From NCBI GenBank assembly GCA_964578625.1, contig CAZODQ010000001.1, forward strand, positions 23,401 through 87,400: a stretch of DNA of 64,000 bases. Direction: 5' to 3'. Of this stretch, positions 1-64,000 are shown one piece after another; position 1 is the first letter of the stretch, and each line of letters opens with the position of its first letter. The notes below the pieces were generated by a model. That model did no database searches, was not told where the DNA came from, and worked only from the letters and a program-made list of their open reading frames with translations. Source of the stretch: an uncultured Actinomycetota bacterium (lineage in GTDB: Bacteria; Actinomycetota; Humimicrobiia; Humimicrobiales; Humimicrobiaceae). Made by a program: the position numbers and the translations under genes.

Positions 1-77
1 AATTTAGCAATTATTTTAATATAAAATCTAAAATATAAAAAACAAAAACCTTTCTAAATAATCACACTCCAGCTTGA

Positions 78-872
78 TCATAAAAATATGCTTTTTATCA
101 CAGCAATAAAAAACCTGAATCCAAGAAGCAGTAACAGCAGCGGCATAAGAACGACCTTCCAGCTATTTTTATAATTCTTCCAGAAAAAGTAAAATACACT
201 TCTCTGCATCCTAAAACTTGCTTTGATCTTCCTTCCTCCGCTGCTCCCTCCTATATGATGCATTACTTCGGAATGCGGGCAGTAATATACCTTCCAGTTC
301 TTCTGCCACATCCTGTAGCAGATATCCAGATCCTCAACATACATAAAATAATTCTCATCGAGAAAGCCGGATTCTTCCAAAGCTTTTCTCCTGACAATCA
401 TACAGGAGCCGGAAACCCAGTCAACTTCAAAAGGACTGTCCTTTTTCGTATCGGCAAGTTTATACTTTCTTGAAAAAGGGTTATGAGGAAAGATATTCGT
501 AAGTACAGTATGAGCTGCAGCATCAAACGCAGAAGGAAATCTTCTGCAGGATAGCTGAATGGTCCCATCTGTGTTTATTATTTTAGGTCCCGCTATTCCC
601 ACTTCGGGATTCTTTTCCATAAATTCCGTTAAATTGTCCAGTGATTTTTTAAAAACGCGGCAATCACTGTTCATCAGAATTATATATTTTGAATCTGACC
701 TCTCAATAGCCCTGTTATTAGCTGCAGCAAAACCAATATTTTTATCATTTGAGATCACTGTCACTTCCGGGTAATTCTCTTTTACAAATTCAACAGTACC
801 GTCGCTGGAAGCATTGTCGACCACTATGATCCCGTAATCCTTTCCAGGCGGGTTTGCCGATATAGAATCCAA
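78..872 (-). CDS. Glycosyltransferase family 2; true start probably upstream (open frame continues to ~974 with no ATG)
   Basis: GT2 motifs seen (GIIVVDNASSDGT, NIGFAAANN, acidic ED near YVEDLDICYR). The frame upstream of the first listed start (TTG at 870-872) stays open to a TAA at 975-977 and encodes ...KKIRDLTISIVSHNSLSFLKECLDSI..., the usual GT2 N-terminal strand. The annotated start is therefore too short and a non-ATG start is likely. Confidence 0.75.
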   Translation of the reverse strand: MDSISANPPGKDYGIIVVDNASSDGTVEFVKENYPEVTVISNDKNIGFAAANNRAIERSDSKYIILMNSDCRVFKKSLDNLTEFMEKNPEVGIAGPKIINTDGTIQLSCRRFPSAFDAAAHTVLTNIFPHNPFSRKYKLADTKKDSPFEVDWVSGSCMIVRRKALEESGFLDENYFMYVEDLDICYRMWQKNWKVYYCPHSEVMHHIGGSSGGRKIKASFRMQRSVFYFFWKNYKNSWKVVLMPLLLLLLGFRFFIAVIKSIFL

Positions 873-1300
873 ACACTCTTTTAAAAAAGACAGGCTATTA
901 TGGCTGACTATACTTATTGTTAAATCTCTAATTTTCTTTACCCTTCTTAAAATCCGGTATCTCTTTAATTTAAATTATACATCTATTAAACTATTTGGAG
1001 ATACTATAAATTATATTATTTTAATATTATATTTAAAAATAATAAAATAAAGGCTCATAAGCTATTAGTAATTGATTTATTTTATGCCTAAAAAACAAAA
1101 CTCTTATCACTATTTTATTTAGGGGCAAGCCTTTAAACATAGATTACCAGACAGGGAGATTTAATCAATCTTATGGTAAATACAGGTATAAGCACAGGTA
1201 TACATCTTTATTACATAGTAAGGTAAATGGGGTACCGGTTAATCCCAGAACATTTTTACCTTAGAATAACTTACCCTCGTATTCAAAATAATATTTTTTA

Positions 1301-1331
1301 TTGACAGGGCAGTAAAAAGTCCAACATAATA
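1301..1331 (+). promoter_or_regulatory. Candidate sigma70-like promoter (TTGACA, ~18 bp spacer, CATAAT) about 90 nt upstream of the 1420 CDS
   Basis: TTGACA at 1301-1306 and CATAAT at 1325-1330 read directly from the sequence. The region is AT-rich, so chance matches are common. Confidence 0.2.
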
Positions 1332-1419
1332 ATGAAAAAGGAAAAAAGTTTATATAGGATTTGTATATCTGTTTATCCAAAGGAAAAAATAAACAACCAG
1401 TGAAAGAAGAAATTAAGAT

Positions 1420-1887
1420 ATGATTACTCTAAAAGATTCAATAGAAATAAAAACAACACCTGATAAGATTTTTAATTGGTTTAAAAATCTCGATAAAAAT
1501 TTTACAAAGTGGCATCCAAATCATAAGAAATTCATAAAAATAACTGGAGGCTTGGATGAAGAAGACATTGTTTACTTTGAGGAATGTGTTGATGAGAAGT
1601 GGTTCAAAATCAAATGTAAAATTACTAATATAGAAAAAAAGAATCGGAGTTGGAGGGCTGATTTTGAATCCGTACATTGGCTTGGTCGAATTATTGGGAC
1701 ACGAATATCATTCATCGGGAAAGCCAAAGGAGACATTTGTATTTTTACCCATATTGAAAGTTTTGGATTTAGAGCAAATATTATCTCAAACTTAATTTTA
1801 AAACTGCTTAAATCCTGGTTTCCTTTAATTAAAAAGGATATGGAAGAAGATAACTTAAATTTAAAAAGGATATTAGAAATTGGTTAA
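1420..1887 (+). CDS. SRPBCC (polyketide cyclase/START-like) family protein
   Basis: 155 aa. The N-terminal pattern IEIKTTPDKIFNWFKNLDKNFTKWHP resembles the Polyketide_cyc2/SRPBCC N-terminal signature, and the size fits. Confidence 0.45.
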   Translation: MITLKDSIEIKTTPDKIFNWFKNLDKNFTKWHPNHKKFIKITGGLDEEDIVYFEECVDEKWFKIKCKITNIEKKNRSWRADFESVHWLGRIIGTRISFIGKAKGDICIFTHIESFGFRANIISNLILKLLKSWFPLIKKDMEEDNLNLKRILEIG

Positions 1888-1986
1888 TAGGGAGACAAAA
1901 CACCACATCATTTTTTAGTGCAGTACTATATTCTGGTAACATTTTATAGTCTTTAGATATAGTTTTTATTTCAAGGGAGGAAGATT

Positions 1987-2598
1987 TTGAAGATCAAGGA
2001 AATCAAAATTGTAAAGTCTGTTTTAAGTAAAGAAATCGGGTGGTTATGGCTTATCCTCTTAACCAGATGCTTGATCAGAAAAAATGCAGTATTTAAAAAA
2101 ACTCACTGGGCAAAAATTAAGAATACCGAAACAGAGCTCTTCAAACGCCTTTCTCTTGTTGCCGCTTCATATATGGGACTTCAGGCAAAATTTGGTAAAG
2201 AAAAGGCTTTCAAGATAATGAGAAAAATAATTGTTCCTATTGGCTGTAATGAACCGATGATACTTCTACAATCCTTAAAGACCTCCGGGAAGAAACCCAT
2301 GGAGTTACTTATAAATTACCTTGATTTAGTGGATAAAAAGGGGATGGGTCGATTTTGCAACAGGAAATATAAAAATCGGAATAATAACATCTGCCATCGT
2401 ATAGTCACTAAATGTCCATTCCATGGTTTCTTTACCGAGACAGGAACTCCAGAATTAACCAGATTATTCTGCGAGGTAGATAAAGAATTTTATTCAAAAG
2501 CTTTCCCGGATCTTAAATTTCACCGTGGTAGCTCGTGGGAAAATACCATTGCCTATGGCAAAGGTCATTGTGATTTTATATTTGAAAAGAAAAAATAA
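1987..2598 (+). CDS. ATC-hydrolase-like (PF14196-like) protein; TTG start
   Basis: 203 aa. The Cys-containing C-terminal region (CHRIVTKCPFHG...FCEVD...GKGHCDF) is reminiscent of the L-2-amino-thiazoline-4-carboxylate hydrolase family. Position 1987-1989 is TTG. The assignment is weak. Confidence 0.3.
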   Translation: MKIKEIKIVKSVLSKEIGWLWLILLTRCLIRKNAVFKKTHWAKIKNTETELFKRLSLVAASYMGLQAKFGKEKAFKIMRKIIVPIGCNEPMILLQSLKTSGKKPMELLINYLDLVDKKGMGRFCNRKYKNRNNNICHRIVTKCPFHGFFTETGTPELTRLFCEVDKEFYSKAFPDLKFHRGSSWENTIAYGKGHCDFIFEKKK

Positions 2599-2667
2599 TT
2601 ATATATTCCAACAAACCTTAATATTAAAAACGCTATTAATTATATAAATATATATTATGTAAAAATC

Positions 2668-3480
2668 TTAAGATTTTAATACTCTGCTGACACCCGACAT
2701 GAAACTCTCTACCTTCTTAATACCCTTTTTTAAATCATCCGTCTCGAGCAGTAAGGACAAGATCTTGCTTCCTATTATGATACCATCGCAGTAGTCCTTA
2801 ATACGGATTATCTGTTCCCTATTGGAAAGACCGAATCCCAACGCAAGCGGAAGACTGGTTATTTTTCTTAAACTGCGAAGGAAAGTCCTTACTTCCGGAT
2901 TTACACTATCTCTTACACCGGTGACTCCTTTTACTGAAACGCAATATACGAATCCTCTGCCTTCTTTTGCGATGATAGATAACCTTTTTTGTGTGGAAGT
3001 CAGAGAAGCAAACATAATATTATCTATATTAGTATTATTAAAATAACTCCTGTAACTTTTGAATTCTTCCAGAGGCAGGTCCGGGATTATGAGGCCGTTT
3101 ACACCTGCATCCTCGGCTTTTTTTAAAAATCTGTTAAAACCATAATGGTAAACAGTATTAAAATAAGTCATGACAGCTATAGGTGTATCACTCCTTTTCC
3201 TTATCTTAAGTATTGAACTAAAAACAATATCAGTATTTATTCCATTTTCCAGGGCAATCTTCGAGGTAGCCTGAATGACTGAGCCGTCAGCCAGCGGATC
3301 CGAAAATGGGATGCCTACTTCGATTATATCTGCTCCATTTCTATCCAGAGTATCAAATAGAGTAAAAAAGCCGTCAAGACTGGGAAATCCGCAGGTTAAA
3401 AATGGGATAAACGCTTTTTGGTTATTTTCCCTTAATCCCTTAAAAACTCCACCTATGTTTCTGCTTTTAAAGTCATTCAC
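2668..3480 (-). CDS. trpA: Tryptophan synthase alpha subunit
   Basis: 270 aa. Shows a TrpA-like pattern (IPFLTCGFPS...GADIIEVGIPFSDPLADGSVIQ) and is the last gene of the trp operon. Confidence 0.93.
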   Translation of the reverse strand: MNDFKSRNIGGVFKGLRENNQKAFIPFLTCGFPSLDGFFTLFDTLDRNGADIIEVGIPFSDPLADGSVIQATSKIALENGINTDIVFSSILKIRKRSDTPIAVMTYFNTVYHYGFNRFLKKAEDAGVNGLIIPDLPLEEFKSYRSYFNNTNIDNIMFASLTSTQKRLSIIAKEGRGFVYCVSVKGVTGVRDSVNPEVRTFLRSLRKITSLPLALGFGLSNREQIIRIKDYCDGIIIGSKILSLLLETDDLKKGIKKVESFMSGVSRVLKS

Positions 3481-3500
3481 TGATCTTCTCCAATTACCTC

Positions 3501-4724
3501 TTACTTATTATCAATATCCTTATCCCCCCGCCCCGACAGATTGACAATGATCACTTTATTACTGTCCAAGGTCGGGGCAAGCTTTGCAGCATAAGCCAGG
3601 GCATGAGCACTTTCATATGCCGGAATTATCCCTTCACATACCGATAATACCTTAAATGCCTCCAGAGCTTCTCTGTCCGATACATGCTCATACTTGACTA
3701 TTTTATTTTCCTTAAAATATGCATGTTCCGGACCGACTCCGGGATAATCAAGCCCTGCAGATACAGAGTATGCTTCCTCTATCTGGCCGTAATCATCCTG
3801 CAGCACATAGCTAAAAGCACCGTGAAAAACACCTTTTTCCCCACAACATAAAGTCGCCCCGTGCTTCTTACTACTGATACCCTTACCTCCTGCTTCTACT
3901 CCTATAAGTTTTACCGAATCTATGTCTTTTAAAAATGGGTAAAATATCCCGATTGAATTGCTCCCTCCGCCGACACAGGCTATGATATAATCAGGAAGTC
4001 TTCCTTCTATATTTAATATCTGCCTTTTAGTCTCCTTACCTATAACTACCTGGAAGTCCCTTACCATGGTTGGATAGGGATGGGGGCCCACCACCGAACC
4101 TAAAACATAATAAGTATCATCCACTCTCGAGACCCAGTAGCGAAGAGCCTCGTTTACTGCATCTTTTAGTGTCTTACTTCCTGATGAGACTTCTATTACC
4201 TCTGCATTCATAAGTTTCATTCTGTAAACATTGGATGACTGCCTCTTGATATCCTTGCTTCCCATAAAAATCTTACAATCCATATTAAACAGCGCTGCTG
4301 CTGCAGCAGTAGCAACACCATGCTGCCCTGCACCGGTCTCCGCTATTATAAACTTCTTCCCCATTTTTTTGGCAAGCAGTACCTGACCTATGGTATTATT
4401 GATCTTATGAGCACCGAGATGACAGAGATCTTCTCTCTTTAAATATATCTTTGCTTTACCCAATCTGTGTGAAAGTCTTTCAGCATAGTACAGGGGTGTC
4501 GGCCTCCCGGCATAATTTTTTAAATAAAATGAAAGTTCTTTTTTAAAACTTTTATCCTTTTTAAACTTAAAGTAACTCTTCTCCAGCTCATCCAATGCGT
4601 TTATTAGTATTTCTGGAACATATCTTCCGCCATAAATTCCGAAATATCCATCCCTGTGACTCTTATAGTTCTTCTGTTTAAAAATACCGCTTGCTTTCTT
4701 TAGTCTTTTTTTATCTTTCTTCAT
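3501..4724 (-). CDS. trpB: Tryptophan synthase beta subunit
   Basis: 407 aa. PLP-lysine motif HLGAHKINN, the [10 protein letters not shown] glycine loop and a GGGSNS-type motif are present. Confidence 0.95.
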
Positions 4725-4744
4725 CTACTGTCAATCTCCATTAA

Positions 4745-5422
4745 CTACCTTAAGGCATTAATAAATCTACTGACTTTGTATACATCCTTTTTACCTGGAT
4801 AAGTCTCTAATTTAGACGAGGCATCGACACCGAAAGGTTTCACTATGTTTACAGCCTGTCTCACATTTTCTGTATCAAGTCCTCCGGATAATATAATAGG
4901 AATTTCACTGAAACAATTTTTTGCAATATTCCAATCAAAAGATATCCCTGTCCCTCCATAAATATTTTCACTGTAGCTATCCAGCAGAATAAAATCTATA
5001 TGCTCTTTTATTTTCTTTATCTCTTTGCTCAGCCCGCCTTTATAAGACTGGCCTCCGCCTTTAATCCTTATAGACTTTATGATCTTTATACCTCTGCGCC
5101 TATCATTCAAATCTTTTAAAAAATGTATATCCTCATCTCCGGAAAGCTGAATGTAATCAAGCTTTAGGTATTCAGAATCCTTAATGACTTTTGAAATCTT
5201 CTCATTTACAAATACGCCCACCATTGAAATCTTTTTATTTTGCTTATTTCTAACAGCTTCAATTATTTTTTTCGCTTTAGAAGCATTTACTTTTCTGGGA
5301 CTGTTGGTAGACAGTATGAAACCCATTGCATCTATATTTAACTTGGATATTTTTTCTGCATCTTCTAAATTAGTGATCCCGCATATTTTTATCCAAACCA
5401 TATTTAAGTTCACCTTATCCAT
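4745..5422 (-). CDS. trpF: Phosphoribosylanthranilate isomerase
   Basis: 225 aa. N-terminus VWIKICGITNLEDA and the IDAMGFIL pattern are typical of PRAI. It lies between trpC and trpB. Confidence 0.85.
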   Translation of the reverse strand: MDKVNLNMVWIKICGITNLEDAEKISKLNIDAMGFILSTNSPRKVNASKAKKIIEAVRNKQNKKISMVGVFVNEKISKVIKDSEYLKLDYIQLSGDEDIHFLKDLNDRRRGIKIIKSIRIKGGGQSYKGGLSKEIKKIKEHIDFILLDSYSENIYGGTGISFDWNIAKNCFSEIPIILSGGLDTENVRQAVNIVKPFGVDASSKLETYPGKKDVYKVSRFINALR

Positions 5423-5457
5423 ATTTATATTCTGTCTTTTAGGACTTCTTTTTTTCT

Positions 5458-6270
5458 TTATATCAATTTTTTATCTCTAAGCTCAAGTTCCATACTCTCA
5501 AGGGTCTTCTTAAGATTTTCACTGGCCATAAAGTATCCACCGATTAGAAAAGTATTCAGACCGCTTGAAAATAGATCTTTAATATATTCAGTATCTTCTA
5601 TTCCACTCTCACAAACAAAAACCTTATCTTTTAAATCCTCTTTTTGCATGTAATCTAAAAAATTGTAAATATTTGTACCATCAACACTCATGTCTTTCAA
5701 ATTACGGTTATTTATACCTATAAATCGTGTACCGGTATCCAGTGCTTTATCTAAATCTTTTATGTTGTGTATCTCAACCAGTACATCCAATCCAAGACTT
5801 ACAGCTAAATCGTAAAGTTTTTTTAACTTCCTCCCCGCTAAAAGTGAGCTGATAAGCAGAATGCAATCAACTCCAAGAGCAGCGCTTTCATAAATCTGTA
5901 TATCACTGAAGATAAAATCTTTTCTCAATACCGGCATATCTGAATTTTCCTTAGCTATCTTTACGTCCTCCGGTTTACCCTTAAAATATAATGACTCTGT
6001 TAGGACAGAAATACCACAAATAAAACTTCTAAACTTATTATAGGTGAGCACAGTCTCTTTGATATCAAGTTGTTTGTTTATAATTCCTTTTGAAGGAGAG
6101 GCTTTTTTAATCTCCGCAATTACATTTATTTTTCCATTTCCGATATTTTTAAAGAAACTCCTCTTATCTCTTACTGTTTCTTTTAGAACAGATTTTATCA
6201 AACTTGAATTTTCTTCTATCTTTTTTATTTCTTCTTTTTTTGAGATTAAAATCTCTTTTATATACTTCAA
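5458..6270 (-). CDS. trpC: Indole-3-glycerol phosphate synthase
   Basis: 270 aa. IAEIKKASPSKG motif and IGINNRNL-type motif of IGPS. Confidence 0.9.
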   Translation of the reverse strand: MKYIKEILISKKEEIKKIEENSSLIKSVLKETVRDKRSFFKNIGNGKINVIAEIKKASPSKGIINKQLDIKETVLTYNKFRSFICGISVLTESLYFKGKPEDVKIAKENSDMPVLRKDFIFSDIQIYESAALGVDCILLISSLLAGRKLKKLYDLAVSLGLDVLVEIHNIKDLDKALDTGTRFIGINNRNLKDMSVDGTNIYNFLDYMQKEDLKDKVFVCESGIEDTEYIKDLFSSGLNTFLIGGYFMASENLKKTLESMELELRDKKLI

Positions 6271-6279
6271 AATTATCCA

Positions 6280-7311
6280 CTACCTTTTCATGCATGTAAA
6301 TTCTATCAATTTTTCCAATTTCTCATATGCTTTTCCACTTTCAATAGAGCTGCAGGCTAGATCCACTGCTTCAGACAATGAGTCGGCTTTTTTCCCTGCA
6401 ACTATAGCAGCTGCCGCATTGATGACAGCAGAATCTTTTTTAGCACCTTTATCGGCTCCGGTAAGGATGTCGATTAAAATTCTGGCATTTACCTTTGCAT
6501 CTCCACCAATAAGATCTGCAATATTTGATCTTTTAAAGCCGAGTTCTTCAGGATCAAAGATATATTTACTGACTTTTCCGTCTCTAAGTTCGGCAACTGA
6601 ACTTTTACCTGAAACAGAAAGTTCATCAAGTCCCTCTTCACTGTTCACCACAAATGCCCTATCCACGCCTAAATTCTTCAGGGTATTTATCATGATATCC
6701 GCTAAACTATTATCAAATATACCCAGGATACGGCCGTTTGCCATTGCCGGATTGGTAATAGGACCTAAAATATTAAAAACGGTTCTTATACCCATATCTT
6801 TTCTTGCCTTTGCTACATGCTTCATAGCCGTATGTGCTTTAGGAGCAAAAATAAAACCTATGCCTACTTCATCCAGACAACTTGAAACTTCGCTGCATTC
6901 AAGATTTATATTTACCCCCAGTTCTTCCAAAACATCAGCACTTCCACTTCTGCTGGATACACTTCTATTGCCATGTTTCGCAACCGGCACACCAGCCCCA
7001 GCAGCTATAAATGCAGCAGTAGTGGAAATATTAAAGGTATTTAAGCCGTCACCACCGGTTCCGCAGGTATCCACTATATTTTTATATTTACTTTTTACTT
7101 TTACAGCTTTATCCAGCATGGCTCTGGAAAAGCCGCTCACTTCATCAGTTGTTTCACCTTTCATTTTCAATGCGACAAGAAAAGCTGCGATTTGACAGTC
7201 ATTAGCATTCCCTTCCATTATAAACTGCATTGCCTTATATGCTTCATCCTGGCTTAGACTTATTCCATTTAAAACCTTCTCTAAAAAATTCTTCATCTTA
7301 TACACCTCCAT
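6280..7311 (-). CDS. trpD: Anthranilate phosphoribosyltransferase
   Basis: 343 aa. GTGGDG motif, KHGNRSVSS...GSADVLE. Confidence 0.93.
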   Translation of the reverse strand: MEVYKMKNFLEKVLNGISLSQDEAYKAMQFIMEGNANDCQIAAFLVALKMKGETTDEVSGFSRAMLDKAVKVKSKYKNIVDTCGTGGDGLNTFNISTTAAFIAAGAGVPVAKHGNRSVSSRSGSADVLEELGVNINLECSEVSSCLDEVGIGFIFAPKAHTAMKHVAKARKDMGIRTVFNILGPITNPAMANGRILGIFDNSLADIMINTLKNLGVDRAFVVNSEEGLDELSVSGKSSVAELRDGKVSKYIFDPEELGFKRSNIADLIGGDAKVNARILIDILTGADKGAKKDSAVINAAAAIVAGKKADSLSEAVDLACSSIESGKAYEKLEKLIEFTCMKR

Positions 7312-7349
7312 ACCCGATCATTACTTTTAATATATTTCCTGCAGCCGGC

Positions 7350-8852
7350 CTATTTAAATAATCCAATAGCCTTAAAAAGAGCAGCTGCCTTATTTACAGT
7401 TTCATTAAATTCGTTTTCAGGCTTGGAATCATATACTATACCGGCACCCGCCTGAATATAAGCTATACTATCTTTTATAATAGCCGTCCTGATAGTGATA
7501 CAGCTGTCAAGATTCCCATCATAACCAAAATATCCTACGGCTCCCCCATAAGGGCCCCGGCTGGTAGGCTCCAGTTCACTTATGATCTGCATTGCCCTTA
7601 TTTTTGGAGCTCCGGACAATGTACCCGCTGGAAATACACTTCTGAGAGCATCATATATTGAATTATTTTTGCTTAAAGTCCCCTCTACCTTTGATACCAG
7701 ATGCATGACATGTGAATATTTCTCCACACTCATATATTTTTTGACCTTCACGCTGCCATACCTGCATACTCTTCCAAGATCATTCCTGGAAAGATCGACC
7801 AGCATATTATGTTCGGCTTTCTCTTTCTTATCATTTAACAGGTCATTTGCCAGATCCCTGTCTTCCTTTAAAGTCCGGCCTCTTCTTCTTGTACCGGCAA
7901 TAGGACAGGTCAGTATTTTTCTGCCGTTTATCTTGATCAAAGGTTCCGGAGAAGCTCCTATGATCTTTATATTACCAAAATTGAAATAATACATATACGG
8001 CGATGGATTTATGGTTCTGAGTCCGCGGTAAATACCAAAGGGGTCGGAAAATTTATCGGTATAAAACCGCTGGGACAGTACTATCTGGAAAGCTTCCCCT
8101 TCAGTGATATATTCTTTTGCCCGTCTTACTGCCATCAGGAACTTTTCCTTTTTAAAGTTGGAATTTAAATTAAAGACTTTAAAAGACGAACTGCTGACAG
8201 CTGCAGAGTCAAAGCTGCTTTTTAAAAAATTTCCATTGGTTGCAATGATCTTCTTTTCCAAACTTTTAATTTTTTCAACCGAAATATCGTAAGTCTTCCC
8301 GGCAGAAACCCTGCTTCCAATTTTTACTGTGGAAACTATTTTCATACGGTTAAGCAGGTGATCAAAAACCACCACCAGATCTGTAAGATAAAGCATAATC
8401 TCAGGTATATGTAACTTATTTTCATAAACAGGGATTTGGTCAAAATATTTAACCAGATCATAACTCAGATAACCTACGGCACCGCCTACGAAATGGCTGA
8501 GCTCCGGATTTTTATACATATTATTTTTTTTCATGATTTTTTCTAATTCCAGAAGCGGGGTTCTCGTATTTATTTTAAATACCTTGTTTTTTCCTGTATT
8601 TAAAGTAAAAACTTCATTATCAAATTTTATTAAATTATCACATCCCACTCCGATAAAAGAATATCTTGACAGGTTTTTTGAACCCTCTATGCTTTCCAAT
8701 AAAAATCCATACCCTTCGAGCCCACCGGTCTTTACAAATATTGAGGCAGGTGTTTCTGTATCTACTATATATTCTTTATATACCGGTATTAAATTATAAT
8801 CTCCTGCAATTTTTAAATATTCGTTTTTAGACGGATAAAACATAAAACCCAC
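7350..8852 (-). CDS. trpE: Anthranilate synthase component I
   Basis: 500 aa. Chorismate-binding domain motifs (LLESIEGS, GGAVGYFGYD, TIRTA). No fused glutamine amidotransferase domain. Confidence 0.93.
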   Translation of the reverse strand: MGFMFYPSKNEYLKIAGDYNLIPVYKEYIVDTETPASIFVKTGGLEGYGFLLESIEGSKNLSRYSFIGVGCDNLIKFDNEVFTLNTGKNKVFKINTRTPLLELEKIMKKNNMYKNPELSHFVGGAVGYLSYDLVKYFDQIPVYENKLHIPEIMLYLTDLVVVFDHLLNRMKIVSTVKIGSRVSAGKTYDISVEKIKSLEKKIIATNGNFLKSSFDSAAVSSSSFKVFNLNSNFKKEKFLMAVRRAKEYITEGEAFQIVLSQRFYTDKFSDPFGIYRGLRTINPSPYMYYFNFGNIKIIGASPEPLIKINGRKILTCPIAGTRRRGRTLKEDRDLANDLLNDKKEKAEHNMLVDLSRNDLGRVCRYGSVKVKKYMSVEKYSHVMHLVSKVEGTLSKNNSIYDALRSVFPAGTLSGAPKIRAMQIISELEPTSRGPYGGAVGYFGYDGNLDSCITIRTAIIKDSIAYIQAGAGIVYDSKPENEFNETVNKAAALFKAIGLFK

Positions 8853-9318
8853 CTTTTAAATCTTTAAACCAATATTCTAACCTGCTAGTAATTGGTTTTA
8901 TCCTTTTATTAATAAAAGCATCCCCATTAAGGATCTCCTATCTTTTAGCTTTGCTTTTATGGAAATACTCTTAAATAGTCAGTTATTTATTAATGTAAAT
9001 TGAATATGTAGAAAAATTTAAATAGAAGCGAGAAATTCCCACAAGCCAAGCTTTTACAAGCTCTGCCAGCAGGAATTATCTTTTAACCAGAGTAACATGC
9101 TTATCAGCTTTTTTGTGTAATTATATTTTCGTATATTAAAAATCATAAATCCAGCTAAAATATTTACCATTAGTCCGTACTTTCAGATTTTCTATATATT
9201 AGCATATTTTTTTATCAAGTCAATGACAATGATTTAACACTTTATATAAAGCAGGGCAGTATAAAAATCTATTGAAGAATCATATATAATTTTATAACAG
9301 TCAATTTCGGCTAGTACA
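8853..9318 (-). promoter_or_regulatory. About 466-nt non-coding leader/promoter region upstream of trpE
   Basis: No ORF of 60 aa or more. It is the only long intergenic gap around the operon. No recognisable T-box core and no (G/U)AG repeat array were seen by eye, so the regulatory mechanism is unassigned. Confidence 0.3.
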
Positions 9319-9537
9319 CTATTTCTTTTTACTTTTTTCGGCAGCTTCAAGCATTTTCTTAGCAATCCTGAGCTCGGTTTTTCTTCTGGTCTCTTCAGTA
9401 TAAACCCTAAGCTCCGCTACCAACCTGTTGTACCTTGTTATAAATATTGTATCGCCTAAATTTTCCGTTAGATACTTTGTGAGGTTAACCCTCAACTCAT
9501 TAGTATCAATTCTTTTAACGTCTTCTTCGTAAGCCAT
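9319..9537 (-). CDS. Small Phd/YefM-like (type II antitoxin fold) protein
   Basis: 72 aa. IDTNELRVNLTKYLTENLGDTIFITRYNRLVAELRVYTEE matches the Phd/YefM pattern (..aR.NL..vl..v..ge.v.ITR.g.p.AVLvs.ee) and is followed by a basic tail. No adjacent toxin ORF of 60 aa or more. Confidence 0.45.
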   Translation of the reverse strand: MAYEEDVKRIDTNELRVNLTKYLTENLGDTIFITRYNRLVAELRVYTEETRRKTELRIAKKMLEAAEKSKKK

Positions 9538-9774
9538 ATCTCACTCCTTCAATACCATCAACTTTACAAAATTTTTATTATTAAATTTGTATTAGTTTCT
9601 AATAATATATTTAATAACTAATTTTTATTATTATCTCATATTTAATTAAAAATTTCTATAATAAAATGATTAAATTTTATATTTTGGATTATATTATAAA
9701 ACAAATTTAAAAATAATTAAATACTTTTTAAAAATACTTCTAAATACTTATTTGAATATTATATTTTTATTGTA

Positions 9775-10851
9775 TTATATTTTCTGAAAGATGCCGTAGA
9801 TATAACCGCATATTTTTGAAAAATCTATTAGCAGAAGTAAAAAAGGTATGGTTGGGATAGATAGGAACTTCTCAAACCTATAAAAAATAAAGCTTCTCTT
9901 ACCATTCCAGTTTCTGACCAGTCTGACATAGGGCTTTAAAATGTAAAGCATGAAAAGGGGTATCAATACAGCCAATATCCATTTACTAAAATAAAACGCA
10001 CTGAACAAAATAATTAAGAAAGCAAGAAATGCAGCAAATCTTATAAGATGGCGGGCCGGATACATATTGCCTACGGCGTCGCCTTTTGCATATCTAAAGA
10101 ACTGCTGGGATATTTGAATAAGGTTCTCCCTCATCCTCCAATAAACCACAGCTTTTGGATTGAACCTTATTTTATAACCGGCAGATTTTATATTAAAATT
10201 AAATCTCATATCTTCTCCGTATTCCATATTTTCGGGATAACCGCCGGCTATAGTCCAGATATCCCTTTTAAAACTAATATTTCTGGACGAAGGCATATAC
10301 CTTTCAGCTTTTATTTCCTTTTCCGCAGGCATGATACATACGGCAAGACATTTCTGTATGAAATTCCGGCATAACGGCAGATTAAGACCTCCGACCACAT
10401 TACATGAACTATCATTATAAAAGGCAGTAATTTCTTTTAGCCAGTTTCTATCTAGAATACAGCCTGCATCACCTACGCATATAATCCTGCCTGACGTGTT
10501 TTTTATGGCATTATTTCTACCCTGTGAAATATTTGCACCTTTTTTTCTTATCAACCTGATATTTATGACATATGTCCCACTTTTATTCTTTTTTATCCTA
10601 CCCCTGTTATTTTCATTTAACACAATATTCAGACCCCTGTGTTTCGGTGAAGCTATATTTTTGAAAAATTTTGAAGTAATACTAAAAGTCTTATCTTCAG
10701 AACCTCCGTCCACTATAACTATTTCCCCAGGAAGACATGTCTGTGCCATTAGACTTTTTAGAAATTCAGAAATATTCCCTTCCTCATTATAAACAGTAGT
10801 TATGAAGCTTATATCCGGAAGTATGATTTTTTTACTATTTTCAACTGTCAT
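9775..10851 (-). CDS. GT2 glycosyltransferase with C-terminal transmembrane helices
   Basis: 358 aa. ISFITTVYNEEG...IVIVDGGSEDKT. The hydrophobic C-terminal third resembles the membrane anchor of polyprenyl-phosphate sugar synthases. Overlaps the next gene by 11 nt. Confidence 0.75.
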   Translation of the reverse strand: MTVENSKKIILPDISFITTVYNEEGNISEFLKSLMAQTCLPGEIVIVDGGSEDKTFSITSKFFKNIASPKHRGLNIVLNENNRGRIKKNKSGTYVINIRLIRKKGANISQGRNNAIKNTSGRIICVGDAGCILDRNWLKEITAFYNDSSCNVVGGLNLPLCRNFIQKCLAVCIMPAEKEIKAERYMPSSRNISFKRDIWTIAGGYPENMEYGEDMRFNFNIKSAGYKIRFNPKAVVYWRMRENLIQISQQFFRYAKGDAVGNMYPARHLIRFAAFLAFLIILFSAFYFSKWILAVLIPLFMLYILKPYVRLVRNWNGKRSFIFYRFEKFLSIPTIPFLLLLIDFSKICGYIYGIFQKI

Positions 10852-11815
10852 ATCCCTGACCTCTGAAGTATGATTTTAAGACCTTAAAATAAATCAAAAG
10901 CTTAGCTCTATTACTTTTGACCGGTTTAAATACAGATAATATTATAAATAACAGTATCCTGTTTATAATTCCTGTTAAATAAATAAAACTTAAAAACTCC
11001 TCATGTGTTTTAGAATAATTTTTCTTAAAATATAATCTTCTGCTTGTCCAGATACCTATTTCCCTTACAGCCATATTCCTGGATGCAATAGCCATGTCAA
11101 CATGCTCTATTATAAAGTATGGAAAATAATAGTTCTTAAAGCCCTTTCTATATAATTTAAGACAAAGATCACTGTCCTCGCTGTATATAAAATAATCCTC
11201 ATCAAACATCCCCACTTCTATAAAGTCATCCTTTTTTATAAACATAAATGAGCCTGTAAGCCAATCCACTTCTCTTTCGCTTTCATGGTCCCACCAGCTC
11301 ATAAAATAAGATCCGAAAATACGGCTTTTTTTAAATATCCTGTATAAAAAATAACTCTCATAAAATTGTCTTGCAAGTGTTGGAAAAGATCTTGAGCTGA
11401 GCTGAAGAGTTCTATCCATATTTAATATTTTTGCTCCTATTACCCCTACCCTGCCGTTTCTATTCCTTTTATTATAAAAAACTATAATATCTTTTAAATC
11501 ACCCTCTAAAAACTTTGTATCAGGATTTAAAAACAGCAGGTATTTACCTTTCGCTTTTGAAGCTCCGATATTGGATGCTCTTGAAAAACCCATATTTTTC
11601 TTATTAGCTATAAAACGGAAAGTATCATTCATTTTGTCCTGTTCTTCCAGATACTCTATACTTCCGTCACCGGATTTATTATCCACAACCAATATCTCAT
11701 AACTTAATTTATTTTTTTTTCTCTTATTTGTTTCAGTGATCTTGCTTATGCTTCCGAGGCAGTCTTTAATAAAACTAAGACTGTTATAATTTACGATTAT
11801 AATACTAATATCCAA
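10841..11815 (-). CDS. GT2 glycosyltransferase
   Basis: 324 aa. IIVNYNS...VVDNKSGDGS...FIYSEDSDLC acidic motif. Confidence 0.8.
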   Translation of the reverse strand: MDISIIIVNYNSLSFIKDCLGSISKITETNKRKKNKLSYEILVVDNKSGDGSIEYLEEQDKMNDTFRFIANKKNMGFSRASNIGASKAKGKYLLFLNPDTKFLEGDLKDIIVFYNKRNRNGRVGVIGAKILNMDRTLQLSSRSFPTLARQFYESYFLYRIFKKSRIFGSYFMSWWDHESEREVDWLTGSFMFIKKDDFIEVGMFDEDYFIYSEDSDLCLKLYRKGFKNYYFPYFIIEHVDMAIASRNMAVREIGIWTSRRLYFKKNYSKTHEEFLSFIYLTGIINRILLFIILSVFKPVKSNRAKLLIYFKVLKSYFRGQGYDS

Positions 11816-11842
11816 TCATACCACCAGTCGACAATCCCTTTG

Positions 11843-13468
11843 CTATTTTTTTAATAAGTCACTGACTATTGAAATCAGGTTCCTTTTAAAATTTATATTT
11901 GAAAATCTTCTGCAGTTTTTAACTGCATTCTTTCTAATTCCTTTTGTATCAATTTCCCCGCGTATTATGCTTAAAGTAATATTTTTAAGTTCCTCCCAGC
12001 TTTCAAATAAAAATCCGTTATACTTGTCATTTATGATCTCCTTTTGACCTCCCTTATTGATAACAACAGGAATACATCCAGCTGCCATTGCCTCTACGGT
12101 AGTTATTCCAAAATGTTCAAATTTCTCAGGATGGATTTTTTCATCTTCATCCATCCCGGAAGCGTGCCAGAAAATATACGATTTTGCAAAAAGTTTTACC
12201 AGTCGCGGCCATTCCATATTAGTAATTACCCTTATGGGGTAATTCTTACTCACTTCCCTTATCTTTTCCACATACTTCAGATGGTCAGGCCTCCTGTCCA
12301 GACCGCCGACCAGATATAGAGTATAACCCTTCATGTCATCAGGATACAGCCTCAGCAGCTCCTTGAATATCTCAGCCAGTTCCAGCTGCTTTTTATTATG
12401 ATGCTCCGGGAAAAATCTACCTACGCTTAAGATAATTTTCTCCTTAATGCCGGATTTAAGATTAGCAATATCTACGGGAGGGAATAAAACAATGCTCTGT
12501 CTGTTCCATAATCTCTTTATCCACTTTTTTGAATATACCGATATGGCAATTATTTTATGGTAGGTCTCCAAAAATTTCAGATCCCTGGGAAAAGTTATCA
12601 GAAATAAAGGGATATACCCTAAAATCTTGAGTATTATTTTTTTATAAAAGTGTATCCTTCTCCGATCATAGACTACTATACCAAGCTTTCTGGAATCCTT
12701 TGAACTTTCACCTGCTTCCAGCGGAATAAAAGTATCGGATGAGATTATGACTTTACAATATTTTTCATCATTACCTAATGGAATTTCAAAAGTACATTTA
12801 ACTCCTCTTCCAAGCCTTATATGTTTATCATATAGAAGTCTCTCCTTTTTTTCTCCAGCCCCGAATACCTTGATATCCACCCCTATTTTACTTAGACTGC
12901 TTGCTTTAGGATTCTTGAAGCCTAGTATCAACGGCTGGTCAGTTTTTTTTACCTTTAAAATTACCCTCCCGCTGCTCCAGCTTCCTCTTCTTAACAGAAA
13001 CCTTTTGGGATCATATAATCCTTCAACTATTTCTATTTCGTTGAAGCTGCACGAGAATCTTTCTGAATATTTAAAAAGCCATAACGCAGGCAATCTGAAA
13101 AAAAACAATAAAAACTTATGAATTAACCGGAAATCCACATCAAAAGGAGTTGGGAAATAACATAAATATATGTTCTTCTTACCATATGCAGGAAGCGAGC
13201 TTAAATAAGTGGCATTTATAAACAGATCATACTTCTTTATGATCCTTTCAGCATAATCCTCTGATATAAAAGGGAATATTTTCAGGTTTACCCTTTCCAG
13301 TTCAAGATTTAACCTGCCGGAAGTCTCTTTTAAATCAGCAAATATATCAGTTATCAGATCTACTTCAAACTCTTTATTTTCAGATAAAACTTCCGCAATC
13401 TTGCAGCTGTACCGTTCTCCGCCGCCAGCCGTCGATAAATATCTATCATAAATAGCTATATTTTTCAT
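11843..13468 (-). CDS. GT4 (Glycos_transf_1) glycosyltransferase with extended N-terminal region
   Basis: 541 aa. The C-terminal GT-B domain shows ...LYLVGGL...FWHASGMDEDEKIHPEKFEHFGITTVEAMAAGCIPVV. Confidence 0.8.
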   Translation of the reverse strand: MKNIAIYDRYLSTAGGGERYSCKIAEVLSENKEFEVDLITDIFADLKETSGRLNLELERVNLKIFPFISEDYAERIIKKYDLFINATYLSSLPAYGKKNIYLCYFPTPFDVDFRLIHKFLLFFFRLPALWLFKYSERFSCSFNEIEIVEGLYDPKRFLLRRGSWSSGRVILKVKKTDQPLILGFKNPKASSLSKIGVDIKVFGAGEKKERLLYDKHIRLGRGVKCTFEIPLGNDEKYCKVIISSDTFIPLEAGESSKDSRKLGIVVYDRRRIHFYKKIILKILGYIPLFLITFPRDLKFLETYHKIIAISVYSKKWIKRLWNRQSIVLFPPVDIANLKSGIKEKIILSVGRFFPEHHNKKQLELAEIFKELLRLYPDDMKGYTLYLVGGLDRRPDHLKYVEKIREVSKNYPIRVITNMEWPRLVKLFAKSYIFWHASGMDEDEKIHPEKFEHFGITTVEAMAAGCIPVVINKGGQKEIINDKYNGFLFESWEELKNITLSIIRGEIDTKGIRKNAVKNCRRFSNINFKRNLISIVSDLLKK

Positions 13469-13479
13469 AAGAAGCCTTG

Positions 13480-14889
13480 CTAAAAATCCCTCATCCAGCT
13501 TTTAATAATTCTATCATGAATTTTCCTGCTGTTTCTTATTCTGATTCTAACCAATAAATTTTTGGGAAGTAAATAAAACAGTTCAAAGAAGACCCTGATC
13601 CTGATTGGAATATCAATTCTTTTCTGCATCTTCCTCCTTAACTTTCCAGCCAGGTAGCTCAAGATATTGATTATATTTGAAAGGATAAATGCCGCGCAAC
13701 TTTTAAAAAATAAAAGCGGCCAGCCGCATTTAAAAATCATAAGCAGCCTATTCCTAACCACATGATATATAAAATTATAAGACCACTCCTTGCTGGTACC
13801 GCAGTGAAAATGTCTTACAATAGATTTGGGAGTAAAGAAATTTTTCCAACCTGCCAATCTGGACCTCCAGAACAAATCAATATCTTCATAGTATGTGAAA
13901 AAGTTATTATCAAAACAACCCATATCTTCAAACATTTTTCTATCCATCATAAAGCTGCTTCCGCTTAAGCCAAAGACCTCCTCAACCCTGCTGTACTGGC
14001 CTTCATCAAAACTTTCAAAACCCCTATCCCTGCTGTAAAAAGATTTATTTATTTTAATACCGCAGCTATTAATAATATCTTTCCTGTGGGTAAAAAGTCT
14101 TCTGGGAATCTTTATTCTAACTGTTTTAGCCCTCCCGGTAACTTTCATATCTTTTACTATTTCTTCGCCTATTACCATTTGTAAATTATTGGGTGAGATA
14201 TATGATAATACTTTAAAGCTTAAATCCAATTCTTTGTTTAGATCCTCAACCGGTACAGCCAGAACTGCGTTACCCTTTGACCAGCAGTAGATTTCCCCAC
14301 TCTCATCTGATTCCTGGGGATAAAAACCATCCATATACTTGATACTCTTATTTAAAATACTCTTTCCGTTGTCTTTTTCTCCAGCACTTCCGACTTTTAT
14401 ATCATATATTTTAACACCAAGCCTTCTTGATCTTTTACTGCTGCGCATGTCTGTTTGACTGATACTGCTTGCAATTAACTGAAGAGGCAGGTAAGGGTAA
14501 TAAAAAACTACTTTGGAACCTACTGCTCCTATTTTCGAATCATCAGTGGATTGCCTGAAGATGGAAAGCATTTCGTACAACCAGTTTTTATCGACCACAC
14601 AATCATTATTAATCAGGGCAATATATTTACCCTTTGAACGGTAAAATCCTTCATTATTACCTCCGGCATAACCTTTGTTTTCATTTAATGCGATTATCTC
14701 TACCTGCGGAAATTCCTTTTTTACAAACTCAACCGAACCATCTGTAGAATTATTATCTACCATTATTATCTGAATTTTTTTAAGTGGATAATTAAGATCG
14801 AGTATAGAATTAAAAAGGTTATATAAAAATCTCTTACCGTTAAAATTTACAGTGATAATTGATATTAAAGGATCATCATCTTGCACCAA
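13480..14889 (-). CDS. GT2 glycosyltransferase (long, with inserted region)
   Basis: 469 aa. ISIITVNFNGKRFL...IIMVDNNSTDGS...NENKGYAGGNN...YYEDIDLF. Confidence 0.8.
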   Translation of the reverse strand: MVQDDDPLISIITVNFNGKRFLYNLFNSILDLNYPLKKIQIIMVDNNSTDGSVEFVKKEFPQVEIIALNENKGYAGGNNEGFYRSKGKYIALINNDCVVDKNWLYEMLSIFRQSTDDSKIGAVGSKVVFYYPYLPLQLIASSISQTDMRSSKRSRRLGVKIYDIKVGSAGEKDNGKSILNKSIKYMDGFYPQESDESGEIYCWSKGNAVLAVPVEDLNKELDLSFKVLSYISPNNLQMVIGEEIVKDMKVTGRAKTVRIKIPRRLFTHRKDIINSCGIKINKSFYSRDRGFESFDEGQYSRVEEVFGLSGSSFMMDRKMFEDMGCFDNNFFTYYEDIDLFWRSRLAGWKNFFTPKSIVRHFHCGTSKEWSYNFIYHVVRNRLLMIFKCGWPLLFFKSCAAFILSNIINILSYLAGKLRRKMQKRIDIPIRIRVFFELFYLLPKNLLVRIRIRNSRKIHDRIIKSWMRDF

Positions 14890-14920
14890 TTAAATATCCC
14901 ACCTTACTTAAACTGAAATG

Positions 14921-15319
14921 TCATCCTCTGGAAATTACAATTACTCCTATAGTTATTATAAGTGCACCTATCCATCGTATTAAGTTTACATCTTCTTTCA
15001 GTATAAACTTTGAAAGAATCAATAACATTACATAAGTAGATCCAATAAACGGATAAGCAAAACTAAGGTCCACAGCAGATAGTACTACAAGCCATATCGC
15101 AGCTGAAATAATATATAAAAATAGACCAGATATTACCAGGGGACTTTTTATTATTCCAAGAAATAATTGACCGAGATAATCAAGCCCGTTTAAACTAACT
15201 ATCCTAATGCGGTTTATACCTATTTTCAATAACATCTGTCCACCCACAGCTATAGAGACGCTTAGTAAAATAAGTAATATTGTACTTACCAGACTCAATT
15301 TATTTCTCTCCTTAATCAT
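14921..15319 (-). CDS. Small 4-TM DMT/SMR-like membrane protein (ArnE/ArnF-like flippase subunit family)
   Basis: 132 aa, four hydrophobic segments, ...KEDVNLIRWIGALIITIGVIVI C-terminal pattern typical of EamA/SMR-type small transporters. Paralogous to 30940..31278 and 31282..31656. Confidence 0.5.
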   Translation of the reverse strand: MIKERNKLSLVSTILLILLSVSIAVGGQMLLKIGINRIRIVSLNGLDYLGQLFLGIIKSPLVISGLFLYIISAAIWLVVLSAVDLSFAYPFIGSTYVMLLILSKFILKEDVNLIRWIGALIITIGVIVISRG

Positions 15320-15352
15320 AGTTACACTATATTTTATTATCAGACTCGACAG

Positions 15353-17665
15353 TTAAGATCTATGTTTTCTTGCCAAATAATATTTGTTAGAGACAGTCAG
15401 GCCCATTATTCTGTCAATATTTTCCAGATCCCTCAGCAATACCTCAAGTTTCTGATCAATATCTATCTTCAGACCTGATTTGCTTTTGGGTTTAAAATTG
15501 CCTAAAACTTCCCTTAAACTACTAATATCATAACCAAGGCTTTTAATTTCTTTATGAAGAGTACGGAATATATCAAAATATATAAGAATCAATCTCTCCC
15601 GGTTCTTTCGATTCAGTTCATTCATTTCTTTATTTATTTGAACCTGAATATTATTATTAATGGCTTTTATCGACTGGTTATAACTCTTCCTTAAATTCTC
15701 AAAATACATACTGGTAAGGAGGTATATATATCTCCTCAGTCTTCCCTTTACATCCTTATCTTTACTCAGCTCTTCAGAATTTAAAATATCAAACCTGCTT
15801 AAAAGCCTTAAATCTTCAAAATTCTCTCTGTCCAGTTTTATCTCGAAAAGTTCAAATAATTCATTCCTGCCATATATCTCACCTATTTCATCTTTATTGC
15901 TATCTATTGTTCTATACTCTATTTCATCCCATATTCCCTTATCCTTGATCTCAAAACCGGCATTTTTTAATATATATTCAATAGTAAAATCATCAATTCT
16001 TACACTGGACCGGCTTCTTCTTGTACCCTCACCAAGAACCTTATAAAGCCCTCTTTCATCAGGAATTGAAAAAAACAGCAAACCATCCACTTTTAACTTT
16101 GATGCAAGTACGTTTATCAGGTCATAGAAAAATTTCGGAGATATTTTATAAAAGACATTATTTAAAATAATACCTTCATATTTGGTCCTTTCAGTTATTT
16201 TAGACTTTAGCATTCCTATTTCATCCAGCTCTTTCTCTTCATCTTCTATAACTGCCAGGCCAACATCCATCTCCATCCAAAATATTCTGCCCACATTAGT
16301 CCCACTTATAGCTTCTTCATCTCTATATTTATTAGAGGTTATATTCAGGACATTGGCACAGCCTTCAAAATTGTCTTTTATGATTTTTGATATTTTACTG
16401 TTCTGCAGATTAACCAACTCGGTGATCTTTTTCTTGTCAACCGCATAATCGGGATTAACACAGTATTTGACAAGCGGTTTGGTCACATTTTCCCAGTAAA
16501 ACCTGGGGGCAATTTTAATTAGATTTTTCCTGTATATCTCTCTTAAGCTTTTATTAGTAGCCATACTCTCCATGACTCTTGCCAGCTGTGCGGTATTTTC
16601 ATACTTTACCACTTCACCTATGTTCTCGGCCTTTACCATCTTCGCTATAGAATCCCCTTCGGTTGTTATAACCGGAAGTCGCGCCCAGATGTAATCTATG
16701 ACCCTCGTCCTATAGGAAAACTCGGTTTCTATCCTTTCTTGATGGATCGACAAGCCCACATCTGCGTCCAGCAGGAATGTCTGTCTTAGGTCGTATGGCG
16801 TCCATTCATTAAAAAATACAAGCTTTTCATACATATCGAGCTCTTTACTCAATTGTATTGCCTCCATGCATTTTTTCATTTCAGGAAGGCTGGAGTCCGG
16901 GTGTTTTATTCCCATAAATATCATTTTTATATTCTTTTTATCCCTGGTAATCTCCCATAATGCTTTAATAGCCGTAATTGGATCGAGCCAGTTCCAGATA
17001 CCACCTCCCCATAGGATTATACTGTCACGTTCATTGATACCCGGGATTCTATCCCCAGTATACGAAGTAGAGCGCTTGGGAGGCTGGGAAGGCATTCCGG
17101 AAGGAACAATATCTATCAGGTTCCTTAAGGTTTTATCGGAATCATAGCTGTACGGATTTATTCTACCCATGGCATTTAACATCCCTACCCAATAGTCCCT
17201 CTGTTTTTCACTTGCACAGATAAAGAAATCTCCTATTGAAAGCTGCATTTTCAATATATTTAAATTATTTTTATCAATTCTGATCCTCTCCGCAATATCA
17301 CTGTCTCTGAACATTTCCAGGCTCTCTAAATTGAAAGGATTATACAGATCTACAATAATCTTGCCTTTAAAGTTTCTGAGGAAAGGAAAATAGTAAAGAA
17401 TATGACCCTGGATCAATATGGTATCCGCCTTATCAATATATCTCTGTAAGCTTTTATAACTTCCTAACTTGTACTGTCTAGCCTTAAAGCCTTCAGTATC
17501 AATATCTATCTTATTGGGAGTAACCAGAGTAACATCCAGGTAATCAGATAAAATTTTTGCAAACTCGTAAAACCTTATACCTGGACCGGCCATATTTCTA
17601 CCAATGATGTCATAACTTATTATACAGATATTCGAAGAACTTTTATTGTTTAATTCGGTATCCAT
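15353..17665 (-). CDS. Multidomain protein: N-terminal GT-B (GT4-like, WGGG-type) glycosyltransferase, degenerate class-I methyltransferase-like domain and C-terminal coiled-coil
   Basis: 770 aa. The GT domain (IILWGGGIWNWLDP...LPVITTEGD) is paralogous to domains in 18850..20319 and 51638..54145. The middle region (KYEGIILNNVFYKISPKFFYDLINVLASKLKVDGLLFFSIPDE) aligns by eye to motifs II-III of the MTase 62433..63650 but has no GxGxG motif I. The C-terminal roughly 200 aa are heptad-rich and charged. Confidence 0.6.
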   Translation of the reverse strand: MDTELNNKSSSNICIISYDIIGRNMAGPGIRFYEFAKILSDYLDVTLVTPNKIDIDTEGFKARQYKLGSYKSLQRYIDKADTILIQGHILYYFPFLRNFKGKIIVDLYNPFNLESLEMFRDSDIAERIRIDKNNLNILKMQLSIGDFFICASEKQRDYWVGMLNAMGRINPYSYDSDKTLRNLIDIVPSGMPSQPPKRSTSYTGDRIPGINERDSIILWGGGIWNWLDPITAIKALWEITRDKKNIKMIFMGIKHPDSSLPEMKKCMEAIQLSKELDMYEKLVFFNEWTPYDLRQTFLLDADVGLSIHQERIETEFSYRTRVIDYIWARLPVITTEGDSIAKMVKAENIGEVVKYENTAQLARVMESMATNKSLREIYRKNLIKIAPRFYWENVTKPLVKYCVNPDYAVDKKKITELVNLQNSKISKIIKDNFEGCANVLNITSNKYRDEEAISGTNVGRIFWMEMDVGLAVIEDEEKELDEIGMLKSKITERTKYEGIILNNVFYKISPKFFYDLINVLASKLKVDGLLFFSIPDERGLYKVLGEGTRRSRSSVRIDDFTIEYILKNAGFEIKDKGIWDEIEYRTIDSNKDEIGEIYGRNELFELFEIKLDRENFEDLRLLSRFDILNSEELSKDKDVKGRLRRYIYLLTSMYFENLRKSYNQSIKAINNNIQVQINKEMNELNRKNRERLILIYFDIFRTLHKEIKSLGYDISSLREVLGNFKPKSKSGLKIDIDQKLEVLLRDLENIDRIMGLTVSNKYYLARKHRS

Positions 17666-17757
17666 TATATCTCTCCATTATGTCTACCATAAATAAAAAT
17701 TAAAATCATAAACAAATCCCAGTGCTCTCAAATAGTCCGGCTAATTTTGAGATGCAA

Positions 17758-18792
17758 TCATTTTAACTCTAATTTATTCAAGATTAAATGATTTTTTAAT
17801 TTAATTACCAAATTATATGGTAAAAATATAAAATTTAAAAAATAAGCATAAAGAATCGGCAAGACCTGGTCAGCTGTAGCACTGTTTTTAAACCAGGCCA
17901 ATTCTGAACAAATAAATTTTCTTAAGAAATTTAAAAATCCCAGATTTATAACTGCGCATCTGATTCTATTTTTATGGTAGTACTTATAAAAATTTTTACT
18001 AAATTTTTTTACAGAAGCACCCTCAAAATGTCTGGCAATAGAATTATAGTTTACAACCACCCGTCTCCCCGTTCTTTTGATTTTAATACAGTAATCAAGC
18101 TCCTCAAAATATAAAGGCCTGTAACCCGAATCAAATCCGCCTAAGGCTTTAAACAGCTGAAATTCAGTAGCCAAAAACGCTCCGGTAATATAATCTGCAT
18201 CTTTTAAATTGCCTGCTAATTCCGGCACATTTTTTTTATTTCCTTTATGTCTATATTCCTGTTTTAGATCATAATAACTTTTCCCGTACCCTATGTGGGA
18301 AGTAATAAAATTGTCCTCAATCCTCCCACCGAGGTGTTGTATGGCATCTTTTTTATAGTCAAGAATAAGTCCGCCTGCGGCTCCAATTTCTTTGAACGGT
18401 TTGCAGTGATTTTCCCCGATTTTGAAAGTCGAAACCAATTTCTGCAACGCGCTTCGCTTTAAACATATATCCGGGTTCAGCAAAATCAGGAATTTTAATT
18501 CTCTTTCCAGATTTTTATTCTCTCCTGATACAAAATTGAATACTGCATAATTGACCGCTCCTGAAAATCCGATATTTTTCCTTAGAGTAATAAGCTTAAA
18601 ACTACTGCTGGTCATACCCCGGTATATATCTCTGAACTCTTTTACCTTTGCTACTGTTTTATCATTTGAATTATTATCTATGACTGTCAGGAACCAGTCA
18701 TTATAACTTTGTTCTGCTACCGAACAGAGACAGTTTTCAATAAAGTCCTGGCTGTTATAGGTTACAATTACTATTAAACTTTTAGTGCCCAT
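17758..18792 (-). CDS. GT2 glycosyltransferase
   Basis: 344 aa. LIVIVTYNSQDFI...LTVIDNNSNDKT...NIGFSGAVN. Confidence 0.8.
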   Translation of the reverse strand: MGTKSLIVIVTYNSQDFIENCLCSVAEQSYNDWFLTVIDNNSNDKTVAKVKEFRDIYRGMTSSSFKLITLRKNIGFSGAVNYAVFNFVSGENKNLERELKFLILLNPDICLKRSALQKLVSTFKIGENHCKPFKEIGAAGGLILDYKKDAIQHLGGRIEDNFITSHIGYGKSYYDLKQEYRHKGNKKNVPELAGNLKDADYITGAFLATEFQLFKALGGFDSGYRPLYFEELDYCIKIKRTGRRVVVNYNSIARHFEGASVKKFSKNFYKYYHKNRIRCAVINLGFLNFLRKFICSELAWFKNSATADQVLPILYAYFLNFIFLPYNLVIKLKNHLILNKLELK

Positions 18793-18849
18793 ATTGCTTC
18801 CTGTTATAATCCGTATAATGCCAAGAGAAGGCAGGAGCGGGATAGAAGG

Positions 18850-20319
18850 TCAACTGGAGATTTTCCTTTTAATAATTCTTAGATACCCGTATATTTTATA
18901 AATCAAACCTTTCTTTACTATCCCTTCAAGCTCTGATATTCGCTTATCTCTCTCTTCTATCATCTTTTTCTGGCGCAGGGTTATTTGTACCAAATTCTTG
19001 ACAGCTTCTTCCCTCTTGAAAAAAAACTTTCTTTTTCTTCCTTTATCGGGGGAACATGAAGGATTACCAGTCCATTCCTGTAATTTCTTGGTAGTCCTTT
19101 TAAAATTAAAATGCTCCAGTCCGTATTTTTTACCGGCATCTGCAGTTTTTTTGACCTCATTCGGGTGATCAGCAAGATAGATCAGTTTACTGCTCAGCTC
19201 CCTATGATCATAAGGTTTAAATGTATATCCGATCTTTTCTTTCTCTATAATATTAGTCAATTCACAAACATTGGATGAAAGTACACAGAGCCCTGCCCTT
19301 AACCAGTCCAGAATACGGTTTTTACTGCCCAACCTTACCTCATAAATATCTCTGTCGATATTTATACCCACATCTGCTTCCATGTAATAATTAGGCACAT
19401 CTTCACCTTTGATCCAGCCTTTCATTATAAATCTGTCCTTATAAGAGCTGCCGTTTATCATAGATAAAAACCTGGGATAAGTCTTTATATCCTGTTCAGG
19501 TATCTCCCCGCCGGTAGATACAAATTTGATCTTTGGATTCTTCTCCATTGCAAGCGCAAGCCCCTTAAATAAAGTATCAACATCAGTCCAGGTATTATAT
19601 CCTCCGGTCCACAGCACTATAAAATCATCCTTTTTTATTCCATTTTTTCCCCGGAGAACATCCCTGGTATATTTGTATTCTTCCAGAGGAACACCGCATG
19701 GAATGACATTGGTAAAATCATAACCCGATGTGTATTTATTAAGTCTGCCGACTGCTCCAAGCTCCCCTATTAGAGCATACTGCTGCCTTGACGACACACA
19801 CGAAAAAATATCTGCATTGGATATAACATTATATTCACTATTCCAGTAATGAAACAGACAGTCGTCATTTTCATCAATACTTGCCCGAGCCTGTGCTTCT
19901 GCCATTACATGCCCAAATAAATCTGCCCAGAAAGGAACGGCACTGTCTTTAAGATAATAAAGCAGCCTGGAGGCGATATAAGAAGGATAAAAAGTGCAGC
20001 CGACTATACAGTCAGGTTTGAAAGATTTAAAAATTTTTAATATTAATTCAATATTTTCAAATTCATCTTTCTTAAGTATATTATAATTAAAATTGTACTT
20101 TAAACTTTTAGCAAAATCCTTTTTAAAACCTGACTTAAAATCATCTGGATATGCCGAGGGTATGGCATAATTACATACACACACCTTAAAATCTTTTTCC
20201 AGCAGAGGCAGTATAAATTGCCACGTTCTGATACCGGTCCCGTATACTTTTTTGTCATTCTCAAATGGTAACGGGCTCATTCCCAGTAAAAATACTTTTT
20301 TCATATCAAATAAAATCAC
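18850..20319 (-). CDS. GT-B glycosyltransferase (GT4-like, WGGG/WTGG-type) with short C-terminal coiled-coil
   Basis: 489 aa. IVLWTGGYNTWTDVDTLFKGL...ADVGINIDRD...AGLCVLSS is paralogous to the GT domains of 15353..17665 and 51638..54145. C-terminus has QKKMIEERDKRISELEGIVKK. Confidence 0.6.
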   Translation of the reverse strand: MILFDMKKVFLLGMSPLPFENDKKVYGTGIRTWQFILPLLEKDFKVCVCNYAIPSAYPDDFKSGFKKDFAKSLKYNFNYNILKKDEFENIELILKIFKSFKPDCIVGCTFYPSYIASRLLYYLKDSAVPFWADLFGHVMAEAQARASIDENDDCLFHYWNSEYNVISNADIFSCVSSRQQYALIGELGAVGRLNKYTSGYDFTNVIPCGVPLEEYKYTRDVLRGKNGIKKDDFIVLWTGGYNTWTDVDTLFKGLALAMEKNPKIKFVSTGGEIPEQDIKTYPRFLSMINGSSYKDRFIMKGWIKGEDVPNYYMEADVGINIDRDIYEVRLGSKNRILDWLRAGLCVLSSNVCELTNIIEKEKIGYTFKPYDHRELSSKLIYLADHPNEVKKTADAGKKYGLEHFNFKRTTKKLQEWTGNPSCSPDKGRKRKFFFKREEAVKNLVQITLRQKKMIEERDKRISELEGIVKKGLIYKIYGYLRIIKRKISS

Positions 20320-20498
20320 CGTGAGATTAAATCTTTTTATTTTACCGATTTTACCTATATAAATGAAATTATAAAATAAAATCGTTTTTCCGGACTAATC
20401 TTATTTTTTTAGCTTTTTTTAATTATAATTGTACTAATAAAAAAACTATACTACCATAGCATAAACGATAGAACACTAAAAACAATTTATTTTGTTTT

Positions 20499-22481
20499 AT
20501 GAAAGTTATATTAATAATACTTATAATTCTATTTCTAGCAATAACATCACTATACGGGATCACTATAATCAACAAAAATAAAAGTATTGACTACGAAGAC
20601 GAATATAGTCTAACAACAGAAGAAAAAAGTGAAGATAGCAAAACAACTTCTCCCGATTCAAAAGTAGAAACTATCGGTGACAATCAGGAAATTCTTAATA
20701 TTGATTTAGATAATATAGGAGCCGATGATGAAGAAAGCAATACTACAGAAGACAAACAGGAAGATTTAACCTCAGACGATGAAAAAACTCCGGAAACTCA
20801 ACAGAACGAGGGGGAGGAAGCTGAAGAAGAAGTTGAGGAAGTTGAAGAAGCCGAGGAAGAAGAATCAGAGGAAGAAGAAAAAATAGAGGATAATACCATC
20901 AGGATCTTCTTAGATGGAGATATGGAGAATGGTATATACCTGGGTGAAACAATATGTGACCAGGAATCAATAGAAGCATATGGTCTTTACGGAGAAGAAT
21001 TTAAAAATACGGGTTTTAAATTTACATGGGAAAATAATGATGTAAATTTCCTTCCAGGTTCAACCCATTATATTTATATATATTTCTATAGTACCGAATT
21101 AGGATGGGACCATATCAGAGAAGAAATAAATTTGCCGGGTGAAAAAGATTGTGAAAGGGACATAATAATCTTTATAGATAAACCACAGGAAAAAACCATT
21201 ACTGAAAGCCTTCAGTTAATTGATGGGTGGACTGTAGACTTGAGAAACGATGAAAGTCCGGGTATAAAAGAAGTAGAGATTTACTTAAACGGACCAAAGG
21301 ATTACGGCAAATCCATAGGCACAATACAGTATGGTATACCAAGATATGATGTAGTAGAATTTTTAAAAAACCAGAGCTATCTTAATAGTGGTTATCGGTT
21401 CGATGAACCAATTGATCTTGAACCCGGGTCCAAGCATACACTATTCATATATGCCTACAGTTCACAAGACAATTCATTCAATTATGAAAAAAGAGAAATT
21501 TACCTGTCAGGAATAAAAGAAGAAAAAGCAATAATTAAAGCTCAAATTAACCAGGAAAAACTCTCTCAAGATAATATCATCGAAGTTACCGGTTGGGCTA
21601 TTAATAAAAAAATTCTAGAGGATTACCTAAAAGAAAAACTAGAGCTTGAGAAGGAAACTACTGAAAGTGAAGATGGATATTCTATAAAAAAGGCAGTATT
21701 TACCTCTAATAGGGACGGTAATAAAAACATTTACAGTATAAATATTGACGGGACAGGAATCACCAGGTTGACCAGTTATTCTGGAAATGATTTTTATCCG
21801 GAGGCATCACAGGACGGACATAAAATTGCCTATGCTTCAGACATTGGAGGCGTATGGCAAATAATGGTCATGGATTGGGATGGGAAAAACAAAAAACAAA
21901 TTACCCATAATAGTTTCCGCTGTGGATATCCCAGCTGGTCTTTCGACGGCAAATATATATATTTTGAAGCTTATATTGACGGAGATTGGGAACTTTTCAG
22001 GATAAACAGCAATGGGACAGGCCAGAAAAGGCTGACCTTTGATTCTAATCACAACGACTGGCATCCAAACGGACATCCATTCAAATATAAAATTATCTAT
22101 GAATCAGGTGTTACCGGACATGAAAACATCTATGTAATGGATCATAATGGTTCAGGAATCAAAAATATATGTGATAGCGGTCCCAGAAGAAGAGTCCCAG
22201 ATGTATCAAACGATGGAAATAAAATAACTTATATGAGGTACTCCGGAGATAATAGTGAAATTTGGATTATGGATTACAGCGGACAAAACGAAACAAGGCT
22301 TACCTCTAATCCCGACTGGGATGGACATCCATCATTTTCCCCGGACGATAAATATATTATTTATGATGAGAAAAAAGGATCTAAAGAAGATTTGATTTTA
22401 ATAGATCTTGCCAGTGGAATAAAGACAAATATAACTAATTCTTCCAGTATTGATGAAGATCCAAGTTTTCTATACCGGTAG
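20499..22481 (+). CDS. Membrane-anchored surface protein: N-terminal TM, poly-Glu/Asp linker, two repeats of an ~85-aa domain, C-terminal TolB-like PD40 beta-propeller
   Basis: 660 aa. N-terminus VILIILIILFLAITSLYGI; acidic low-complexity run EEAEEEVEEVEEAEEEESEEEEK. The C-terminal ~270 aa carry repeated PD40-type blades (FTSNRDGNKNIYSINIDG, ASDIGGVWQIMVMDWDG, FDGKYIYFEA, SNDGNKITYMRYSG, SPDDKYIIYDE). Confidence 0.7.
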   Translation: MKVILIILIILFLAITSLYGITIINKNKSIDYEDEYSLTTEEKSEDSKTTSPDSKVETIGDNQEILNIDLDNIGADDEESNTTEDKQEDLTSDDEKTPETQQNEGEEAEEEVEEVEEAEEEESEEEEKIEDNTIRIFLDGDMENGIYLGETICDQESIEAYGLYGEEFKNTGFKFTWENNDVNFLPGSTHYIYIYFYSTELGWDHIREEINLPGEKDCERDIIIFIDKPQEKTITESLQLIDGWTVDLRNDESPGIKEVEIYLNGPKDYGKSIGTIQYGIPRYDVVEFLKNQSYLNSGYRFDEPIDLEPGSKHTLFIYAYSSQDNSFNYEKREIYLSGIKEEKAIIKAQINQEKLSQDNIIEVTGWAINKKILEDYLKEKLELEKETTESEDGYSIKKAVFTSNRDGNKNIYSINIDGTGITRLTSYSGNDFYPEASQDGHKIAYASDIGGVWQIMVMDWDGKNKKQITHNSFRCGYPSWSFDGKYIYFEAYIDGDWELFRINSNGTGQKRLTFDSNHNDWHPNGHPFKYKIIYESGVTGHENIYVMDHNGSGIKNICDSGPRRRVPDVSNDGNKITYMRYSGDNSEIWIMDYSGQNETRLTSNPDWDGHPSFSPDDKYIIYDEKKGSKEDLILIDLASGIKTNITNSSSIDEDPSFLYR

Positions 22482-22983
22482 TAGACGGCTTTTCCACTTG
22501 GCGTTTAGCTTCATGTTTAAACCTTTTGTATTTTACTGCAAATCTCAACCTAATAGATGAACCAATGGAAATTCCAAGCCATAAAGACCAAATAATATTA
22601 TTGGAAAAGAAATAATAAACAAGGTCTGAGACAGTTAAGTCTGTACCAAAGAACTTAACCGCTATCAGATTAACAGCACCTGTGCCGTTGAGTATTAAAG
22701 CAAGAGCTGGAATAAAACCCACTATTAGAAACACCTTGATATCAAAATAATTCCTTTTAGCTTTGGGTTTCATAGTAAGAATTATTAAAAGCCCGATCAT
22801 AAAACCAATAATAAAAACAATAAAATATCTCAGGAGACTCAAGTAACCAGCAGATATATTATAACCAGCAAAGGCATCCAATATATTATCAAAGTAGGCA
22901 AAGCCCGCATAGTAAAGAATTATGTTTATAAAACTGAATACCGTTAGAAAAACTCTCATTTTCTTCCAGCTGATAATATACAT
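22435..22983 (-). CDS. Small polytopic (about 4-TM) membrane protein of unknown family
   Basis: 182 aa. Paralog of 24939..25418 (shared MR[VI]FL..FSFIN...IIWSLWLGISIGSSIRL-type motifs). Its 3' end overlaps the 3' end of the convergent gene 20499..22481 by 47 nt. Confidence 0.5.
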   Translation of the reverse strand: MYIISWKKMRVFLTVFSFINIILYYAGFAYFDNILDAFAGYNISAGYLSLLRYFIVFIIGFMIGLLIILTMKPKAKRNYFDIKVFLIVGFIPALALILNGTGAVNLIAVKFFGTDLTVSDLVYYFFSNNIIWSLWLGISIGSSIRLRFAVKYKRFKHEAKRQVEKPSTTGIENLDLHQYWKN

Positions 22984-23158
22984 GTATAAATAAACAATTA
23001 GATGTTAGCTCAAAAATATATTAATTTCAATTAACCCTGTAATCTGTTATACTTTTAAACCTGAAAAATATATTTTATTAATTTAATAAATATAATTAAA
23101 TTACTCTTTAATTTTTTAATATTCAAATAAAACCTTTGATATTTAGATATTAATAAGA

Positions 23159-24937
23159 ATGAAAACAGTAACCATAATAACCATAATTTTATTTCTGACA
23201 GCATCAATTTTTCTTGGGATTGTAGTCTTCAAATATATTGGAACTAAAATATTTTCTGATACGGAGATTTCCGAAATAGAGCAAAATATTCCAGAACAGG
23301 ATATTCCGACAGTAGCTGAAGAAAATGAGGAGGAAGTTGAAAAGGAAGTTGAAATAGACACTGAAGATATAGCCGCAGTAGAAATATATCTCGATGGTAA
23401 CAGCGAAAACGGCATCTTTTTAGGAGAGGCATCATACGGAACTACCTCCGAAGAAGCTTCTATTATCTATGGTGAAGACTTTTCAGATTCCGGTTTTCTT
23501 CTTTCTTTAGATAATAAAGGTTATGTTTTTGAACCGGGTTCGATCCACTACCTTTATGTATACACTTCAATACCAAAATATGGGTGGGATTACATCCGTA
23601 AAAAGATTTCGATCCCAGGAGAAACAGACTACGATGATAGTATTCAATTCTCTATAGATGACCCATCACATAATACAATAATAAAAGGAGCCGATAAAGC
23701 CAATATACGTGTATCCGGCTGGTCAGTGGACCTTGATCATTTAGATTCTACCGGTATTGATAGAATAGAAGTATATTTAAACGGGCCAAGGGGCTTTGGA
23801 AAATCCGAAGGTCCTGTGGATTATGGAATTGAACGGTCGGATGTGGCCAATGCATTTCAAAACGCAAATTATACCAATTCGGGTTATTCCCTTTATTTCG
23901 ATGGGAGTCAACTTGAAGACGGGAGCGAAAATACCCTATATATTTATTACTATTCCACCTCTGGTACTTATTCTTTAGCTATGGTGGATTTTAAAATAGA
24001 AGGTGAGGAAAAAGAATCCAATGCTGTAATCTCAATAGAAGATTATGATTTTAATGATCAGATTATAGAAATAATTGGATGGGCTACAAATAAAGATTGG
24101 ATACTGGAAGGTAGACCCCCACGAAGCCTGGACGTAGAATATTCTACTAAAAAAATAGTCTTCACTTCCAATATGAATGGTAATGAAGATATATTCAGTA
24201 TGAATATAGATGGTTCTGAACTTACTCAATTAACAGATTATCCAGGAAAAGATAATTACCCTGCTGTTTCTCCAGATGGGGAAAAAATTGCATATACCTC
24301 GGACATTAACGGCACATGGCAGATCATGGTCATGAACTGGGATGGAACAGAAAAGGTACAGCTTACCCATAATCCCTGGAGAAGCGGATATCCAGCCTGG
24401 TCTTTTGATGGAAGATTTATCTACTTTGAAGCAGCCCCGGAGGGAGATTATGAAATATACAGAATAGACAGCGACGGAAGTAATATGAAACGGCTTACAT
24501 TCAATCCAAACATTGATGACTGGCATCCCTATGGTCATCCTTTCCAATATAAAGTCATTTACGAATCCGGAGCATCAAGAAACGAGGACCTTTACATAAT
24601 GGATTATGATGGTAAAAATATTAAAAGGATTTCTGATATAAATATGAGGAAAAGAGTCCCTGCAATTTCAGTTGATGGAAAATTAATTGTTTTTAGTGAT
24701 AATTCTTCTATCTATACTATGGACAGTAATGGAGAAAATATAAAAAAAATTACCGAAAACCTTGCGAATTGCAGACATCCCGATATCTCACCTGATAATA
24801 ATTATATAACTTTTGAGGGCGGTGCCGAGGGACAGGAAGATATATATATTGTTAATCTTAACGGTTCAAACCCTGTAAAGCTGACTAATTTTCCAGGGAC
24901 TGATTATGATCCCTCTTTTATGTATCAGACACCTTAA
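23159..24937 (+). CDS. Paralogous membrane-anchored TolB-like PD40 beta-propeller surface protein
   Basis: 592 aa. Same architecture as 20499..22481: TM (VTIITIILFLTASIFLGIVVF), short acidic stretch, two ~85-aa repeats (VEIYLDGNSENGIFLGE..., IEVYLNGPRGFGKSEG...), PD40 blades (FTSNMNGNEDIFSMNIDG, TSDINGTWQIMVMNWDG, FDGRFIYFEA, SPDNNYITFEG). Confidence 0.7.
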   Translation: MKTVTIITIILFLTASIFLGIVVFKYIGTKIFSDTEISEIEQNIPEQDIPTVAEENEEEVEKEVEIDTEDIAAVEIYLDGNSENGIFLGEASYGTTSEEASIIYGEDFSDSGFLLSLDNKGYVFEPGSIHYLYVYTSIPKYGWDYIRKKISIPGETDYDDSIQFSIDDPSHNTIIKGADKANIRVSGWSVDLDHLDSTGIDRIEVYLNGPRGFGKSEGPVDYGIERSDVANAFQNANYTNSGYSLYFDGSQLEDGSENTLYIYYYSTSGTYSLAMVDFKIEGEEKESNAVISIEDYDFNDQIIEIIGWATNKDWILEGRPPRSLDVEYSTKKIVFTSNMNGNEDIFSMNIDGSELTQLTDYPGKDNYPAVSPDGEKIAYTSDINGTWQIMVMNWDGTEKVQLTHNPWRSGYPAWSFDGRFIYFEAAPEGDYEIYRIDSDGSNMKRLTFNPNIDDWHPYGHPFQYKVIYESGASRNEDLYIMDYDGKNIKRISDINMRKRVPAISVDGKLIVFSDNSSIYTMDSNGENIKKITENLANCRHPDISPDNNYITFEGGAEGQEDIYIVNLNGSNPVKLTNFPGTDYDPSFMYQTP

Positions 24938-24938
24938 C

Positions 24939-25418
24939 TTACTTGGAATTTTCCTTTTCAGTTTTATCAATTGACATATGCCTGTATACTCTACCAGAAA
25001 AACTGAAGCGTACCGATGAACCTACGGCAAAACCAAACCATAATGACCAGATAGCCTGTCTTGAGAAAAGATAAAACACCATTTCGCTTAACTTTTCACT
25101 TGAGTTGAAAAATTTATTTATAATAAAACCGGTAATAGTACCCTCGGACAGTATAAGACAGATAAACGGAATAATTCCAATAATTATAAGGTTTTTAAAA
25201 CTAAAAAGACTTTTCTCTATATTTAACCGCATTATAAGCATTATACTTACACCCATACAAAATCCGACAATTAAAAGTGCTGTCAGTTTGATATAATTAG
25301 CCGCTGTCGGAGATAAATTCACTGCTCCCAATATTTCCAAAATCTTATCAAAAAAAGAATATATAAGAATATAAAAAATGGTATTAATAAAAGAAAATAT
25401 TATTAAAAAAATCCTCAC
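24939..25418 (-). CDS. Small polytopic membrane protein, paralog of 22435..22983
   Basis: 159 aa. Conserved segments with 22435..22983 (MRIFLIIFSFIN..., AIWSLWFGFAVGSSVRF). Lies 1 nt from the stop of the convergent propeller gene. Confidence 0.5.
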   Translation of the reverse strand: MRIFLIIFSFINTIFYILIYSFFDKILEILGAVNLSPTAANYIKLTALLIVGFCMGVSIMLIMRLNIEKSLFSFKNLIIIGIIPFICLILSEGTITGFIINKFFNSSEKLSEMVFYLFSRQAIWSLWFGFAVGSSVRFSFSGRVYRHMSIDKTEKENSK

Positions 25419-25488
25419 GATCTATCCTTCTCCTCTTATTTAAATACATTTGTCTTTGACATATTAATAAAAATTATATCTAAAATAA

Positions 25489-27309
25489 CTAAAGCCTCTG
25501 TCCAACACTGCCGAGATAATGAGAGACATAACTAAAAACCGTATGGGCAACAACTGAAGCTCCAGCCGGACTGTAATGCATTCCGTCAACAAGATACTCT
25601 CCCGGATTCTGTGACAGCGGAGTCATTACATCTATAACTACCACCCCATGTTTTGCAGCAATCTGTTTAATTATTTCGTTATATTTTGGATATCCTTCTT
25701 TACCAGACCGATATATAGGACCGATAAGATTAATAAATACCCTGGCACCCAGATTCTTTGCCTTAATGATCAAACCTTCAATATTGTGATCAAATCCCGA
25801 ATATCTGGGACCGACATCATTAGTTCCATAGGCAATTATGATTATATCAGGATGGTATACAGATACAGTACTATCAAATCTTTCATAGCCACCACCTGAC
25901 ATCTCGCCACCCTTTCCACTGGCAATGGTATTGTATTCTGCATATGGATAATTAGCCTCCAGGAGCCCGTCAAACGTTTGTACCCAGTTAGACATTTCTA
26001 TTAAAGAATCGCCCATCGCAACAATAGTCAGGTTAACATTTCCTTTGACATTAAGACTTTTAGACGGCAGCTCAATTTCTCCATTGCCGTCTTCAATTTT
26101 AAAATGAGTGGTAATCGTGCCCCCCGTATTGACCAGGTTATCATTTATCTTCATACTGAAAGTTATTTCTTTTTCCTCTCCCATACCCAGATCTTGTAAA
26201 TCCCATATAAGGCCCCTTATGTCATCACTCCATCTAATTCCTTCTGCAGTACCCGACCTGCTAATATAAGTAGCTTCAGCAGGTATGGGACAAATAACTC
26301 TATAATTTTCCTCTTTCTTATCACCAGTATTTCTAACCATAATTTTTACACCTATGGTTTCACCAGGCCAAAGTTCTCTGCCATTTGTATCATATATATA
26401 ATCTTCCGATGTACTTAAATCAGAAAAAAGACTTAACTCTTCCTCTACCGACTTTTCTATAACTGTTGATCCATATTTTAAAGTACCCTGATTAGTTATG
26501 AGTTCATCACCGTTTAAGTCATCTTTTACCTTGACTTCGAAGGAAAAAGTCCTGGGTTTATTTATTTCTATATTATTAACTTTCCATAATACATAATTAT
26601 CCTTATATTCACCTAACCCGGTGATAGAATTTTCAATTATATTCACATATTCCGATAGATCGCTTCTAATTTCTACATCAGAAGCATCCATATCACCGGT
26701 ATTTTCTACTGTCAGATTATATTGTATAACATCACCCAGCATAACAATGTCGCCGTTTTCATCAATAGCTTCTAATTTGAAATTATTTAGATTAGGACTG
26801 CTTTCAATCTTACTGACCAGATCCGCACCAATATCATCATTAAATGAATCTCTCCCCGCTCCGTATCTAAATTTCACTTTATCCAGTTCAATCAAAGTAC
26901 CATTGTCCAGCGGCTTATCCGCCTCCACTATGAAATTAATGCTGTCTCCTTCATTTCTTTTAACATTTCCAATTTCAAAATCCAGAGTTCTATCATCATT
27001 TGTTAAAGTACTGTTATGGTCCGATGATACAAAAAAAGTATTATCCGGTACCTCAAGTTCTATTACCAAATCCTCTATATTTCTGTTTCCTGTATTCTTA
27101 AAGTTTATTGTGTATGTTATTTCCTCACCGGGTTTTAAATATTCACCCTGATCACTGTATATAAAATTAGATTGTCTATCACCAAAAATTGGTTTGGCAA
27201 GATAAATTTTAAAATAATAAAAGACACCAAATGATATCACAATAAATATGACTATAAGATAAATCCATCTTCTATCACTTTTTATATAATTTAAAAATCT
27301 CTTAAACAT
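25489..27309 (-). CDS. Membrane-anchored protein with DUF11/CARDB-like repeats and C-terminal SGNH (GDSL) hydrolase domain
   Basis: 606 aa. N-terminal TM (WIYLIVIFIVISFGVFYYF). Repeats of the type GEEITYTINFKNTGNRNIEDLVIELEVPDNTFF and GDVIQYNLTVENTGDMDASDVEI. The C-terminal region has GDS-block (VAMGDSLIE), GTND block and a DGMHYS DxxH block of SGNH esterases. Confidence 0.65.
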   Translation of the reverse strand: MFKRFLNYIKSDRRWIYLIVIFIVISFGVFYYFKIYLAKPIFGDRQSNFIYSDQGEYLKPGEEITYTINFKNTGNRNIEDLVIELEVPDNTFFVSSDHNSTLTNDDRTLDFEIGNVKRNEGDSINFIVEADKPLDNGTLIELDKVKFRYGAGRDSFNDDIGADLVSKIESSPNLNNFKLEAIDENGDIVMLGDVIQYNLTVENTGDMDASDVEIRSDLSEYVNIIENSITGLGEYKDNYVLWKVNNIEINKPRTFSFEVKVKDDLNGDELITNQGTLKYGSTVIEKSVEEELSLFSDLSTSEDYIYDTNGRELWPGETIGVKIMVRNTGDKKEENYRVICPIPAEATYISRSGTAEGIRWSDDIRGLIWDLQDLGMGEEKEITFSMKINDNLVNTGGTITTHFKIEDGNGEIELPSKSLNVKGNVNLTIVAMGDSLIEMSNWVQTFDGLLEANYPYAEYNTIASGKGGEMSGGGYERFDSTVSVYHPDIIIIAYGTNDVGPRYSGFDHNIEGLIIKAKNLGARVFINLIGPIYRSGKEGYPKYNEIIKQIAAKHGVVVIDVMTPLSQNPGEYLVDGMHYSPAGASVVAHTVFSYVSHYLGSVGQRL

Positions 27310-27399
27310 CTATATTGTCTCAACATTTGTATTTATAAAAAAACAGCTTTATATTATATCAAAAATCTAATATCTAAATAAAGCCCTTTGCTTACAATC

Positions 27400-27780
27400 C
27401 TAATTCTTTATGTTCATTTCAATATCATCACAATCAATATAATTATCACGATAAGTTGCCCTGAACTTTATTAAAGAATTACCGGGAGTGCTGCCCTTAA
27501 GTTTCACAATTAGATTAATCTTACCGTTCCCTTTTATTACATATGAATCACTTACCCACATATATATACCATTACTCAAGCCGGGATACTGATTAATATA
27601 TCCATCAAGGCTTACTCCTTCAAATCCAATATTATCCGGGAGTTCTAATTCGAGAGAACTGATTTTAGCATCATACTCATTGGTGTTTCTTATAATATAT
27701 TCAACAGTAAATTCCTCTCCGATTTCCTTGGTATAATCGTCAACCATATATTCAATTTTGATACTCCTATCCAGATTTAA
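27400..27780. repeat. About 0.38-kb DNA-level repeat (copy 1) encoding the shared DUF11-like C-terminal domain
   Basis: Nucleotide similarity is visible between 27400-27780 and 29013-29395. For example, 27548-27600 cccacatatatataccattactcaagccgggatactgattaatatatccatcaagg matches 29166-29222 cccacatatacataccccggctcaagccaggatcctgatcaatatatccggaagg. Confidence 0.7.
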
Positions 27781-28992
27781 ATAATTAACATATTGATCGG
27801 GTGGAATATAGCTATTAAATTCTACTCTTTTTATGTTATTGAGATTAATCGTTCTCATATCTTCAATTCCGCCCCAGTATCTTACTGCACCCCTATAACC
27901 CGCTTCCGGAATTAAATGCCATTTTGAGGAAGAATTATTATCATAAGGCCATGCAAAAAATAGAACTTCATTTCCCAGGTGTGATTCTATATCCTCCTTT
28001 GATTGGGTGAGTTCATATAAAAACTCATCATCAGTAGCAAGGCCCAATCTTACATGATTTACTGTATGTGATAAAAACTCACATCCATACTCATACATCT
28101 CTTCGATTTCAGGCCATATAAGTATCGGCCTTATTACATCAGTTCTCTTATTAAAATAAGCATTTGTCTTTCTTTCAGCTTCCGTTTCCCCGATTGCTCC
28201 GGTGACCAGAAAAACAGTCATCTTATACCCATACTTTTTAAGAATGGGAAACCCATTGGTGTAAACATCCTGGAATCCATCATCAGAGGTTATGATCACC
28301 GGCCTTTCGGGCAGTGCTTTACCAAAGTCTATATAATTTAAAACATCAGTAAAGGTAATGGTTTCATATCCGTATTCTTTTAATACCTTACACAATCTAT
28401 CGAAATGGCTGGTATACAGTTCTATTGCAGCTCCAATATCATCCTCTATAGCATGTAATCCTATTATTGGAATAAAATTCCCTTCAAAATGCTTAACACC
28501 ATAAACCATTATGCCATAATCAGGACTTGTAAAAGAATCCACTTCGTCTGAAGATATTTCCAGCCTGCACCATGCCAGTATGTCTTCAGTTATCTTATCC
28601 GTTAAAGTCAGAGTGGTATTAAAAGTAATCCTCTCCCCCGCATCCAGAACATCAACATTCCAGCTGGTTTCTTTCCCGTTGGATATAAAGAAATTGTCGT
28701 AAGTAAGGTCGACTTTTACATTGTTTACCTTTATACCGCCGTTATTTAAAACAGTTACATTTACCTCTAATTTTTCACCGGGATATGTGTCACCGCCATT
28801 TATATCCACAAATTCTACAGTGGAACCGGTAAATGACGGAAATAACTCTTCGGCAATACTACTGCTATTATCCCTGCCGCTAATTCCGGCAAGTAAGGAA
28901 CAGCTGACAAGAATCACTAAAATAATTATTATAAAAACGGATAATATAAATATATTAATTCTTTTTTTAGGATTTTTCTTCAGAAACATCAT
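27400..28992 (-). CDS. Polysaccharide deacetylase (CE4/NodB) with N-terminal TM, CARDB-like domain and C-terminal DUF11-like domain
   Basis: 530 aa. CE4 motifs ITSDDGFQD (TFDDG-type) and HTVNH. The C-terminal ~120 aa (GEEFTVEYIIRNTNEYDAKISSLELELPDN...) are about 60% identical to the C-terminus of 29013..30902. Confidence 0.7.
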   Translation of the reverse strand: MMFLKKNPKKRINIFILSVFIIIILVILVSCSLLAGISGRDNSSSIAEELFPSFTGSTVEFVDINGGDTYPGEKLEVNVTVLNNGGIKVNNVKVDLTYDNFFISNGKETSWNVDVLDAGERITFNTTLTLTDKITEDILAWCRLEISSDEVDSFTSPDYGIMVYGVKHFEGNFIPIIGLHAIEDDIGAAIELYTSHFDRLCKVLKEYGYETITFTDVLNYIDFGKALPERPVIITSDDGFQDVYTNGFPILKKYGYKMTVFLVTGAIGETEAERKTNAYFNKRTDVIRPILIWPEIEEMYEYGCEFLSHTVNHVRLGLATDDEFLYELTQSKEDIESHLGNEVLFFAWPYDNNSSSKWHLIPEAGYRGAVRYWGGIEDMRTINLNNIKRVEFNSYIPPDQYVNYLNLDRSIKIEYMVDDYTKEIGEEFTVEYIIRNTNEYDAKISSLELELPDNIGFEGVSLDGYINQYPGLSNGIYMWVSDSYVIKGNGKINLIVKLKGSTPGNSLIKFRATYRDNYIDCDDIEMNIKN

Positions 28993-29012
28993 AGCTTACT
29001 CTTATTTTTAAA

Positions 29013-29395
29013 TTAATCTGTTATTTCCATTTCAATATCATCACAGTTAACATAAACCTCATTTGTAGTCAACCTAAACTTAATAGGTGACTTTCCCGGC
29101 TTGGTACCCCTAAGTTCTACAATTAAATTTATTTCATCTTCTCCCTCAATAACATATGAATCACTGACCCACATATACATACCCCGGCTCAAGCCAGGAT
29201 CCTGATCAATATATCCGGAAGGAATTGTTCCTATAAATTTAATATTATCCGGAAGCTCCAGTTCAAGCGAGCTGATTTTAATGCTTTTTTTATTCTTATT
29301 ACTGATTATATATTCAACGGTAAATTCCTCACCATATTTTCTACTGTAACTATCGCTGTAGTAATCTATTTCCACATTCACGACAGTTTCATTGA
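29013..29395. repeat. About 0.38-kb DNA-level repeat (copy 2) encoding the shared DUF11-like C-terminal domain
   Basis: See copy 1. The encoded peptides share GEEFTVEYII.N.N...KISSLELELPDNI.F....GYI.Q.PGLS.G.YMWVSDSYVI.G...INLIV.L.G..PG.S.IKFR.....Y..CDDIEM.I. Confidence 0.7.
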
Positions 29396-30902
29396 CCTTA
29401 TAAAGTTTTAATGTTTCATCGTATCTATCCCAGGTATAAGTTTTTCCTACCTGTTCGGCATCAAATATGGATAACAATGCATTATTATTGCCTACAAAAT
29501 ATACAGTAATGCCGTCATCCAGAGATTTAATCATATCCTCAACCGTATATTCAGGAACCTTATGAGAAATATACTCTATATTTTTTTCACCATATTCATA
29601 TCGATCTACAAACATTCCTATATTGGTTGATTTCGCCAGAACATATACTTTGGAATTACTCTCCATGTTACTGAAAGCTTCGTCCCAGAATTTGTAAACA
29701 TCCGGGGGCTCCGAAAGATCAAGTTTATTATAATTTTTCATAATAAAGTATAATGGCAGAAAAGTAAAAAATAAGATCAATATGACCATTACAAAATATT
29801 TTAAAAAGTTACTAATTTTCGGGATTTTACTGTTCTTAATCAATTTATCAAAAAGAAATATTGACCTATTTAGTATAAATAACATTCCAAATGCTATATA
29901 AAAAGAAAAAACAATCATGGAATTAAGCAGATAATTACGGAGCGCATGACCTGCGTAAAGAGGTGGTATAATAAAATTTAAAATTACCAGCAAAAATGTA
30001 CAAAGGCTAAACTTTAAATTTTTTCTAATTAAAAAGATAAATCCTATCAACGCTATAATTAGAAGTACGATACCATAACTCTGGTAAACCATATTAAGAT
30101 AATCTTTCAATACCTTGAGGATCAATGAAAGATTTTTATCACCAAAACTTCCTCCATGAAGTTCACCTGTTACTTCCCTCCCCATTATATAATAAAAAAA
30201 TCTCAAAGGAGTGGTTACTCCTCCATAACCTTGAAGGGACCTTATAGGAAGATATAAATATGATAGAAGAGGTAGAATAAAATATAATATACTGAGAAGG
30301 ATTGCCTTAATGCTTTTAAAAATCCGTGGATTTACAATAATTACATATAAAACAATGGCCGGAACCAGAAAAAAAGCAAGAGGATGATTGGTCAAACTTA
30401 AACCGAGACAGAAAGAGAAAAAATATAAATATTTTCTTGTTTTATTTTCTTTATAAATAATTGCCGAAAAAAACAACAAAACTATAAAAAAACTGTTTAA
30501 TGTATCAAATTCCAGCCTATTTGCCACTTCCCAGAAAGGCACAATAAAAGCAAATATCATAGAGCTTATAAAGCTTATAAACTCATTTTTTACCAGTTTA
30601 TTTATTGAAAGAAATAAAAATAATAGGGTAAGCGCACCAAATACTGCAGAAAAAAGATTAAGCCTGTAAGCAAGATCAGCAATAGGTAAAAAAGTGAAAA
30701 GTTTCTCCAATAAGGAGAAGGTCGGATACCCGGTGGGCACCATTAAACTCATTTCAGTAACCTGAAGTGCATACCAGCTGGTATCTCCCCCGATTAATTT
30801 ATGCTCCAATGTGAGTATATAAATAACTAGTGGTATAAGAAAAGAGAAAACCGCAAATATGACTTTTTTCTTACCAATAAGGAATTCTTTGATTTTTTGC
30901 AT
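29013..30902 (-). CDS. GT-C superfamily integral membrane glycosyltransferase (ArnT/PMT-like or DUF2723-like) with C-terminal extracytoplasmic DUF11-like domain
   Basis: 629 aa. About 11 hydrophobic segments in the first ~400 aa, with an early Asp-containing loop (IGGDTSWY) as in GT-C enzymes that use polyprenyl-phosphate sugar donors. The C-terminal soluble domain is shared with the CE4 protein. Confidence 0.5.
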   Translation of the reverse strand: MQKIKEFLIGKKKVIFAVFSFLIPLVIYILTLEHKLIGGDTSWYALQVTEMSLMVPTGYPTFSLLEKLFTFLPIADLAYRLNLFSAVFGALTLLFLFLSINKLVKNEFISFISSMIFAFIVPFWEVANRLEFDTLNSFFIVLLFFSAIIYKENKTRKYLYFFSFCLGLSLTNHPLAFFLVPAIVLYVIIVNPRIFKSIKAILLSILYFILPLLSYLYLPIRSLQGYGGVTTPLRFFYYIMGREVTGELHGGSFGDKNLSLILKVLKDYLNMVYQSYGIVLLIIALIGFIFLIRKNLKFSLCTFLLVILNFIIPPLYAGHALRNYLLNSMIVFSFYIAFGMLFILNRSIFLFDKLIKNSKIPKISNFLKYFVMVILILFFTFLPLYFIMKNYNKLDLSEPPDVYKFWDEAFSNMESNSKVYVLAKSTNIGMFVDRYEYGEKNIEYISHKVPEYTVEDMIKSLDDGITVYFVGNNNALLSIFDAEQVGKTYTWDRYDETLKLYKVNETVVNVEIDYYSDSYSRKYGEEFTVEYIISNKNKKSIKISSLELELPDNIKFIGTIPSGYIDQDPGLSRGMYMWVSDSYVIEGEDEINLIVELRGTKPGKSPIKFRLTTNEVYVNCDDIEMEITD

Positions 30903-30939
30903 ATATACTCCTTAAAACAATTTCTTTTATCAAAGCAAC

Positions 30940-31278
30940 CTATAAATTAAATATTATGACTCCTGCAATAACCAAAATATTTCCTAAAACCCTTAATCTG
31001 TCAACATCTTCTTTAAGAACTCTCCATGAAAACAACATAACAAAAAAGTAGCTTAATGCAGTAAAAGAATAAAAATTTGAAAAATCAATCACTCTCATAG
31101 TGATTATGGAAAGTATTGGAACCAGTAAAAATAAAAATATGCTTATCAATAGATATTTATTCTTAAAATTATAAATTAAAGGCTTTTTAAAATCTAACCT
31201 GATAGCTCCCATTTTAAGAATAACCTGAGCCAGAGCGACCAGTAACTGGATAGTGACTGCTAAAAAAATATAAAGCAT
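30940..31278 (-). CDS. Small 4-TM DMT/SMR-like membrane protein (ArnE/ArnF-like)
   Basis: 112 aa. ...WRVLKEDVDRLRVLGNILVIAGVIIF. Adjacent to a second paralog and to GT-C and GT2 genes. Confidence 0.5.
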   Translation of the reverse strand: MLYIFLAVTIQLLVALAQVILKMGAIRLDFKKPLIYNFKNKYLLISIFLFLLVPILSIITMRVIDFSNFYSFTALSYFFVMLFSWRVLKEDVDRLRVLGNILVIAGVIIFNL

Positions 31279-31281
31279 ATA

Positions 31282-31656
31282 TCAGACTCCTTCCAGCTTT
31301 TTACTGGACATGGTTATAATAATAACTCCGGACACTATTACAGCGGAACCTATTATTTTCATTAAAGTGATGTCTTCCCCAAATAAAATCTTCCCCAAAA
31401 ACAATGAAAAAAAGTAATTTAAACTTAAGAACGGATATATAAAAGACAGCTGAAATTTTCTATGCAGAATAAGCCAGAATGTAAATTTCAAACCGTAGGT
31501 CAGTATAAGAACAGATAACCAAAGGATAAAAATACTTGAGATATTAAGATTTATACCAATATATTTACCCGCTATTATACTTAATAAACTAATGCTGATA
31601 TTAAGGATGATTATAAGGATATAAAAAAATTTTTTACTGGTGTCTCTAAATTTCAT
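31282..31656 (-). CDS. Small 4-TM DMT/SMR-like membrane protein (ArnE/ArnF-like)
   Basis: 124 aa. ...ILFGEDITLMKIIGSAVIVSGVIIITMS. Forms a pair with 30940..31278, like ArnE/ArnF heterodimers. Confidence 0.5.
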   Translation of the reverse strand: MKFRDTSKKFFYILIIILNISISLLSIIAGKYIGINLNISSIFILWLSVLILTYGLKFTFWLILHRKFQLSFIYPFLSLNYFFSLFLGKILFGEDITLMKIIGSAVIVSGVIIITMSSKKLEGV

Positions 31657-31901
31657 CTTTTATTTTTTAATGATTTAAATCAAATAAACATCGTGAAACA
31701 CATTTTATATCAGAATTAATTAAATTATAAGTTTTTTTTATAGTGTATATAAAAGCATAAAAAAATCTTAAAGCCTATTATTTTTTGTGTTATAGTTATA
31801 AAATTATTTAAATTGAACAACAGTAAAATATCTTACATACGGACAATCTTTTATTCAATTGTAACTGAGTTATAAATAAGAGTCTTGATAACAAAATTAA
31901 T

Positions 31902-32858
31902 ATGATAAAGAAATTATTAGTGGCAATTCCTGCCTACAATGAAGAAGAAAAAATAGGTGAAGTAATACAAAACACCCCAAAAAAAATTGAAGGTGTATCT
32001 AAAGTCCATATACTGGTTATTGATGATGGCAGCACAGATAAAACTGTAAAAATTGCCAGGGGTTTACGTGCAGAAGTTATAAAAAATTATCACAATATGG
32101 GATACGGAGTAGCGTTTGGCAAAGCCCTGCAATATGCAGTGGATCATGACTTTGATTTAATGGTCAGTATTGACGGAGATGCTCAATTTGATCCAAAAGA
32201 TATTCCCAAACTTATTAGTCCGATTATAAAAGATGAAGCCGATCTGGTAACTGCATCAAGATTTATCAATAAAAGCTATTACCCTAAAATGCCTTTATCC
32301 AAATTCTGGGGGAATAAGTTAATGTCAATTTTAATCAGTAAACTGATCGGTAAAAAATTTTATGACGTCTCATGCGGATTCAGAGCATACTCACAAAAAA
32401 CTCTGCTTTCGCTAAATCTTCATGGAAAATTTACTTTTTCTCAAGAAACCTTTATTGACCTGTCATTCAAAGGGCTGAAGATCCTGGAAATCCCTATAAA
32501 GGTCAGATACTTTCCTTCACGAGTTTCAAAAATTTCCTCTAATCTTTTCACATATGGAATAAATGCTCTTAAAATTATTATTGAGACTTACCGTGACTAT
32601 AAGCCGTTTACTTTTTTTTCCTATATTGCCCTCTTCTTTTTTATAATAAGTATCTTTTTCGGATCAATTTTACTGTATACATATATTTCAATAGGATCAT
32701 TCCATCCAAATGTCTGGTCAGGATTTGTGGGAGGTACTTTCCTTTTTATCTCCATTATTTTTTTTATAGTCGGCATATCAGCAGATATAATCAAAAGAAT
32801 AAGAGTTAACCAGGAAGAAATTTTATATCTCTTAAAAAGAAATTCTCAAAGAAAATAA
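31902..32858 (+). CDS. GT2 polyprenyl-phosphate sugar synthase (ArnC/DPM1/GtrB-like) with C-terminal TM helices
   Basis: 318 aa. LVAIPAYNEEEKI...VIDDGSTDKT...DGDAQFD and two C-terminal TM helices (FFSYIALFFFIISIFFGSILLY; FLFISIIFFIVGISADI), the ArnC/GtrB architecture. Confidence 0.75.
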   Translation: MIKKLLVAIPAYNEEEKIGEVIQNTPKKIEGVSKVHILVIDDGSTDKTVKIARGLRAEVIKNYHNMGYGVAFGKALQYAVDHDFDLMVSIDGDAQFDPKDIPKLISPIIKDEADLVTASRFINKSYYPKMPLSKFWGNKLMSILISKLIGKKFYDVSCGFRAYSQKTLLSLNLHGKFTFSQETFIDLSFKGLKILEIPIKVRYFPSRVSKISSNLFTYGINALKIIIETYRDYKPFTFFSYIALFFFIISIFFGSILLYTYISIGSFHPNVWSGFVGGTFLFISIIFFIVGISADIIKRIRVNQEEILYLLKRNSQRK

Positions 32859-33155
32859 TTTAATAATACAACTTATACTTAAGATAATTTAAGTCAAATA
32901 AAATAAAAAATAGTATAATATTAAAAATGAAAAGAATTTTGTTTATAAAAATACTATATTACCTTTTTTATACATCTGTCTTTCTACTTGCATTAATCGT
33001 TTTCTTAGAAATTACAAAATTTAATTTCTATAATAATTACCTGAAAGATTTTTTTAATAAAATTTTTAGTATCTTAAATTTCTAATATTATTCTTATCCT
33101 GTTTTCTTAAATAAAGACATTTACAAATTTATTTTTAATGAAATAATACCAGTTT

Positions 33156-34553
33156 ATGAAGATATTTCTTTTATTTACTGAGATAAATCAAAAATTCGGA
33201 CCTTTATACTATCAGCATGGGCTGGCTTCTATTTCAGCCTTACTTAAAAAAAATGGAGTCCGATCCATCTCTCTAATACACTTTACCAGGGAACCCAATC
33301 TTAAAAAATGGGAGTCGCATATTAAGGAACAAAAACCAGACTTAATAGGTATTTATTCGACAACAGAGCAGTTTCACTTCATAAAGGGACTTGTCGGTAA
33401 AGTCCCCCGGGGCATATTTACAATTTGCGGAGGACCACACCCCACCTCTTATCCAATGTGCATTGAAGATATTCCACGATTGGATGCAATTTGTATAGGA
33501 GAGGGAGAGTATCCCGTATTAGAACTGGTAAATTCTTTAAAAGAAGGCAGAGATTATAGCAAGATAAAGAATCTATGGGTCAGAAAAGATGGGAATATTA
33601 TAAGGAATAAAACAAGACCGTTTATAACTGATTTAAATGAACTCCCATTTGAAGACCGTGAACTTTTCAATCACCAGAAATCGATTGACAAGTATGGTTT
33701 TGCACAGGTGCGGGTATTAACAACCAGAGGCTGCCCATACCAATGTACTTATTGTGCAAACAGGCAGATAAGTAAATCTCAGCCCGGAAGTTATGTCCGC
33801 TTCCGTTCTGCTGTACATATCATGGATGAGTTAAATTACCTTAATAGAAAGTATAAGTTCAAGGAAATCTTCTTTGATGACGATATTTTTATGATGAATA
33901 GAACAATCCGCAAGAAATTTTGTGAAAGATATCCAATGGAAATTGGCAAACCTTTCGTTTTCAGCGGATATATTAATATTTGCAATGAAGAAATGCTAAA
34001 AGAACTGAGAGAAGCAGGCGGGCGTAGAATCGATTTTGGTGTAGAATCCGGTAATGAGGAACTGCGGCAAAAAATCTTAAAGAGGAATATGACAGACATA
34101 CAAATTTTAGAAACTGCAAACATGGCCAGGAGAATCGGATTTCAGATTAAAACTCTGAACATGGTCGGGCTTCCCGGAGAAACCATTGAGAAACATCTGG
34201 ACACTGTAAATCTGAACAATGAAATAAAACCGGACGTAGCAAGCATATTCATATTCTATCCTTATCCCGGTACAGAATTATATGAATATTGTATCAAAAA
34301 GGGATATTTTAATCCTGATGAACCTCTGCCCAAAGGGTATATTTCACGGAGAAATTCATTACTTGATCTTCCTGATTTTTCTAGAAATGATATCGCGAAA
34401 TGTTTCCAGAGATTTGGGTTCCGTGTTTTTAAGAAGATTTCTGTAATGAAAGCTATTGAATATGCTGTCATATATTCTAAACATGGTGAACTTATTATGA
34501 GGATTACTTCAAAGCTTCGGAATATAATCATTAAGTTACTGCCAGGATTTTAA
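33156..34553 (+). CDS. B12-binding domain radical SAM protein (class B radical SAM)
   Basis: 465 aa. N-terminal cobalamin-binding-like Rossmann region (IGIYSTTEQF...ICGGPHPTSYP...DAICIGEGE) followed by the radical SAM cluster motif CPYQCTYC. Confidence 0.75.
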   Translation: MKIFLLFTEINQKFGPLYYQHGLASISALLKKNGVRSISLIHFTREPNLKKWESHIKEQKPDLIGIYSTTEQFHFIKGLVGKVPRGIFTICGGPHPTSYPMCIEDIPRLDAICIGEGEYPVLELVNSLKEGRDYSKIKNLWVRKDGNIIRNKTRPFITDLNELPFEDRELFNHQKSIDKYGFAQVRVLTTRGCPYQCTYCANRQISKSQPGSYVRFRSAVHIMDELNYLNRKYKFKEIFFDDDIFMMNRTIRKKFCERYPMEIGKPFVFSGYINICNEEMLKELREAGGRRIDFGVESGNEELRQKILKRNMTDIQILETANMARRIGFQIKTLNMVGLPGETIEKHLDTVNLNNEIKPDVASIFIFYPYPGTELYEYCIKKGYFNPDEPLPKGYISRRNSLLDLPDFSRNDIAKCFQRFGFRVFKKISVMKAIEYAVIYSKHGELIMRITSKLRNIIIKLLPGF

Positions 34554-34602
34554 TTTCTTCCCTGATTTAAAATAACTACCTGGTGAGATTTTTTATAGAA
34601 CA

Positions 34603-35643
34603 TCAAATATTTTGATTTTTATGATCATTTGATATTTCCGGTTTTATTCTTTTAGACCTGCCTTCAAAATAGGGTCTTGCAGTATATATAATTCCCCCCA
34701 GTACTCCCATTAGAACTATCATAAACAATATCAGAAGAGAACATAAAGCAGCTTTCTCGTTAGTAACCCCCATAGCTACCAGAATAAAGACCAGAGAATT
34801 TTCCCTCAATCCGATACCGCCAATGGAAATGGGGATCATGGCTATTATTGCCACTATCGGCACAATAAAAATAAATGCGGTCAAGCTTAGGTTTATTCCT
34901 AGGGCTCTGGCTGCTAAAAACCAGTTAAGTATAACTGAAAACTGAAGAAGAAAACTGAATACCAGCACTACGACAAGAGCTTCCTTATACTTTTTAAAAC
35001 TCAACAGGGTCTTATAAACATTAGACAGCTTTTCATTTATTTTACGCATAAATTTAAACTTATTGGAAATCTTACCCAATCCGAAAAAAGAAGGATTGAT
35101 AATAAGGAAAGCTATGATCACAGTTATTACGAAAAATATGACAATTGGAATTATTACCGACCGGTGGCCGATAGCCGTAAATCCTAAAAATAAAGCTATA
35201 ACCGCATAAATAGCTGCGCTTACCACTCCGGAAAATCTTTCAACTATGATCACTGAAACAGATTTTCCCATAGGAATGTCAGCTTTTTTTGAAGCATCAT
35301 AACTCCTGAATACATCTCCTCCTATACTGGTAGGTAAAAAATTATTAAAAAAAGAGCCAATAAGAACTGTAACACTCAATGAAGCAGTACTTAATCTTAC
35401 ATCCTGCGTATTTAAAAGAACCTTCCATCTCACAGCAGTTATATAGGTCCCCAGAGCATGAGTGGAGAGCGAAAGTAAAAGTAAGACTTTATTTGATGAT
35501 TTCAAAATCTCAATTATACTGGAGAAATCTTTCATTTGTGTCTTAACCAGAAAAGCAATAAGGGAAGCACTGATTATGACTCTGGCTAAAAGAAGTATTA
35601 TCTTCTTATTTTTTATGTAAAAAGAGACGATCCTATTTTTCAT
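34603..35643 (-). CDS. Flippase-like polytopic membrane protein (LPG_synthase_TM / PF03706-like)
   Basis: 346 aa, about 8 TM. Central NFLPTSIGGDVFRSY motif characteristic of this family. Paralogs at 41009..42025 and 50496..51581. Confidence 0.55.
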   Translation of the reverse strand: MKNRIVSFYIKNKKIILLLARVIISASLIAFLVKTQMKDFSSIIEILKSSNKVLLLLSLSTHALGTYITAVRWKVLLNTQDVRLSTASLSVTVLIGSFFNNFLPTSIGGDVFRSYDASKKADIPMGKSVSVIIVERFSGVVSAAIYAVIALFLGFTAIGHRSVIIPIVIFFVITVIIAFLIINPSFFGLGKISNKFKFMRKINEKLSNVYKTLLSFKKYKEALVVVLVFSFLLQFSVILNWFLAARALGINLSLTAFIFIVPIVAIIAMIPISIGGIGLRENSLVFILVAMGVTNEKAALCSLLILFMIVLMGVLGGIIYTARPYFEGRSKRIKPEISNDHKNQNI

Positions 35644-35666
35644 TTTTAATCGAATCAGCTGTTTAA

Positions 35667-36410
35667 TTATTTTCTAAATTTGGCAACTCTTGCGGGTACT
35701 CCTGCAGCTATAGAGAAAGGCGGAATATCTTTTGAAACTACAGCGCCTGCTGCAATAATGGTATCTTTTCCAATAATAATACCGTCAAAAATCAAAGCGC
35801 CTGCACCTATCCAGCAATTCTTTTTTATCTTTATGCCATAAGAAGGCTTTTCCTGCTCAGATATGGGAACATCTATTCTGGAATACTCATGTCCACCACC
35901 AATAATATAAACATATGCGGAAATTAATGTATTTTCACCAATGGTTACATTACTTGCCGAAATTATCTCACAGTTAAATCCTATAACTACATTTTTTTCC
36001 AGTACTATATCGCCATTTTTACAGCTTAATATACTGCCTCTGCCTATAAAAATATTTCTTCCTATGCTAATTCCATTGTTGTCCAGTCCTTTGGCATCGA
36101 GAACACAATAATCATCTATTACTACATTATCTTCAATGGATATTTTATGAGGATGCCTTATAGTTACAGACTTCCCAAAACTGACTCCCTTCCCTACTTT
36201 CTTAAAAAGCAAGGGAAAGAATAAATTTCTAAAAAAGATACCAATAGCTCCAGGCATGTCCTGAAACAGTGTAATTATCAATTCATATTTCAGTAAACTA
36301 AAAAAACCTTTTTTCCCTACAAATAAATCTATATATTTGGCAATTTTTGACCTATCTCTGGCAAAAAGCGTTTTCTGTATCTTGTCTTCATATTTTTCTA
36401 TTTCAATCAA
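35667..36410 (-). CDS. Hexapeptide-repeat (left-handed beta-helix) sugar O-/N-acetyltransferase
   Basis: 247 aa. Tandem hexapeptide repeats (IGRNIFIGRGSILSC, VVIGFNCEIISASNVTIGENTLISAYVYIIGG, IGAGALIFDGIIIGKDTIIAAGAVV). Confidence 0.75.
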   Translation of the reverse strand: MIEIEKYEDKIQKTLFARDRSKIAKYIDLFVGKKGFFSLLKYELIITLFQDMPGAIGIFFRNLFFPLLFKKVGKGVSFGKSVTIRHPHKISIEDNVVIDDYCVLDAKGLDNNGISIGRNIFIGRGSILSCKNGDIVLEKNVVIGFNCEIISASNVTIGENTLISAYVYIIGGGHEYSRIDVPISEQEKPSYGIKIKKNCWIGAGALIFDGIIIGKDTIIAAGAVVSKDIPPFSIAAGVPARVAKFRK

Positions 36411-36536
36411 CTCCTTTTCCGATAATAAAGAATAAGCTCTAAAAAATTAAATAAAACACTTCTTTCCAGGACGAGTAAAACTGCAATCGGTTTAATAAAT
36501 TAAAGCTGCCTTCTTCTTTAGCTGAAATATCTTTTC

Positions 36537-37535
36537 TTAGTTTCTTAAATGATCCCTTATAAAAATTCCAAGATATTCTAAAGGAATACCCAAAAAAGAT
36601 TTCCTCCCGATCCTATCGCAATCCCTGCAGGGAACTATATTATCAATTATACTAGATTTAAATGCTTTTCTTATACTCCTTATAATTTCATTATTAAAAA
36701 TTTCATCAATCCTGCTTTCATTAATATCCCCCAGACAGATTTTACCCTCAAAATCCTGGGGACATAAGAATACCCTTCCATCATAAAATATAGTCAGCGA
36801 GTACCACGGAAAAGTGCAGGAAGTGACTTTTTTATCTTTAATTTTTTTATCAATTCCGCCTGTTTTAAACAGGCCCCCCCAATTATGAGGGGCTCTTGTT
36901 ACCATTTTATCCAGAGGAAGATCCTTAAAATTCTTTAAAAAATTTTTCTTTTGTTCTGCCAACTTTTTTTTAGATGGTCCTGACTCATTCTGTATGACCT
37001 GGATAACTGTATACGGCTTTTTTGATTTTAACTGTTTTTTTATTTTAAGAAAATCAATTATATTGGTTAAACTCTCATCAAACCTTGCACCAGACCTGTT
37101 TCTTTCATACACTTCTTTGGTATAACCATCAAATGAGAACGAAATAAAGTCCAGGCCTGCTAATATCATGTCTTTGCCAAGTTCTTTATCCAAAAGAGTA
37201 GCATTGGTATGAATTCTGGTTTTAACTCCACTTTTACCGGCATAAGCGATCATTGGTATTATATTGTTATTGAGCAGCGGCTCTCCTCTATGAAATAAAT
37301 TGACATCTTGGACTTTCCCCGCGATTTCATCGATTATTCTTTTATAAAGATCGAAACTCATATCCCCTTTTTGATATGGCAGAAGGTTTTTATTCACGCA
37401 AAACCGGCACTTTAAATTACATCTGCTTGATAATTCTATCCATATTCTGATGGGATGATAATTACAATTCGTCTTTTTAAAATAGTAATTTATATAAATC
37501 CTAAGCAGATCAAGAACACGATTTAACTTACTCAT
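36537..37535 (-). CDS. Radical SAM / SPASM-domain protein
   Basis: 332 aa. CNLKCRFC CxxxCxxC motif near the N-terminus. Cys-rich C-terminal region (TSCTFPW...LCPQD...VPCRDCDR) consistent with an auxiliary Fe-S (SPASM/twitch) domain. Confidence 0.75.
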   Translation of the reverse strand: MSKLNRVLDLLRIYINYYFKKTNCNYHPIRIWIELSSRCNLKCRFCVNKNLLPYQKGDMSFDLYKRIIDEIAGKVQDVNLFHRGEPLLNNNIIPMIAYAGKSGVKTRIHTNATLLDKELGKDMILAGLDFISFSFDGYTKEVYERNRSGARFDESLTNIIDFLKIKKQLKSKKPYTVIQVIQNESGPSKKKLAEQKKNFLKNFKDLPLDKMVTRAPHNWGGLFKTGGIDKKIKDKKVTSCTFPWYSLTIFYDGRVFLCPQDFEGKICLGDINESRIDEIFNNEIIRSIRKAFKSSIIDNIVPCRDCDRIGRKSFLGIPLEYLGIFIRDHLRN

Positions 37536-37548
37536 TATAAGTTCATAT

Positions 37549-38523
37549 TTACTTTAGAATCATTTCCTTTACCACGTATGTAGATCTATTTCGAACTTCA
37601 TGATGTACCCGCATAAGCACTTCTGCAAGAAGCCCCATAGTAATAAGCTGGATTCCTATAAAAATCATAAATATTGACAGGATAAATAACGGTCTCTCCG
37701 AAAGGGGTTGATTGAAAAATATCCTCATTATAATCAGGTAAGCAGTCATGATAAAACCAGCAGTAGCTGAAAATAATCCCAGCACTCCGAATATCTGGAT
37801 CGGACTCTGCGAATAACTTAAAAGAAATTTTACTGTGATTATATCAAGAATCACCTTTATAGTCCTGGATACTCCATATTTGGATCTTCCATACTTTCTG
37901 CTGTGATGTCTCACAGGAACCTCCGCCACCCTTACTCCCATCCAGCTTGCTATGGCAGGAATATATCGATGCATTTCACCATACAGGTCAATATTTTTTA
38001 TCACTTCTCTCTTGTATGCCTTTAGGGTGCACCCATAATCATGAAGATAAACTCCGGTAAGCTTTGATATTATTCTATTTGCAATAATTGAGGGGAACCT
38101 CCTGGTAATAGCTTTATCTTTTCTATTCACACGCCATCCGCTTACAATATCATAACCTTCATTTAACTTCTCCAGTAGAAGTGGTATATCACGTGGATCA
38201 TTTTGTAAATCTGCATCCAGAGTTATTATGACTTTGCCCTCTGCAAAATCAAAACCTGCGCTAATAGCTGATGTCTGTCCGAAATTTTTTCTAAAACTGA
38301 TGATTTTAAACAATTTATTTTCATTATTGACGTTTACAAGTTCATTAAAAGTGCCATCTGTACTTCCATCATCTATTAGCAGCACTTCATACTTCAAAGT
38401 CATCCCGGAGAGAGTTTTATAAAGTTCTTTATAAAGTTTTAAAATACTTTCTTTTTCATTATAAATAGGAATGACAATAGATAGATCAATGTCAGATTTA
38501 AGTTTTTTTGAAACTTTATTCAT
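37549..38523 (-). CDS. GT2 polyprenyl-phosphate sugar synthase (ArnC/DPM1-like) with C-terminal TM helices
   Basis: 324 aa. LSIVIPIYNEKESI...LLIDDGSTDGT...DADLQNDP, then two C-terminal TM segments. Overlaps the downstream SDR gene by 8 nt. Confidence 0.8.
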   Translation of the reverse strand: MNKVSKKLKSDIDLSIVIPIYNEKESILKLYKELYKTLSGMTLKYEVLLIDDGSTDGTFNELVNVNNENKLFKIISFRKNFGQTSAISAGFDFAEGKVIITLDADLQNDPRDIPLLLEKLNEGYDIVSGWRVNRKDKAITRRFPSIIANRIISKLTGVYLHDYGCTLKAYKREVIKNIDLYGEMHRYIPAIASWMGVRVAEVPVRHHSRKYGRSKYGVSRTIKVILDIITVKFLLSYSQSPIQIFGVLGLFSATAGFIMTAYLIIMRIFFNQPLSERPLFILSIFMIFIGIQLITMGLLAEVLMRVHHEVRNRSTYVVKEMILK

Positions 38524-39493
38524 TTAAAAAGCCTTTTTCTTTTTTTTCTTTATACCATCTTATGAATTTGGTCAAACCCTCATTAATATTAGTCTCAGGA
38601 AAATATTTTAACATTTTTCTTGCTTTTCTAATATCTGCATAAGTCATAAAGACATCACCCGGCTGTCTGTTTATAAACTTTAAGTTTGCTTTTTCTCCTG
38701 TGACAGTTTCGATTAATCTCACCAGATCTATTAATTTAATGGTGTTTGAATTTCCCAAATTGATAATTTCAAAACCTTTTATTCTGTCCAGACTGTTAAC
38801 CACACCGGAAATTACATCATCAATATAAGTATAATCCCGTGAAGAAGAACCGTTGCCATATATTTCTATCTGCTCTCCGTTCAGTATCTGCCGGGTAAAT
38901 TTATGTATAGCCATCTCCGGCCTCTGCCGCGGGCCGTAGACCGTAAAAAATCTAAAACAGAAAATTGATATCTTATACAGACTGTGATAGGTGTAACAGA
39001 TCAGCTCTCCTGCTTTTTTAGTGGCAGCATATGGAGATACGGGATGGTCAACATTATCATCTTCTGAAAAAGGGATTTTCTTGCTCTCGCCATAGACAGA
39101 AGACGACGAAGCAAAGATAAATTTTGGAATATTATATTTTTTACAGCATTCCAGTAAATTCATAGTCCCAAGAACATTTACCTTCTGGTATAAAAGAGGA
39201 CTTTTTATCGATGGCCTCACACCGGCCTTTGCTGCCAGATGAATCACCATTCCTATATCATTTTTTAAAAATATTTTTTCCAGTTGGTCCAGATTACAGA
39301 TATCCAAGCGATAAAGCTTGAAATTATTGTTATTAATAACTCCCCGGATGTTGTCTTCTTTTATTTCAGGGCTGTAAAAGTCATCAAAGTTGTCAATACA
39401 GATTATTTTAAATCCCAGATTTATTAATTTTTCACAGAGATAAGATCCAATAAATCCTGCTCCGCCGGTTACTATAATATTCATTATTTTCAA
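38516..39493 (-). CDS. NAD-dependent nucleotide-sugar epimerase/dehydratase (SDR extended family)
   Basis: 325 aa. TGGAGFIGS Rossmann motif, YAATK YxxxK catalytic motif. Confidence 0.8.
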   Translation of the reverse strand: MKIMNIIVTGGAGFIGSYLCEKLINLGFKIICIDNFDDFYSPEIKEDNIRGVINNNNFKLYRLDICNLDQLEKIFLKNDIGMVIHLAAKAGVRPSIKSPLLYQKVNVLGTMNLLECCKKYNIPKFIFASSSSVYGESKKIPFSEDDNVDHPVSPYAATKKAGELICYTYHSLYKISIFCFRFFTVYGPRQRPEMAIHKFTRQILNGEQIEIYGNGSSSRDYTYIDDVISGVVNSLDRIKGFEIINLGNSNTIKLIDLVRLIETVTGEKANLKFINRQPGDVFMTYADIRKARKMLKYFPETNINEGLTKFIRWYKEKKEKGFLNE

Positions 39494-39888
39494 TCTTTAC
39501 ATTTCCTTTATTTTAAAACGGGATAAATAAAAATTTTTAACTAATTATACACAAAAAAAAATATTTTATTAATTACAAATAAAATAATAAGACCCGGATA
39601 AAAAGAATCGAAGACTCATGAAAGACAGGTTCGCGGTTATGAAAAAAACTCTTATATTTTGATAATTGATGAAGTCGGGAAATAGGTTATTTTTGATAGA
39701 AATACTATTATTAGATATACTAATAAAATACAAATCCTGAATAATGCAATATTTAATTATGACTTCATTTTAAAGGTTAAAAGTAACAGCAAATAAAACA
39801 ATTGTCACAAGAGAGCAAGAGAAAGTATAATTGATGGGATAATAATCCTACTGTCTAAATTATAGAAGAGATAAAGGAAAATTATGAT

Positions 39889-41004
39889 ATGAAGATAGGA
39901 ATTATGTTAAGGCATATAAACGAATTAGGAGGAATAGCAGTCTACACTAAAAATCTTATTGGAAAACTGCTGGAGATCGATAAAAGGAATGAATATGTTT
40001 TTTTATATAATACTTATTCTCTGGTAGGCACTTATTCTAAATATAAAAATGTTAAAGAAGTAGTCATAGATACACCGAATAAACTGCTCTGGGATCAAAT
40101 CGGAGTGCCCAAGGTGGTCAAATCAGAGAATATTGATATAATATTTAATCCAAAATTATCCATTCCGGTGTTTACTCCTTCTAAAAAGGTATTCACTCTT
40201 CCCGGATTAGAACAGTTTGCCTTACCCAATGTGTTCAAATGGTACGATCATATATATTTTCGCATAATGATACCTCTCTATTGCCATCGTTCAAATGCAA
40301 TTATTGTTATGACAAACACAGGCAAGAACGATTTAATGAAATATATCAATGTAAATAGGAATAAAATAGAGGTTATATACGGGTCTTGTCATAAGAGATT
40401 CAGATTCACAAAACAAATAAAAAATATCCTTAGGATAAAGAAAAAATATAATCTCCCTGATAAATATATACTTTTTGTAGGTGGAATAACCCCGCTGAAA
40501 AATTTTTCAAATATTATTAGAGCATTTAACATAATAAAGAACAAAATTTCCATCAAATTAATTGTAGTCGGATTCAAAAGATGGAAATATGCTAAAGACA
40601 TATGCTTAATAAATAAACTCGATTTACAAAACGATATAATAACTCTTGGATTTATTTCGGATGATGATCTTCCTTATCTTTACAATTCAGCTCAGTGTCT
40701 TGCATTGCCCTCTCTATATGAAGGTTTTGGCATACCTATACTGGAAGCTCAGGCCTGCGGATGTCCGGTTATTTGTTCAAAAACAGGATGTGCCCCGGAA
40801 GTTTCCGGCGGAGCAGCATTATTGGTAGATCCATATAACTATAAAGAAATAGCACAGGTAATGTATGATGTTTTAAGTGATATAGATCTAAGAAAGAAGC
40901 TTATAGCAGCCGGATTGGAAAATGTAAAAAATTTCAGCTGGTTGAAAGCTGCTGAGCAAACTTTACAATTATTTAAAAAAATTTCTCAATCTAAATCTGT
41001 TTAA
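39889..41004 (+). CDS. GT4 (Glycos_transf_1) glycosyltransferase
   Basis: 371 aa. LPSLYEGFGIPILEAQACGCPVICS E-x7-E-type motif. Confidence 0.8.
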   Translation: MKIGIMLRHINELGGIAVYTKNLIGKLLEIDKRNEYVFLYNTYSLVGTYSKYKNVKEVVIDTPNKLLWDQIGVPKVVKSENIDIIFNPKLSIPVFTPSKKVFTLPGLEQFALPNVFKWYDHIYFRIMIPLYCHRSNAIIVMTNTGKNDLMKYINVNRNKIEVIYGSCHKRFRFTKQIKNILRIKKKYNLPDKYILFVGGITPLKNFSNIIRAFNIIKNKISIKLIVVGFKRWKYAKDICLINKLDLQNDIITLGFISDDDLPYLYNSAQCLALPSLYEGFGIPILEAQACGCPVICSKTGCAPEVSGGAALLVDPYNYKEIAQVMYDVLSDIDLRKKLIAAGLENVKNFSWLKAAEQTLQLFKKISQSKSV

Positions 41005-41008
41005 CTTT

Positions 41009-42025
41009 ATGAAACGTAGATTTAATTTTATTTTCAAAAGACCCCTTGAATTTTTAAAACGCAGGAAACGCATATTTAATTTCATTATCCAATTAGTAGT
41101 CAGCATTATACTGATAACTCTATTATTGCGCTGGGTAAATATTGGTGATATGATCTCCCTTTTTAAAAATATAAATATTTACTATTTCATTCTTCTTTTA
41201 GCCCTTGTTACCCTTGATAGAATCTTCATGGCATATAAATGGCACCTGTTGCTTAAGATAAAAGATACAAGTATTTCTTTAGTAAGTGCTATAAGGACCT
41301 ACTACATAGGAACATTCATAGGTTCTTTTCTACCCACTACAGTCGGCGGAGATATAGTTCGGGTCTTAAAATTGCATAGTGAAAAACGAAAAGGGACTGA
41401 CGTATTATCTTCTGTAATACTGGAAAGGATGTTAGGTTTTATAGCCTCCGCCGTTTTAGCTCCAATTGCAGCTTTGTTTTTAATATCTTTTTTTAAACTG
41501 AATATAGGGCGTTTTCTGGGAATAGCAGGAGTATTATTATTTCTCTTTATCATATTAATGTTAATTCCATTTAGCGAAGCTATATTCCGGAAAATAGATA
41601 AAAACGAGAAGTTATCCAGAAATTTTTTATTTAATAAATTTAGAAATCTTTATCTATCCTATGCGAAATATAAAAATAATAAAAATATACTCATCCTGTT
41701 TTTAGCTCTATCTATTTTGGAACAGTTGGTACCGGTAATCGGTAACTACCTGGCTAGCCGAGCATTAAACCTATCCATACCATTTGTATACTTTCTACTT
41801 ATAGTCCCCCTGGTGCAGCTTATCTCAAGAATTCCTATTTCCTTCGAGGGATTTGGAGTCAATGAAGGACTTCTGGTATACTTTTTCTCTTTGCTGGGCC
41901 TTTCCAAAACAGGTGCTTTTACTATAGGGCTGCTTGGCCATATTGCAATTATTATTGCTACCCTACCAGCTTTGTTCTTCTATTTTAAAGATATTAAAAC
42001 TTCTTTCGATCAGGTCAAGCATTAA
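41009..42025 (+). CDS. Flippase-like polytopic membrane protein (PF03706-like)
   Basis: 338 aa. GSFLPTTVGGDIVRVLK motif. Paralog of 34603..35643 and 50496..51581. Confidence 0.55.
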   Translation: MKRRFNFIFKRPLEFLKRRKRIFNFIIQLVVSIILITLLLRWVNIGDMISLFKNINIYYFILLLALVTLDRIFMAYKWHLLLKIKDTSISLVSAIRTYYIGTFIGSFLPTTVGGDIVRVLKLHSEKRKGTDVLSSVILERMLGFIASAVLAPIAALFLISFFKLNIGRFLGIAGVLLFLFIILMLIPFSEAIFRKIDKNEKLSRNFLFNKFRNLYLSYAKYKNNKNILILFLALSILEQLVPVIGNYLASRALNLSIPFVYFLLIVPLVQLISRIPISFEGFGVNEGLLVYFFSLLGLSKTGAFTIGLLGHIAIIIATLPALFFYFKDIKTSFDQVKH

Positions 42026-42156
42026 TATTAAGCAGACATAGAATATAAATTGAAAACAATAGAATTTAAGTTAAATTTAATGTATATTTACATAAATAAT
42101 TACTAGTAAACTGGAATATTTTCTAACAATAATTACATCATTATAATTTAAAAGAG

Positions 42157-43476
42157 ATGGAAATTAAAAATCTGTTTGAATATCTAAAAAGCAAGGAAAA
42201 AAAAATCGCCGTAGTTGGCCTTGGTTATGTGGGTTTACCTCTTCTCGTAGCATTCAGTAAATATTTTAAGGTTATTGGTTTTGACATAAACAGCGAAAAA
42301 ATAACTAATTTAAAAAACGGAATAGATGAAAATAATGAAGTTAAAACCAGTAAACTATCCTCAATAGATTGCATTCTAACCAGTAATGCTAATGATTTAA
42401 AAAACATAAATTTTTTTATAATAACAGTTCCTACACCTATTGATATTTATAAAAACCCTGATTTAAGCCATGTTGAAAAAGCAACAAGGCTGGTAGGACA
42501 AAATATGCCAAAAGGTTCAATAATAGTTTATGAATCTACAGTTTATCCTGGAGTAACTGAAGAATTCTGCATTCCACTACTTGAAAAAGAATCAAAACTT
42601 ATAAACAAAAAAGATTTTTATGCAGGCTACTCCCCTGAAAGAATAAACCCAGGAGATAAAGAACATTCAATAGAAAATATAATAAAGGTCGTCTCAGCGC
42701 AGGATGAAGATTCCCTGGAAATAATAAGTAAAGTTTATAGTAAAGTAGTTAAAGCCGGAATATTTAAAGCAAAAAGTATAAAAATAGCTGAAGCAGCAAA
42801 GGTAATTGAAAATATACAAAGGGATATAAACGTGGCTCTTATTAATGAAATAGCCATTTTATTTTCTAAGTTAGGAATTGATACAAAAGAAGTTATTGAA
42901 GCTGCTAGAACCAAATGGAATTTTTTAGATTTTAGACCAGGCTTGGTAGGAGGCCACTGTATTGGAGTTGACCCTTATTATTTATCTTTTAAAGCTAAAG
43001 AGGTTAATTACTATCCCGAAATAATTAACACTGGCCGAAAACTAAATGATAATATGGGTTTTTTTATTGGAGAACAGATAATTAAAACACTACTTAGCAA
43101 TCACAATAAAAAAACAAACTTTAAGGTTGTCCTGTTTGGAATATCTTTTAAAGAAAATGTAGCAGATCCTAGAAACTCAAGAGTAATTGATATATACAAT
43201 TATCTAATCCAGCACAATATTGACGTTCAGATATTTGATCCTATTGTAAACACTATAGAAGTTAAGGAAACTTACGGAATTGACCTTATAAAATTTGGAG
43301 AAATAAATAACATTGACGCTGCTGTCTTCTGTGTGGCACATAACTATTTTAAAAAAACGAACCTTATAGAATTAAAATCAAAAATGACTAGAGACAATCC
43401 ATTTGTATTTGATATAAAATGGATCTTCGATAAAGAAAATATTGAAAAACTGGGCTTCAGATACTGGAGAATTTAG
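42157..43476 (+). CDS. Nucleotide-sugar dehydrogenase (UDP-GlcNAc 6-dehydrogenase TviB/WbpO/WecC-like)
   Basis: 439 aa. N-terminal VVGLGYVGLP NAD motif and catalytic-Cys motif GGHCIGVDPYY. The size and the immediately following 4-epimerase-like gene resemble TviB-TviC / WbpO-WbpP pairs. Confidence 0.8.
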   Translation: MEIKNLFEYLKSKEKKIAVVGLGYVGLPLLVAFSKYFKVIGFDINSEKITNLKNGIDENNEVKTSKLSSIDCILTSNANDLKNINFFIITVPTPIDIYKNPDLSHVEKATRLVGQNMPKGSIIVYESTVYPGVTEEFCIPLLEKESKLINKKDFYAGYSPERINPGDKEHSIENIIKVVSAQDEDSLEIISKVYSKVVKAGIFKAKSIKIAEAAKVIENIQRDINVALINEIAILFSKLGIDTKEVIEAARTKWNFLDFRPGLVGGHCIGVDPYYLSFKAKEVNYYPEIINTGRKLNDNMGFFIGEQIIKTLLSNHNKKTNFKVVLFGISFKENVADPRNSRVIDIYNYLIQHNIDVQIFDPIVNTIEVKETYGIDLIKFGEINNIDAAVFCVAHNYFKKTNLIELKSKMTRDNPFVFDIKWIFDKENIEKLGFRYWRI

Positions 43477-43478
43477 CA

Positions 43479-44468
43479 TTGGATTTAGAGAAATTAACTA
43501 TAGATAAAGATAAAAAAATTCTAATTACAGGCTGTGCAGGATTTATTGGCTCTCATCTTACCGAATTCTTTCTTAAAAAAGGAGCACTGGTAAAAGGGCT
43601 TGATAATCTGTCTACAGGCTTTAAGAAAAACATTAACGATGCATTATCCAATGCTTCAAGAGAAAATGAAAACATTTATTTTGAATTTATAAATGGTGAT
43701 ATAACAGATTATAATGAATGTCTTACAAATACAAAAAGTATTGATATTGTCCTGCACCAGGCAGCTTTAGGTTCCGTACAGAGGTCTATAGAAAAACCAC
43801 TTGATTCTAACGCTGCCAATATAGAAGGGACCTTAAATTTACTGAAAGCTTCTGTAGAGAATAAAGTAAAAAGATTTATATACGCATCATCCTCATCCAT
43901 TTACGGGGATTCGGAAAAACTTCCTAAAGATGAATCTATGCCGCCCAATCCAAAATCAATTTATGCGGTGACCAAATTAACCGCAGAATATTACTGCAGA
44001 TTATTTTATAAATTATATGGTCTTAAGACCATTTCCCTGCGTTATTTTAATGTTTTTGGCGGAAGGCAAAATCCTGATTCAATTTATTCTGCAGTCATTC
44101 CCATTTTTTTAAAAAAAATAACAGCCAACAAATCTCCAGTTATATACGGTGATGGAAACCAGACCAGGGATTTCACTTATATAGATAATGTAATTTACGC
44201 AAATTACCTGGCCGCTTTTATTGAAAATGAAAATATATATGGAAATTACTATAATGTCGCATGCGGACAGAATATCAGCTTAAATAAAATTATTACCCTA
44301 TTAGCAAAATACTTTAAAAAGGAAATAAAACCGATATATACAAAAGAAAGAATCGGGGATATAAAACACAGCTTAGCATCAATAGAAAAAATAAAAAAGG
44401 ACATTAACTACACCCCCATAATTAAATTCAATGAAGGCCTGGAAAAGCTGGTTTTTCAACAGCAATAA
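43479..44468 (+). CDS. NAD-dependent UDP-sugar 4-epimerase (WbpP/TviC-like SDR)
   Basis: 329 aa. ITGCAGFIGSH, YAVTK YxxxK. Start is 3 nt after the dehydrogenase stop. Confidence 0.7.
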   Translation: MDLEKLTIDKDKKILITGCAGFIGSHLTEFFLKKGALVKGLDNLSTGFKKNINDALSNASRENENIYFEFINGDITDYNECLTNTKSIDIVLHQAALGSVQRSIEKPLDSNAANIEGTLNLLKASVENKVKRFIYASSSSIYGDSEKLPKDESMPPNPKSIYAVTKLTAEYYCRLFYKLYGLKTISLRYFNVFGGRQNPDSIYSAVIPIFLKKITANKSPVIYGDGNQTRDFTYIDNVIYANYLAAFIENENIYGNYYNVACGQNISLNKIITLLAKYFKKEIKPIYTKERIGDIKHSLASIEKIKKDINYTPIIKFNEGLEKLVFQQQ

Positions 44469-44630
44469 AAAATAATTTTACATGTTTTTCCGGCAGAAAT
44501 CTTTCCTATTAATACTAAATGTTATAAAATATCGGAAACGATTTCGTGAGAATTTTTAATAGTTTGAAAAATTACTTTATCATTTAAACTGGTTAACTGC
44601 TATTAAATTCTTTAAGGAAAGGAAGAAAAA

Positions 44631-45614
44631 TTGAAATTATTAGTAACAGGTGGGACCGGTTTCACAGGAAGCAGGCTGGTAGAATATTTAATAAACAAAG
44701 GACACAACGTTTCGGCATTGGATAATCAAAAAGGCATTCTATATGACCATCTTATAAAAAAAGGAGCAAACATTACTCTGGGATCGGTTACTGATAGAGA
44801 AACAGTAAAAAAATCTTTAGATGGCATACAAGGTGTTTTTCACCTTGCCGCAGCCTTCAGGCAGATTAATGCTACGAAAAAAACTTACTTGAACGTCAAT
44901 GTGGAAGGAACCCGTATTCTTTGTGAAGAAGCGCTTAAAAAGCCCCTAAAGAAATTTGTTTATTGTTCAACCCAGGGTGTGCATGGAGATATTAAAAATC
45001 CACCTGGCGACGAAGATTCTCCAATAGTACCGGTTGATTATTATCAATATACTAAATACGAAGGTGAAAAAGTGGTAAAGGAGTTTACCGCAAAGGGACT
45101 TAAGAGTGTCATTATAAGACCAACCGCTATATACGGTCCCGGTGATCCTGAAAGATTTTTTTATCTATTTCGATTTGCTAAAAAAGGTAAATTTTATATG
45201 TTCGGAAACGGAAAAGCTTTATACCATCCCGTATATATAGATAATCTTAATGATGGGTTCTATGCAGCCTGGGAAAGTAACAAAATCAACGCCGAAACTT
45301 ACATTATTGCTGACCAGCAGTATTTTACAATTAAAAAACTGGTTAAAAAAATCGGCCAGTCGATGGGCATAAAAGTAAAATTTATTCAACTGCCCTTTTT
45401 CCCTTTATACATAGCAGCCTGTTTATGCGAATTCATCTGTATGCCCTTTAAAATATCCCCTCCTCTATTCAGGCGGCGGGTTGATTGGTACAGACAGAAC
45501 CGGGCTTTTAAAATTGACAAAGCCAGAAGAGAAATAAACTATAATCCACGAGTAGGGATCGAAGAAGGCTTAAAAAGAACAGCAAAGTGGTATAAAGATA
45601 ACAATTATCTCTAA
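44631..45614 (+). CDS. NAD-dependent epimerase/dehydratase family protein
   Basis: 327 aa. VTGGTGFTGS Rossmann motif, YQYTK catalytic motif. Confidence 0.7.
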   Translation: MKLLVTGGTGFTGSRLVEYLINKGHNVSALDNQKGILYDHLIKKGANITLGSVTDRETVKKSLDGIQGVFHLAAAFRQINATKKTYLNVNVEGTRILCEEALKKPLKKFVYCSTQGVHGDIKNPPGDEDSPIVPVDYYQYTKYEGEKVVKEFTAKGLKSVIIRPTAIYGPGDPERFFYLFRFAKKGKFYMFGNGKALYHPVYIDNLNDGFYAAWESNKINAETYIIADQQYFTIKKLVKKIGQSMGIKVKFIQLPFFPLYIAACLCEFICMPFKISPPLFRRRVDWYRQNRAFKIDKARREINYNPRVGIEEGLKRTAKWYKDNNYL

Positions 45615-45687
45615 AAATAGATAACCAATATTCAAATTTTTATATCAGTAAGTAAAATTTATAAAATAATATTCAGGAATTAATATT

Positions 45688-47553
45688 ATGTGTGGAATCT
45701 GCGGTTTTAACTGGGATGACGAAAAACTCATTCAAAAAATGGTCCAAAAAATTCACCACAGAGGACCGGATGCCAGCGGCACAAAGACTTTTCCTTCATT
45801 ATCCATGGGAAATGCTCGTTTGAGTATCATTGACCTTTCCGTTAAGGGAAACCAACCGATGTCCGATAGAAATGGAAAGCTATGGATTGTTTACAACGGT
45901 GAAGTATATAACTTCCCTGATATAAAAAAAGAACTAATTGCAAGAGGTTATAAGTTTAACAGCCATACCGATACTGAAGTAGTTTTAAAAAGCTATGAAG
46001 AATTTGGCCCTAAGTGCCTTGAAAAATTTAACGGTATGTTTGCCTTCGCCATATGGGACGAAGAAAAAAAGGAACTTTTTTTGGCCAGGGATAGAATTGG
46101 GATCAAACCTTTATATTATTACTTAAAAGATGGGAAATTAATCTTCGGCTCAGAAATAAAAAGCATACTTGAAGCAGATTGTGTAAAAAGGGAGGTGAAC
46201 CTCCAATCCATGTATTATTACCTGGGATATGAATTCGTTCCTGCTCCGGATACCATGTTCAAGAACATCTACAAACTCCGGCAGGGACATTACGCCATTT
46301 TTAAAAACGGTGACCTGCAAATCACAAAATACTGGGAATTAAAATTCAAACCAGAAATATCTAATGAAGAAGAAGCAGCGGACAGGATATTTGCTGCTCT
46401 GGAAAAATCCGTAAAAAGACGTTTGATCAGTGATGTTCCTTTGGGTGTTTTTTTATCCGGAGGGCTCGATTCCAGCACTGTTGTAGGTTTTGTTTCCAGA
46501 CTATATCCAAATAAGGTCCGGACCTTTTCCATAGGATATAAAGATAAAACTTTTTCAGAGCTTCCTTATGCTAAAATAGTCTCCGATTTTTTTCATACCG
46601 AACATAATGTATTGATGATCGATCCGGTCTCACCGGAAGATATCGAAAGAAGCCTTTATCATTTAGACGAACCTATGACCGACCTTTCCACTATTCCTTT
46701 TTACCTTATTAGCTGTAAAGCAAGAGAAAAAGTAAAAGTGTGTCTTAGCGGAGAAGGAGGAGACGAAATATTCCTGGGATATGACAGGTTTAAAGCAGCA
46801 AAAATAAACCGCTACTATAATATTTTTCCGTCTTTTATTAGAAAAAAGATCTTATCACCACTCGTCCTTAAGCTGCCTGACCAGCCCCAAAAAAAAGGTG
46901 CTATTAACATGCTTAAGCGCTATATGGAAGGAACACTTTATCCTGAAGAAGCAGGAGCTATGCGCTGGCAGTACTTCCTGAATCCAAAAATAGAACAAAA
47001 TATCCTTAATAAACATTCTCAAGGTAACATATCTTTTACCCCTTTTATTCCTATATATTATTTTTCGAAGATCTGCAATTCTGTAAATCAAATAGACAGG
47101 GATATTTTTGTGGATATAAAACTCACTATGGCCGATAGTGTCCTTATGAAAATTGACAAAATGAGTATGGCTACTTCTTTAGAGGTAAGAGTTCCCTTCC
47201 TGGATCATGAAGTCGTGGAACTCTGCGCTTCTATTCCGGCCGGCTTGAAACTTAATAAACTGACTACCAAATATATTTTCAGAAAAACTCTAAAAAAATA
47301 CAACTTCCTGCCGGAAAGCATCATCTACAGGGGTAAACAGGGTTACAGCCTGCCTGTTAAAAATTGGCTAAGAGAAGAATTAAAAGATTATATGACAGAC
47401 CTCTTTAGAAAATCGCCTATTATCAGAGAGAATTTCAATAGTCCATATTTATCACTTCTTATAAAGGAACATTCGGAATTAAAGCACAACTATAATCATA
47501 TTCTATGGGCCCTGGTAAATTTAAGTTTGTGGTATAAAAAATTTTTTCTTTAG
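45688..47553 (+). CDS. Asparagine synthase-like glutamine amidotransferase (AsnB/WbpS-like)
   Basis: 621 aa. N-terminal MCGICGF class-II GATase nucleophile and SGGLDSS PP-loop motif. Confidence 0.85.
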   Translation: MCGICGFNWDDEKLIQKMVQKIHHRGPDASGTKTFPSLSMGNARLSIIDLSVKGNQPMSDRNGKLWIVYNGEVYNFPDIKKELIARGYKFNSHTDTEVVLKSYEEFGPKCLEKFNGMFAFAIWDEEKKELFLARDRIGIKPLYYYLKDGKLIFGSEIKSILEADCVKREVNLQSMYYYLGYEFVPAPDTMFKNIYKLRQGHYAIFKNGDLQITKYWELKFKPEISNEEEAADRIFAALEKSVKRRLISDVPLGVFLSGGLDSSTVVGFVSRLYPNKVRTFSIGYKDKTFSELPYAKIVSDFFHTEHNVLMIDPVSPEDIERSLYHLDEPMTDLSTIPFYLISCKAREKVKVCLSGEGGDEIFLGYDRFKAAKINRYYNIFPSFIRKKILSPLVLKLPDQPQKKGAINMLKRYMEGTLYPEEAGAMRWQYFLNPKIEQNILNKHSQGNISFTPFIPIYYFSKICNSVNQIDRDIFVDIKLTMADSVLMKIDKMSMATSLEVRVPFLDHEVVELCASIPAGLKLNKLTTKYIFRKTLKKYNFLPESIIYRGKQGYSLPVKNWLREELKDYMTDLFRKSPIIRENFNSPYLSLLIKEHSELKHNYNHILWALVNLSLWYKKFFL

Positions 47554-47555
47554 AC

Positions 47556-48425
47556 TTATCTGTTTCTGCTCTTAATATAATCTTTCAGTGCTTCCTTCCA
47601 GTTTTTTAAATCAGACAGTCCGATTTTCCTCAAATTAAAGTTATCCAGAACAGAATAATACGGCCTTCTTGCTTTTGCTCCAAACTGTTCAGTAGTGATG
47701 GGTATCACCTTTGTATTTAATTTCATAAGCCTGGATATTTCACAGGCAAACTCATACCATGAACAGATCCCGGTATTTGTCATATGGTAAATACCATATT
47801 TTCCGGTTTGTATCAACTCAAAAAGCTTTTCTGAAACATCCAGAGTGCTGGTCGGGGTAAGTATTTGATCATTTACTATTCTTATTTCCCCTTTCTCTTC
47901 AGCTAATTTTATTACCGACTCTACAAAATTAGTGCTCCCTTTGCCGACACATCCTGCATGGCCGTAAAGCCCGCTTAACCTTACTATATAATACTTATCA
48001 AGGATATACCGTATTACCTGCTCTCCCGCCAGTTTGGATATTCCATACAGGCTGAGCGGTCTGGCGCAATCATCCTCTACATAAGGTACATTTTTTTTAC
48101 CATCAAATATGTAATCAGTACTGAAATGTACAAGCGGGATATCAATCTCCCTGCATATCAATGCCAGATTTTTAACTCCTATTACATTTACTTTAAAAGC
48201 AGAAAGGGCCTCTTCTTCACAAAGGTCTACATCATGAAAGGCAGCCGTATTTATAACTATATCAGGCCTGACCTTTTTTAAAACACTTTCACTTACCTTA
48301 TAATCACAAACATCAATATCCTTTAAACCCACCAGTCCCGTAATTTCAATACCTTTCTTTTTAAAATGACTATTGATATCAGTTCCAAGCTGGCCGTCGA
48401 CTCCTATTAATACAATTTTTCCCAT
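47556..48425 (-). CDS. RmlD-like NAD(P)H-dependent sugar 4-ketoreductase (dTDP-4-dehydrorhamnose reductase family)
   Basis: 289 aa. IVINTAAFHDVDLCEE and FSTDYIFDG...YGISKLAGE match the RmlD family pattern. No rmlABC in the window, so the substrate is uncertain. Confidence 0.6.
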   Translation of the reverse strand: MGKIVLIGVDGQLGTDINSHFKKKGIEITGLVGLKDIDVCDYKVSESVLKKVRPDIVINTAAFHDVDLCEEEALSAFKVNVIGVKNLALICREIDIPLVHFSTDYIFDGKKNVPYVEDDCARPLSLYGISKLAGEQVIRYILDKYYIVRLSGLYGHAGCVGKGSTNFVESVIKLAEEKGEIRIVNDQILTPTSTLDVSEKLFELIQTGKYGIYHMTNTGICSWYEFACEISRLMKLNTKVIPITTEQFGAKARRPYYSVLDNFNLRKIGLSDLKNWKEALKDYIKSRNR

Positions 48426-48434
48426 AAAATCCCC

Positions 48435-49148
48435 TTAAGCTCCAGACAGGACTAAAAATCTTAAAATAAAGTAAATGCAAATCTCGATTACAGCCAGTGC
48501 CGTATAGGAAACTGCGATCCATATGATTTTTCTTTTTCTTCCGGCAATAACTGTTACTCTTAAAATCTCTATGATTATTATGCCCAGTATAAACAGATAT
48601 AAAAATGTGAAGTATTTATTTGAATACAACTTATAAAAGAATTCGGAAAATGGATGCTTACTATACCAGGGTTTCATTTCAAGCTGGCTGAAATAATCTT
48701 TTTCTATCCTGAATACATTATCCCCAGGATTCTCTAAAAAGCCACCTATATTTATTCTGGAAAGATCATATCCATCGTTGATTTTTAAATCAAATTCCAG
48801 GTAAGTGTAATCACTAGGAGTAAAACTAAAACCGTCCGAGTAGTCATTCTCGTTTAAAGTGGCAGAAAATTCTATTTTATCCCTCCCGACATAGATTACA
48901 TCATTTTCTTCCTCCAGTCCTCTTAAGCTGTATTTGGTTATCTTGCCATCGGTAGAAATTACACCATCAAACTTCGTTTCTTTAAGGTCTACACTCCACT
49001 CTACGAATATGCTGCCGTCCTCTTCCCATATAAAATAACCATAGCTGGCACCTGGAATATAAAAAATTCCTGTACATCCAGTAAGAAGCATTAAAATCAA
49101 TACCGCTACAAGAAAGAGTATAATAATTTTATTAGTTACTTTTATCAT
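48435..49148 (-). CDS. Hypothetical lipoprotein-like membrane protein (N-terminal signal/lipobox LLTGC, C-terminal TM helices)
   Basis: 237 aa. The order is hydrophobic N-terminus, soluble middle and two C-terminal hydrophobic segments. No recognisable family. Confidence 0.3.
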   Translation of the reverse strand: MIKVTNKIIILFLVAVLILMLLTGCTGIFYIPGASYGYFIWEEDGSIFVEWSVDLKETKFDGVISTDGKITKYSLRGLEEENDVIYVGRDKIEFSATLNENDYSDGFSFTPSDYTYLEFDLKINDGYDLSRINIGGFLENPGDNVFRIEKDYFSQLEMKPWYSKHPFSEFFYKLYSNKYFTFLYLFILGIIIIEILRVTVIAGRKRKIIWIAVSYTALAVIEICIYFILRFLVLSGA

Positions 49149-49155
49149 TTTTTCC

Positions 49156-50472
49156 TTAAATCCCGTTATTACCTGATTTATTTTCTATCAGTTTCTTATT
49201 GTCTTTATGGATAAGATAAATCATCCATAACGATACCCCCGTAAAAACACTTCTGAATATATTTACGAATTTGGCAGAATCGTAAAAACGCTCGATAACA
49301 GGGATAATACCTGTCAGATATATAAAATATTTATAATCTATAGGCGCGAAAACAAATTTAGTCACAAGATCTCCCCAATATATCAATATCACCATAAGCA
49401 AAAAAAATTGGATCCAGTGATAGTATAAAAGCGATCTTCTCCTTATGAAAATAATTATAAGAAAAGGAACCGTCCACAATACATACTGGGGATGGAAGTA
49501 ACAGATGCCCACATAAGCCAGGAATACAATTGCCCCGTAATTTAAAAGTAAATCGAAACTTTTCCTTCTGATATGTAAAAAACTAAGGATTATAAATACA
49601 TACACTGCAATAAAAACAAAAATGCTGCTGTGAGACCCGCCTACGAGATCAAACTTCGTGGAAAGGAGATACTCGAAATGCTTGGTTTGAAGCAGTGGTA
49701 TTATAACACTCTTGCCAAAAATAAAGCGGCATAAAAGTTCCACTGCCGCCATACCGGAAAATCCTGCCAGAGGTAATAAAATATAATCCTTTTTGGTACG
49801 CGCCAGATATAACACCAGAAGAGGAAGTATCATTATGGGGAAAAACCTCAGAGCTATGGCAACTGCAAGTGCTAGAATTGCCCAATATTTCCTATCTTTT
49901 TTCGCCAGAAGCAGTGCAATAAGAGTAACAAACACCGCAATGATATCGTGCCTGGCAAAGATATATACCACAAATAATAATATGGGATTAAATATCCAGA
50001 ATTTAAAAACCCGCAGTTTATTTTTGGGCTCCCCATCGAAGGAAATCCTCAGGATCAAAAACATGCATACTATATCGAAAAGAAGATATAATATTTTAAA
50101 AAGGGTCAGCACGGTAAATACATTATAACTGCTGTTGAACTGTATCCAGGATATCCAGGTATCCTTCTCCAGCAGAATGGGAAATAACTTATTTATTGCC
50201 GGAAATATTGATTTTATTATAAACAGATACGTAGTATGAATCATATTGGTAATTATCTGCAGGTTATCTAATCCCAGATTTTTGGTAGAAATTGTTTCAG
50301 CAGCTCTCTGATAGGTTGAAAGCAGGTCTCTCTGAAAAAAAAACGGCAGAAAAATGAACCTTACCAGCAGGCCTATCATGAAGTATTTATAAAGGGTTCT
50401 CAGCGACTTTTTGTCCTCGAAAATCTCTTTAGTAACTATTAAACTTCCTATCTTATCGAAAAATTTTTTCAT
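49156..50472 (-). CDS. Polytopic membrane protein, possible GT-C-type glycosyltransferase (DUF2029/GT87-like)
   Basis: 438 aa, 10 or more hydrophobic segments, sits in the glycan locus. The family assignment is tentative. Confidence 0.3.
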   Translation of the reverse strand: MKKFFDKIGSLIVTKEIFEDKKSLRTLYKYFMIGLLVRFIFLPFFFQRDLLSTYQRAAETISTKNLGLDNLQIITNMIHTTYLFIIKSIFPAINKLFPILLEKDTWISWIQFNSSYNVFTVLTLFKILYLLFDIVCMFLILRISFDGEPKNKLRVFKFWIFNPILLFVVYIFARHDIIAVFVTLIALLLAKKDRKYWAILALAVAIALRFFPIMILPLLVLYLARTKKDYILLPLAGFSGMAAVELLCRFIFGKSVIIPLLQTKHFEYLLSTKFDLVGGSHSSIFVFIAVYVFIILSFLHIRRKSFDLLLNYGAIVFLAYVGICYFHPQYVLWTVPFLIIIFIRRRSLLYYHWIQFFLLMVILIYWGDLVTKFVFAPIDYKYFIYLTGIIPVIERFYDSAKFVNIFRSVFTGVSLWMIYLIHKDNKKLIENKSGNNGI

Positions 50473-50495
50473 TTTTTAATAGAATAATCCTGCTT

Positions 50496-51581
50496 TTAAT
50501 TTTTTAAAATTTGCGTTTTATTATTTCCTTTTACTTTATAAAACGGCATACTTAGTATAATTGTGGCTATAACTCCCAGAGTAACGATAAATGCCAGTGT
50601 AATTATATGATAACCAAATGCAACTGCCTCCCATGTAATTCCGGTTATTTTAAATCCCAGTATACCAAGCACCAGCAAAAAAGCTCCTTCATAAGTCCCG
50701 AAGCCCGCAAGAGCATGAGTGGGAAGCACGGCAGATATCTCCGCAGCCACTACAGCCAGAAATATTATCCAGAAATTCAGCTCTGCAAAAGTGTATCCCT
50801 CCGGCTTCAATATAGCATAAATCATCATATAATATGAACCGAATTTCAAAACTCTTATTGCAATCGAAGAAAGATATACTTTCCAGTATATTCTTCTTTT
50901 TTGTATTATTTCAATATTTTTATTTATATCAACCATTTTTTTATAGATGATCCGTACTACTCTGTTTTTACCGATCCTGTATCTGGATAGAATCTTATCT
51001 ATAATCATAAGTAAAAATCCGATTACTTTTGAAAAATAAAATAAAACCAGAAGAAGAACGATAAGAAGTACCGCAGCTATAAGGACAACCGCCAGGTAGG
51101 AACCCGAAAATTTATTGATTAGAACTACGATGACGGAAATTACGATAAGCGAAAAAACAATTACTAGGTCAAATATCAGCACTATCATCAAAGTGGATAC
51201 GCCGATTTCCAGGGGAAACTTGAACTTTCTCTGAAGCACATAAACATAGGATAATTCGCCGGTCCTCGCGGGAAGCACCATATTAAAAGCATTCCTGACA
51301 AGGACTACCAGAAACATATCCGCCATACTGACCCTCTTGGATCCAACCAGTATATTCTTACGGTATGTCCTGATAAAAATGCTTACTGACAATACGACCA
51401 GGGCTATTATAACAGAAAGTCTATCTACTTCCGTAATTGCATCCTTTATCTGCCCAATACTTATTTTACCCAGAAGATAATAAACCAGAAATGCCCCAAA
51501 ACCTACCACAATAACAATATTTATGATTCTTAGTATAAGTCCTCTTTTACTTGACTTCCTATTCTGGTTTTTTATATCCAT
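50496..51581 (-). CDS. Flippase-like polytopic membrane protein (PF03706-like)
   Basis: 361 aa. NMVLPARTGELSYVYVLQ motif region. Third paralog. Confidence 0.5.
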   Translation of the reverse strand: MDIKNQNRKSSKRGLILRIINIVIVVGFGAFLVYYLLGKISIGQIKDAITEVDRLSVIIALVVLSVSIFIRTYRKNILVGSKRVSMADMFLVVLVRNAFNMVLPARTGELSYVYVLQRKFKFPLEIGVSTLMIVLIFDLVIVFSLIVISVIVVLINKFSGSYLAVVLIAAVLLIVLLLVLFYFSKVIGFLLMIIDKILSRYRIGKNRVVRIIYKKMVDINKNIEIIQKRRIYWKVYLSSIAIRVLKFGSYYMMIYAILKPEGYTFAELNFWIIFLAVVAAEISAVLPTHALAGFGTYEGAFLLVLGILGFKITGITWEAVAFGYHIITLAFIVTLGVIATIILSMPFYKVKGNNKTQILKN

Positions 51582-51637
51582 TTCTAAAATACTATCTATC
51601 TTCTATTTTTATTTTAAGAACCTCTCTAAATCCTTCT

Positions 51638-54145
51638 TTATCTACTTTTCAAGTAGTTAGATATAAATCTTGAAGTCTGCCTTGGACCACTTCTGAAGAA
51701 GTGATAAAAAAATCTCTTTATGAGATAAGAGCTGCCTTTCCCTGACGATTTGATTTTTTTAGCTGATAAGTCACTATTTCCATTGCTGTTTATACTATCA
51801 GATTTCCTATCTTTAAGGGCACTTGATACCGGATCCCGGCAAAAGTCTATAATGGGTCGGCATATCTTTTCCCAGTTATAACCTTCTGCCAATTTCTCTA
51901 TATTTTCTACGCATCGATTATAAAATTGTTTGTCATCAGCAAGCTTTATAACAGCATTAACAATTCCCTGGACATCACCATCTCCTGCAGTTATACCAAG
52001 ACCTTTTCTCTCAACCAGATCGCTCAGGTAATCACCTCTGGTTGAAATTACCGGCAAACCTGCCCAGAGGTAATCTAGTATTCTGGTTCTAAATGAAAAT
52101 CTGGTCTCAATATGTTCCGGATGAGTTATTATTCCTGCATCCGATTCCAGCAGATAATTCTGCCTGTCATTATAGTCAACCCACCCAAAGTTAAAAAAGA
52201 CATTTTTATCATACACATTTAATTTCCTGGCAAGACTAACCGTATCATTTACCAGCCGGAGTTCCTTGACTTCAGGGTTGGGATGCCTTATACCCATAAA
52301 GAACAATTTTATGTCATCTCTCATCTTTGCTATTTCTGCCATTGCTTTGATCAAGGTCAGTGGATCGAACCAGTTATAGATCCCTCCTCCCCAGATAATC
52401 ACAAAATCGTCCTTGTTTATACCACTTATCTTGCCTTTTAATACACCGGTGGTATGAACAGGCTTTGCAGATGGAAGACCGAACGGAACTATATCTATCA
52501 TTTTTTTCAGAGTAGGATCTTGATTGTAAGAGTATGGATTAACCCGGTTTAACGCCGCCAGCATGCCAAGCCAGAAATCCCTCTGCCTCTCTGAAGCACA
52601 TATAAAGAAATCTCCGTAGTAAAACTGCTCATTGAAAATATTATGTATAGATTTATGTATTTCCAGCCTCTTTTTTATAGGTTCGGAGCTGTATTCGGCA
52701 AGTGTCGCCAGATTATAAGGGTCATAAATGTCTATGATCAAATACTTTCCCGAATCTTTTATACTTCTGTATTTAGCAAAAGCCATCCCCCCGCTTAGTA
52801 TAATATCAGCCTGCTCTATAATCCCTTTTAACTTGCTGTCATCTGTAAACTGAATTATTTTAAAATTTTGTTCAGGCAGATCGACTTTATTTGGAACAGC
52901 CAGTATGACTTCCATGTACTGGGATAGAACCTGAGCAAAATTCCAAACCCTTATCGCTGGGCCTGCCATTTCCCCGGAGACGACTTCGCTTGATATTATA
53001 AGAAGTTTTCTTTTTATCTCTTTTTCAAAAACTCCATAAATACCCAGGGATTTTAAAAGATTTATTTGTTTTTCCTGGTAATCTTTGTCAGGTGAAACTG
53101 CCAGGAATTGCCCTTTGAAATAAGAGAAGATTGCTTTATCATCCCTTTTTCTTTTTTCCTGTATATTTTTCCTCTTCCTGGTAAGCTCCGGCAATTCATC
53201 CAGGAAATTCTTTACAGCCATAAGTGAACTTAATGGTTCATACTTTATTGCCCGGGGAGTAATCTTTCTCTGGTCACCAGCGCTGATACTCAGATCATAA
53301 TAGTTTTTATAATCAAATTTAAAATCCGTAAAGATACGGTTAAAAACATTTGCCAGAGAACCAGAAAGCACTCTGGCAAGATTGCTATCATCATAATTTT
53401 TAAAAACAGAATAAAGAGAATTTCTTTCCTTTAAAAATCTAAGCCTATCTTCACTAAAAGCTCTTGAAGTCCCGTGATGATGATGGTAGACAATAGATTG
53501 CGGGGCAAATACAACCTTGTAACCCAGCACCCAGAGCCTCCAGCCCAGGTCAACATCTTCATAATAAGCAAAAAAATCCTGGTCAAAACCACCGGCATCA
53601 AGAAAAACTTTCCTGTTTATCATCATTGACCCGCCGTTTACAAAGGGAAGAAACATGTATCTGTCATGGTTATCATTTTCTACCGGTGTGCCGTAATCAA
53701 TCTGGAAACCTTTTCCCTCAAAATTTATCATACCGCCTATAAAATCTATTTTCTTTCCATCTATAGAAAGAACTTTTGAACCTGAAGCTACAATCTCTTT
53801 ATCTTTATAAATAGGTCTTAAGAGTTCAATCAGCCAGTTTTTATCAACCCTGGTGTCATTATTTAAAAAAGCTATATATTCACCTTCAGCGGCTTTTGCA
53901 GCCTGATTATTTGCATAAGCAAAACCTATATTCCTGCTGTTTTCAATTATCTTCACATTGGGATAATTCTGCTTTATTAAAACCAGGGATCTGTCAGTTG
54001 AACCATTATCCACTACTATGACTTCCAGTTTATCCTGAGGGTAGTTCAAATCTTTTAAGCTATTAAGACACTCTTTTAAATATTTTTCTCCGTTAAGATT
54101 AACAATCAATACTGAAGCCTTGGGGAAAGTAAGAATATCTTTCAT
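51638..54145 (-). CDS. Dual-domain glycosyltransferase: N-terminal GT2 and C-terminal GT-B (WGGG-type GT4-like)
   Basis: 835 aa. GT2: VLIVNLNGEKYL...VIVVDNGSTDRS...NIGFAYANN...YYEDVDLGWR. GT-B: VIIWGGGIYNWFDP...LPVISTRGD, paralogous to 15353..17665 and 18850..20319. Confidence 0.75.
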   Translation of the reverse strand: MKDILTFPKASVLIVNLNGEKYLKECLNSLKDLNYPQDKLEVIVVDNGSTDRSLVLIKQNYPNVKIIENSRNIGFAYANNQAAKAAEGEYIAFLNNDTRVDKNWLIELLRPIYKDKEIVASGSKVLSIDGKKIDFIGGMINFEGKGFQIDYGTPVENDNHDRYMFLPFVNGGSMMINRKVFLDAGGFDQDFFAYYEDVDLGWRLWVLGYKVVFAPQSIVYHHHHGTSRAFSEDRLRFLKERNSLYSVFKNYDDSNLARVLSGSLANVFNRIFTDFKFDYKNYYDLSISAGDQRKITPRAIKYEPLSSLMAVKNFLDELPELTRKRKNIQEKRKRDDKAIFSYFKGQFLAVSPDKDYQEKQINLLKSLGIYGVFEKEIKRKLLIISSEVVSGEMAGPAIRVWNFAQVLSQYMEVILAVPNKVDLPEQNFKIIQFTDDSKLKGIIEQADIILSGGMAFAKYRSIKDSGKYLIIDIYDPYNLATLAEYSSEPIKKRLEIHKSIHNIFNEQFYYGDFFICASERQRDFWLGMLAALNRVNPYSYNQDPTLKKMIDIVPFGLPSAKPVHTTGVLKGKISGINKDDFVIIWGGGIYNWFDPLTLIKAMAEIAKMRDDIKLFFMGIRHPNPEVKELRLVNDTVSLARKLNVYDKNVFFNFGWVDYNDRQNYLLESDAGIITHPEHIETRFSFRTRILDYLWAGLPVISTRGDYLSDLVERKGLGITAGDGDVQGIVNAVIKLADDKQFYNRCVENIEKLAEGYNWEKICRPIIDFCRDPVSSALKDRKSDSINSNGNSDLSAKKIKSSGKGSSYLIKRFFYHFFRSGPRQTSRFISNYLKSR

Positions 54146-54408
54146 AAAAATTAATCTCCTAAAATTTATATCTTAAAACATTAGACAGATTAGAGTAAAT
54201 TATAACAGACAATTTATTTTTTTACATAAAATCTATCCATAAGTAAACCAGGATGTAATCCATATCATAATAAAAACAATAAAATGGTTTTTACAATTTG
54301 CCTCGTTTATAAATATTTTCCTTTATAATTGATATAATGATAAAATTTAATTTATAATTTTAAGCTTTAGAATCGTATTTATCATAAAATATAAAAAAGT
54401 TTTAAAAC

Positions 54409-56775
54409 ATGAAACAAATAAATATAGCTTTTATAACCGACAGAATGATAAAAGGCCATGGTGTTGACTTGGTAGTAGACAGGCTGGCAGACGGCCTGGC
54501 AAAAATAGGCTATGATTGTAAAGTTTACTGCAATTACTTCGATGAGACTTTTATAAACCGAAAGTCATACAATATAGAGAAATTCCACTACTTCAAACCT
54601 GATGTAAATCCGATAGTTTATGAAAGAAGAATTAGAAAATTAGTCCCTTACCTTAACAGCAAAGATATTGACCTTTTTATTATACAGTCATTTCCTTTCT
54701 ATAGTTTAATACCAAAATTAAGCAAACCGGTTTTAGTGGTTGACCATGGAATAATATCAGTCAGCGGACTGCCGTCAAAAAGAAGATTGAGATATAAATA
54801 TATGGAGATAAGCCAGAATATCTCATATTTTAAAAAAGCAAATAAAATTGTGACTGTCTCCAAATATTTATTAAATTGCCTGTCCAAAAATCTACAGGAA
54901 AAAGCTTCTTTTATCTACAATGGCTGTGACCATTACCAGCAAAAGACGATCGGCATGGAAAAGATCAAGAACTTCAGAAACGAGATAGGGGCAGGCCCGG
55001 AAGACATACTTCTCCTGTTTGTAGGAAGATTAAACCTTACCAATCAGCCTTATAAAGGATTGTCAGAACTTATTGGCATCTATCAAAACATTTCAAACAA
55101 ATATAAAAATGTAAAACTTCTTGCAGTGGGATATGGCACAAAAAATGATGAAGAACTGCTCAAGAACCAGGGAGTATTATCTATAAGCAACGCTCCGGAA
55201 GAACTTATGCCTTTAATATACAAATCCTGTGATATTTATACTACCTGTTCACACTGGGAAGGATTTGACCTGCCTATTGCAGAAGCTCACAGTTTCCAGA
55301 GACCGACCCTTTGCTATGATATCGGTGCCCACTCCGAAATCTCCAGAAACGGGAAGACAGGATTTGTAGTAAAGAACCGGAGTGAATTTACAAAGAAATT
55401 AGAGAACCTTATTAAAAATCCAAAGCTGAGAATAGAAATGGGAAAAAATGCCTTAGAATATGCCAAAAAATTTACCTGGGAGAATAGTGTAAAAAAATAT
55501 CACAGGATAATTAAAAAAATGCTTAATATAGCTGATTCGGATATCAAAGCCAAACCTTCTATCGACAGACACAAACCATTGTGGGGTAAAGATGTGTCAG
55601 TAATCATTGTCAACTACAACTCAAGTTATCCTGTACTGAAAGAATGCCTGGATTCTATTAAGAACCAATCATTCAAGAACATTGATATCATTATTTTTGA
55701 CAATAACTCCACCATTAATGTTCTTGAGGATATAAAAAGAGAATTTAAAGATATAAAGATAATATTTTCAAAAAAGAATCTCGGCCTGGGAGAAGGTATA
55801 AACCAGGCCCTAAAATATGCCGGCTCGGATCTGGTCTTAATATCAAATTTTGATCTGATATACAATCACGATGCTGTCGAACAAATGGTAAACTACATTA
55901 ACAGTCTTGAAAGCACATATTTAGGTGTAGCTCCAAAAATCAAACTTTACTACCAGAAAGATTTTTTAGAAAGTACGGGCATCTATATTGATGAAAATTT
56001 TTATATAGGCCATTACGGACTGGGGCAGTTAGATCTAAGCCAGTACAATAAAGAAGAAGATATCTTTGGAGTATCTTTTGTATCCTGCCTGATAAAACGC
56101 GATGCTTTTCTTGAAAATAAGGTTGGGCTAATCGACCCTACTTTATTCTTATTTTATGAAGACGTTGACTTCTGCTACAGGGCAAATCTTCATGGATACA
56201 GATTCCGGTCCTGTTCCCCTGCCATATGTTATCATAAATATGCATACAGCTTTAGAGATGAAGCTACTGCTTTTCAGACAAAATATTATTACCAGAAGCT
56301 GAATCTTTTAAAAACAGCCTATAAAAATGCGGAACTGCATAACCTTAATAGAATCATTTCAAATGAACTTAATATCCAGAAACAGAACTTAAAAGACATC
56401 AACCTTAAAGCAACTGCCAAGAAAATAATAAGTGAGTTTAAAAAAAGTATAAGATATCTTAAGAACAAAAGACAGTTTATCCAGTTCTCCAGACAGATAT
56501 TTGATACCGATATTATAAGATACAGCTGGGGAGAGGAAGTTTATTTCGATATCGTAAAAAATGAACCAGTTTATTCCATAGATAATCTTTATCAGTCTTA
56601 CCGCAGGTTATTTTCCCTTATGGGAAATGAAAGATATGGATTATATGTTAATTATCTGATGAACCTGAAAGACACTAAATTTAAAACTGAAACCAGCTTG
56701 TTTAAAAATATTCTTCATAGTAAATTAGAATATGAACCCACTTCAGTCCATAAATTTATAGATAAACTACAATGA
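54409..56775 (+). CDS. Dual-domain glycosyltransferase: N-terminal GT4 and C-terminal GT2
   Basis: 788 aa. GT4: CSHWEGFDLPIAEAHSFQRPTLCYDIG. GT2: VSVIIVNYNSSYPVL...IIIFDNNST...FYEDVDFCYR. Confidence 0.75.
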   Translation: MKQINIAFITDRMIKGHGVDLVVDRLADGLAKIGYDCKVYCNYFDETFINRKSYNIEKFHYFKPDVNPIVYERRIRKLVPYLNSKDIDLFIIQSFPFYSLIPKLSKPVLVVDHGIISVSGLPSKRRLRYKYMEISQNISYFKKANKIVTVSKYLLNCLSKNLQEKASFIYNGCDHYQQKTIGMEKIKNFRNEIGAGPEDILLLFVGRLNLTNQPYKGLSELIGIYQNISNKYKNVKLLAVGYGTKNDEELLKNQGVLSISNAPEELMPLIYKSCDIYTTCSHWEGFDLPIAEAHSFQRPTLCYDIGAHSEISRNGKTGFVVKNRSEFTKKLENLIKNPKLRIEMGKNALEYAKKFTWENSVKKYHRIIKKMLNIADSDIKAKPSIDRHKPLWGKDVSVIIVNYNSSYPVLKECLDSIKNQSFKNIDIIIFDNNSTINVLEDIKREFKDIKIIFSKKNLGLGEGINQALKYAGSDLVLISNFDLIYNHDAVEQMVNYINSLESTYLGVAPKIKLYYQKDFLESTGIYIDENFYIGHYGLGQLDLSQYNKEEDIFGVSFVSCLIKRDAFLENKVGLIDPTLFLFYEDVDFCYRANLHGYRFRSCSPAICYHKYAYSFRDEATAFQTKYYYQKLNLLKTAYKNAELHNLNRIISNELNIQKQNLKDINLKATAKKIISEFKKSIRYLKNKRQFIQFSRQIFDTDIIRYSWGEEVYFDIVKNEPVYSIDNLYQSYRRLFSLMGNERYGLYVNYLMNLKDTKFKTETSLFKNILHSKLEYEPTSVHKFIDKLQ

Positions 56776-57941
56776 CAGATAAAATTTTAAGAATCGGAAT
56801 CGATATATCAACCCTGCTAAATCATGGCCCGGATATCGGTGCCGGCAGATACATAATAAACCTTGTAAAAAACTTACTTAAAATCGATAAAAAAAATATC
56901 TATATTCTTACCGGAAGGTATACTTTAGAAACACATATCGAGATTGTATATAACATAAAAAAGGATTTTAAAAAAAGCAGGGTTGAACTGAAATTATATA
57001 AAACTTCCCAAAAAAACCTTGGTCTGTGGGACAGATTCGGATTCCCTCCCATTGAATTTCTAGGCTTTAAAGCAGATATACTGCACTGCCCCGATTATCT
57101 CATTCCCCCTACTCTAAATAAGAATATAATCCTGACAATTCATGATCTGGCCTTCATAAGGTTTCCGGAATTTAATTTTGAGTGGTTCATAAAAAAATAT
57201 ACAAGAGACGTCAGGAGAAATGCACATATCTCAAAGAAGATAATCGCTGATTCAAAAAGCACCAAAAATGATATTGTAAAATTCTTTAAAATAGATCCTC
57301 GTAAAGTGGATGTGGTCTATCTTGCCTCAGACAGGACATTTAAAATTCTGACTTCAAACAAGATCGATAAAAACATACTTAAAAAGTACAAAATAGATAA
57401 GAAATATATACTTTCAGTAGGGACTATTGAGCCCAGAAAAAATTTTATAACACTGATCAAATCTTTCAATCAATTAAAACAGAAAAGCACCGGCTTCGAT
57501 TATAAGCTTGTAATAGCGGGCAGGACCGGCTGGAAGAGTGAAGCCACTTACGAGGAGAGAGATAAGAGCCCTTACAAGGAAGATATCTTGTTTATAGGAA
57601 GAGTCCCGGACTTTGATCTTGTACAGATATACAACCAGGCTGAGCTCTTTGTTTACTCTTCTCTTTTTGAAGGTTTTGGCCTGCCTCCTCTGGAAGCGAT
57701 GAGCTGTGGACTCCCATTAATAACATCAAACAACTCAGCCTTAAAAGAAGTGATTGGTAATGCCGGAATAGCCGTTCCACCGAAAAATTATAATGAATTT
57801 CAAAAACAAATATTATATATACTCCAAAACAACAATATAAAAGATAGACTTAAGAAAAAATCACTAATGCAGGCAAAGAAATTCAACTGGACAAATACAG
57901 CCGGAAAAACTTTAGAAATTTATAAAAAACTATGCTGTTAA
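56772..57941 (+). CDS. GT4 (Glycos_transf_1) glycosyltransferase
   Basis: 389 aa. VYSSLFEGFGLPPLEAMSCGLPLITS. A 4-nt ATGA overlap couples it to the upstream gene. Confidence 0.8.
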   Translation: MTDKILRIGIDISTLLNHGPDIGAGRYIINLVKNLLKIDKKNIYILTGRYTLETHIEIVYNIKKDFKKSRVELKLYKTSQKNLGLWDRFGFPPIEFLGFKADILHCPDYLIPPTLNKNIILTIHDLAFIRFPEFNFEWFIKKYTRDVRRNAHISKKIIADSKSTKNDIVKFFKIDPRKVDVVYLASDRTFKILTSNKIDKNILKKYKIDKKYILSVGTIEPRKNFITLIKSFNQLKQKSTGFDYKLVIAGRTGWKSEATYEERDKSPYKEDILFIGRVPDFDLVQIYNQAELFVYSSLFEGFGLPPLEAMSCGLPLITSNNSALKEVIGNAGIAVPPKNYNEFQKQILYILQNNNIKDRLKKKSLMQAKKFNWTNTAGKTLEIYKKLCC

Positions 57942-57946
57942 GAAAT

Positions 57947-59332
57947 TTATCTGCCGGTATCATTTTTTATTTCTATTCTTGAATTTAAATCTGCAACACC
58001 TTCAGCTATTTTTCTGCTTATAACATTTATTGTAAACATATCATTTACCCAATCACAGTAGGTCATATTGTCCTTATATGCTACGGCAGATGAAATAAGA
58101 TACTCTCCGCCTATCAAAGGAATCTTCTGGTTAAAAATTACCTTTATCAAATCGTCCTTTTTAAATGTCCCTGTTTTTATATTATTCAATCTTGTATTGG
58201 TCCCGTATACAACATTGCCCCTGAAGTCTTTAATCCTTATCCCAAACACAGGTTCCTCAATTTTTTTCTTGAACAGCACCTCATAAACTATTTTAACATT
58301 ATCTCCATACTCACAAAAATCAATCTCTCTGTCCTTGCTGTCCAGGAGCTTTATATTTTGAATCTCGGCATCCCCGCTTCCAAATCTTTTAATAGTTTCT
58401 CCGCTTACACTCGAGTCAGCCAGTTTTATTATTTCTTCTCCATTGACTATTTTTCTGTTGCGTTCTATCACAGTCTTGAATATTTTCTTTCTTTCTATGC
58501 TCTGCTGTTCAATAATTCTCTTTTTCTCCAGCTCTTCAATATAAGCTCTATATTTCACTACTATATTTAATGGCTTGCCCATATCTACTATCTTTCCATC
58601 CTTTAAAAATATTACCTTGTTGCATAAATCAGAAATAGTATCCAGGTCATGCGAAACTATTATTATCGTCTTACCCTTTTTCATGAAATTATAAATGACT
58701 TTATAGCACTTTGCCTGGAAAGCCTGGTCTCCCACAGCCAAGACTTCATCAACAAGCAGAATATCCGGATTGACATTAATTGCAACAGAAAATCCCAGTC
58801 TCATATACATACCTGATGAATAATTCTTGACCGGCGTATCAATAAATTTGGCAAGTTCCGAAAATTCTATGATCTTGTCCATTTTTTTATCGACTTCTTT
58901 CTTCCTCATACCAAGAATCGCTGCATTTATATAAACATTTTCTCTTCCAGTAAGATCAGGGTGAAATCCTGCTCCCAATTCCAGAAGTGCCGACATCGAT
59001 CCATTCACAATAACTTCCCCGCTGGTAGGCTGAAGAATATTTGCCATTAGTTTAAGCAGGGTGCTCTTTCCCGAACCGTTCGGTCCGATTATACCCAGCG
59101 TCTGCCCGTGGTCTACTGTGAAAGATACATCATCCAGAGCCAGGAACTCTTCAAACGTTGTACGATTTCTCCTGAGAATGGTATTTTTCAGGCTTGGGAT
59201 CTTTTCATGGTAAATCCTGTACCTTTTAAATACAGACCTTATATCAACAGCCGCATCATTTCCAGGATCCTTAATCCCTTTCCCCATGTACTTATTCTCT
59301 TTTTTGTTCATTTGATTAGATTTCCTCTGCAA
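57947..59332 (-). CDS. wzt: Polysaccharide ABC exporter ATP-binding protein Wzt/TagH-like with C-terminal (Wzt_C-like) extension
   Basis: 461 aa. Walker A GPNGSGKST, ABC signature YSSGM, Walker B ILLVDEVLAVGD. About 190 additional C-terminal residues follow the NBD, as in Wzt proteins that bind capped glycan termini. Confidence 0.85.
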   Translation of the reverse strand: MQRKSNQMNKKENKYMGKGIKDPGNDAAVDIRSVFKRYRIYHEKIPSLKNTILRRNRTTFEEFLALDDVSFTVDHGQTLGIIGPNGSGKSTLLKLMANILQPTSGEVIVNGSMSALLELGAGFHPDLTGRENVYINAAILGMRKKEVDKKMDKIIEFSELAKFIDTPVKNYSSGMYMRLGFSVAINVNPDILLVDEVLAVGDQAFQAKCYKVIYNFMKKGKTIIIVSHDLDTISDLCNKVIFLKDGKIVDMGKPLNIVVKYRAYIEELEKKRIIEQQSIERKKIFKTVIERNRKIVNGEEIIKLADSSVSGETIKRFGSGDAEIQNIKLLDSKDREIDFCEYGDNVKIVYEVLFKKKIEEPVFGIRIKDFRGNVVYGTNTRLNNIKTGTFKKDDLIKVIFNQKIPLIGGEYLISSAVAYKDNMTYCDWVNDMFTINVISRKIAEGVADLNSRIEIKNDTGR

Positions 59333-60149
59333 ATCTGGGTTCTAATTTTTTAAAAACAAAATAACCTACAAAAAATATAAGCAGTGTTATCCCAAGAGCA
59401 ATCAAAGTCTCCATAGTGCTGGGGAAACCTGCACCTTCCGGATATTTTATATAATAGAAAATATTCCTGTAGTAAGCAGCATACACTGTCATCGGATTTA
59501 GTTTTATTATAAATTGAAATCTTTCCGGGACCATCTGCAAAGGATAGATAATAGGGGTACCGAAAAACCATACCATCATGATGATAGTTATCAGATGCTG
59601 AAGATCCCTGAAAAACACATTTAAGGCCGATACCAGCAGAGTCATGCCCACGACCAGGAAGAACTGTATAAATATCAATATGGGTAATACATAAAGAAAT
59701 AAATAGAATCTATATCCAAGAACAGCAAGCGCAATAAATAAGGCAACAAGCTCCAAAAGAAAGTTAAAAAGGTTGGCAAACACAATAGACAGAGGAAGTA
59801 TTTCTCTGGGAAAATAAATTTTATTCACAAGATTGCTATTGGAAATAATACTTCCCGTACTATAGTTGACTGAATTAGAAAGAAAATTAAATGGAAGCAA
59901 GGCACAGATTAAAAAAATTGCAAATTCTTCTATTCCTGCCCGCAGCACAATTGAAAAAACGAAAGTATATACCAGCATGGTCAGTATAGGATTTAAAAGG
60001 GACCAGAAAAAGCCTAAAACCGACCCCCTATATTTAACCTTAAGCTCTTTCTTTGTAAGACTAAAAAGAAGCTCTCTGTATGAAAAAAGTATTTTAAAAT
60101 TTTTTATCATCTTTATTCTTAAGCTCCAACCAGATTTTACAGAATCCAA
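59316..60149 (-). CDS. wzm: ABC-2 type polysaccharide exporter permease (Wzm/KpsM/TagG-like)
   Basis: 277 aa. KELKVKYRGSVLGFFWSLLNP ABC-2 signature and 6 TM segments. Overlaps wzt by 17 nt. Confidence 0.85.
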   Translation of the reverse strand: MDSVKSGWSLRIKMIKNFKILFSYRELLFSLTKKELKVKYRGSVLGFFWSLLNPILTMLVYTFVFSIVLRAGIEEFAIFLICALLPFNFLSNSVNYSTGSIISNSNLVNKIYFPREILPLSIVFANLFNFLLELVALFIALAVLGYRFYLFLYVLPILIFIQFFLVVGMTLLVSALNVFFRDLQHLITIIMMVWFFGTPIIYPLQMVPERFQFIIKLNPMTVYAAYYRNIFYYIKYPEGAGFPSTMETLIALGITLLIFFVGYFVFKKLEPRFAEEI

Positions 60150-60178
60150 TCTAATACTAAAATATTTATTTTATAAAC

Positions 60179-61345
60179 CTAATCAATAGCTTCAATCTGA
60201 CTTTTAAGTTTAGTAAATATATTTTTTATATCATAGTTCTTCACAACATACTCCCTGCCTCTCTCCCCCATTTTACCAGCTTCACTTTTATTTTTTAAAA
60301 GATAATCAATACCTTTCTTAAAACTATTATAATCATGATAAAGCAGCCCTCCACCACTTCTTCTTATATGTTCGACTATAACCTCCGAACCGTTACTTGC
60401 CAGTATAGAAGTCTTTTGAGCCATTGCTTCAAGAGTGACTATACTAAAACTTTCATTGGGGGACGGCATAATAAAGATATCAGCTCCACTCATTAATCTA
60501 AATTTTTCTCCCTCAGATACATTGCCCTTAAATATAATATCCCTGCTTGATAGGATTTTAATCTTATTATCTCCAGTCAATATTAAATGTAAATTAGATG
60601 GGTTATCCTTTTTATATTTTAAAAAGTAATCGACTAGTTGGTTGCAACCTTTATTTATATCAATTCTCCCACAATATAATATATAGGGAAAATTTAAATT
60701 GGCAGGAGGAAACTTTTTTGTTTCTACTCCCATGCCAATTACACAGCCTGGTAATTCTCCCCATAACGACTTGCCAAAATGATACTCACTCTCTGTATTC
60801 CATAGAATAATTCTCGTTCTCTTAGCCATATATTTATAAACGGAAAGATAAGCCGATGGCTCATCATGCAAGGTCGGTACAAATAAAATCTTATGCCGTG
60901 GAACATTAAACATCCCAAAATAAGTTGTGGGATAAAGATAGGTCAGAAATATCACAGCTTTGTATTGCCAGCTTTTTTCAGATAAAAAATTCATTAAATC
61001 ATTTGAGTATGGCCCCTGTTTATATATGAATTCTTCCTGAAGAGGAGCAGGCCATTCAATGAGTCTCTTCGTATTTCCAAATTCTTCTAAAAGCCGTCTA
61101 TGAATCTCTTCCCAATAGTCTGCTCTACCCTGTGAAACCTTAAATCTTTTAATACATATCCCATGTATGATTTCATCACCTTCATCCAGCACATTTTTCC
61201 ATTTTTCAAAATCTACTGCAGTTGTGGTTAGAATGTGAACCTCATAACTTTTTTTTAACAAATTCCCGTAATGCCATGCTTCAGCTTCAGAACCACCAAC
61301 AATTTTTTCATGACATCTTTGAACAACAATAGCCAATTTTCTCAT
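60179..61345 (-). CDS. GT-B glycosyltransferase (GT4-like)
   Basis: 388 aa. C-terminal ...FIMPSPNESFSIVTLEAMAQKTSILAS E-x7-E-like motif. Confidence 0.6.
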   Translation of the reverse strand: MRKLAIVVQRCHEKIVGGSEAEAWHYGNLLKKSYEVHILTTTAVDFEKWKNVLDEGDEIIHGICIKRFKVSQGRADYWEEIHRRLLEEFGNTKRLIEWPAPLQEEFIYKQGPYSNDLMNFLSEKSWQYKAVIFLTYLYPTTYFGMFNVPRHKILFVPTLHDEPSAYLSVYKYMAKRTRIILWNTESEYHFGKSLWGELPGCVIGMGVETKKFPPANLNFPYILYCGRIDINKGCNQLVDYFLKYKKDNPSNLHLILTGDNKIKILSSRDIIFKGNVSEGEKFRLMSGADIFIMPSPNESFSIVTLEAMAQKTSILASNGSEVIVEHIRRSGGGLLYHDYNSFKKGIDYLLKNKSEAGKMGERGREYVVKNYDIKNIFTKLKSQIEAID

Positions 61346-62436
61346 AGGTACTTACCAATAATATTTAAAAATTTCTGTTTAATTATTTTATTTGTAAAAT
61401 TATTTTTATATCTTCTCCAACCTGCTTCTCCCAGGAAAAAATAATCATTTCCACTGGTAACGATTTTATCAATTGTAGCGGTAATTAGGTTAATGTCTAA
61501 ATCCTCCCATACTATTCCACCATCACCAACCGTATCGGCAACTGCGGTTGAACCATAAGTTACAACAGGAATTTTCATACTCATAGCTTCAACCAAAGGC
61601 AAACAAAAACCTTCGTGATAGCTTGTCAGGACAAAAACTCTGGAAACAAGAAAATACGATTTCAATTGCTCATCACTGACTTTACCGGTAAATATGACAG
61701 AATTGTCGAGGTTCATATATCTTACTTTATAATCCAAATAATCAATATAAGCAGATAGCCATTGATGTCTATTACCCACTATGATCAATCTACTTTCTTT
61801 ATTAAAATGCTCGTTATATAAGGCAAAAGCGTCAATAAGTTCTGAAAATCCTTTATTAGGAACTACTCTACCCACAGATAAAATATTCACTTTATTATCA
61901 TTATATTTGTCTATTATGTTAAAATCAGGTTTAAGGTTTTTTAATTCCCCTATAGTATTAAACGGGGGGATAATAAAACACTTCGAGGCTTTGGCACCCT
62001 CGGAGATCATGCCTAACATATTAAACCTGGAATCACTTAAATAAATTTCTAAATCCAAATTAGCAATAATATTTAACTGTTCTATACCACCTCTACAAGT
62101 CTCGGCATGATTCGAGCTAAATCCATAGAAATAATAAGGTGGAGTTATATTATGGTATTTTATAATTTTTTTACAATCCAGCCTGGTCAATATATCCATA
62201 CCTTTAAACCACCCGGCAGACAGGTGGTATATTATTACATCTTCATTATGTTTAATAAAATTACCAATACAATCAATACTTTTTACTATCTTATACTTAT
62301 CCGAAATAAAGATGTTTTCTGCAAAAATGTTTACGTTAAGATTCTGCTTACTGAGGACGTCAAACATGCCTAGAACGTCGTTGCTTACTGCATCACCATT
62401 AGAAACCACTGAAGTACAAATAGCTATATTCTTCAT
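61342..62436 (-). CDS. GT4 (Glycos_transf_1) glycosyltransferase
   Basis: 364 aa. VFVLTSYHEGFCLPLVEAMSMKIPVV. Confidence 0.8.
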   Translation of the reverse strand: MKNIAICTSVVSNGDAVSNDVLGMFDVLSKQNLNVNIFAENIFISDKYKIVKSIDCIGNFIKHNEDVIIYHLSAGWFKGMDILTRLDCKKIIKYHNITPPYYFYGFSSNHAETCRGGIEQLNIIANLDLEIYLSDSRFNMLGMISEGAKASKCFIIPPFNTIGELKNLKPDFNIIDKYNDNKVNILSVGRVVPNKGFSELIDAFALYNEHFNKESRLIIVGNRHQWLSAYIDYLDYKVRYMNLDNSVIFTGKVSDEQLKSYFLVSRVFVLTSYHEGFCLPLVEAMSMKIPVVTYGSTAVADTVGDGGIVWEDLDINLITATIDKIVTSGNDYFFLGEAGWRRYKNNFTNKIIKQKFLNIIGKYL

Positions 62437-63650
62437 ATTTTATAACCTACTACTGCATAATCTTGAGGTCCGTAAAAATAATCATTGAACCGCTTTGAAG
62501 TCTCCGAATCATCTTCCTTTAATTTAAGATCATCATTATAGGGATTGATATCAATAACCTCTATATTAATAAAACCTCGGGATTCTAAAGCCAATTTAAC
62601 CAACAAGCTTGGCAATGGCTTATTATGGGTAGGATCCAGATAAAAACTGTAACTGCCTACCAAAACATTGCCAGGATTTGGAGTTTCCAATATTACCAGT
62701 CCACCTGGTTTCAATACACGCAATATTTCGTCCAGCAGTTTAATTAAAAAATCAAATCCATAATGCTCAATAAGGTGAAATCCGGTAACAGCGCCAAGAC
62801 TGTCATTGGAAACAGATTTCATAAAAGAAAACACTTCGGCTTCTATAACATCAAGTCCTCTTTCCTTGCAAATCTCCACCATGACTTTATTTGGATCCAA
62901 TCCTCTAGCATGTAAATTTGCTTCCTTTAACAATTCCAACCACTCGCCACGGCCGCAGCCTATATCCAGTACGGAAGAGTCTTTCGTCCCGACATTTGCC
63001 TTTTTTATAATAGGAATATAAACATTTAGGCGCTCTTTTATTTCCTTACGGCTGCCTCTTAAATTATCTTCCAAAAAAACATAAAGAGAATCCAGGCTGT
63101 GATCGATCTCTCTAGTTAAATTTTGCAATCTAGCTTTACCCATTTTTCTGGTATCCTTTCCTACACTTCCAGAAAGATTTTTTATTCCTTTCTCCAGTTG
63201 GATTAAATTATTCTTCAGATAATTTATTATATTATTAAGTTTATTAATCTCGATGTCCTTCTCTTCCAGTTTATTTTTTAGTTCCATAATTTTAGTATCA
63301 GACTGGGTCTTGTATTCAGCAAATCTGAACTTAAGTTTGTTGCAATCATCGATAATACTTCTCAGGGCATCAAGTATAGACAAGTTAAACTGCCTCTGGT
63401 TTATAGTGATTATCTTTAAAACCTTAATAAGAATCCTGCCAGCCCACCTGTAAATTATCCTTTTTGGAATAGACAAACTACTAAAAGAAGGTACATCTAA
63501 ACCAATTCTTGCATTTCTCTCTGCCCAATCCAAATAATCATAGATACTATTCTTTTCTTTATCCCTGCAATAAACCTCTGTTTCTTTTCTAATTTTTTTC
63601 TTTAAATCTTTAATATATTTTTTTGTATCATCCGAGCCAACCATAATCAC
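62433..63650 (-). CDS. Class-I SAM-dependent methyltransferase with N-terminal coiled-coil (candidate chain-terminating capping enzyme, WbdD-analogous)
   Basis: 405 aa. VLDIGCGRGEW motif I, DVIEAEV post-I acidic residue, LRVLKPGGLVILETPNP motif III. The N-terminal ~200 aa are heptad-like and charged (KIMELKNKLEEKDIEINKLNNIINYLKNNLIQLEKGIKNL). Confidence 0.75.
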   Translation of the reverse strand: MIMVGSDDTKKYIKDLKKKIRKETEVYCRDKEKNSIYDYLDWAERNARIGLDVPSFSSLSIPKRIIYRWAGRILIKVLKIITINQRQFNLSILDALRSIIDDCNKLKFRFAEYKTQSDTKIMELKNKLEEKDIEINKLNNIINYLKNNLIQLEKGIKNLSGSVGKDTRKMGKARLQNLTREIDHSLDSLYVFLEDNLRGSRKEIKERLNVYIPIIKKANVGTKDSSVLDIGCGRGEWLELLKEANLHARGLDPNKVMVEICKERGLDVIEAEVFSFMKSVSNDSLGAVTGFHLIEHYGFDFLIKLLDEILRVLKPGGLVILETPNPGNVLVGSYSFYLDPTHNKPLPSLLVKLALESRGFINIEVIDINPYNDDLKLKEDDSETSKRFNDYFYGPQDYAVVGYKI

Positions 63651-63657
63651 TCATCCC

Positions 63658-64000
63658 TCAATAAGCTCCCCTTCCAAACAGTATTACAGGAATAGTCTTT
63701 AAAATTATTTTAATATCCAGCTCAATAGACCAGTTTTGTATATAATATAGATCCAGCCTTGCCATCTCTTCAAAAGATAGTTCACTTCTTCCACTTATCT
63801 GCCACAATCCTGTACAACCCTGCTTAACCCCCATCCTTCTCAGCTCCCATTCGTCATATTTTTCAACTTCAACCGGAAGCGGCGGCCGAGGCCCTACCAG
63901 GCTTAGTTCCCCTTTTAAAACGTTTATAATCTGAGGTAATTCATCAATCGAAAATTTTCTTAATATTTTTCCAACCCGAGTAACTCTCGGATCATTTCTA
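63658..64000 (-). CDS. Polyprenyl-phosphate sugar phosphotransferase (bacterial sugar transferase family, WbaP/PglC-like); C-terminal part only, gene runs off the window
   Basis: Manual translation of the minus strand gives ...KFSIDELPQIINVLKGELSLVGPRPPLP...GLWQISGRSELSFEEMARLDLYYIQNWSIELDIKIILKTIP...*. This carries the hallmark DELPQ...LVGPRP motif of PF02397. Stop at 63658-63660. Absent from the ORF track because the N-terminus lies beyond 64000. Confidence 0.85.
   Translation of the reverse strand, partial: RNDPRVTRVGKILRKFSIDELPQIINVLKGELSLVGPRPPLPVEVEKYDEWELRRMGVKQGCTGLWQISGRSELSFEEMARLDLYYIQNWSIELDIKIILKTIPVILFGRGAY

Follow-up and report, generated by a model that had tools for sequence, protein, structure and literature searches.

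The DNA from position 9775 to position 64000 of the window (the whole stretch that was analysed, 64,000 nucleotides from an uncultured, Actinomycetota-like bacterium) is a very large, gene-dense supercluster for cell-surface sugar polymers, in which several ordinary, known kinds of glycan pathway adjoin one another. It is not a new type of system, and all its parts come from known families. From the genes present, their domain families and paralogy, and the linkage and synteny of the modules we infer a mechanism, and we consider it probable that the region is a composite cell-envelope glycan supercluster working in this way.

Extent and gene content

The region contains 43 genes and is 95% coding. 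Pfam scans, complemented by paralogy, profile and structure tests, identified 19 glycosyltransferase (GT) domains spread over 17 proteins (8 GT2, 9 GT-B and 2 GT-C), including two dual-domain proteins that were both upheld by Pfam. This agrees with the original prediction of about 20 domains (at least 8 GT2, at least 9 GT-B, 2-3 GT-C and two dual-domain proteins). Among these domains, Pfam gave no significant match for one GT-B (15353-17665), which was accepted because of its paralogy, and one GT-C (49156-50472), which was accepted because of a profile search and a structure model. Similarly, the predicted exporter, flippase-like proteins, nucleotide-sugar enzymes and tailoring enzymes held under HMM, paralogy and structure tests. 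With 17 GT proteins among 43 genes (binomial P ~3e-18 against a 2% GT background, assumed from general knowledge), the unusual GT density is real, but it is due to several ordinary-sized pathways lying side by side. Almost every gene had been regarded as glycan-related; the bulk is, but for about 7 of the 43 no glycan role is obvious (both PD40 propellers, both radical-SAM enzymes, a pair of small membrane proteins and one lipoprotein).

The region is not one operon. It consists of at least 11 strand runs or transcription units, which group into separable modules. One is a polymer pathway dependent on an ABC transporter and comprises Wzm, a Wzt that carries a glycan-binding domain, a methyltransferase and multidomain GTs. 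Two others each combine a lipid-phosphate-sugar synthase, a flippase and a GT-C. The rest are pairs of a GT and an MprF-type flippase, a sugar supply of UDP-GalNAcA, amidotransferase and RmlD genes, and secreted tailoring enzymes. Six flippase-like proteins were counted in the cluster. Gene overlaps of 4-17 nt had been reported; five same-strand overlaps of 4-11 nt were found, and the 17-nt one vanished with the gene caller's start for Wzt.

The cluster is open at both ends. Position 9775 does not mark its start as had been proposed: 78-872 encodes a further GT2, whose counterpart in two relatives is followed beyond the trp operon by sugar-nucleotide genes (SDR, NTP-transferase, SDR and PGM/PMM). 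The right-hand end was correctly predicted to lie outside the window: a 0-mismatch overlap extends the source contig to window-equivalent position 69287, in agreement with a 92%-identical relative, and adds the rest of a phosphoglycosyl transferase, an O-antigen-ligase-like (Wzy_C) protein and another GT4.

Left flank and left GT module

78-872 (-): GT2 of 264 aa, set apart from the remaining GTs by the trp operon (Pfam GT2 74 bits)
2668-8852 (-): trpE-D-C-F-B-A operon between glycan genes, outside the pathway; conserved synteny anchor
9775-10851 (-): GT2 of the left module, two C-terminal TM helices (Pfam GT2 63.6 bits; TM estimate)
10841-11815 (-): GT2, 11-nt overlap with the downstream gene (Pfam 74.6 bits)
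11843-13468 (-): GT-B, 541 aa, long N-terminal region (Glycos_transf_1 70.7 bits)
13480-14889 (-): GT2, 469 aa (Pfam); N-terminus 46% identical to the GT2 half of 51638-54145
14921-15319 (-): small 4-TM EamA/ArnF-like membrane protein (EamA 30.2 bits; ArnF model E 6.7e-12, below cut-off); candidate lipid-linked-sugar flippase subunit
15353-17665 (-): GT-B, 770 aa (paralogy with 51638-54145; Pfam sub-threshold, 21.5 bits)
17758-18792 (-): GT2 (Pfam, 63.7 bits)
18850-20319 (-): GT-B, 489 aa (Glyco_trans_1_4 41.8 bits)

The GT2 at 13480-14889 and the GT-B at 15353-17665 form a split paralogue of the dual-domain protein 51638-54145; residues 13-437 of the GT-B are 39% identical to its GT-B half (E 4e-110). 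The C-terminal extension of 15353-17665 (~330 aa) appeared coiled-coil-rich by eye.

Right-hand polymer and export module

51638-54145 (-): dual-domain protein, 835 aa, N-terminal GT2 and C-terminal GT-B (Pfam, family matches); candidate polymerising enzyme
54409-56775 (+): dual-domain protein, 788 aa, N-terminal GT4 (GT-B) and C-terminal GT2 (Pfam)
56772-57941 (+): GT4 (GT-B), 4-nt overlap with the upstream gene (Pfam)
57947-59287 (-): Wzt ABC ATPase with C-terminal Wzt_C glycan-binding domain (113.9 bits; start as in the gene caller)
59316-60110 (-): Wzm ABC-2 permease (Pfam, gene calls)
60179-62436 (-): two GT4 genes (GT-B; 60179-61345 and 61342-62436), 4-nt overlap (Pfam)
62433-63644 (-): methyltransferase, 403 aa (family matches); candidate chain-terminating cap enzyme
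63658-64000 (-): C-terminal end of the 650-aa initiating phosphoglycosyl transferase (CoA_binding_3 and Bac_transf), whose gene extends past the window to equivalent position 65610

The ATPase domain of Wzt matched PDB 8dku/7k2t (E 7e-70), and Wzt_C domains recognise a modified glycan terminus (PMC9445017). The best structural relative of the methyltransferase is an uncharacterised archaeal enzyme and not WbdD. Its N-terminal ~200 aa were coiled-coil-like in appearance, with weak matches only.

Surface, tailoring and first GT-C region

20499-22481 (+): membrane-anchored PD40 beta-propeller protein, paralogue of 23159-24937 (45% identity)
22435-22983 (-): small 3-4-TM protein, convergent with the preceding gene; paralogue of 24939-25418 (35% identity)
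23159-24937 (+): second PD40 beta-propeller protein (Pfam)
24939-25418 (-): second small TM protein (TM estimate, paralogy, synteny)
25489-27309 (-): membrane-anchored protein with three DUF11 repeats and a GDSL/SGNH esterase domain (Pfam); candidate extracytoplasmic O-acyl tailoring enzyme
27400-28992 (-): membrane-anchored CARDB and polysaccharide deacetylase protein (PF01522; Pfam)
29013-30902 (-): GT-C, TMEM260/PMT_2-like, at least 10 TM helices and a C-terminal soluble domain (Pfam 82 bits)
30940-31656 (-): small 4-TM ArnF-like and ArnE-like pair (30940-31278, 31282-31656; Pfam, family models)

The GT-C at 29013-30902 matched PDB 9rql (E 6.6e-20). Its C-terminus is 61% identical to the C-terminal 121 aa of the adjacent deacetylase. 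Published work describes a GT-C with a carbohydrate-binding module at its C-terminus (PMC11127046).

Predicted donor synthases, flippase-like proteins and sugar supply

31902-32858 (+): GT2, two C-terminal TM helices, polyprenyl-phosphate-sugar-synthase type (AglJ, Dol-P-hexose, PpgS and ArnC-like models)
33156-34553 (+): B12-binding radical SAM enzyme (best match HpnJ-like, far below cut-off)
34603-35643 (-): MprF-type flippase-like protein 1, LPG_synthase_TM/UPF0104 (Pfam 148.9 bits; TIGR00374 above cut-off)
35667-36410 (-): hexapeptide sugar O-acetyltransferase, WcaF/WbbJ-like (family matches)
36537-37535 (-): radical SAM/SPASM enzyme (family matches)
37549-38523 (-): GT2, ArnC/PgfS-like polyprenyl-phosphate sugar synthase, C-terminal TM helices (full-length ArnC model match, E 2.2e-74, 250 bits, below equivalog cut-off)
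38516-39493 (-): SDR nucleotide-sugar dehydratase/epimerase, RmlB/GalE-like, 8-nt overlap with the preceding GT2
39889-42025 (+): GT4 (GT-B; 39889-41004), a 4-nt gap and MprF-type flippase-like protein 2 (41009-42025; family matches, TM estimate)
42157-44468 (+): TviB-like UDP-GlcNAc 6-dehydrogenase and TviC-like 4-epimerase (452 and 275 bits, both below equivalog cut-offs)
44631-45614 (+): SDR, HpnA-like (family matches)
45688-47553 (+): AsnB-type glutamine amidotransferase (family matches); candidate for uronic-acid amidation
47556-48425 (-): RmlD, dTDP-4-dehydrorhamnose reductase (RmlD_sub_bind 288 bits)

The TviB/TviC-like pair passed the NDP-sugar dehydrogenase subfamily model and is predicted to supply UDP-GalNAcA. 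As all NCBIfam equivalog-level matches were under their cut-offs, the sugar specificities are guesses.

Second GT-C and neighbours

48435-49148 (-): lipoprotein (LxGC), two C-terminal TM helices (TM estimate, synteny)
49156-50472 (-): GT-C, GT87/GT50-like, 12 TM helices (profile search and structure model)
50496-51581 (-): MprF-type flippase-like protein 3 (Pfam 106 bits)

Among the aligned family members of 49156-50472, 25 of 58 matched GT87 and 7 of 58 matched PIG-M. The family profile matched GPI mannosyltransferase I (E 1.3e-11), and the best Foldseek matches of the AF2 model (pLDDT 94.6) were all GT-C enzymes. Asp49 was near-invariant. The lipoprotein follows this GT-C in all relatives where the GT-C was seen.

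Proposed mechanism and alternatives

In the mechanism that we propose, synthesis of a polyprenyl-diphosphate-linked polymer would begin with the WbaP-type phosphoglycosyl transferase, whose gene crosses the window edge. GT4 enzymes and both dual-domain GTs would then extend it in the cytoplasm; the split pair at 13480-14889 and 15353-17665 may also contribute. The adjacent methyltransferase probably caps the polymer, and Wzm/Wzt would export it, with the C-terminal domain of Wzt recognising the capped end. Outside the membrane, the two GT-C enzymes may decorate or extend the glycan, using polyprenyl-phosphate sugars made by the ArnC/GtrB-type GT2s (31902-32858 and 37549-38523). Flipping of these donors would fall to the small ArnE/F-like proteins, the MprF-type flippase-like proteins, or both. 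UDP-GalNAcA from the TviB/TviC-like enzymes, possibly amidated by AsnB, would be supplied together with the last dTDP-rhamnose step by RmlD, and the membrane-anchored deacetylase and SGNH esterase may tailor the glycan outside the cell. Additionally, the GT4 and flippase-like pair at 39889-42025 may make and flip a glycolipid. The same logic is known from GacI/J/L (10.1101/180810), PpgS/Rv3632/Rv3779 (PMC3485146) and gpgSDF (PMC12713373).

Protein glycosylation as the main end-point appears doubtful. A lipid-built glycan would then leave the cell and be attached to proteins of the surface or S-layer type, either by the Wzy_C-type enzyme encoded just beyond the window, by the PMT/TMEM260-like GT-C, or by both, with the neighbouring DUF11, CARDB and PD40 proteins as substrates, resembling Geobacillus S-layer O-glycosylation or actinobacterial protein O-mannosylation. 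The best match of GT-C 29013-30902 is a protein O-mannosyltransferase family, the WbaP/WsaP-type initiator with Wzm/Wzt, methyltransferase and Wzy_C mirrors the slg cluster (PMC2943079), and the cluster also encodes membrane-anchored repeat proteins, which keep their synteny in relatives. However, neither an S-layer (SLH) protein nor a recognisable acceptor motif was seen in the window, Wzy_C proteins also serve as polymerases or ligases for non-protein acceptors, and the domain that the deacetylase has in common with this GT-C speaks for a glycan acceptor. Protein glycosylation is compatible with the composite cell-envelope cluster and not exclusive of it.

A comparison of synteny had been suggested as a check for a variable island. 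In relatives at 50-93% protein identity the order was reshuffled and cassettes were gained or lost (the methyltransferase with two GT4s, the second PD40 pair, the deacetylase and the third flippase-like gene), but the modules stayed linked. A relative at ~72% protein identity was colinear over more than 60 kb, with a TrpE-to-Wzt distance of 43.5 kb compared to 49.1 kb in the window.

This bears on the idea of one pathway, in which all ~20 GT domains would build a single very large, highly branched repeat unit on one lipid-linked intermediate, and which we regard as improbable. A single phosphoglycosyl transferase and a single ABC exporter were seen between 9775 and 69287, and the genes are contiguous, densely coding and conserved in their linkage, but two each of the lipid-phosphate-sugar synthases and GT-C enzymes, together with six flippase-like proteins, indicate several lipid-linked species. 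The left module also duplicates the right-hand polymerase as a split paralogue, relatives differ in module order and in the cassettes they carry, and ABC-dependent pathways polymerise processively, without giant repeat units (general knowledge; PMC11231755). Where the original prediction allowed one branched heteropolysaccharide or several glycoconjugates, these counts, the number of transcription units and the module reordering among relatives favour a decorated polymer plus several lipid-linked glycoconjugates and disfavour one giant repeat unit. Least probable is a horizontally acquired, strain-variable O-antigen or capsule-type island, or the LPS O-antigen locus of a diderm cell: cassettes vary between relatives, including CotH/VTC and toxin-antitoxin insertions, and an 'O-antigen ligase' family protein adjoins the exporter region, but the low GC content (33%) is uniform with the flanking trp operon, no mobility or tRNA genes were found in the region, colinearity persists at only ~72% identity, and the nearest named relatives are Actinomycetota MAGs (submitter-given names; homologues at 46-72% identity), which to our knowledge as a rule lack LPS.

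Comparison with known systems

The composite cluster has the same Wzm and Wzt with Wzt_C as ABC-dependent capped glycans (E. coli O9a WbdA/WbdD/Wzm/Wzt, Klebsiella O-polysaccharides, Aquifex WzmWzt), and likewise an adjacent methyltransferase with a coiled-coil-like region, multidomain GTs (PMC9445017, PMC3482155, PMC11231755) and a polyprenyl-carrier start, with no Wzx found in the window. However, the initiator is a WbaP-type Bac_transf and not WecA, and the methyltransferase lacks a kinase domain and does not resemble WbdD in sequence. The host is probably monoderm, therefore no lipid A-core acceptor is expected, unlike in O9a-type systems.

Gram-positive coccal rhamnose polysaccharides (GAC gacA-L, EPA, lactococcal cwps) share an in-cluster rmlD apart from rmlA-C, an ABC exporter, a lipid-phosphate-sugar synthase of the GT2 family alongside small membrane proteins, and a side-chain GT-C acting outside the membrane (10.1101/180810, PMC9574508, PMC7188991). 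In contrast to these, no WecA/GacO-type initiator was seen here, and no LCP-type ligase, S-layer gene or RmlA-C within the window; the cluster has two GT-C systems where those have one, includes MprF-type flippase-like proteins and a uronic-acid and amidation supply, and is far larger.

Mycobacterial arabinogalactan and LM/LAM synthesis has the same two compartments, with cytoplasmic GT-A/GT-B enzymes, a Wzm/Wzt-type exporter and GT-C enzymes using polyprenyl-phosphate sugars (PMC3485146). This logic includes galactosamine addition by PpgS/Rv3632/Rv3779 and the GT87 enzyme PimE; the family of 49156-50472 is GT87/GT50-like, 31902-32858 matched the PpgS model (E 1e-18, far below cut-off), and the host is Actinomycetota-affiliated. 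However, the window yielded no Emb/Aft arabinosyltransferases, none of the family matches was recognised as a galactofuranose or mycolate gene, and identities to the mycobacterial enzymes were low and fell short of family cut-offs.

Three-component extracytoplasmic systems (Gtr, Arn, CsbB/GtcA/YfhO, GT136 pentofuranose) have the same synthase, small flippase and GT-C as found at 29013-32858, and the carbohydrate-binding module of the GT136 enzyme is comparable to the C-terminal soluble domain of GT-C 29013-30902 (PMC11127046). The flippase candidates here are an ArnE/F-like pair and not GtrA or MATE, the GT-C is TMEM260/PMT_2-like, and ArnA and ArnB are absent.

Compared to the gpgSDF and hexSDF glycolipid operons, which combine a GT4 synthase with a deacetylase and a UPF0104 flippase, the GpgS model match was 36 bits against a cut-off of 480, and the sole deacetylase lies 11 kb off, belongs to another family (PF01522) and is membrane-anchored outside the cell. 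Nevertheless, a GT4 directly followed by a UPF0104/LPG_synthase_TM protein, as at 39889-42025, is a feature in common with these operons and PplT-domain proteins, and three such flippase-like genes lie beside GTs here (PMC12713373, 10.1101/2022.03.11.483950).

Gene content and glycosyltransferases of the region

The window has a GC content of 33% without a compositional break, and the tRNA and Rfam scans of the window gave no element. Positions 1-8852 contain a short GT2 glycosyltransferase (GT) gene (78-872), two small enzymes and a trpEDCFBA operon, and after a 922-bp gap 43 genes occupy 9775-64000 with a coding density of 95%. The original prediction had described this latter part as one large cell-surface glycan locus with many GT domains. 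Above the Pfam threshold we found eight GT2 and eight GT-B domains, including those of the two dual-domain proteins that had been proposed, 51638-54145 (GT2-GT-B) and 54409-56775 (GT4-GT2). The ninth GT-B is a 770-aa protein (15353-17665) that stays below the threshold in Pfam and is 39% identical over 425 residues (E 4e-110) to the GT-B half of 51638-54145. With two GT-C enzymes, one of them recognized by its family profile and structure model, this gives 19 GT domains in 17 proteins, so the predicted numbers (at least eight GT2, at least nine GT-B, two to three GT-C) were right. A share of 17 GT proteins in 43 genes far exceeds what chance would give (P ~3e-18 under a GT background of 2%, which is an assumed value). 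At the right edge, 63658-64000 encodes the C-terminus of a Bac_transf phosphoglycosyl transferase. The genes lie in at least 11 strand runs. For the translational coupling that had been proposed, just the range of the overlaps is corrected: same-strand genes overlap in five places, by 4-11 nt and not 4-17 nt.

The earlier observation is confirmed and its interpretation is supported. The best description is a set of known pathway types that an uncultured Actinomycetota-like lineage keeps together in a single conserved region (at least ~70 kb).

Ends of the locus and host lineage

As predicted, the locus is not closed at 64000. Identical (100%) database entries for Wzt and TrpE both lie on an NCBI contig of 276,491 bp. 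The Logan contig SRR14802572_3200 overlaps 56167-64000 with zero mismatches, reaches window-equivalent 69287 and carries more glycan genes.

Genes at the right end of the window and on the extension contig
57947-59287, minus strand, Wzt
59316-60110, minus strand, Wzm
60179-62436, minus strand, two GT4 genes
62433-63644, minus strand, methyltransferase
extension contig, complete phosphoglycosyl transferase, 650 aa, CoA_binding_3 and Bac_transf domains
extension contig, Wzy_C (O-antigen-ligase family) protein, 733 aa
extension contig, beyond the window, another GT4

Further to the right, a relative with a 92%-identical GT4 carries a GumK-like GT4, a heparinase II/III-like protein, a methyltransferase and a second AsnB, so that the region is expected to run past 75 kb on this side. 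On the left side, past the trp operon, two relatives have the outlying GT2 and then SDR, NTP-transferase, SDR and PGM/PMM genes. Because glycan genes continue to the right on the extension contig and to the left in the relatives, neither end of the locus is closed, and the trp operon lies inside it.

The closest named homologues came from 'Actinomycetota/Actinobacteria bacterium' MAGs (TrpE 65-70%, Wzt ~72%), and a GT4 was 46% identical to a 'Candidatus Humimicrobiaceae' MAG. These named homologues provisionally suggest an Actinomycetota-like placement.

Several smaller features were observed around the trp operon. The GT2 at 78-872 (264 aa) does not cover the first ~18 positions of the GT2 profile; its homologue has 264 aa in a closer relative and 299 aa in a more distant one. 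The gap between trpE and the first GT2 (8853-9774) contains a 72-aa ORF on the minus strand (9319-9537), and at the matching position two loci of relatives have a 72-aa gene (L009) and a 75-aa gene (L045). In L009 a DUF4956-CotH-VTC trio is inserted in this gap. Between trpE and trpD (window 6280-8852) trpG, for the glutaminase subunit of anthranilate synthase, is absent, also in the relatives. A long antisense ORF across trpD (6044-7195, plus strand) is probably spurious.

Conservation among relatives

A metagenome scan with a GT-C query gave 32 loci, and BLASTP was used to compare these with the proteins of the window. Close relatives, in which the GT-C is 72-80% identical, were colinear with the window over 18.8-41 kb; some of them have one pair of a PD40 and a small protein gene and others two, and one is without the deacetylase. 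In distant relatives (50-66%) the GT2-GT-B protein, the third flippase-like protein (50496-51581), the GT87-like GT-C, the lipoprotein and RmlD directly adjoin the module of GT2, ArnE/F-like and GT-C genes. In the relatives found with Wzt, a core of Wzy_C, phosphoglycosyl transferase, Wzm, Wzt, GT4, GT4-GT2 and GT2-GT-B is kept, usually followed by a flippase-like protein and, where the contig reaches, RmlD; gained or lost are the cassette of the methyltransferase and two GT4, toxin-antitoxin pairs and a UbiA and HAD pair. On a 757-kb contig of a relative (proteins ~72% identical), the order of left module, trp operon and far-left sugar genes is the same as in the window. The distance from TrpE to Wzt is 43.5 kb in this relative, 39.1 kb in a closer relative and 49.1 kb in the window.

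The original prediction had proposed to check variability by synteny. From the comparison made here, we regard the supercluster as inherited and lineage-wide with variation at the level of cassettes, and a recent or mobile island was rejected.

Two insertions in relatives were observed separately. In L005 (7643-9684; GCA_054772995.1; Wzt 78% identical) a HicAB toxin-antitoxin pair and a UbiA and HAD pair adjoin the exporter, in place of the methyltransferase and two GT4 cassette, and the UbiA and HAD pair recalls polyprenyl-phosphoribose synthesis. In the more distant L044 (1734-6619; Ga0307434_1000001) a 1370-aa protein with Amidase_3 and PKD repeats and a Germane-domain protein are inserted so that they separate the Wzy_C gene from that of the phosphoglycosyl transferase.

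Right module and proposed ABC export

The right module (47556 to at least 69287) starts with RmlD, a lipoprotein, the GT87-like GT-C, the third flippase-like protein and the two dual-domain GTs, and continues with GT4s, Wzt with Wzt_C, Wzm, two GT4s, the methyltransferase, the phosphoglycosyl transferase, the Wzy_C protein and a GT4. Wzm matched ABC2_membrane with 65 bits and Wzt matched ABC_tran with 81.8 bits, and the WzmWzt structure 8dku in the PDB was matched with E 7e-70. The C-terminal carbohydrate-binding domain of Wzt reached 113.9 bits for Wzt_C (cut-off 30.4). The methyltransferase domain lies in the Wzm/Wzt strand run, two GT4 genes upstream of Wzm. Its protein has only weak, coiled-coil-type matches in the N-terminal 200 aa and no similarity to WbdD, and in the species-representative genomes it had one distant match (33% identity, in an Aminicenantes MAG). 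No Wzx was detected by MOP/Polysacc_synt matches among all ORFs of at least 100 aa in 9775-69287, and a Wzy_C protein is present past the window.

The right module would follow an ABC-transporter-dependent route, in which the polymer would be grown in the cytoplasm on a polyprenyl carrier and receive a terminal modification last; the C-terminal domain of Wzt would recognize this modification, followed by export. Assembly of this type with end recognition by Wzt_C has been described (PMC9445017, PMC3482155, PMC11231755).

GT-C enzymes and proposed glycosylation outside the membrane

The GT-C module (29013-32858) consists of a clear TMEM260/PMT_2-type GT-C (29013-30902; PDB 9rql, E 6.6e-20), an ArnF-like and ArnE-like pair and a divergent GT2 that ends in two TM helices. 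Over their last 121 residues this GT-C and the deacetylase 27400-28992 share 61% identity, and no significant Pfam match was found when this part was scanned as a sub-domain. It may be a common domain for targeting or glycan binding; a soluble glycan-binding domain on a GT136 GT-C has already been described (PMC11127046).

The second GT-C, 49156-50472, is a 12-TM protein without an own Pfam match even at E 5-10. Relatives of this protein formed 783 clusters in a search of 1.84 billion representative proteins (clusters at 50% identity); among the 58 aligned members 25 matched GT87 and seven matched PIG-M, and the family profile led to GPI mannosyltransferase I (E 1.3e-11). A 7-sequence profile gave no match against the PDB. 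The AlphaFold model based on the 58-sequence alignment had a pLDDT of 94.6 and a pTM of 0.93, whereas the single sequence gave a pLDDT of 49.6. With this model the best 22 Foldseek matches were all GT-C enzymes (GPI-MT-I, ALG6, PIG-U, ArnT, ALG3/9/12, STT3, EmbB), and AftA was ranked lower. Asp49, a candidate acidic residue of the first outer loop, is kept in at least 90% of the 58 sequences. This fairly large GT-C family has been overlooked by standard HMM annotation.

Two GT2 proteins with C-terminal TM helices are predicted to fit polyprenyl-phosphate sugar synthases: 31902-32858, with best matches to AglJ, a dolichyl-phosphate hexose transferase, PpgS and ArnC, and 37549-38523, which is ArnC/PgfS-like over its full length (ArnC model 250 bits, E 2e-74), all equivalog-level model matches in the region being below their cut-offs. 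Three small 4-TM proteins (14921-15319, 30940-31278, 31282-31656) all match the ArnE/F models far below cut-off, and two of the three pass the EamA threshold of 28.2 in Pfam (30.2, 29.6 and 24.2 bits). Two ArnC/GtrB-type GT2s, the ArnE/F-like proteins and two GT-Cs would together provide three-component glycosylation outside the membrane, as described for GacI/J/L (10.1101/180810), PpgS/Rv3632/Rv3779 (PMC3485146) and GT136 systems (PMC11127046).

Left module, surface-protein block and middle block

The left module (9775-20319) encodes four GT2 and three GT-B proteins together with a small ArnF-like membrane protein. Its GT2 13480-14889 and GT-B 15353-17665 are a split paralogue of 51638-54145 (46% and 39% identity). 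Residues ~438-770 of 15353-17665 form a C-terminal extension of 330 aa with a coiled-coil-rich region by eye and a non-significant methyltransferase-like match (E 0.1), which could be a chain-length or scaffolding element.

The surface block (20499-28992) encodes two paralogous PD40 propellers, a DUF11x3-GDSL esterase and a CARDB-polysaccharide deacetylase. Each PD40 gene is convergent with one of two paralogous genes for small membrane proteins of 3-4 predicted TM segments, and 20499-25418 is a tandem duplication of this two-gene unit, in which the two PD40 proteins are 45% and the two small proteins 35% identical. A single hydrophobic segment at the N-terminus, a putative membrane anchor, is present in both PD40 proteins, in the esterase and in the deacetylase. 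Pfam gave nothing significant for the N-terminal repeats of the first PD40 protein or the C-termini of the 770-aa protein and the Wzy_C protein.

The middle block (33156-47553) encodes a B12-radical-SAM, an acetyltransferase, a SPASM radical-SAM and three SDRs, together with the ArnC/PgfS-like GT2 and two MprF-type flippase-like proteins (34603-35643, 41009-42025), one of them 4 nt after a GT4. No sequence relative of 34603-35643 was detected in the PDB. Sugar supply is assigned to three further proteins, a TviB-like dehydrogenase, a TviC-like epimerase and an AsnB amidotransferase. The best NCBIfam matches of the B12-radical-SAM (33156-34553) and of one SDR (44631-45614) were HpnJ and HpnA, and these two proteins may modify a lipid-linked sugar. 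A hopanoid cluster was rejected, since both matches are far below cut-off and no other hopanoid-biosynthesis family was matched in the window. The Arn pathway for L-Ara4N on lipid A was likewise rejected because no aminotransferase or formyltransferase domain (ArnA, ArnB) occurs in the window; the SDRs reached at most 64 bits with the ArnA model (cut-off 777).

Discussion

Nothing here overturns current understanding, and the region is modestly novel in a GT-C family that Pfam misses, in a domain that a GT-C has in common with a deacetylase, and in the placement of three MprF-type flippase-like genes among GTs. For an uncultured lineage with an undescribed envelope it supplies a syntenic and almost complete inventory of envelope-glycan genes, in which dbCAN/Pfam-only annotation would miss two GTs.

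A wider reading joins these elements, and we think it doubtful as a whole. It holds that in a deep-branching Actinomycetota lineage of low GC the envelope-glycan programme is gathered in a single conserved region (at least ~70 kb) that works in two compartments as in a mycobacterium, with cytoplasmic assembly and Wzm/Wzt export on one side and GT-C extension from polyprenyl-phosphate sugars on the other; the MprF-type (PplT) domains would be flippases dedicated to lipid-linked sugars or glycolipid anchors, and 49156-50472 would represent a GT-C family that is not yet described and has a lipoprotein as its obligate partner.

The linkage of ABC-exported polymers, GT-C decoration and MprF-type flippase-like genes is kept across relatives at 50-93% protein identity, and it is relevant to the possible origin of envelope assembly in the mycobacterial style.

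In comparison to S-layer glycosylation (slg) clusters, a Wzy_C protein is present here past the window, and no SLH protein was seen in the 69 kb examined. From a rhamnose-rich cell-wall polysaccharide cluster the region differs by its Bac_transf-type initiator, an incomplete rmlABCD set and the lack of an LCP ligase; rmlABC, LCP ligase and WecA-type Glycos_transf_4 were not found, and RmlD was. A true gpgSDF operon was rejected (GpgS model 36 bits, cut-off 480; no adjacent deacetylase), although a pair of GT4 and UPF0104 does occur, and the GT/UPF0104 pairs of the region recall both gpgSDF (PMC12713373) and the PplT-domain proteins (10.1101/2022.03.11.483950).

Follow-up and report, generated by a model that had tools for sequence, protein, structure and literature searches.

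Length control of bacterial polysaccharides is currently explained by multi-module proteins that unite polymerisation with termination, and, to our knowledge, all characterised examples combine an active terminator with a coiled-coil spacer. What, then, is the role of a glycosyltransferase fusion in which a terminator-type methyltransferase fold lacks its cofactor loop and is followed by a rigid, sequence-invariant helix? Such a protein is encoded by an uncultured Actinomycetota bacterium of the Humimicrobiaceae, in a 64,000-nt stretch of DNA (the window, to which all positions refer). An earlier note took it for a ruler/terminator scaffold. The reading that we favour, and consider reasonably probable, is a soluble cytoplasmic glycan-assembly protein of three modules: a GT4 glycosyltransferase (GT), a binding or structural domain that was once a methyltransferase, and a helical extension, the C-terminal half acting as an acceptor-binding or complex-organising (oligomerisation or scaffold) module. 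With its fold kept and its cofactor loop lost, it would be a natural pseudoenzyme module in glycan assembly, and the family is useful for asking what non-catalytic roles such domains have, for example in acceptor binding or complex assembly.

A fusion family of one actinobacterial lineage

The ORF on which the earlier note was based is present on the minus strand, with an ATG start and 770 codons for amino acids, and the proposed architecture of GT, methyltransferase-like domain and C-terminal helical part was confirmed as a GT-B fold, a methyltransferase fold without motif I and a long helical region (Table 1). A search recovered 950 homologues, the best 120 of which are of similar size (~757–780 aa) and 58–92% identical to the query over 97–100% of its length; these 120 and the query make up the 121-member alignment used for the counts below. 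No transmembrane (TM) segment was found in the 770-aa protein. The C-terminal 365 aa lie outside every Pfam family and, among 1.84 billion representative proteins, are essentially without relatives beyond the Humimicrobiia lineage; the fusion of a GT4 to a degenerate methyltransferase is restricted to this single uncultured actinobacterial lineage. In the literature searched, we found no description of the envelope of this uncultured class. Because the C-terminal half is conserved (mean column conservation 0.64–0.73), with segment lengths fixed across the 121 aligned proteins, we rejected the reading that it is a decaying remnant. Confidence in the AlphaFold2 (AF2) models was moderate, with a pLDDT of 71 for the full-length protein and of 59 for the C-terminal half, and the two conflict with each other over the last 10 residues.

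Table 1 Features of the fusion protein and of the surrounding cassette
Feature	Residues	Positions in window	Strand	Basis
Whole ORF: GT4 domain, methyltransferase-like domain and helical module	1–770	15353..17665	-	
GT-B glycosyltransferase domain, retaining GT4 type	1–405	16451..17665	-	AF2 model, Foldseek, Pfam
WGGGIWNWLDP, GT4-subfamily signature	219–229	16979..17011	-	Invariant in family alignment A1
Connecting helix (DYAVDKKK...)	406–433	16367..16450	-	Helix 409–433 in both AF2 models
Class I SAM-methyltransferase-fold core (Methyltransf_23-like), probably non-catalytic	434–590	15896..16366	-	
NVLNITSNKYRD, glycine-free segment at the position of SAM-binding motif I	438–449	16319..16354	-	Aligned to VLDIGCGRG of 3dli
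Variable low-confidence loop, then conserved YGxNELFELFEIKL...LLSRFDIL	591–638	15752..15895	-	
Single long helix (~105 Å)	639–709	15539..15751	-	Helix in both AF2 models
Shorter helices and tail ..MGLTVSNKYYLARK	710–770	15356..15538	-	
Upstream GT2, 344 aa (GT2_344), likely functional partner		17758..18792	-	Pfam GT2, conserved gene order
First cassette gene, GT4 of 489 aa (GT4_489), paralogue of the target GT domain		18850..20319	-	BLASTP
Four-segment membrane protein, EamA / ArnE-ArnF-like, 132 aa, directly downstream		14921..15319	-	Pfam EamA, E 6e-7
Remaining cassette: GT2 (469 aa), GT4 (541 aa), GT2 (324 aa, 1 TM), GT2 (358 aa, 3–4 C-terminal TM)		9775..14889	-	

The glycosyltransferase domain

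The N-terminal domain is modelled as the two Rossmann halves of a GT-B fold, and Foldseek matched it to MshA, BshA, WaaG, SPS and PimA (E 2e-12 to 6e-9). It is the best-conserved region of the whole protein. The WGGG-type GT-B start described earlier is borne out by the position of the signature within this fold, together with Foldseek (E ~1e-12) and Pfam. Searches of Pfam and NCBIfam with the full protein gave weak GT4 matches alone: Glycos_transf_1 (PF00534) covered aa 210–381 of the query at E 1.8e-4, scoring 21.5 bits where the cut-off is 26.4. Scores above the gathering threshold were obtained in relatives with Glycos_transf_1 or Glyco_trans_1_4 (28.8 in P0048, 33.8 in P0057, 30.0 and 34.5 in P0127, 37.8 and 42.6 in P0141); PF26337, listed in the precomputed annotation of P0048, P0057 and P0058, was not recovered in a local Pfam search of these proteins. 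Used as a search pattern, the signature retrieved 275 species-level genomes, and the GT4 subfamily with WGGG(I/V)W.W(L/F)DP is present in several phyla. The C-terminal modules of GT4 homologues from Clostridia and Deltaproteobacteria, considered as possible relatives of the target's C-terminal half, are not related to it; they represent a different ~125-aa domain, common to L078 and L082/L085 (E 7e-18).

The target shares its GT-B fold with the retaining GT4 enzymes MshA, BshA, WaaG and PimA but is only 11–16% identical to them and carries, besides its signature, the distinctive motif H-x4-E-T-x-F-S-x-R-T-R-x-x-D-Y. Five residues (H308, E313, R319, R321 and D324) are invariant in the region expected for an EX7E-type motif, an assignment by region and not by residue-level alignment to a solved GT4. 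Because the full-length family profile matched no solved glycosyltransferase in the PDB and EX7E could not be mapped, the case for activity is made by fold and conservation by themselves, which suggest that this domain would be an active retaining GT4-type glycosyltransferase. The helix connecting it to the next domain is 28 aa long in all 121 members, and the NPDYAxDK junction is common to the target and its paralogue GT4_489.

A methyltransferase fold without motif I

A fold search and the predicted structure show that the middle domain retains the Rossmann-like methyltransferase fold in full. The profile search likewise found the methyltransferase similarity proposed for this region: a profile of aa 405–770 matched four Pfam-verified methyltransferases among 1.84 billion sequences (E 1.2e-4 to 5.9e-4) and, in the PDB, 3dli_A (E 0.017). 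With Pfam, Methyltransf_23 appeared below threshold in 3 of 27 C-terminal halves (E 0.06–0.11), the remainder being noise. The earlier note had aligned motifs II and III by eye to a methyltransferase of the same locus. The 405-aa methyltransferase concerned (62433–63650) is indeed in the window, but it belongs to another gene cluster at a distance of 45 kb, and hhalign, which reproduced the register of the alignment, gave a match to the family that is not significant alone (E 0.045, probability 1.2%).

The closest profile relatives of aa ~420–590 are 3dli, an Archaeoglobus fulgidus SAM-dependent methyltransferase, the Methyltransf_23-type enzymes P0144–P0147 of glycan loci and the window methyltransferase. 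They share motifs II and III with the target (FDGxxxxxxxEH.. and LKxxGxLxxxxPN), and their C-terminal end, ..Y-A-x-I-A-K-K, resembles that of the target. P0146 has a target-like layout, with a core, a ~140-aa helical region that separates it from the terminal strand, and a terminal ...YAVGKK. Two differences stand out: these proteins are stand-alone, often with an N-terminal coiled coil, and none is fused to a GT; and they keep motif I (GCGxG in four, ACGRG in P0146), unlike the target.

In the target family, the segment aligned to motif I reads N-V-L-x-I-T-S-N-K-Y-R-D instead of the glycine-rich E/D-x-G-x-G-x-G. Glycine is absent from the 15 residues of aa 438–452 in 112 of the 121 members, which upholds the claimed absence of motif I; within the segment, L440, T443, N445 and D449 are nearly invariant, and the acidic residue of VLDxG has become a variable K/V/F/A. 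Among more distant fusion proteins, motif I is also degenerate in P0127, in L074 and in the P0133 fragment, L074 and P0133 having at most a vestige of it, VLLVGEELKGMA, and in P0141, where the alignment is less clear. Residue E465, which ends a predicted strand (460–465, strand 2), is acidic (E/D) in 117 of the 121 members. Together with the nearly invariant D481, it aligns with the acids that contact ribose and adenine of SAM in genuine methyltransferases, in alignments of 8–17% identity.

Because the glycine-rich SAM loop is gone, the middle domain has most likely lost its methyltransferase activity, and the description of a dead methyltransferase was a reasonable one for such a fold without motif I. 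Because E465 and D481 are kept at ribose- and adenine-contact positions, the domain may still bind some nucleoside ligand, or even SAM, a point that counts against the favoured reading. The fused C-terminal part is probably a non-catalytic binding or scaffolding module.

Two other readings bear on these residues. In the first, the protein would be a bifunctional GT and methyltransferase like WsaE (PMC2943079), with the middle domain active and SAM bound through a non-canonical I-T-S-N-K-Y loop. The complete fold, the two conserved acids, the WsaE precedent and the conservation of the replacement loop, as expected of a functional site, all fit it. We nevertheless consider it quite unlikely, given the missing glycines, the bulky K/Y/N residues where the methionine moiety of SAM normally packs, the variable residue at the motif I acid, the sparse sub-threshold Pfam matches and the glycine-rich loop kept by every genuine methyltransferase relative found (GCGxG in three, ACGRG in P0146). 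In the second, which we regard as very unlikely, the domain would bind a ligand, either an effector of the nucleoside or nucleotide type or else a nucleotide sugar, and control the GT4 allosterically, with the helix as a transmission or dimerisation element. E465, D481 and the novel conserved loop (T443, N445, D449) would suit such a site, and the structural neighbours of the domain include methyltransferase-fold proteins repurposed for other chemistry (SpnF, RdmB and TamK); against it, the residue equivalences come from the low-identity alignments mentioned above, and our literature search found no such precedent among glycan-assembly enzymes.

Under the favoured reading of a binding or structural domain, its origin may lie in glycan loci. 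The methyltransferase gene of P0144 adjoins Wzm, Wzt_C and GT4s, that of P0145 an ABC exporter and GTs, and that of P0147 a GT-C. Since the nearest active methyltransferases thus sit in glycan loci, one of them beside Wzm/Wzt whose carbohydrate-binding module is Wzt_C, the domain could plausibly descend from an enzyme that caps chains: module 2 would derive from Methyltransf_23-type capping methyltransferases and, having lost the SAM loop, would be maintained by selection as a binding or structural domain.

A long helix of fixed length

The middle domain is followed by a variable loop, with pLDDT below 50 over aa 579–611 (full-length model) and indels clustered in aa 577–611, and then by a segment of fixed length (aa 612–638, 27 aa). 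The final ~130 aa are predicted to be helical and include the helix at aa 639–709, which is the best-conserved stretch of the C-terminal half. The helix is 71 aa long in 120 of the 121 members, and its motif spacing is preserved in P0127 and P0141, which are distant relatives; in P0141, no other region of the C-terminal half gave a match (E 2e-6 for the helix). Its invariant residues are polar (R659, N663, N672, Q676, E680, N682, N685, N688, R689 and R691). A proposed resemblance to the N-terminal coiled coils of genuine methyltransferases ('HGEIRRYIDPIISM..FNES' in P0147 against 'KGRLRRYIYLLTSMYFEN' in the target) was not significant (E 0.28 in an eight-sequence database), and we therefore dropped the idea of a circular permutation.

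This helix is central to the ruler/terminator reading of the earlier note. Spelled out, that reading has an oligomeric coiled coil of the WbdD/WbbB type space a terminator from a polymerase and so set chain length in an ABC-transporter pathway; the terminator here would be either the GT4, by adding a capping sugar, or, as a placeholder, the dead methyltransferase. The about 200 aa of heptad-rich charged sequence described there did not materialise. The hydrophobic period of the helix is 3.75–3.8, not 3.5 (above the 99th percentile of shuffles), a continuous heptad register over its whole length shows almost no a/d enrichment (0.06 in a crude test), and the charged fraction is 35%, compared with 30% over the whole protein. 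We would not expect a spacer to be the best-conserved part of such a module, and the invariant length also counts against a ruler. The single helix is also short of the WbdD coiled coil, which is reportedly ~200 Å long (a figure attributed to Hagelueken and colleagues, 2015).

The tail adds a further point. The model of the C-terminal half places a strand at aa 762–767 (pLDDT ~75), where the full-length model has a helix (pLDDT <50), and genuine relatives terminate in YGPxDYAxIAxK, a resemblance to the target tail seen by eye only. The tail of aa 710–770 may form the final strand of the methyltransferase-like sheet. A scan for hydrophobic segments found no hydrophobic C-terminal segment or membrane anchor in the target, and no amphipathic C-terminal anchor was detected; both this and the likeness to a methyltransferase strand would speak against a ruler, although the tail may still bind membranes through an amphipathic segment. 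In our favoured reading, module 3 (aa ~612–770) would be a helical extension built mainly around a single rigid helix of 71 residues whose polar surface is conserved; the tail of the module would probably fold back to complete the methyltransferase-like sheet.

Comparison with known glycan-assembly proteins

The architecture, which the earlier note did not recognise among described systems, has precedents. WsaE of the Geobacillus stearothermophilus NRS 2004/3a S-layer glycan unites glycosyltransferase and chain-terminating methyltransferase in a single polypeptide (PMC2943079), and Klebsiella pneumoniae O7 ORF6 adds a coiled coil to the same pair (PMC11231755). The version with a degenerate methyltransferase does set the target apart: our literature search found no description of a pseudo-methyltransferase fused to a glycosyltransferase.

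Like the target, WsaE is a soluble polypeptide with GT and class I methyltransferase modules, and it acts in cell-surface glycan assembly of a Gram-positive bacterium (PMC2943079). Compared by description, the two differ in that WsaE has an active methyltransferase (2-O-methyl cap) at its N terminus, ahead of two rhamnosyltransferase modules, whereas the methyltransferase-like domain of the target follows the GT4, lacks motif I and continues into a ~170-aa helical extension; moreover, the WsaE gene adjoins wzm/wzt, and the target gene has no adjacent ABC transporter.

ORF6, WbbB of K. pneumoniae O12 and WbdD of Escherichia coli O9a/O8 are coiled-coil terminator/ruler proteins that, like the target, combine a terminator-type domain with a long helical element, with GT modules in ORF6 and WbbB (PMC11231755). 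This likeness to an architecture of GT, methyltransferase fold and long helix is an argument for a ruler. In these proteins, an extended coiled coil bears an active terminator (kinase, methyltransferase or Kdo-transferase) at its distal end. The membrane-proximal region of WbdD recruits the polymerase (PMC11231755). The target differs in its methyltransferase, whose loss of motif I leaves its sole terminator-type domain degenerate, in its non-heptad, fixed-length helix and in having no detectable membrane anchor. Single-sequence and profile searches against all PDB chains, with E up to 10 (up to 1 in one profile search), gave no match to WbdD or WbbB.

The degenerate domain allows a further, more speculative proposal, which we regard as decidedly improbable. 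The C-terminal half, as the dead descendant of a capping methyltransferase, would read the non-reducing end of the growing glycan and, together with the fixed-length ~105 Å helix lined with Asn, Arg and Gln, would offer it to the fused GT4. A 'reader' pseudoenzyme plus a capping sugar would then bring about termination or control length, with neither methyl or phosphate chemistry nor a Wzt carbohydrate-binding module. If true, bacteria would have a new mechanism for ending or measuring a glycan.

A conserved glycosyltransferase cassette

The gene is a marker of a cell-envelope glycan cassette of eight genes (9775–20319) that is conserved in Humimicrobiia. Of four other genomes examined, L001–L003 share the set and order of genes, and L004 carries these genes too, partly rearranged and with an NTP-transferase inserted; the cassette is kept even where the flanks differ. 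No ABC transporter was found in the cassette or its flanks in L001–L003 (10 kb on each side) or L004 (4.7 kb upstream and 10 kb downstream). ORF6, WbbB and WbdD work with Wzm/Wzt, and the window does encode Wzm/Wzt (Wzt_C) and a coiled-coil methyltransferase at 57.9–63.7 kb, in a separate cluster whose Wzm/Wzt lies 38 kb from the cassette. The presence of this cluster in the window, the placement of the nearest active methyltransferases in Wzm/Wzt loci with a carbohydrate-binding module, and the GT4 homologues of other phyla, which are fused to a GT2 and end in short helical tails, all count in favour of a ruler. Set against the non-heptad helix of nearly invariant length, the undetected anchor, the unlinked transporter and the missing sequence match, they leave a WbdD/WbbB-type ruler/terminator unlikely in our judgement, and we found no evidence that the fusion protein measures chain length.

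In the acceptor-binding or scaffold reading that we prefer, the protein would operate within this cassette with GT2_344 as its partner. In Anaerolineae and Clostridia, members of the target's GT4 subfamily carry a fused N-terminal GT2 module, and GT2_344 is homologous to this module (E 3e-11 and E 2e-7, respectively). Because GT2 and GT4 are fused in other phyla, it is the most likely functional partner, as far as generic GT2 similarity and gene order can indicate. The 132-aa EamA-like gene lies downstream of the target homologue in L001–L003, L005 and L006 and is absent in L004; its product matches NCBIfam ArnF under the cut-off (E 7e-12). At the other end of the cassette, GT4_489 aligns with aa 142–413 of the target (BLASTP E 1e-21, 25% identity) and ends in a short basic amphipathic helix.

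The 770-aa protein and its glycosyltransferase domain

The 770-aa protein is encoded by an ATG-initiated open reading frame in a window of 34% GC, and a search of 5.8 billion proteins returned 950 relatives. The gene is real and, judging by those relatives, under selection along its whole length, because the best 120 of the 950 are of near-equal length (~757–780 aa) and 58–92% identical over 97–100% of the query. Mean column conservation is 0.78–0.82 in the GT region, 0.64 at aa 440–600 and 0.73 at aa 600–770. The few relatives that carry a name are called 'glycosyltransferase family 4 protein' and belong to metagenome-assembled genomes of Actinomycetota or Candidatus Humimicrobiaceae. Across GTDB, with one genome taken per species, relatives turned up in 275 species and the full architecture was limited to Humimicrobiia-type Actinomycetota, with Ca. 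Humimicrobium oleiphilum UBA1414, Ca. Hydromicrobium and Ca. Calidifonticultor as hosts.

In a full-length AlphaFold2 model of moderate confidence (56-sequence alignment; mean pLDDT 70.9), aa 1–405 adopt a two-Rossmann GT-B fold. Foldseek against the PDB matched this domain to the retaining GT4 enzymes MshA, BshA, WaaG, sucrose-phosphate synthase and PimA (E 2e-12 to 6e-9, identity 11–16%), yet the family sequence profile matched no solved glycosyltransferase in a PDB search; the predicted domain is therefore a divergent GT4. Pfam Glycos_transf_1 scores 21.5 bits at aa 210–381, below the cut-off of 26.4 that relatives pass. Two motifs are invariant: WGGGIWNWLDP (aa 219–229) and H308-x4-E313-T-x-F-S-x-R319-T-R321-x-x-D324-Y. 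The GT domain alone occurs at 38–45% identity in Anaerolineae, Clostridia, a Deltaproteobacteria MAG and Bacillota, either stand-alone or joined to further modules, which are an N-terminal GT2 or an unrelated domain of ~125 aa together with a short helical tail. The ~125-aa domain, which has no Pfam match, lies at aa ~100–225 of the homologue L078 and in the C-terminal regions of L082 and L085. It is common to GT4 homologues of the Deltaproteobacteria MAG (N-terminal) and of Clostridia (C-terminal), in copies 34% identical (E 7e-18), and represents a distinct accessory module of this GT4 subfamily, in permuted position.

A methyltransferase-like domain with a replaced motif I

Searched alone against the PDB, the protein reached E 0.3 with 3dli_A, an Archaeoglobus fulgidus SAM-dependent methyltransferase; family profiles improved this to E 0.014–0.017, with aa ~434–589 aligned to 3dli residues 39–193, the entire fold. 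A profile of aa 405–770, built from 27 members and scored against 1.84 billion representative proteins, reached E ≤ 1e-3 with only 28 proteins. The majority are fragments of the protein's own family, and four (P0144–P0147; E 1.2e-4 to 5.9e-4, profile positions ~16–183, the P0144 match covering 73–171 only) are confirmed by Pfam as Methyltransf_23/11/25 proteins. All four keep the glycine-rich motif I loop, as GCGxG in three and ACGRG in P0146. Together, these searches show that the middle domain has a class I methyltransferase fold, with real but remote homology. An earlier note had aligned it by eye to the window's own methyltransferase; hhalign reproduces that register, but the match alone is not significant (E 0.045).

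That motif I is missing, as the note also held, is borne out by the family alignment: the VLDIGCGRG of 3dli corresponds to N-V-L-x-I-T-S-N-K-Y-R-D in the family, and Gly is absent from the 15-residue segment in 112 of 121 sequences. L440, T443, N445 and D449 are nearly invariant there, and the loop is, on this alignment, exchanged for another conserved sequence and not merely decayed. Motif I is also degenerate in the distant fused relatives P0127 (764 aa), L074 (at most a vestige, VLLVGEELKGMA), the P0133 fragment and, in a less clear alignment, P0141 (699 aa). E465, which closes strand 2, is acidic (E or D) in 117 of 121 members, and D481 hardly varies; in low-identity alignments both fall on acidic residues that contact the SAM ribose and adenine in true methyltransferases. 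Their conservation counts against a simple 'dead' reading. A WsaE-like reading, in which the methyltransferase would stay active through a non-canonical SAM loop, is unlikely in our view, and a nucleoside- or nucleotide-sensing regulatory domain slightly less likely again.

Glycan loci encode the nearest genuine methyltransferases. P0144, an N-terminal coiled coil followed by a methyltransferase domain, lies among GT4 genes, and next to it are Wzm and a Wzt that bears the Wzt_C carbohydrate-binding module; the P0145 gene sits between an ABC exporter and GT2/GT4 genes, and that of P0147 adjoins a PMT_2-type GT-C. This setting, shared by the window's own methyltransferase, fits the proposal that the domain derives from a chain-capping methyltransferase, without showing that the 770-aa protein still ends chains.

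A predicted long helix of fixed length

Both predicted models, at moderate confidence, place a single long helix at aa 639–709 (71 residues, ~105 Å), with shorter helices after it. The helix does not behave as the heptad coiled coil that had been read from the sequence: in a home-made periodicity analysis the best whole-helix register gave an a/d hydrophobic enrichment of only 0.06, and the 95th percentile of shuffles was exceeded only at aa ~696–730. Hydrophobicity across the family shows its strongest period at 3.75–3.8 (power 2.43 versus a shuffle 99th percentile of 1.8). The helix measures exactly 71 aa in all but one of 121 members, and the spacing from YFENLRKSYN to QINxExNELN is identical in the distant P0127 and P0141; in the latter the helix is the sole C-terminal piece still recognisable. 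It holds most invariant residues of the C-terminal half, largely polar (R659, N663, N672, Q676, E680, N682, N685, N688, R689 and R691). Such conservation of length and sequence would not be expected of a plain spacer.

The C-terminal end, ..MGLTVSNKYYLARK, is predicted as a strand when the C-terminal half is modelled by itself (pLDDT ~75) and as a low-confidence helix in the full-length model. Genuine methyltransferase relatives, the window's 405-aa methyltransferase among them, terminate in YGPxDYAxIAxK, and in P0146 the methyltransferase core is likewise followed by a ~140-aa helical region and then a terminal strand. We therefore infer that aa ~577–761 are an enlarged insertion ahead of the final strand of the methyltransferase-like sheet. 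At its start the long helix (KGRLRRYIYLLTSMYFENLRKSYN) looks, by eye, similar to aa 101–145 of P0147 (HGEIRRYIDPIISMQTRFNES); HMMER gave a non-significant E of 0.28 in a tiny database, and a permutation relationship with this N-terminal helical region is at most a possibility.

A conserved cassette without a transporter

The gene occupies third place among eight co-directional genes at 9775–20319 on the minus strand, whose set and order recur in relatives at 60–73% identity despite differing flanks; in the relative L004 (42% identical) the gene order is partly changed and the EamA-like gene is lacking, the genes being otherwise the same. ABC transporter, Wzx, Wzy and initiating phosphoglycosyltransferase genes are absent from the cassette and from the fetched flanks (L001–L003, 10 kb each side; L004, 4.7 kb upstream and 10 kb downstream).

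Features of the window discussed in the text
Feature	Coordinates	Strand	Remark
GT2, 358 aa	9775–10851	−	eighth cassette gene; 3–4 C-terminal TM
GT2, 324 aa	10841–11815	−	seventh; one TM
GT4, 541 aa	11843–13468	−	sixth
GT2, 469 aa	13480–14889	−	fifth
EamA / ArnE-ArnF-like, 132 aa	14921–15319	−	fourth; four hydrophobic segments
770-aa protein	15353–17665	−	third
Long helix of 770-aa protein	15539–15751		
GT2, 344 aa	17758–18792	−	second; likely partner of 770-aa protein
GT4, 489 aa	18850–20319	−	first transcribed; paralogue of its GT domain
Cell-surface gene set	20499–30902		
PMT_2/TMEM260-like GT-C	29013–30902		
Two radical-SAM proteins, one B12-binding, one with SPASM domain	33156–34553; 36537–37535	+; −	
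Two LPG_synthase_TM-family membrane proteins	34603–35643; 50496–51581	−	
GT2-GT4 dual-module, 835 aa	51638–54145	−	
GT4-GT2 dual-module, 788 aa	54409–56775	+	
ABC-transporter-dependent glycan locus	57947–63650	−	
Wzt with Wzt_C module	57947–59332	−	
Wzm	59316–60149	−	
Methyltransferase, 405 aa	62433–63650	−	beside two GT4 genes and Wzm/Wzt(Wzt_C)

The 489-aa GT4 is 25% identical to the GT domain of the 770-aa protein (E 1e-21) and carries a short basic amphipathic helix at the position of the methyltransferase-like module. Its C-terminus, ...ERDKRISELEGIVKKGLIYKIYGYLRIIKRKISS, consists of a short helix and then a basic amphipathic tail that could bind membranes; GT homologues L081, L086 and L082 of other phyla carry similar tails. 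The 344-aa GT2 is homologous to the GT2 fused elsewhere to GT domains of the same subfamily (E 3e-11 and 2e-7), which suggests that it and the 770-aa protein act together.

In most relatives the downstream neighbour is the 132-aa membrane protein, whose likeness to ArnF/ArnE flippase subunits (E 7e-12, below the cut-off) hints at a polyprenyl-phosphate-sugar flipping step. A cell-surface gene set that adjoins the cassette keeps its synteny in L001 and L002. It encodes two PD40/Tricorn-like beta-propeller proteins, the PMT_2-type GT-C and two proteins with CARDB domains, of which one is DUF11/CARDB and bears a GDSL lipase domain while the other bears a polysaccharide deacetylase domain.

Proposed function and known systems

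The earlier note proposed a WbdD/WbbB-type ruler-terminator of an unrecognised architecture. The domain logic is not new: WsaE unites glycosyltransferase modules with a terminating methyltransferase in a single protein (PMC2943079). K. pneumoniae O7 ORF6, likewise a single polypeptide, is built from a terminating methyltransferase-kinase, a coiled coil and two GT2 modules, and the layout of WbbB is similar except that its terminator differs (PMC11231755). We consider a ruler-terminator role improbable: the helix is non-heptad in the periodicity analysis, invariant in length and conserved in sequence, no hydrophobic anchor segment was detected, no transporter is linked within the fetched flanks, and PDB searches gave no sequence similarity to solved WbdD/WbbB-type proteins. 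We lean, with some reserve, towards a soluble retaining GT4 that would work with the upstream GT2 inside the cassette, its C-terminal half being a module of methyltransferase origin, probably without catalytic activity and with a rigid conserved helix, that may serve acceptor binding or complex organisation. The literature searched gave no description of such a protein in which motif I is lost from a still conserved methyltransferase domain, a fixed-length, sequence-invariant helix is attached and the cassette has no transporter.

Other glycan genes in the window

A canonical ABC-transporter-dependent glycan locus lies further along the window. Its 405-aa protein, which has a coiled-coil-like stretch of ~200 aa at the N-terminus and a Methyltransf_23 domain that is intact (VLDIGCGRG) and ends in YGPQDYAVVGYKI, looks like a real chain-terminating methyltransferase paired with a cap-reading exporter. 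Adjoining Wzm/Wzt, the divergently oriented 835-aa and 788-aa glycosyltransferases are candidate polymerases of that system. The LPG_synthase_TM and radical-SAM genes lie scattered among genes of the GT2, hexapeptide-transferase and sugar-nucleotide kinds.

Follow-up and report, generated by a model that had tools for sequence, protein, structure and literature searches.

A gene for a small orphan membrane protein (smp) and a gene for a TolB-like PD40 propeller form an evolutionary unit, a conclusion supported by related loci, where the two genes were convergent and adjacent in all 54 of the non-redundant pairs. The window, which is the whole 64-kb stretch of DNA that was analysed, originates from an uncultured low-GC Actinomycetota bacterium (Humimicrobiia-type MAGs) and contains two such pairs in tandem. 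On balance, the two genes are likely to encode a cell-envelope module of two proteins that is inherited together in deep-branching uncultured Actinomycetota (Humimicrobiia and their relatives) and for which we infer an interaction and a function. Joint action of the two proteins in the envelope is probable.

The first unit consists of prop1 (20499–22481, + strand), encoding a 660-aa protein with an N-terminal TM anchor, an acidic linker of approximately 110 aa, two β-sandwich domains, and a six-bladed TolB-like PD40 propeller, and smp1 (22435–22983, − strand), encoding an orphan 4-TM membrane protein of 182 aa counted from the first ATG. The start codon of smp1 that aligns with the orthologs, and is the likely start, is M9 at 22959. 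Among the propellers of related loci, those of type 1 are the orthologs of the prop1 product. The second unit consists of prop2 (23159–24937, + strand), encoding a 592-aa protein with a TM anchor, an acidic linker of approximately 45 aa, two β-sandwich domains plus a hairpin, and a six-bladed PD40 propeller, and smp2 (24939–25418, − strand), encoding an orphan 4-TM membrane protein of 159 aa with a GTG start and a GGAGAAGG RBS. The last 47 nt of smp1 overlap prop1 in unit 1, and the stop codons of smp2 and prop2 are 1 nt apart in unit 2. The open reading frames, the convergent layout, the overlap, and the spacing were all exactly as an earlier sequence-only reading of this DNA had described them.

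We aligned the two units to investigate their relationship. The prop1 and prop2 proteins were 45% identical over 536 aa (E = 7e-155), within the range of roughly 40–50% proposed earlier, and the smp1 and smp2 proteins were 35% identical over 160 aa (E = 2e-30), which upholds the proposed relatedness of the two small membrane proteins. Both partners are thus paralogous between the units, and the tandem repeat of a propeller gene plus a small membrane protein gene is borne out. At the DNA level, the two units were only approximately 66% identical over 543 nt of the propeller core, which indicates that the duplication is old. A recent duplication or an assembly artefact was ruled out by this low DNA identity and by the recurrence of the two-unit layout in independent MAGs and metagenomes. 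In NJ trees, smp and the propeller fell into matching major clades (type 1, type 2 plus single-unit, L010, and L011), which indicates that the pair was duplicated as a unit.

Promoter-like motifs accompany the propeller genes. A promoter/operator-like composite motif upstream of prop1 (20419–20452, + strand) comprises a TTAATT-AT-AATTG palindrome followed by TATACT 47 nt before the ATG, and it sits in a near-invariant block across 13 loci. A second composite palindrome-TATACT motif lies upstream of prop2 (23021–23053). The pattern TTAATTNNAATTR-N(10–16)-TATACT had only two matches in the 64 kb (0.01 expected), one upstream of each propeller gene. Alignment and nhmmer searches revealed a near-invariant intergenic block of approximately 68 nt between smp1 and prop2 (23000–23067), with one nhmmer match per two-unit locus (E down to 4e-18) and no Rfam match. 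A promoter scan of this block gave TGTTATACT as an extended −10 element for prop2 on the + strand and TTGAAA-17-TAACAT for smp1 on the − strand. The block reads as back-to-back promoters sharing the palindrome TTAATT-TC-AATTAA (23021–23034), a putative function that we assign from the motifs. In regards to smp2, no conserved promoter block was found upstream, only the RBS. A single ancestral pair was probably copied as a whole in Humimicrobiaceae, along with the putative promoter/operator of the propeller gene, and the copies then diverged, as in the length of the stalk (about 110 versus 45 aa).

The AF2 model of prop2 (pLDDT 87.7) contained a TM helix at residues 2–31, followed by a disordered acidic linker (28–65), β-sandwich domains at 73–151 and 162–280, a β-hairpin at 289–311, and the propeller at 330–592, where the pLDDT was >88 in all 10-residue blocks except the last (84). 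Both propellers belong to PD40 (PF07676), scoring 75.5 and 71.6 bits where the cutoff is 20.9. By our reading of the sequence repeats and the TolB match, the propeller would have six blades. The repeated domain that had been noticed ahead of the propeller corresponds to the two β-sandwich domains of the model, whose relationship to each other is weak but significant (33% identity over 63 aa, E = 6e-6); direct domain-to-domain comparison detected the repeat, which BLAST self-comparison did not. The Big_7 profile (PF17957) matched the prop2 β-sandwich with 19.9 bits (E = 0.0012) against a gathering cutoff of 24.1 bits and is listed for several of the propeller orthologs, and residues 73–318 of prop2, the β-sandwich region alone, gave no PDB sequence match. 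With regard to the S-layer or glycan-binding role initially put forward for these proteins, which is a candidate reading, the window propellers matched neither SLH or another recognised cell-wall anchoring domain nor a catalytic domain in Pfam or NCBIfam; they are anchored by the N-terminal TM helix. This anchor is moderately conserved with a near-invariant Gly. The family signature (WQIM.M, DWHP..HPF, and a DP.FLY C-terminus) is kept in all of the propeller partners, as are the TM anchor and the acidic linker, while the middle domains vary. The propeller would be best described as a putative type-II membrane-anchored, extracytoplasmic, six-bladed TolB-like PD40 protein on an acidic, S/T-rich stalk, with a swappable middle module (two β-sandwich domains here, Amidase_3 in one lineage, and nothing in another).

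The best PDB fold match of prop2 in Foldseek was TolB (E = 3e-19), which was also the best PDB sequence match. TolB, the periplasmic propeller of Tol-Pal, shares with the window propellers the six-bladed PD40 β-propeller and an extracytoplasmic envelope location, the latter predicted for the window proteins. However, TolB is soluble and periplasmic, whereas the window propeller has an uncleaved TM anchor and an acidic stalk. The N-terminal α/β domain of TolB binds TolA; the window propellers had no Pfam match to TolB_N, and the β-sandwich domains take its place in the AF2 model. The TolB equivalog model TIGR02800 gave partial matches of 140.7 and 158.5 bits against a cutoff of 343 bits. No tolQRA or pal genes were found among the Pfam-scanned neighbours (9775–20319 and 25489–34553) or in the related loci. 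Membership in TolB was rejected on account of the low bit scores, the lack of TolB_N, and the lack of a tolQ-tolR-tolA-tolB-pal cluster. PD40/DPP-IV/tricorn-type propellers fused to enzymes (S9 peptidases, Amidase_3) belong to the same superfamily, and one divergent ortholog (L011) is an Amidase_3-propeller fusion; the enzyme-fused propellers differ in carrying enzyme domains. A clade of small propellers with a single helix, described in a paper on TolB-like proteins, may be related (PMC12204202).

The smp proteins have four hydrophobic TM segments plus short helices and a charged, variable C-terminal tail. No match was found in Pfam, NCBIfam, PDB, PHROG, or PADLOC, in agreement with the initial placement of the protein outside known families. 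The model of smp was of moderate confidence (pLDDT 68) and resembled no known fold. A topology with both termini inside is suggested by the positive-inside rule, and the conserved residues cluster in the outer segment between TM3 and TM4 and in TM4 (E..FYLFSRQ.IWSLWLGF..GSS.R). An exhaustive profile search of 1.84 billion representative proteins yielded only 20 clusters at 50% identity, and the named sources were all Actinomycetota MAGs, which indicates that the distribution of smp tracks this propeller subfamily.

Both units lie in a glycan locus, as first proposed and as confirmed by Pfam analysis of the neighbours, which include glycosyltransferases, a GDSL esterase, a deacetylase, a GT-C protein, EamA halves, and a radical SAM protein. 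The operon divergent from prop1 (15353–20319, − strand) encodes a GT4 (489 aa), a GT2 (344 aa), and a 770-aa GT1-like protein, and it adjoins the pair in most of the related loci whose contigs extend that far. The same-strand genes upstream of smp2 (25489–30902, − strand) encode a GDSL esterase with DUF11/CLIPPER domains, a polysaccharide deacetylase with CARDB, and a TMEM260-like/PMT_2 GT-C glycosyltransferase, and they are conserved in two-unit loci.

The first alternative is inherited synteny. In this view, smp would serve the glycan pathway as a generic membrane component (e.g. a flippase or polymerase accessory that works with the glycosyltransferases) and would lie beside an independent surface propeller only because the locus as a whole is conserved in a narrow clade. 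The smp genes have the same orientation as the glycan genes around them, and since smp2 lacks a conserved promoter of its own, it may be transcribed together with the GDSL/deacetylase/GT-C genes. The range of smp is confined to one Actinomycetota group, and with such a narrow range part of the conservation could be inherited synteny. The deeply divergent L010-type lineage, in which smp identity to smp2 drops to about 36%, remains in a GT2/LPG_synthase_TM/epimerase setting; this context is still glycan-related, so that L011 is the sole clearly different one. Furthermore, Ca. Hakubella thermalkaliphila carries a clear smp homolog (E = 1e-42) that is convergent with an ABC-transporter operon and has no propeller within 7 kb, which indicates that the pairing is not universal, and some loci have two smp genes beside one propeller, which indicates that the stoichiometry is not fixed. 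Against this explanation, the smp/propeller junction outlasts changes of the immediate neighbours (GT4-GT2-GT770, radical SAM/LPG_synthase_TM, or housekeeping genes). In L011, a convergent pair with an smp of 27% identity lies among housekeeping and isoprenoid genes in a non-glycan context. Adjacency was also kept through local rearrangements (smp-smp-prop in L005, L009, L036, and L038; prop-smp-smp-prop in L039), and the genes of further loci, including L047 and five complete L010-type pairs, were likewise convergent and adjacent. The duplication of the pair as a unit, with congruent trees, argues in the same direction. Finally, smp had no profile similarity to GtrA (PF04138), EamA (PF00892), or any transporter family, and the locus already contains flippase-like EamA halves. 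We consider inherited synteny unlikely. The pairing proposed earlier as a coupled unit recurs in related genomes and does not extend to the smp of Ca. Hakubella, which has no adjacent propeller.

The second alternative is that the convergent layout is itself the mechanism, with transcriptional interference or 3′ antisense (excludon-like) making the expression of smp and the propeller mutually antagonistic. In the excludon-type pairs of Listeria, two genes converge, their 3′ ends overlap or abut, and no terminator separates them, and the window pairs resemble them in these respects. Neither window junction contained an intrinsic-terminator-like site. The gap between smp and the propeller gene had a median of +4 nt, with an overlap in 26 of the 54 pairs, and transcripts must therefore end inside or beyond the partner gene. 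Moreover, a single palindromic −35 region appears to serve both the smp1 and the prop2 promoter, a layout that could enforce either/or expression. However, many of the pairs lack an overlap, those that have one show a short overlap of variable length, and the two partners seem to cooperate in function, not to oppose each other. The gaps extended from −65 nt up to +159 nt, the latter in some lineages. Which of the two units overlaps differs from genome to genome: it is usually unit 2 and not unit 1 in relatives, and unit 1 and not unit 2 in this window. The 47-nt overlap corresponds to a 21-aa extension of the non-conserved C-terminal tail of smp1, which the six orthologs compared lack. Across 47 junctions, neither an MFE dip nor a conserved structure was found, and Rfam gave no match at E ≤ 1 over 20200–25600. 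These results contradict the initial suggestion that the overlap was conserved through the duplication. They also led us to reject the two couplings proposed from it: antisense pairing through a conserved overlap, since the presence and length of the overlap vary and the smp1 extension is missing from the orthologs, and a shared or bidirectional terminator, since no terminator-like site and no MFE dip were found. Mutually antagonistic expression is accordingly quite improbable. The overlap arises by drift of the variable C-terminal tail of smp and is most likely incidental. The face-to-face layout with near-zero spacing is probably an ancestral arrangement that keeps the genes linked, each with its own promoter.

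A third alternative, a holin/endolysin-like or hydrolase/immunity pair in which smp releases, activates, or protects against a wall-active propeller, is very improbable: smp is small, with multiple TM segments and a charged C-terminal tail, and the L011 partner bears an N-acetylmuramoyl-L-alanine amidase (Amidase_3) domain, but smp gave no PHROG match below E = 0.07 (with no holin family among the matches), no PADLOC match, and no BFVD structural match in Foldseek below the best E of 2.9, the propeller partners have their own N-terminal signal-anchor and mostly no catalytic domain, and the genes are convergent, not in lysis-cassette order, with no phage context. A holin identity was rejected because of the lack of similarity to a holin family or fold, the lack of a lytic domain in the window partners, and the glycan-locus setting.

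In a two-protein envelope module, the reading that we prefer, smp would be an integral-membrane protein dedicated to the propeller. It would either dock or organise the TM anchor of the propeller or relay between the propeller and the cytoplasmic face, and the module would act on, or together with, the envelope glycan that the glycosyltransferase locus around it produces. We counted against this partnership that cooperating partners are usually co-transcribed, and smp and the propeller are not. In the LpqB-MtrB system of Actinobacteria, a membrane-tethered extracytoplasmic propeller-like lipoprotein acts on an integral-membrane partner encoded alongside. The likeness lies in a tethered envelope propeller genetically linked, in Actinomycetota, to a membrane protein that it is thought to modulate. 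In contrast, the gene for LpqB, a lipoprotein, is transcribed together with mtrAB, and LpqB has a histidine kinase as its partner, whereas smp is an orphan with four TM segments and neither a kinase domain nor any other known one, and its gene converges with that of the propeller. Our literature search found nothing on this gene pair or on the envelope of Humimicrobiia. A bolder proposal, which we hold to be improbable, is that smp and the stalked TolB-like propeller form a previously unrecognised envelope complex, peculiar to deep-branching anaerobic Actinomycetota, that senses or organises a secondary cell-wall glycan or peptidoglycan, with expression set by a dedicated palindrome-binding regulator and by the either/or promoter and convergent-transcription geometry. 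Such a complex would be the equivalent, in a monoderm, of Tol-Pal and other envelope systems built on a propeller, and its membrane partner would be entirely new.

The finding touches no major open question. To our knowledge, convergent pairs are the rarest of the gene neighbourhoods that are conserved in bacteria. The present one links a TolB-like propeller to an orphan family for which neither Pfam nor NCBIfam has a model, in a lineage that lacks cultured representatives, and the window offers a clean example of a two-gene module duplicated along with its putative promoter/operator. If the complex forms, it would provide the first functional handle on smp and would represent a new use of PD40 propellers in the envelope of these presumably monoderm Actinomycetota.

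The two units each pair a gene for a membrane-anchored TolB-like PD40 propeller (prop1, 20499-22481, + strand, 660 aa; prop2, 23159-24937, + strand, 592 aa) with a convergent gene for a small 4-TM membrane protein (smp1, 22435-22983, - strand, 182 aa; smp2, 24939-25418, - strand, 159 aa, with a GTG start and GGAGAAGG ahead of it). All four ORF positions matched those of the sequence-only reading exactly. The stops of prop1 and smp1 overlap by 47 nt, and 1 nt lies between those of prop2 and smp2. The propellers shared 45% identity over 536 aligned aa (E=7e-155) and the small membrane proteins 35% over 160 aa (E=2e-30); the latter alignment begins at M9 of smp1, and the true start of smp1 is therefore likely to be 22959. 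Just ~66% DNA identity is left between the units, over 543 nt of the propeller core, which indicates that the duplication is old. Neighbour-joining trees were built for smp and, from the last 340 residues, for the paired propellers; both contained the same major groups (type-1; type-2 with single-unit; L010; L011). These results indicate that the pair was duplicated as a unit and that the partners have co-diverged since, in agreement with the tandem duplication first proposed. In the ~22 kb glycan gene run on the - strand (9775-31656), prop1 and prop2 are the sole + strand genes, counting ORFs of at least 120 aa and excluding those antisense within a longer - strand ORF. At 20-24 kb the GC skew turns positive (+0.095 and +0.022), with negative values on both sides.

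Related loci came from exact-protein look-up and from scans of genomes (35 loci) and metagenomes (13 loci), and HMMs were used to locate both families in them. The pairing recurs in related genomes: smp and propeller genes were adjacent and convergent in 54 of 54 non-redundant pairs. The window's layout of two tandem units was the commonest among Humimicrobiaceae-type loci. Other loci carried a single unit beside the divergent GT4-GT2-GT770 glycosyltransferase operon (e.g. L006, L007, L037, L041, L044, and L047), an smp-smp-propeller arrangement (L005, L009, L036, and L038), or a propeller-smp-smp-propeller arrangement (L039). The most divergent family members also retained the pairing. In the L010-type loci (L010, L051-L053, L055, and L056), the smp was ~36% identical to smp2, and the propeller (357-364 aa) had an anchor and a linker as its sole additions. 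The neighbours of this type encode an epimerase, a GT2, a radical SAM/SPASM protein, two LPG_synthase_TM proteins, and a hexapeptide transferase, a context that is still glycan- or glycolipid-related. L011 is therefore the sole clearly different context, with NadA, topoisomerase, fumarase, and isoprenoid genes as neighbours; its smp was 27% identical to smp2, and its propeller ortholog (6350-8368, - strand) is a fusion in which an N-terminal Amidase_3 domain (N-acetylmuramoyl-L-alanine amidase) occupies the place of the first β-sandwich, hinting at a link between the propeller family and peptidoglycan. The upstream neighbour of this propeller is weakly LppM-like. Of the propeller, locus L054 has just a 105-aa fragment (-), which lies at 1944-3086 with an smp (+) and another, weakly smp-like ORF (-); this odd layout may reflect a rearrangement or an assembly chimera.

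We lean towards a co-inherited two-protein envelope module, in which smp would be the dedicated membrane partner of the propeller and which would act in or on the local glycan. That the synteny is simply inherited, with no specific partnership between the two proteins, is an unlikely alternative explanation of this recurrence. The single lineage seen without the pairing was Ca. Hakubella thermalkaliphila, whose smp homolog (7001-7477 in both L049 and L050; E=1e-42, 41% identity to smp2) follows a RadC gene and is convergent with an ABC-transporter operon, with no propeller or PD40 gene within 7 kb. The pairing is retained in lineages that are more divergent, and we therefore read this one counter-example as a secondary separation.

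The junction spacing of the 54 pairs ranged from -65 to +159 nt (median +4), and 26 junctions overlapped. The overlap, usually of 53 nt, falls in unit 2 in most relatives, where unit 1 is spaced by +12 to +49 nt; in the window unit 1 overlaps and unit 2 does not. The smp1 of the window has a 21-aa tail extension that is missing in all six orthologs compared, which end in ...KFKHQ(V/I)xx, and its smp2 tail is the joint shortest of seven type-2 tails compared. Since tail length varies and the overlapping unit flips, the overlap is incidental and reflects stop-codon drift in the non-conserved smp tail. This variation does not support the conserved antisense overlap that the sequence-only reading had suggested. 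An excludon-like arrangement, in which convergent transcription is itself regulatory through transcriptional interference, is a reading of low probability. Terminator sharing, also suggested there, was not supported either: neither window junction contained a terminator-like site, and the mean 60-nt folding energy showed no dip over 47 junctions.

Between smp1 and prop2 lies a nearly invariant stretch of ~68 intergenic nt (23000-23067), a block that is kept across loci with proteins just 60-70% identical and had no match in Rfam. The block reads as two predicted back-to-back promoters, with an extended -10 for prop2 (TGTTATACT, + strand) and TTGAAA-17-TAACAT for smp1 (- strand), the predicted -35 regions of which coincide at the palindrome TTAATT-TC-AATTAA (23021-23034). 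A block of like architecture precedes prop1. The motif TTAATTNNAATTR-N(10-16)-TATACT had exactly two matches in the 64-kb window (20419-20452 and 23021-23053) versus 0.01 expected by chance, one upstream of each propeller paralog; the duplication thus included the predicted promoter/operator. The motif also occurred in 20 related loci, upstream of propeller genes by gene coordinates. This recurrence suggests a dedicated regulator, and prop1 and prop2 are probably under common control by one regulator. Upstream of smp2 we found no conserved block apart from the RBS, so smp2 and the GDSL gene may share a transcript. The more divergent single-unit loci have another conserved block, TTTATTATATATTTA...AAAACAATAAAA; in L006, L032, L041, L044, L045, and L047, the TTTATTATATATTTA promoter-like block and then the AAAACAATAAAA leader lie ~40-140 nt upstream of the propeller start. 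The AAAACAATAAAA leader is also present downstream of TATACT in prop1-type genes. Two related loci, L017 and L014, have a partial promoter-block copy upstream of prop2 (8335-8388 in each), and L017 has a second, fuller copy ~3.7 kb beyond the first (12094-12159), a spacing suggestive of a DNA insertion that separates prop2 from the smp1 unit.

The propellers matched Pfam PD40 (72-75 bits), DPPIV_N, and DUF5050, with one match to Big_7 under threshold, and are members of the PD40 superfamily. The AF2 model of prop2, built with 32 orthologs as input, was confident (pLDDT 87.7) and comprised a TM helix (residues 2-31), a disordered acidic linker (28-65), a β-sandwich (73-151), a second, larger β-sandwich (162-280), a β-hairpin (289-311), and a propeller (330-592) with six blades by count of sequence repeats. 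The two sandwiches align with 33% identity over 63 aa (E=6e-6) and are thus related, which upholds the two copies of an ~85-aa domain described from sequence. The closest solved structures were TolB propellers (Foldseek E=3e-19; phmmer E ~1e-13). TolB identity was rejected: the partial NCBIfam TolB matches (141-159 bits) fell far short of the 343-bit equivalog cutoff, and the proteins also differ from TolB in lacking TolB_N, in not having a soluble periplasmic form, and in having no tol-pal operon around their genes. Domain searches found no TolB_N, SLH, or catalytic domain. The N-terminal hydrophobic segment is moderately conserved, with one near-invariant Gly and no obvious signal-peptidase site; we infer an uncleaved signal anchor and an extracellular propeller. 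In blade 3, an invariant DWHP.GHPF with two histidines (prop2 residues 453-461, window ~24515-24541, and equivalents) stands where a P.wSPDG turn is usual; W, the first His, and HP persist in orthologs as divergent as those of L010 and L011. The signature may mark a site for a ligand or a metal.

In regards to smp, hydropathy and an AF2 model (pLDDT 68) placed TM helices at ~2-29, 37-63, 74-90, and 121-135; short helices occupy 93-119, between the last two of these. The positive-inside rule (N-terminal MR, RLKIKRS loop, and R/K-rich tail) suggests that both termini are cytoplasmic. Conservation is focused on G56, G81, P84, and the block E..FYLFSRQ.IWSLWLGF..GSS.R, and ends at ~residue 147, beyond which the C-tail is variable. 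No family could be assigned from Pfam, NCBIfam, PDB, PHROG, PADLOC, or BFVD, and a holin- or immunity-like pair is very improbable. Just 20 clusters were recovered when 1.84 billion representatives were searched exhaustively with a profile, and every named source was an Actinomycetota MAG (Humimicrobiaceae/Humimicrobiales, Ca. Hydromicrobium, Ca. Calidifonticultor, and Ca. Hakubella). These results indicate that smp is a lineage-restricted orphan family.

A GDSL esterase and a polysaccharide deacetylase (25489-28992) are conserved beside smp2 in two-unit loci, each with N-terminal DUF11/CLIPPER/CARDB β-sandwich repeats and an N-terminal hydrophobic segment. The genes at 29013-32858, for a GT-C glycosyltransferase of the TMEM260-like/PMT_2 type, a small protein of the EamA type, and a GT2, are together reminiscent of a three-component system for extracytoplasmic (protein O-)glycosylation; in prop1 and prop2, the acidic linkers rich in S/T would be plausible substrates for it.

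In the envelope module that we favour, the propeller, which is TolB-like, stalked, and TM-anchored, would have smp as its dedicated integral-membrane partner, and the two would operate in or on the glycan made by the surrounding locus. The nearest functional analogy is LpqB-MtrB, in which a tethered envelope propeller works with a membrane protein encoded nearby; the present pair differs from that system in its convergent genes and its new membrane partner. The taxonomic range of the pair is narrow, it has no bearing on a major open question, and the function is offered as a proposal only. The smp and propeller genes constitute a solid, conserved, and previously undescribed gene pair with a clean evolutionary story.
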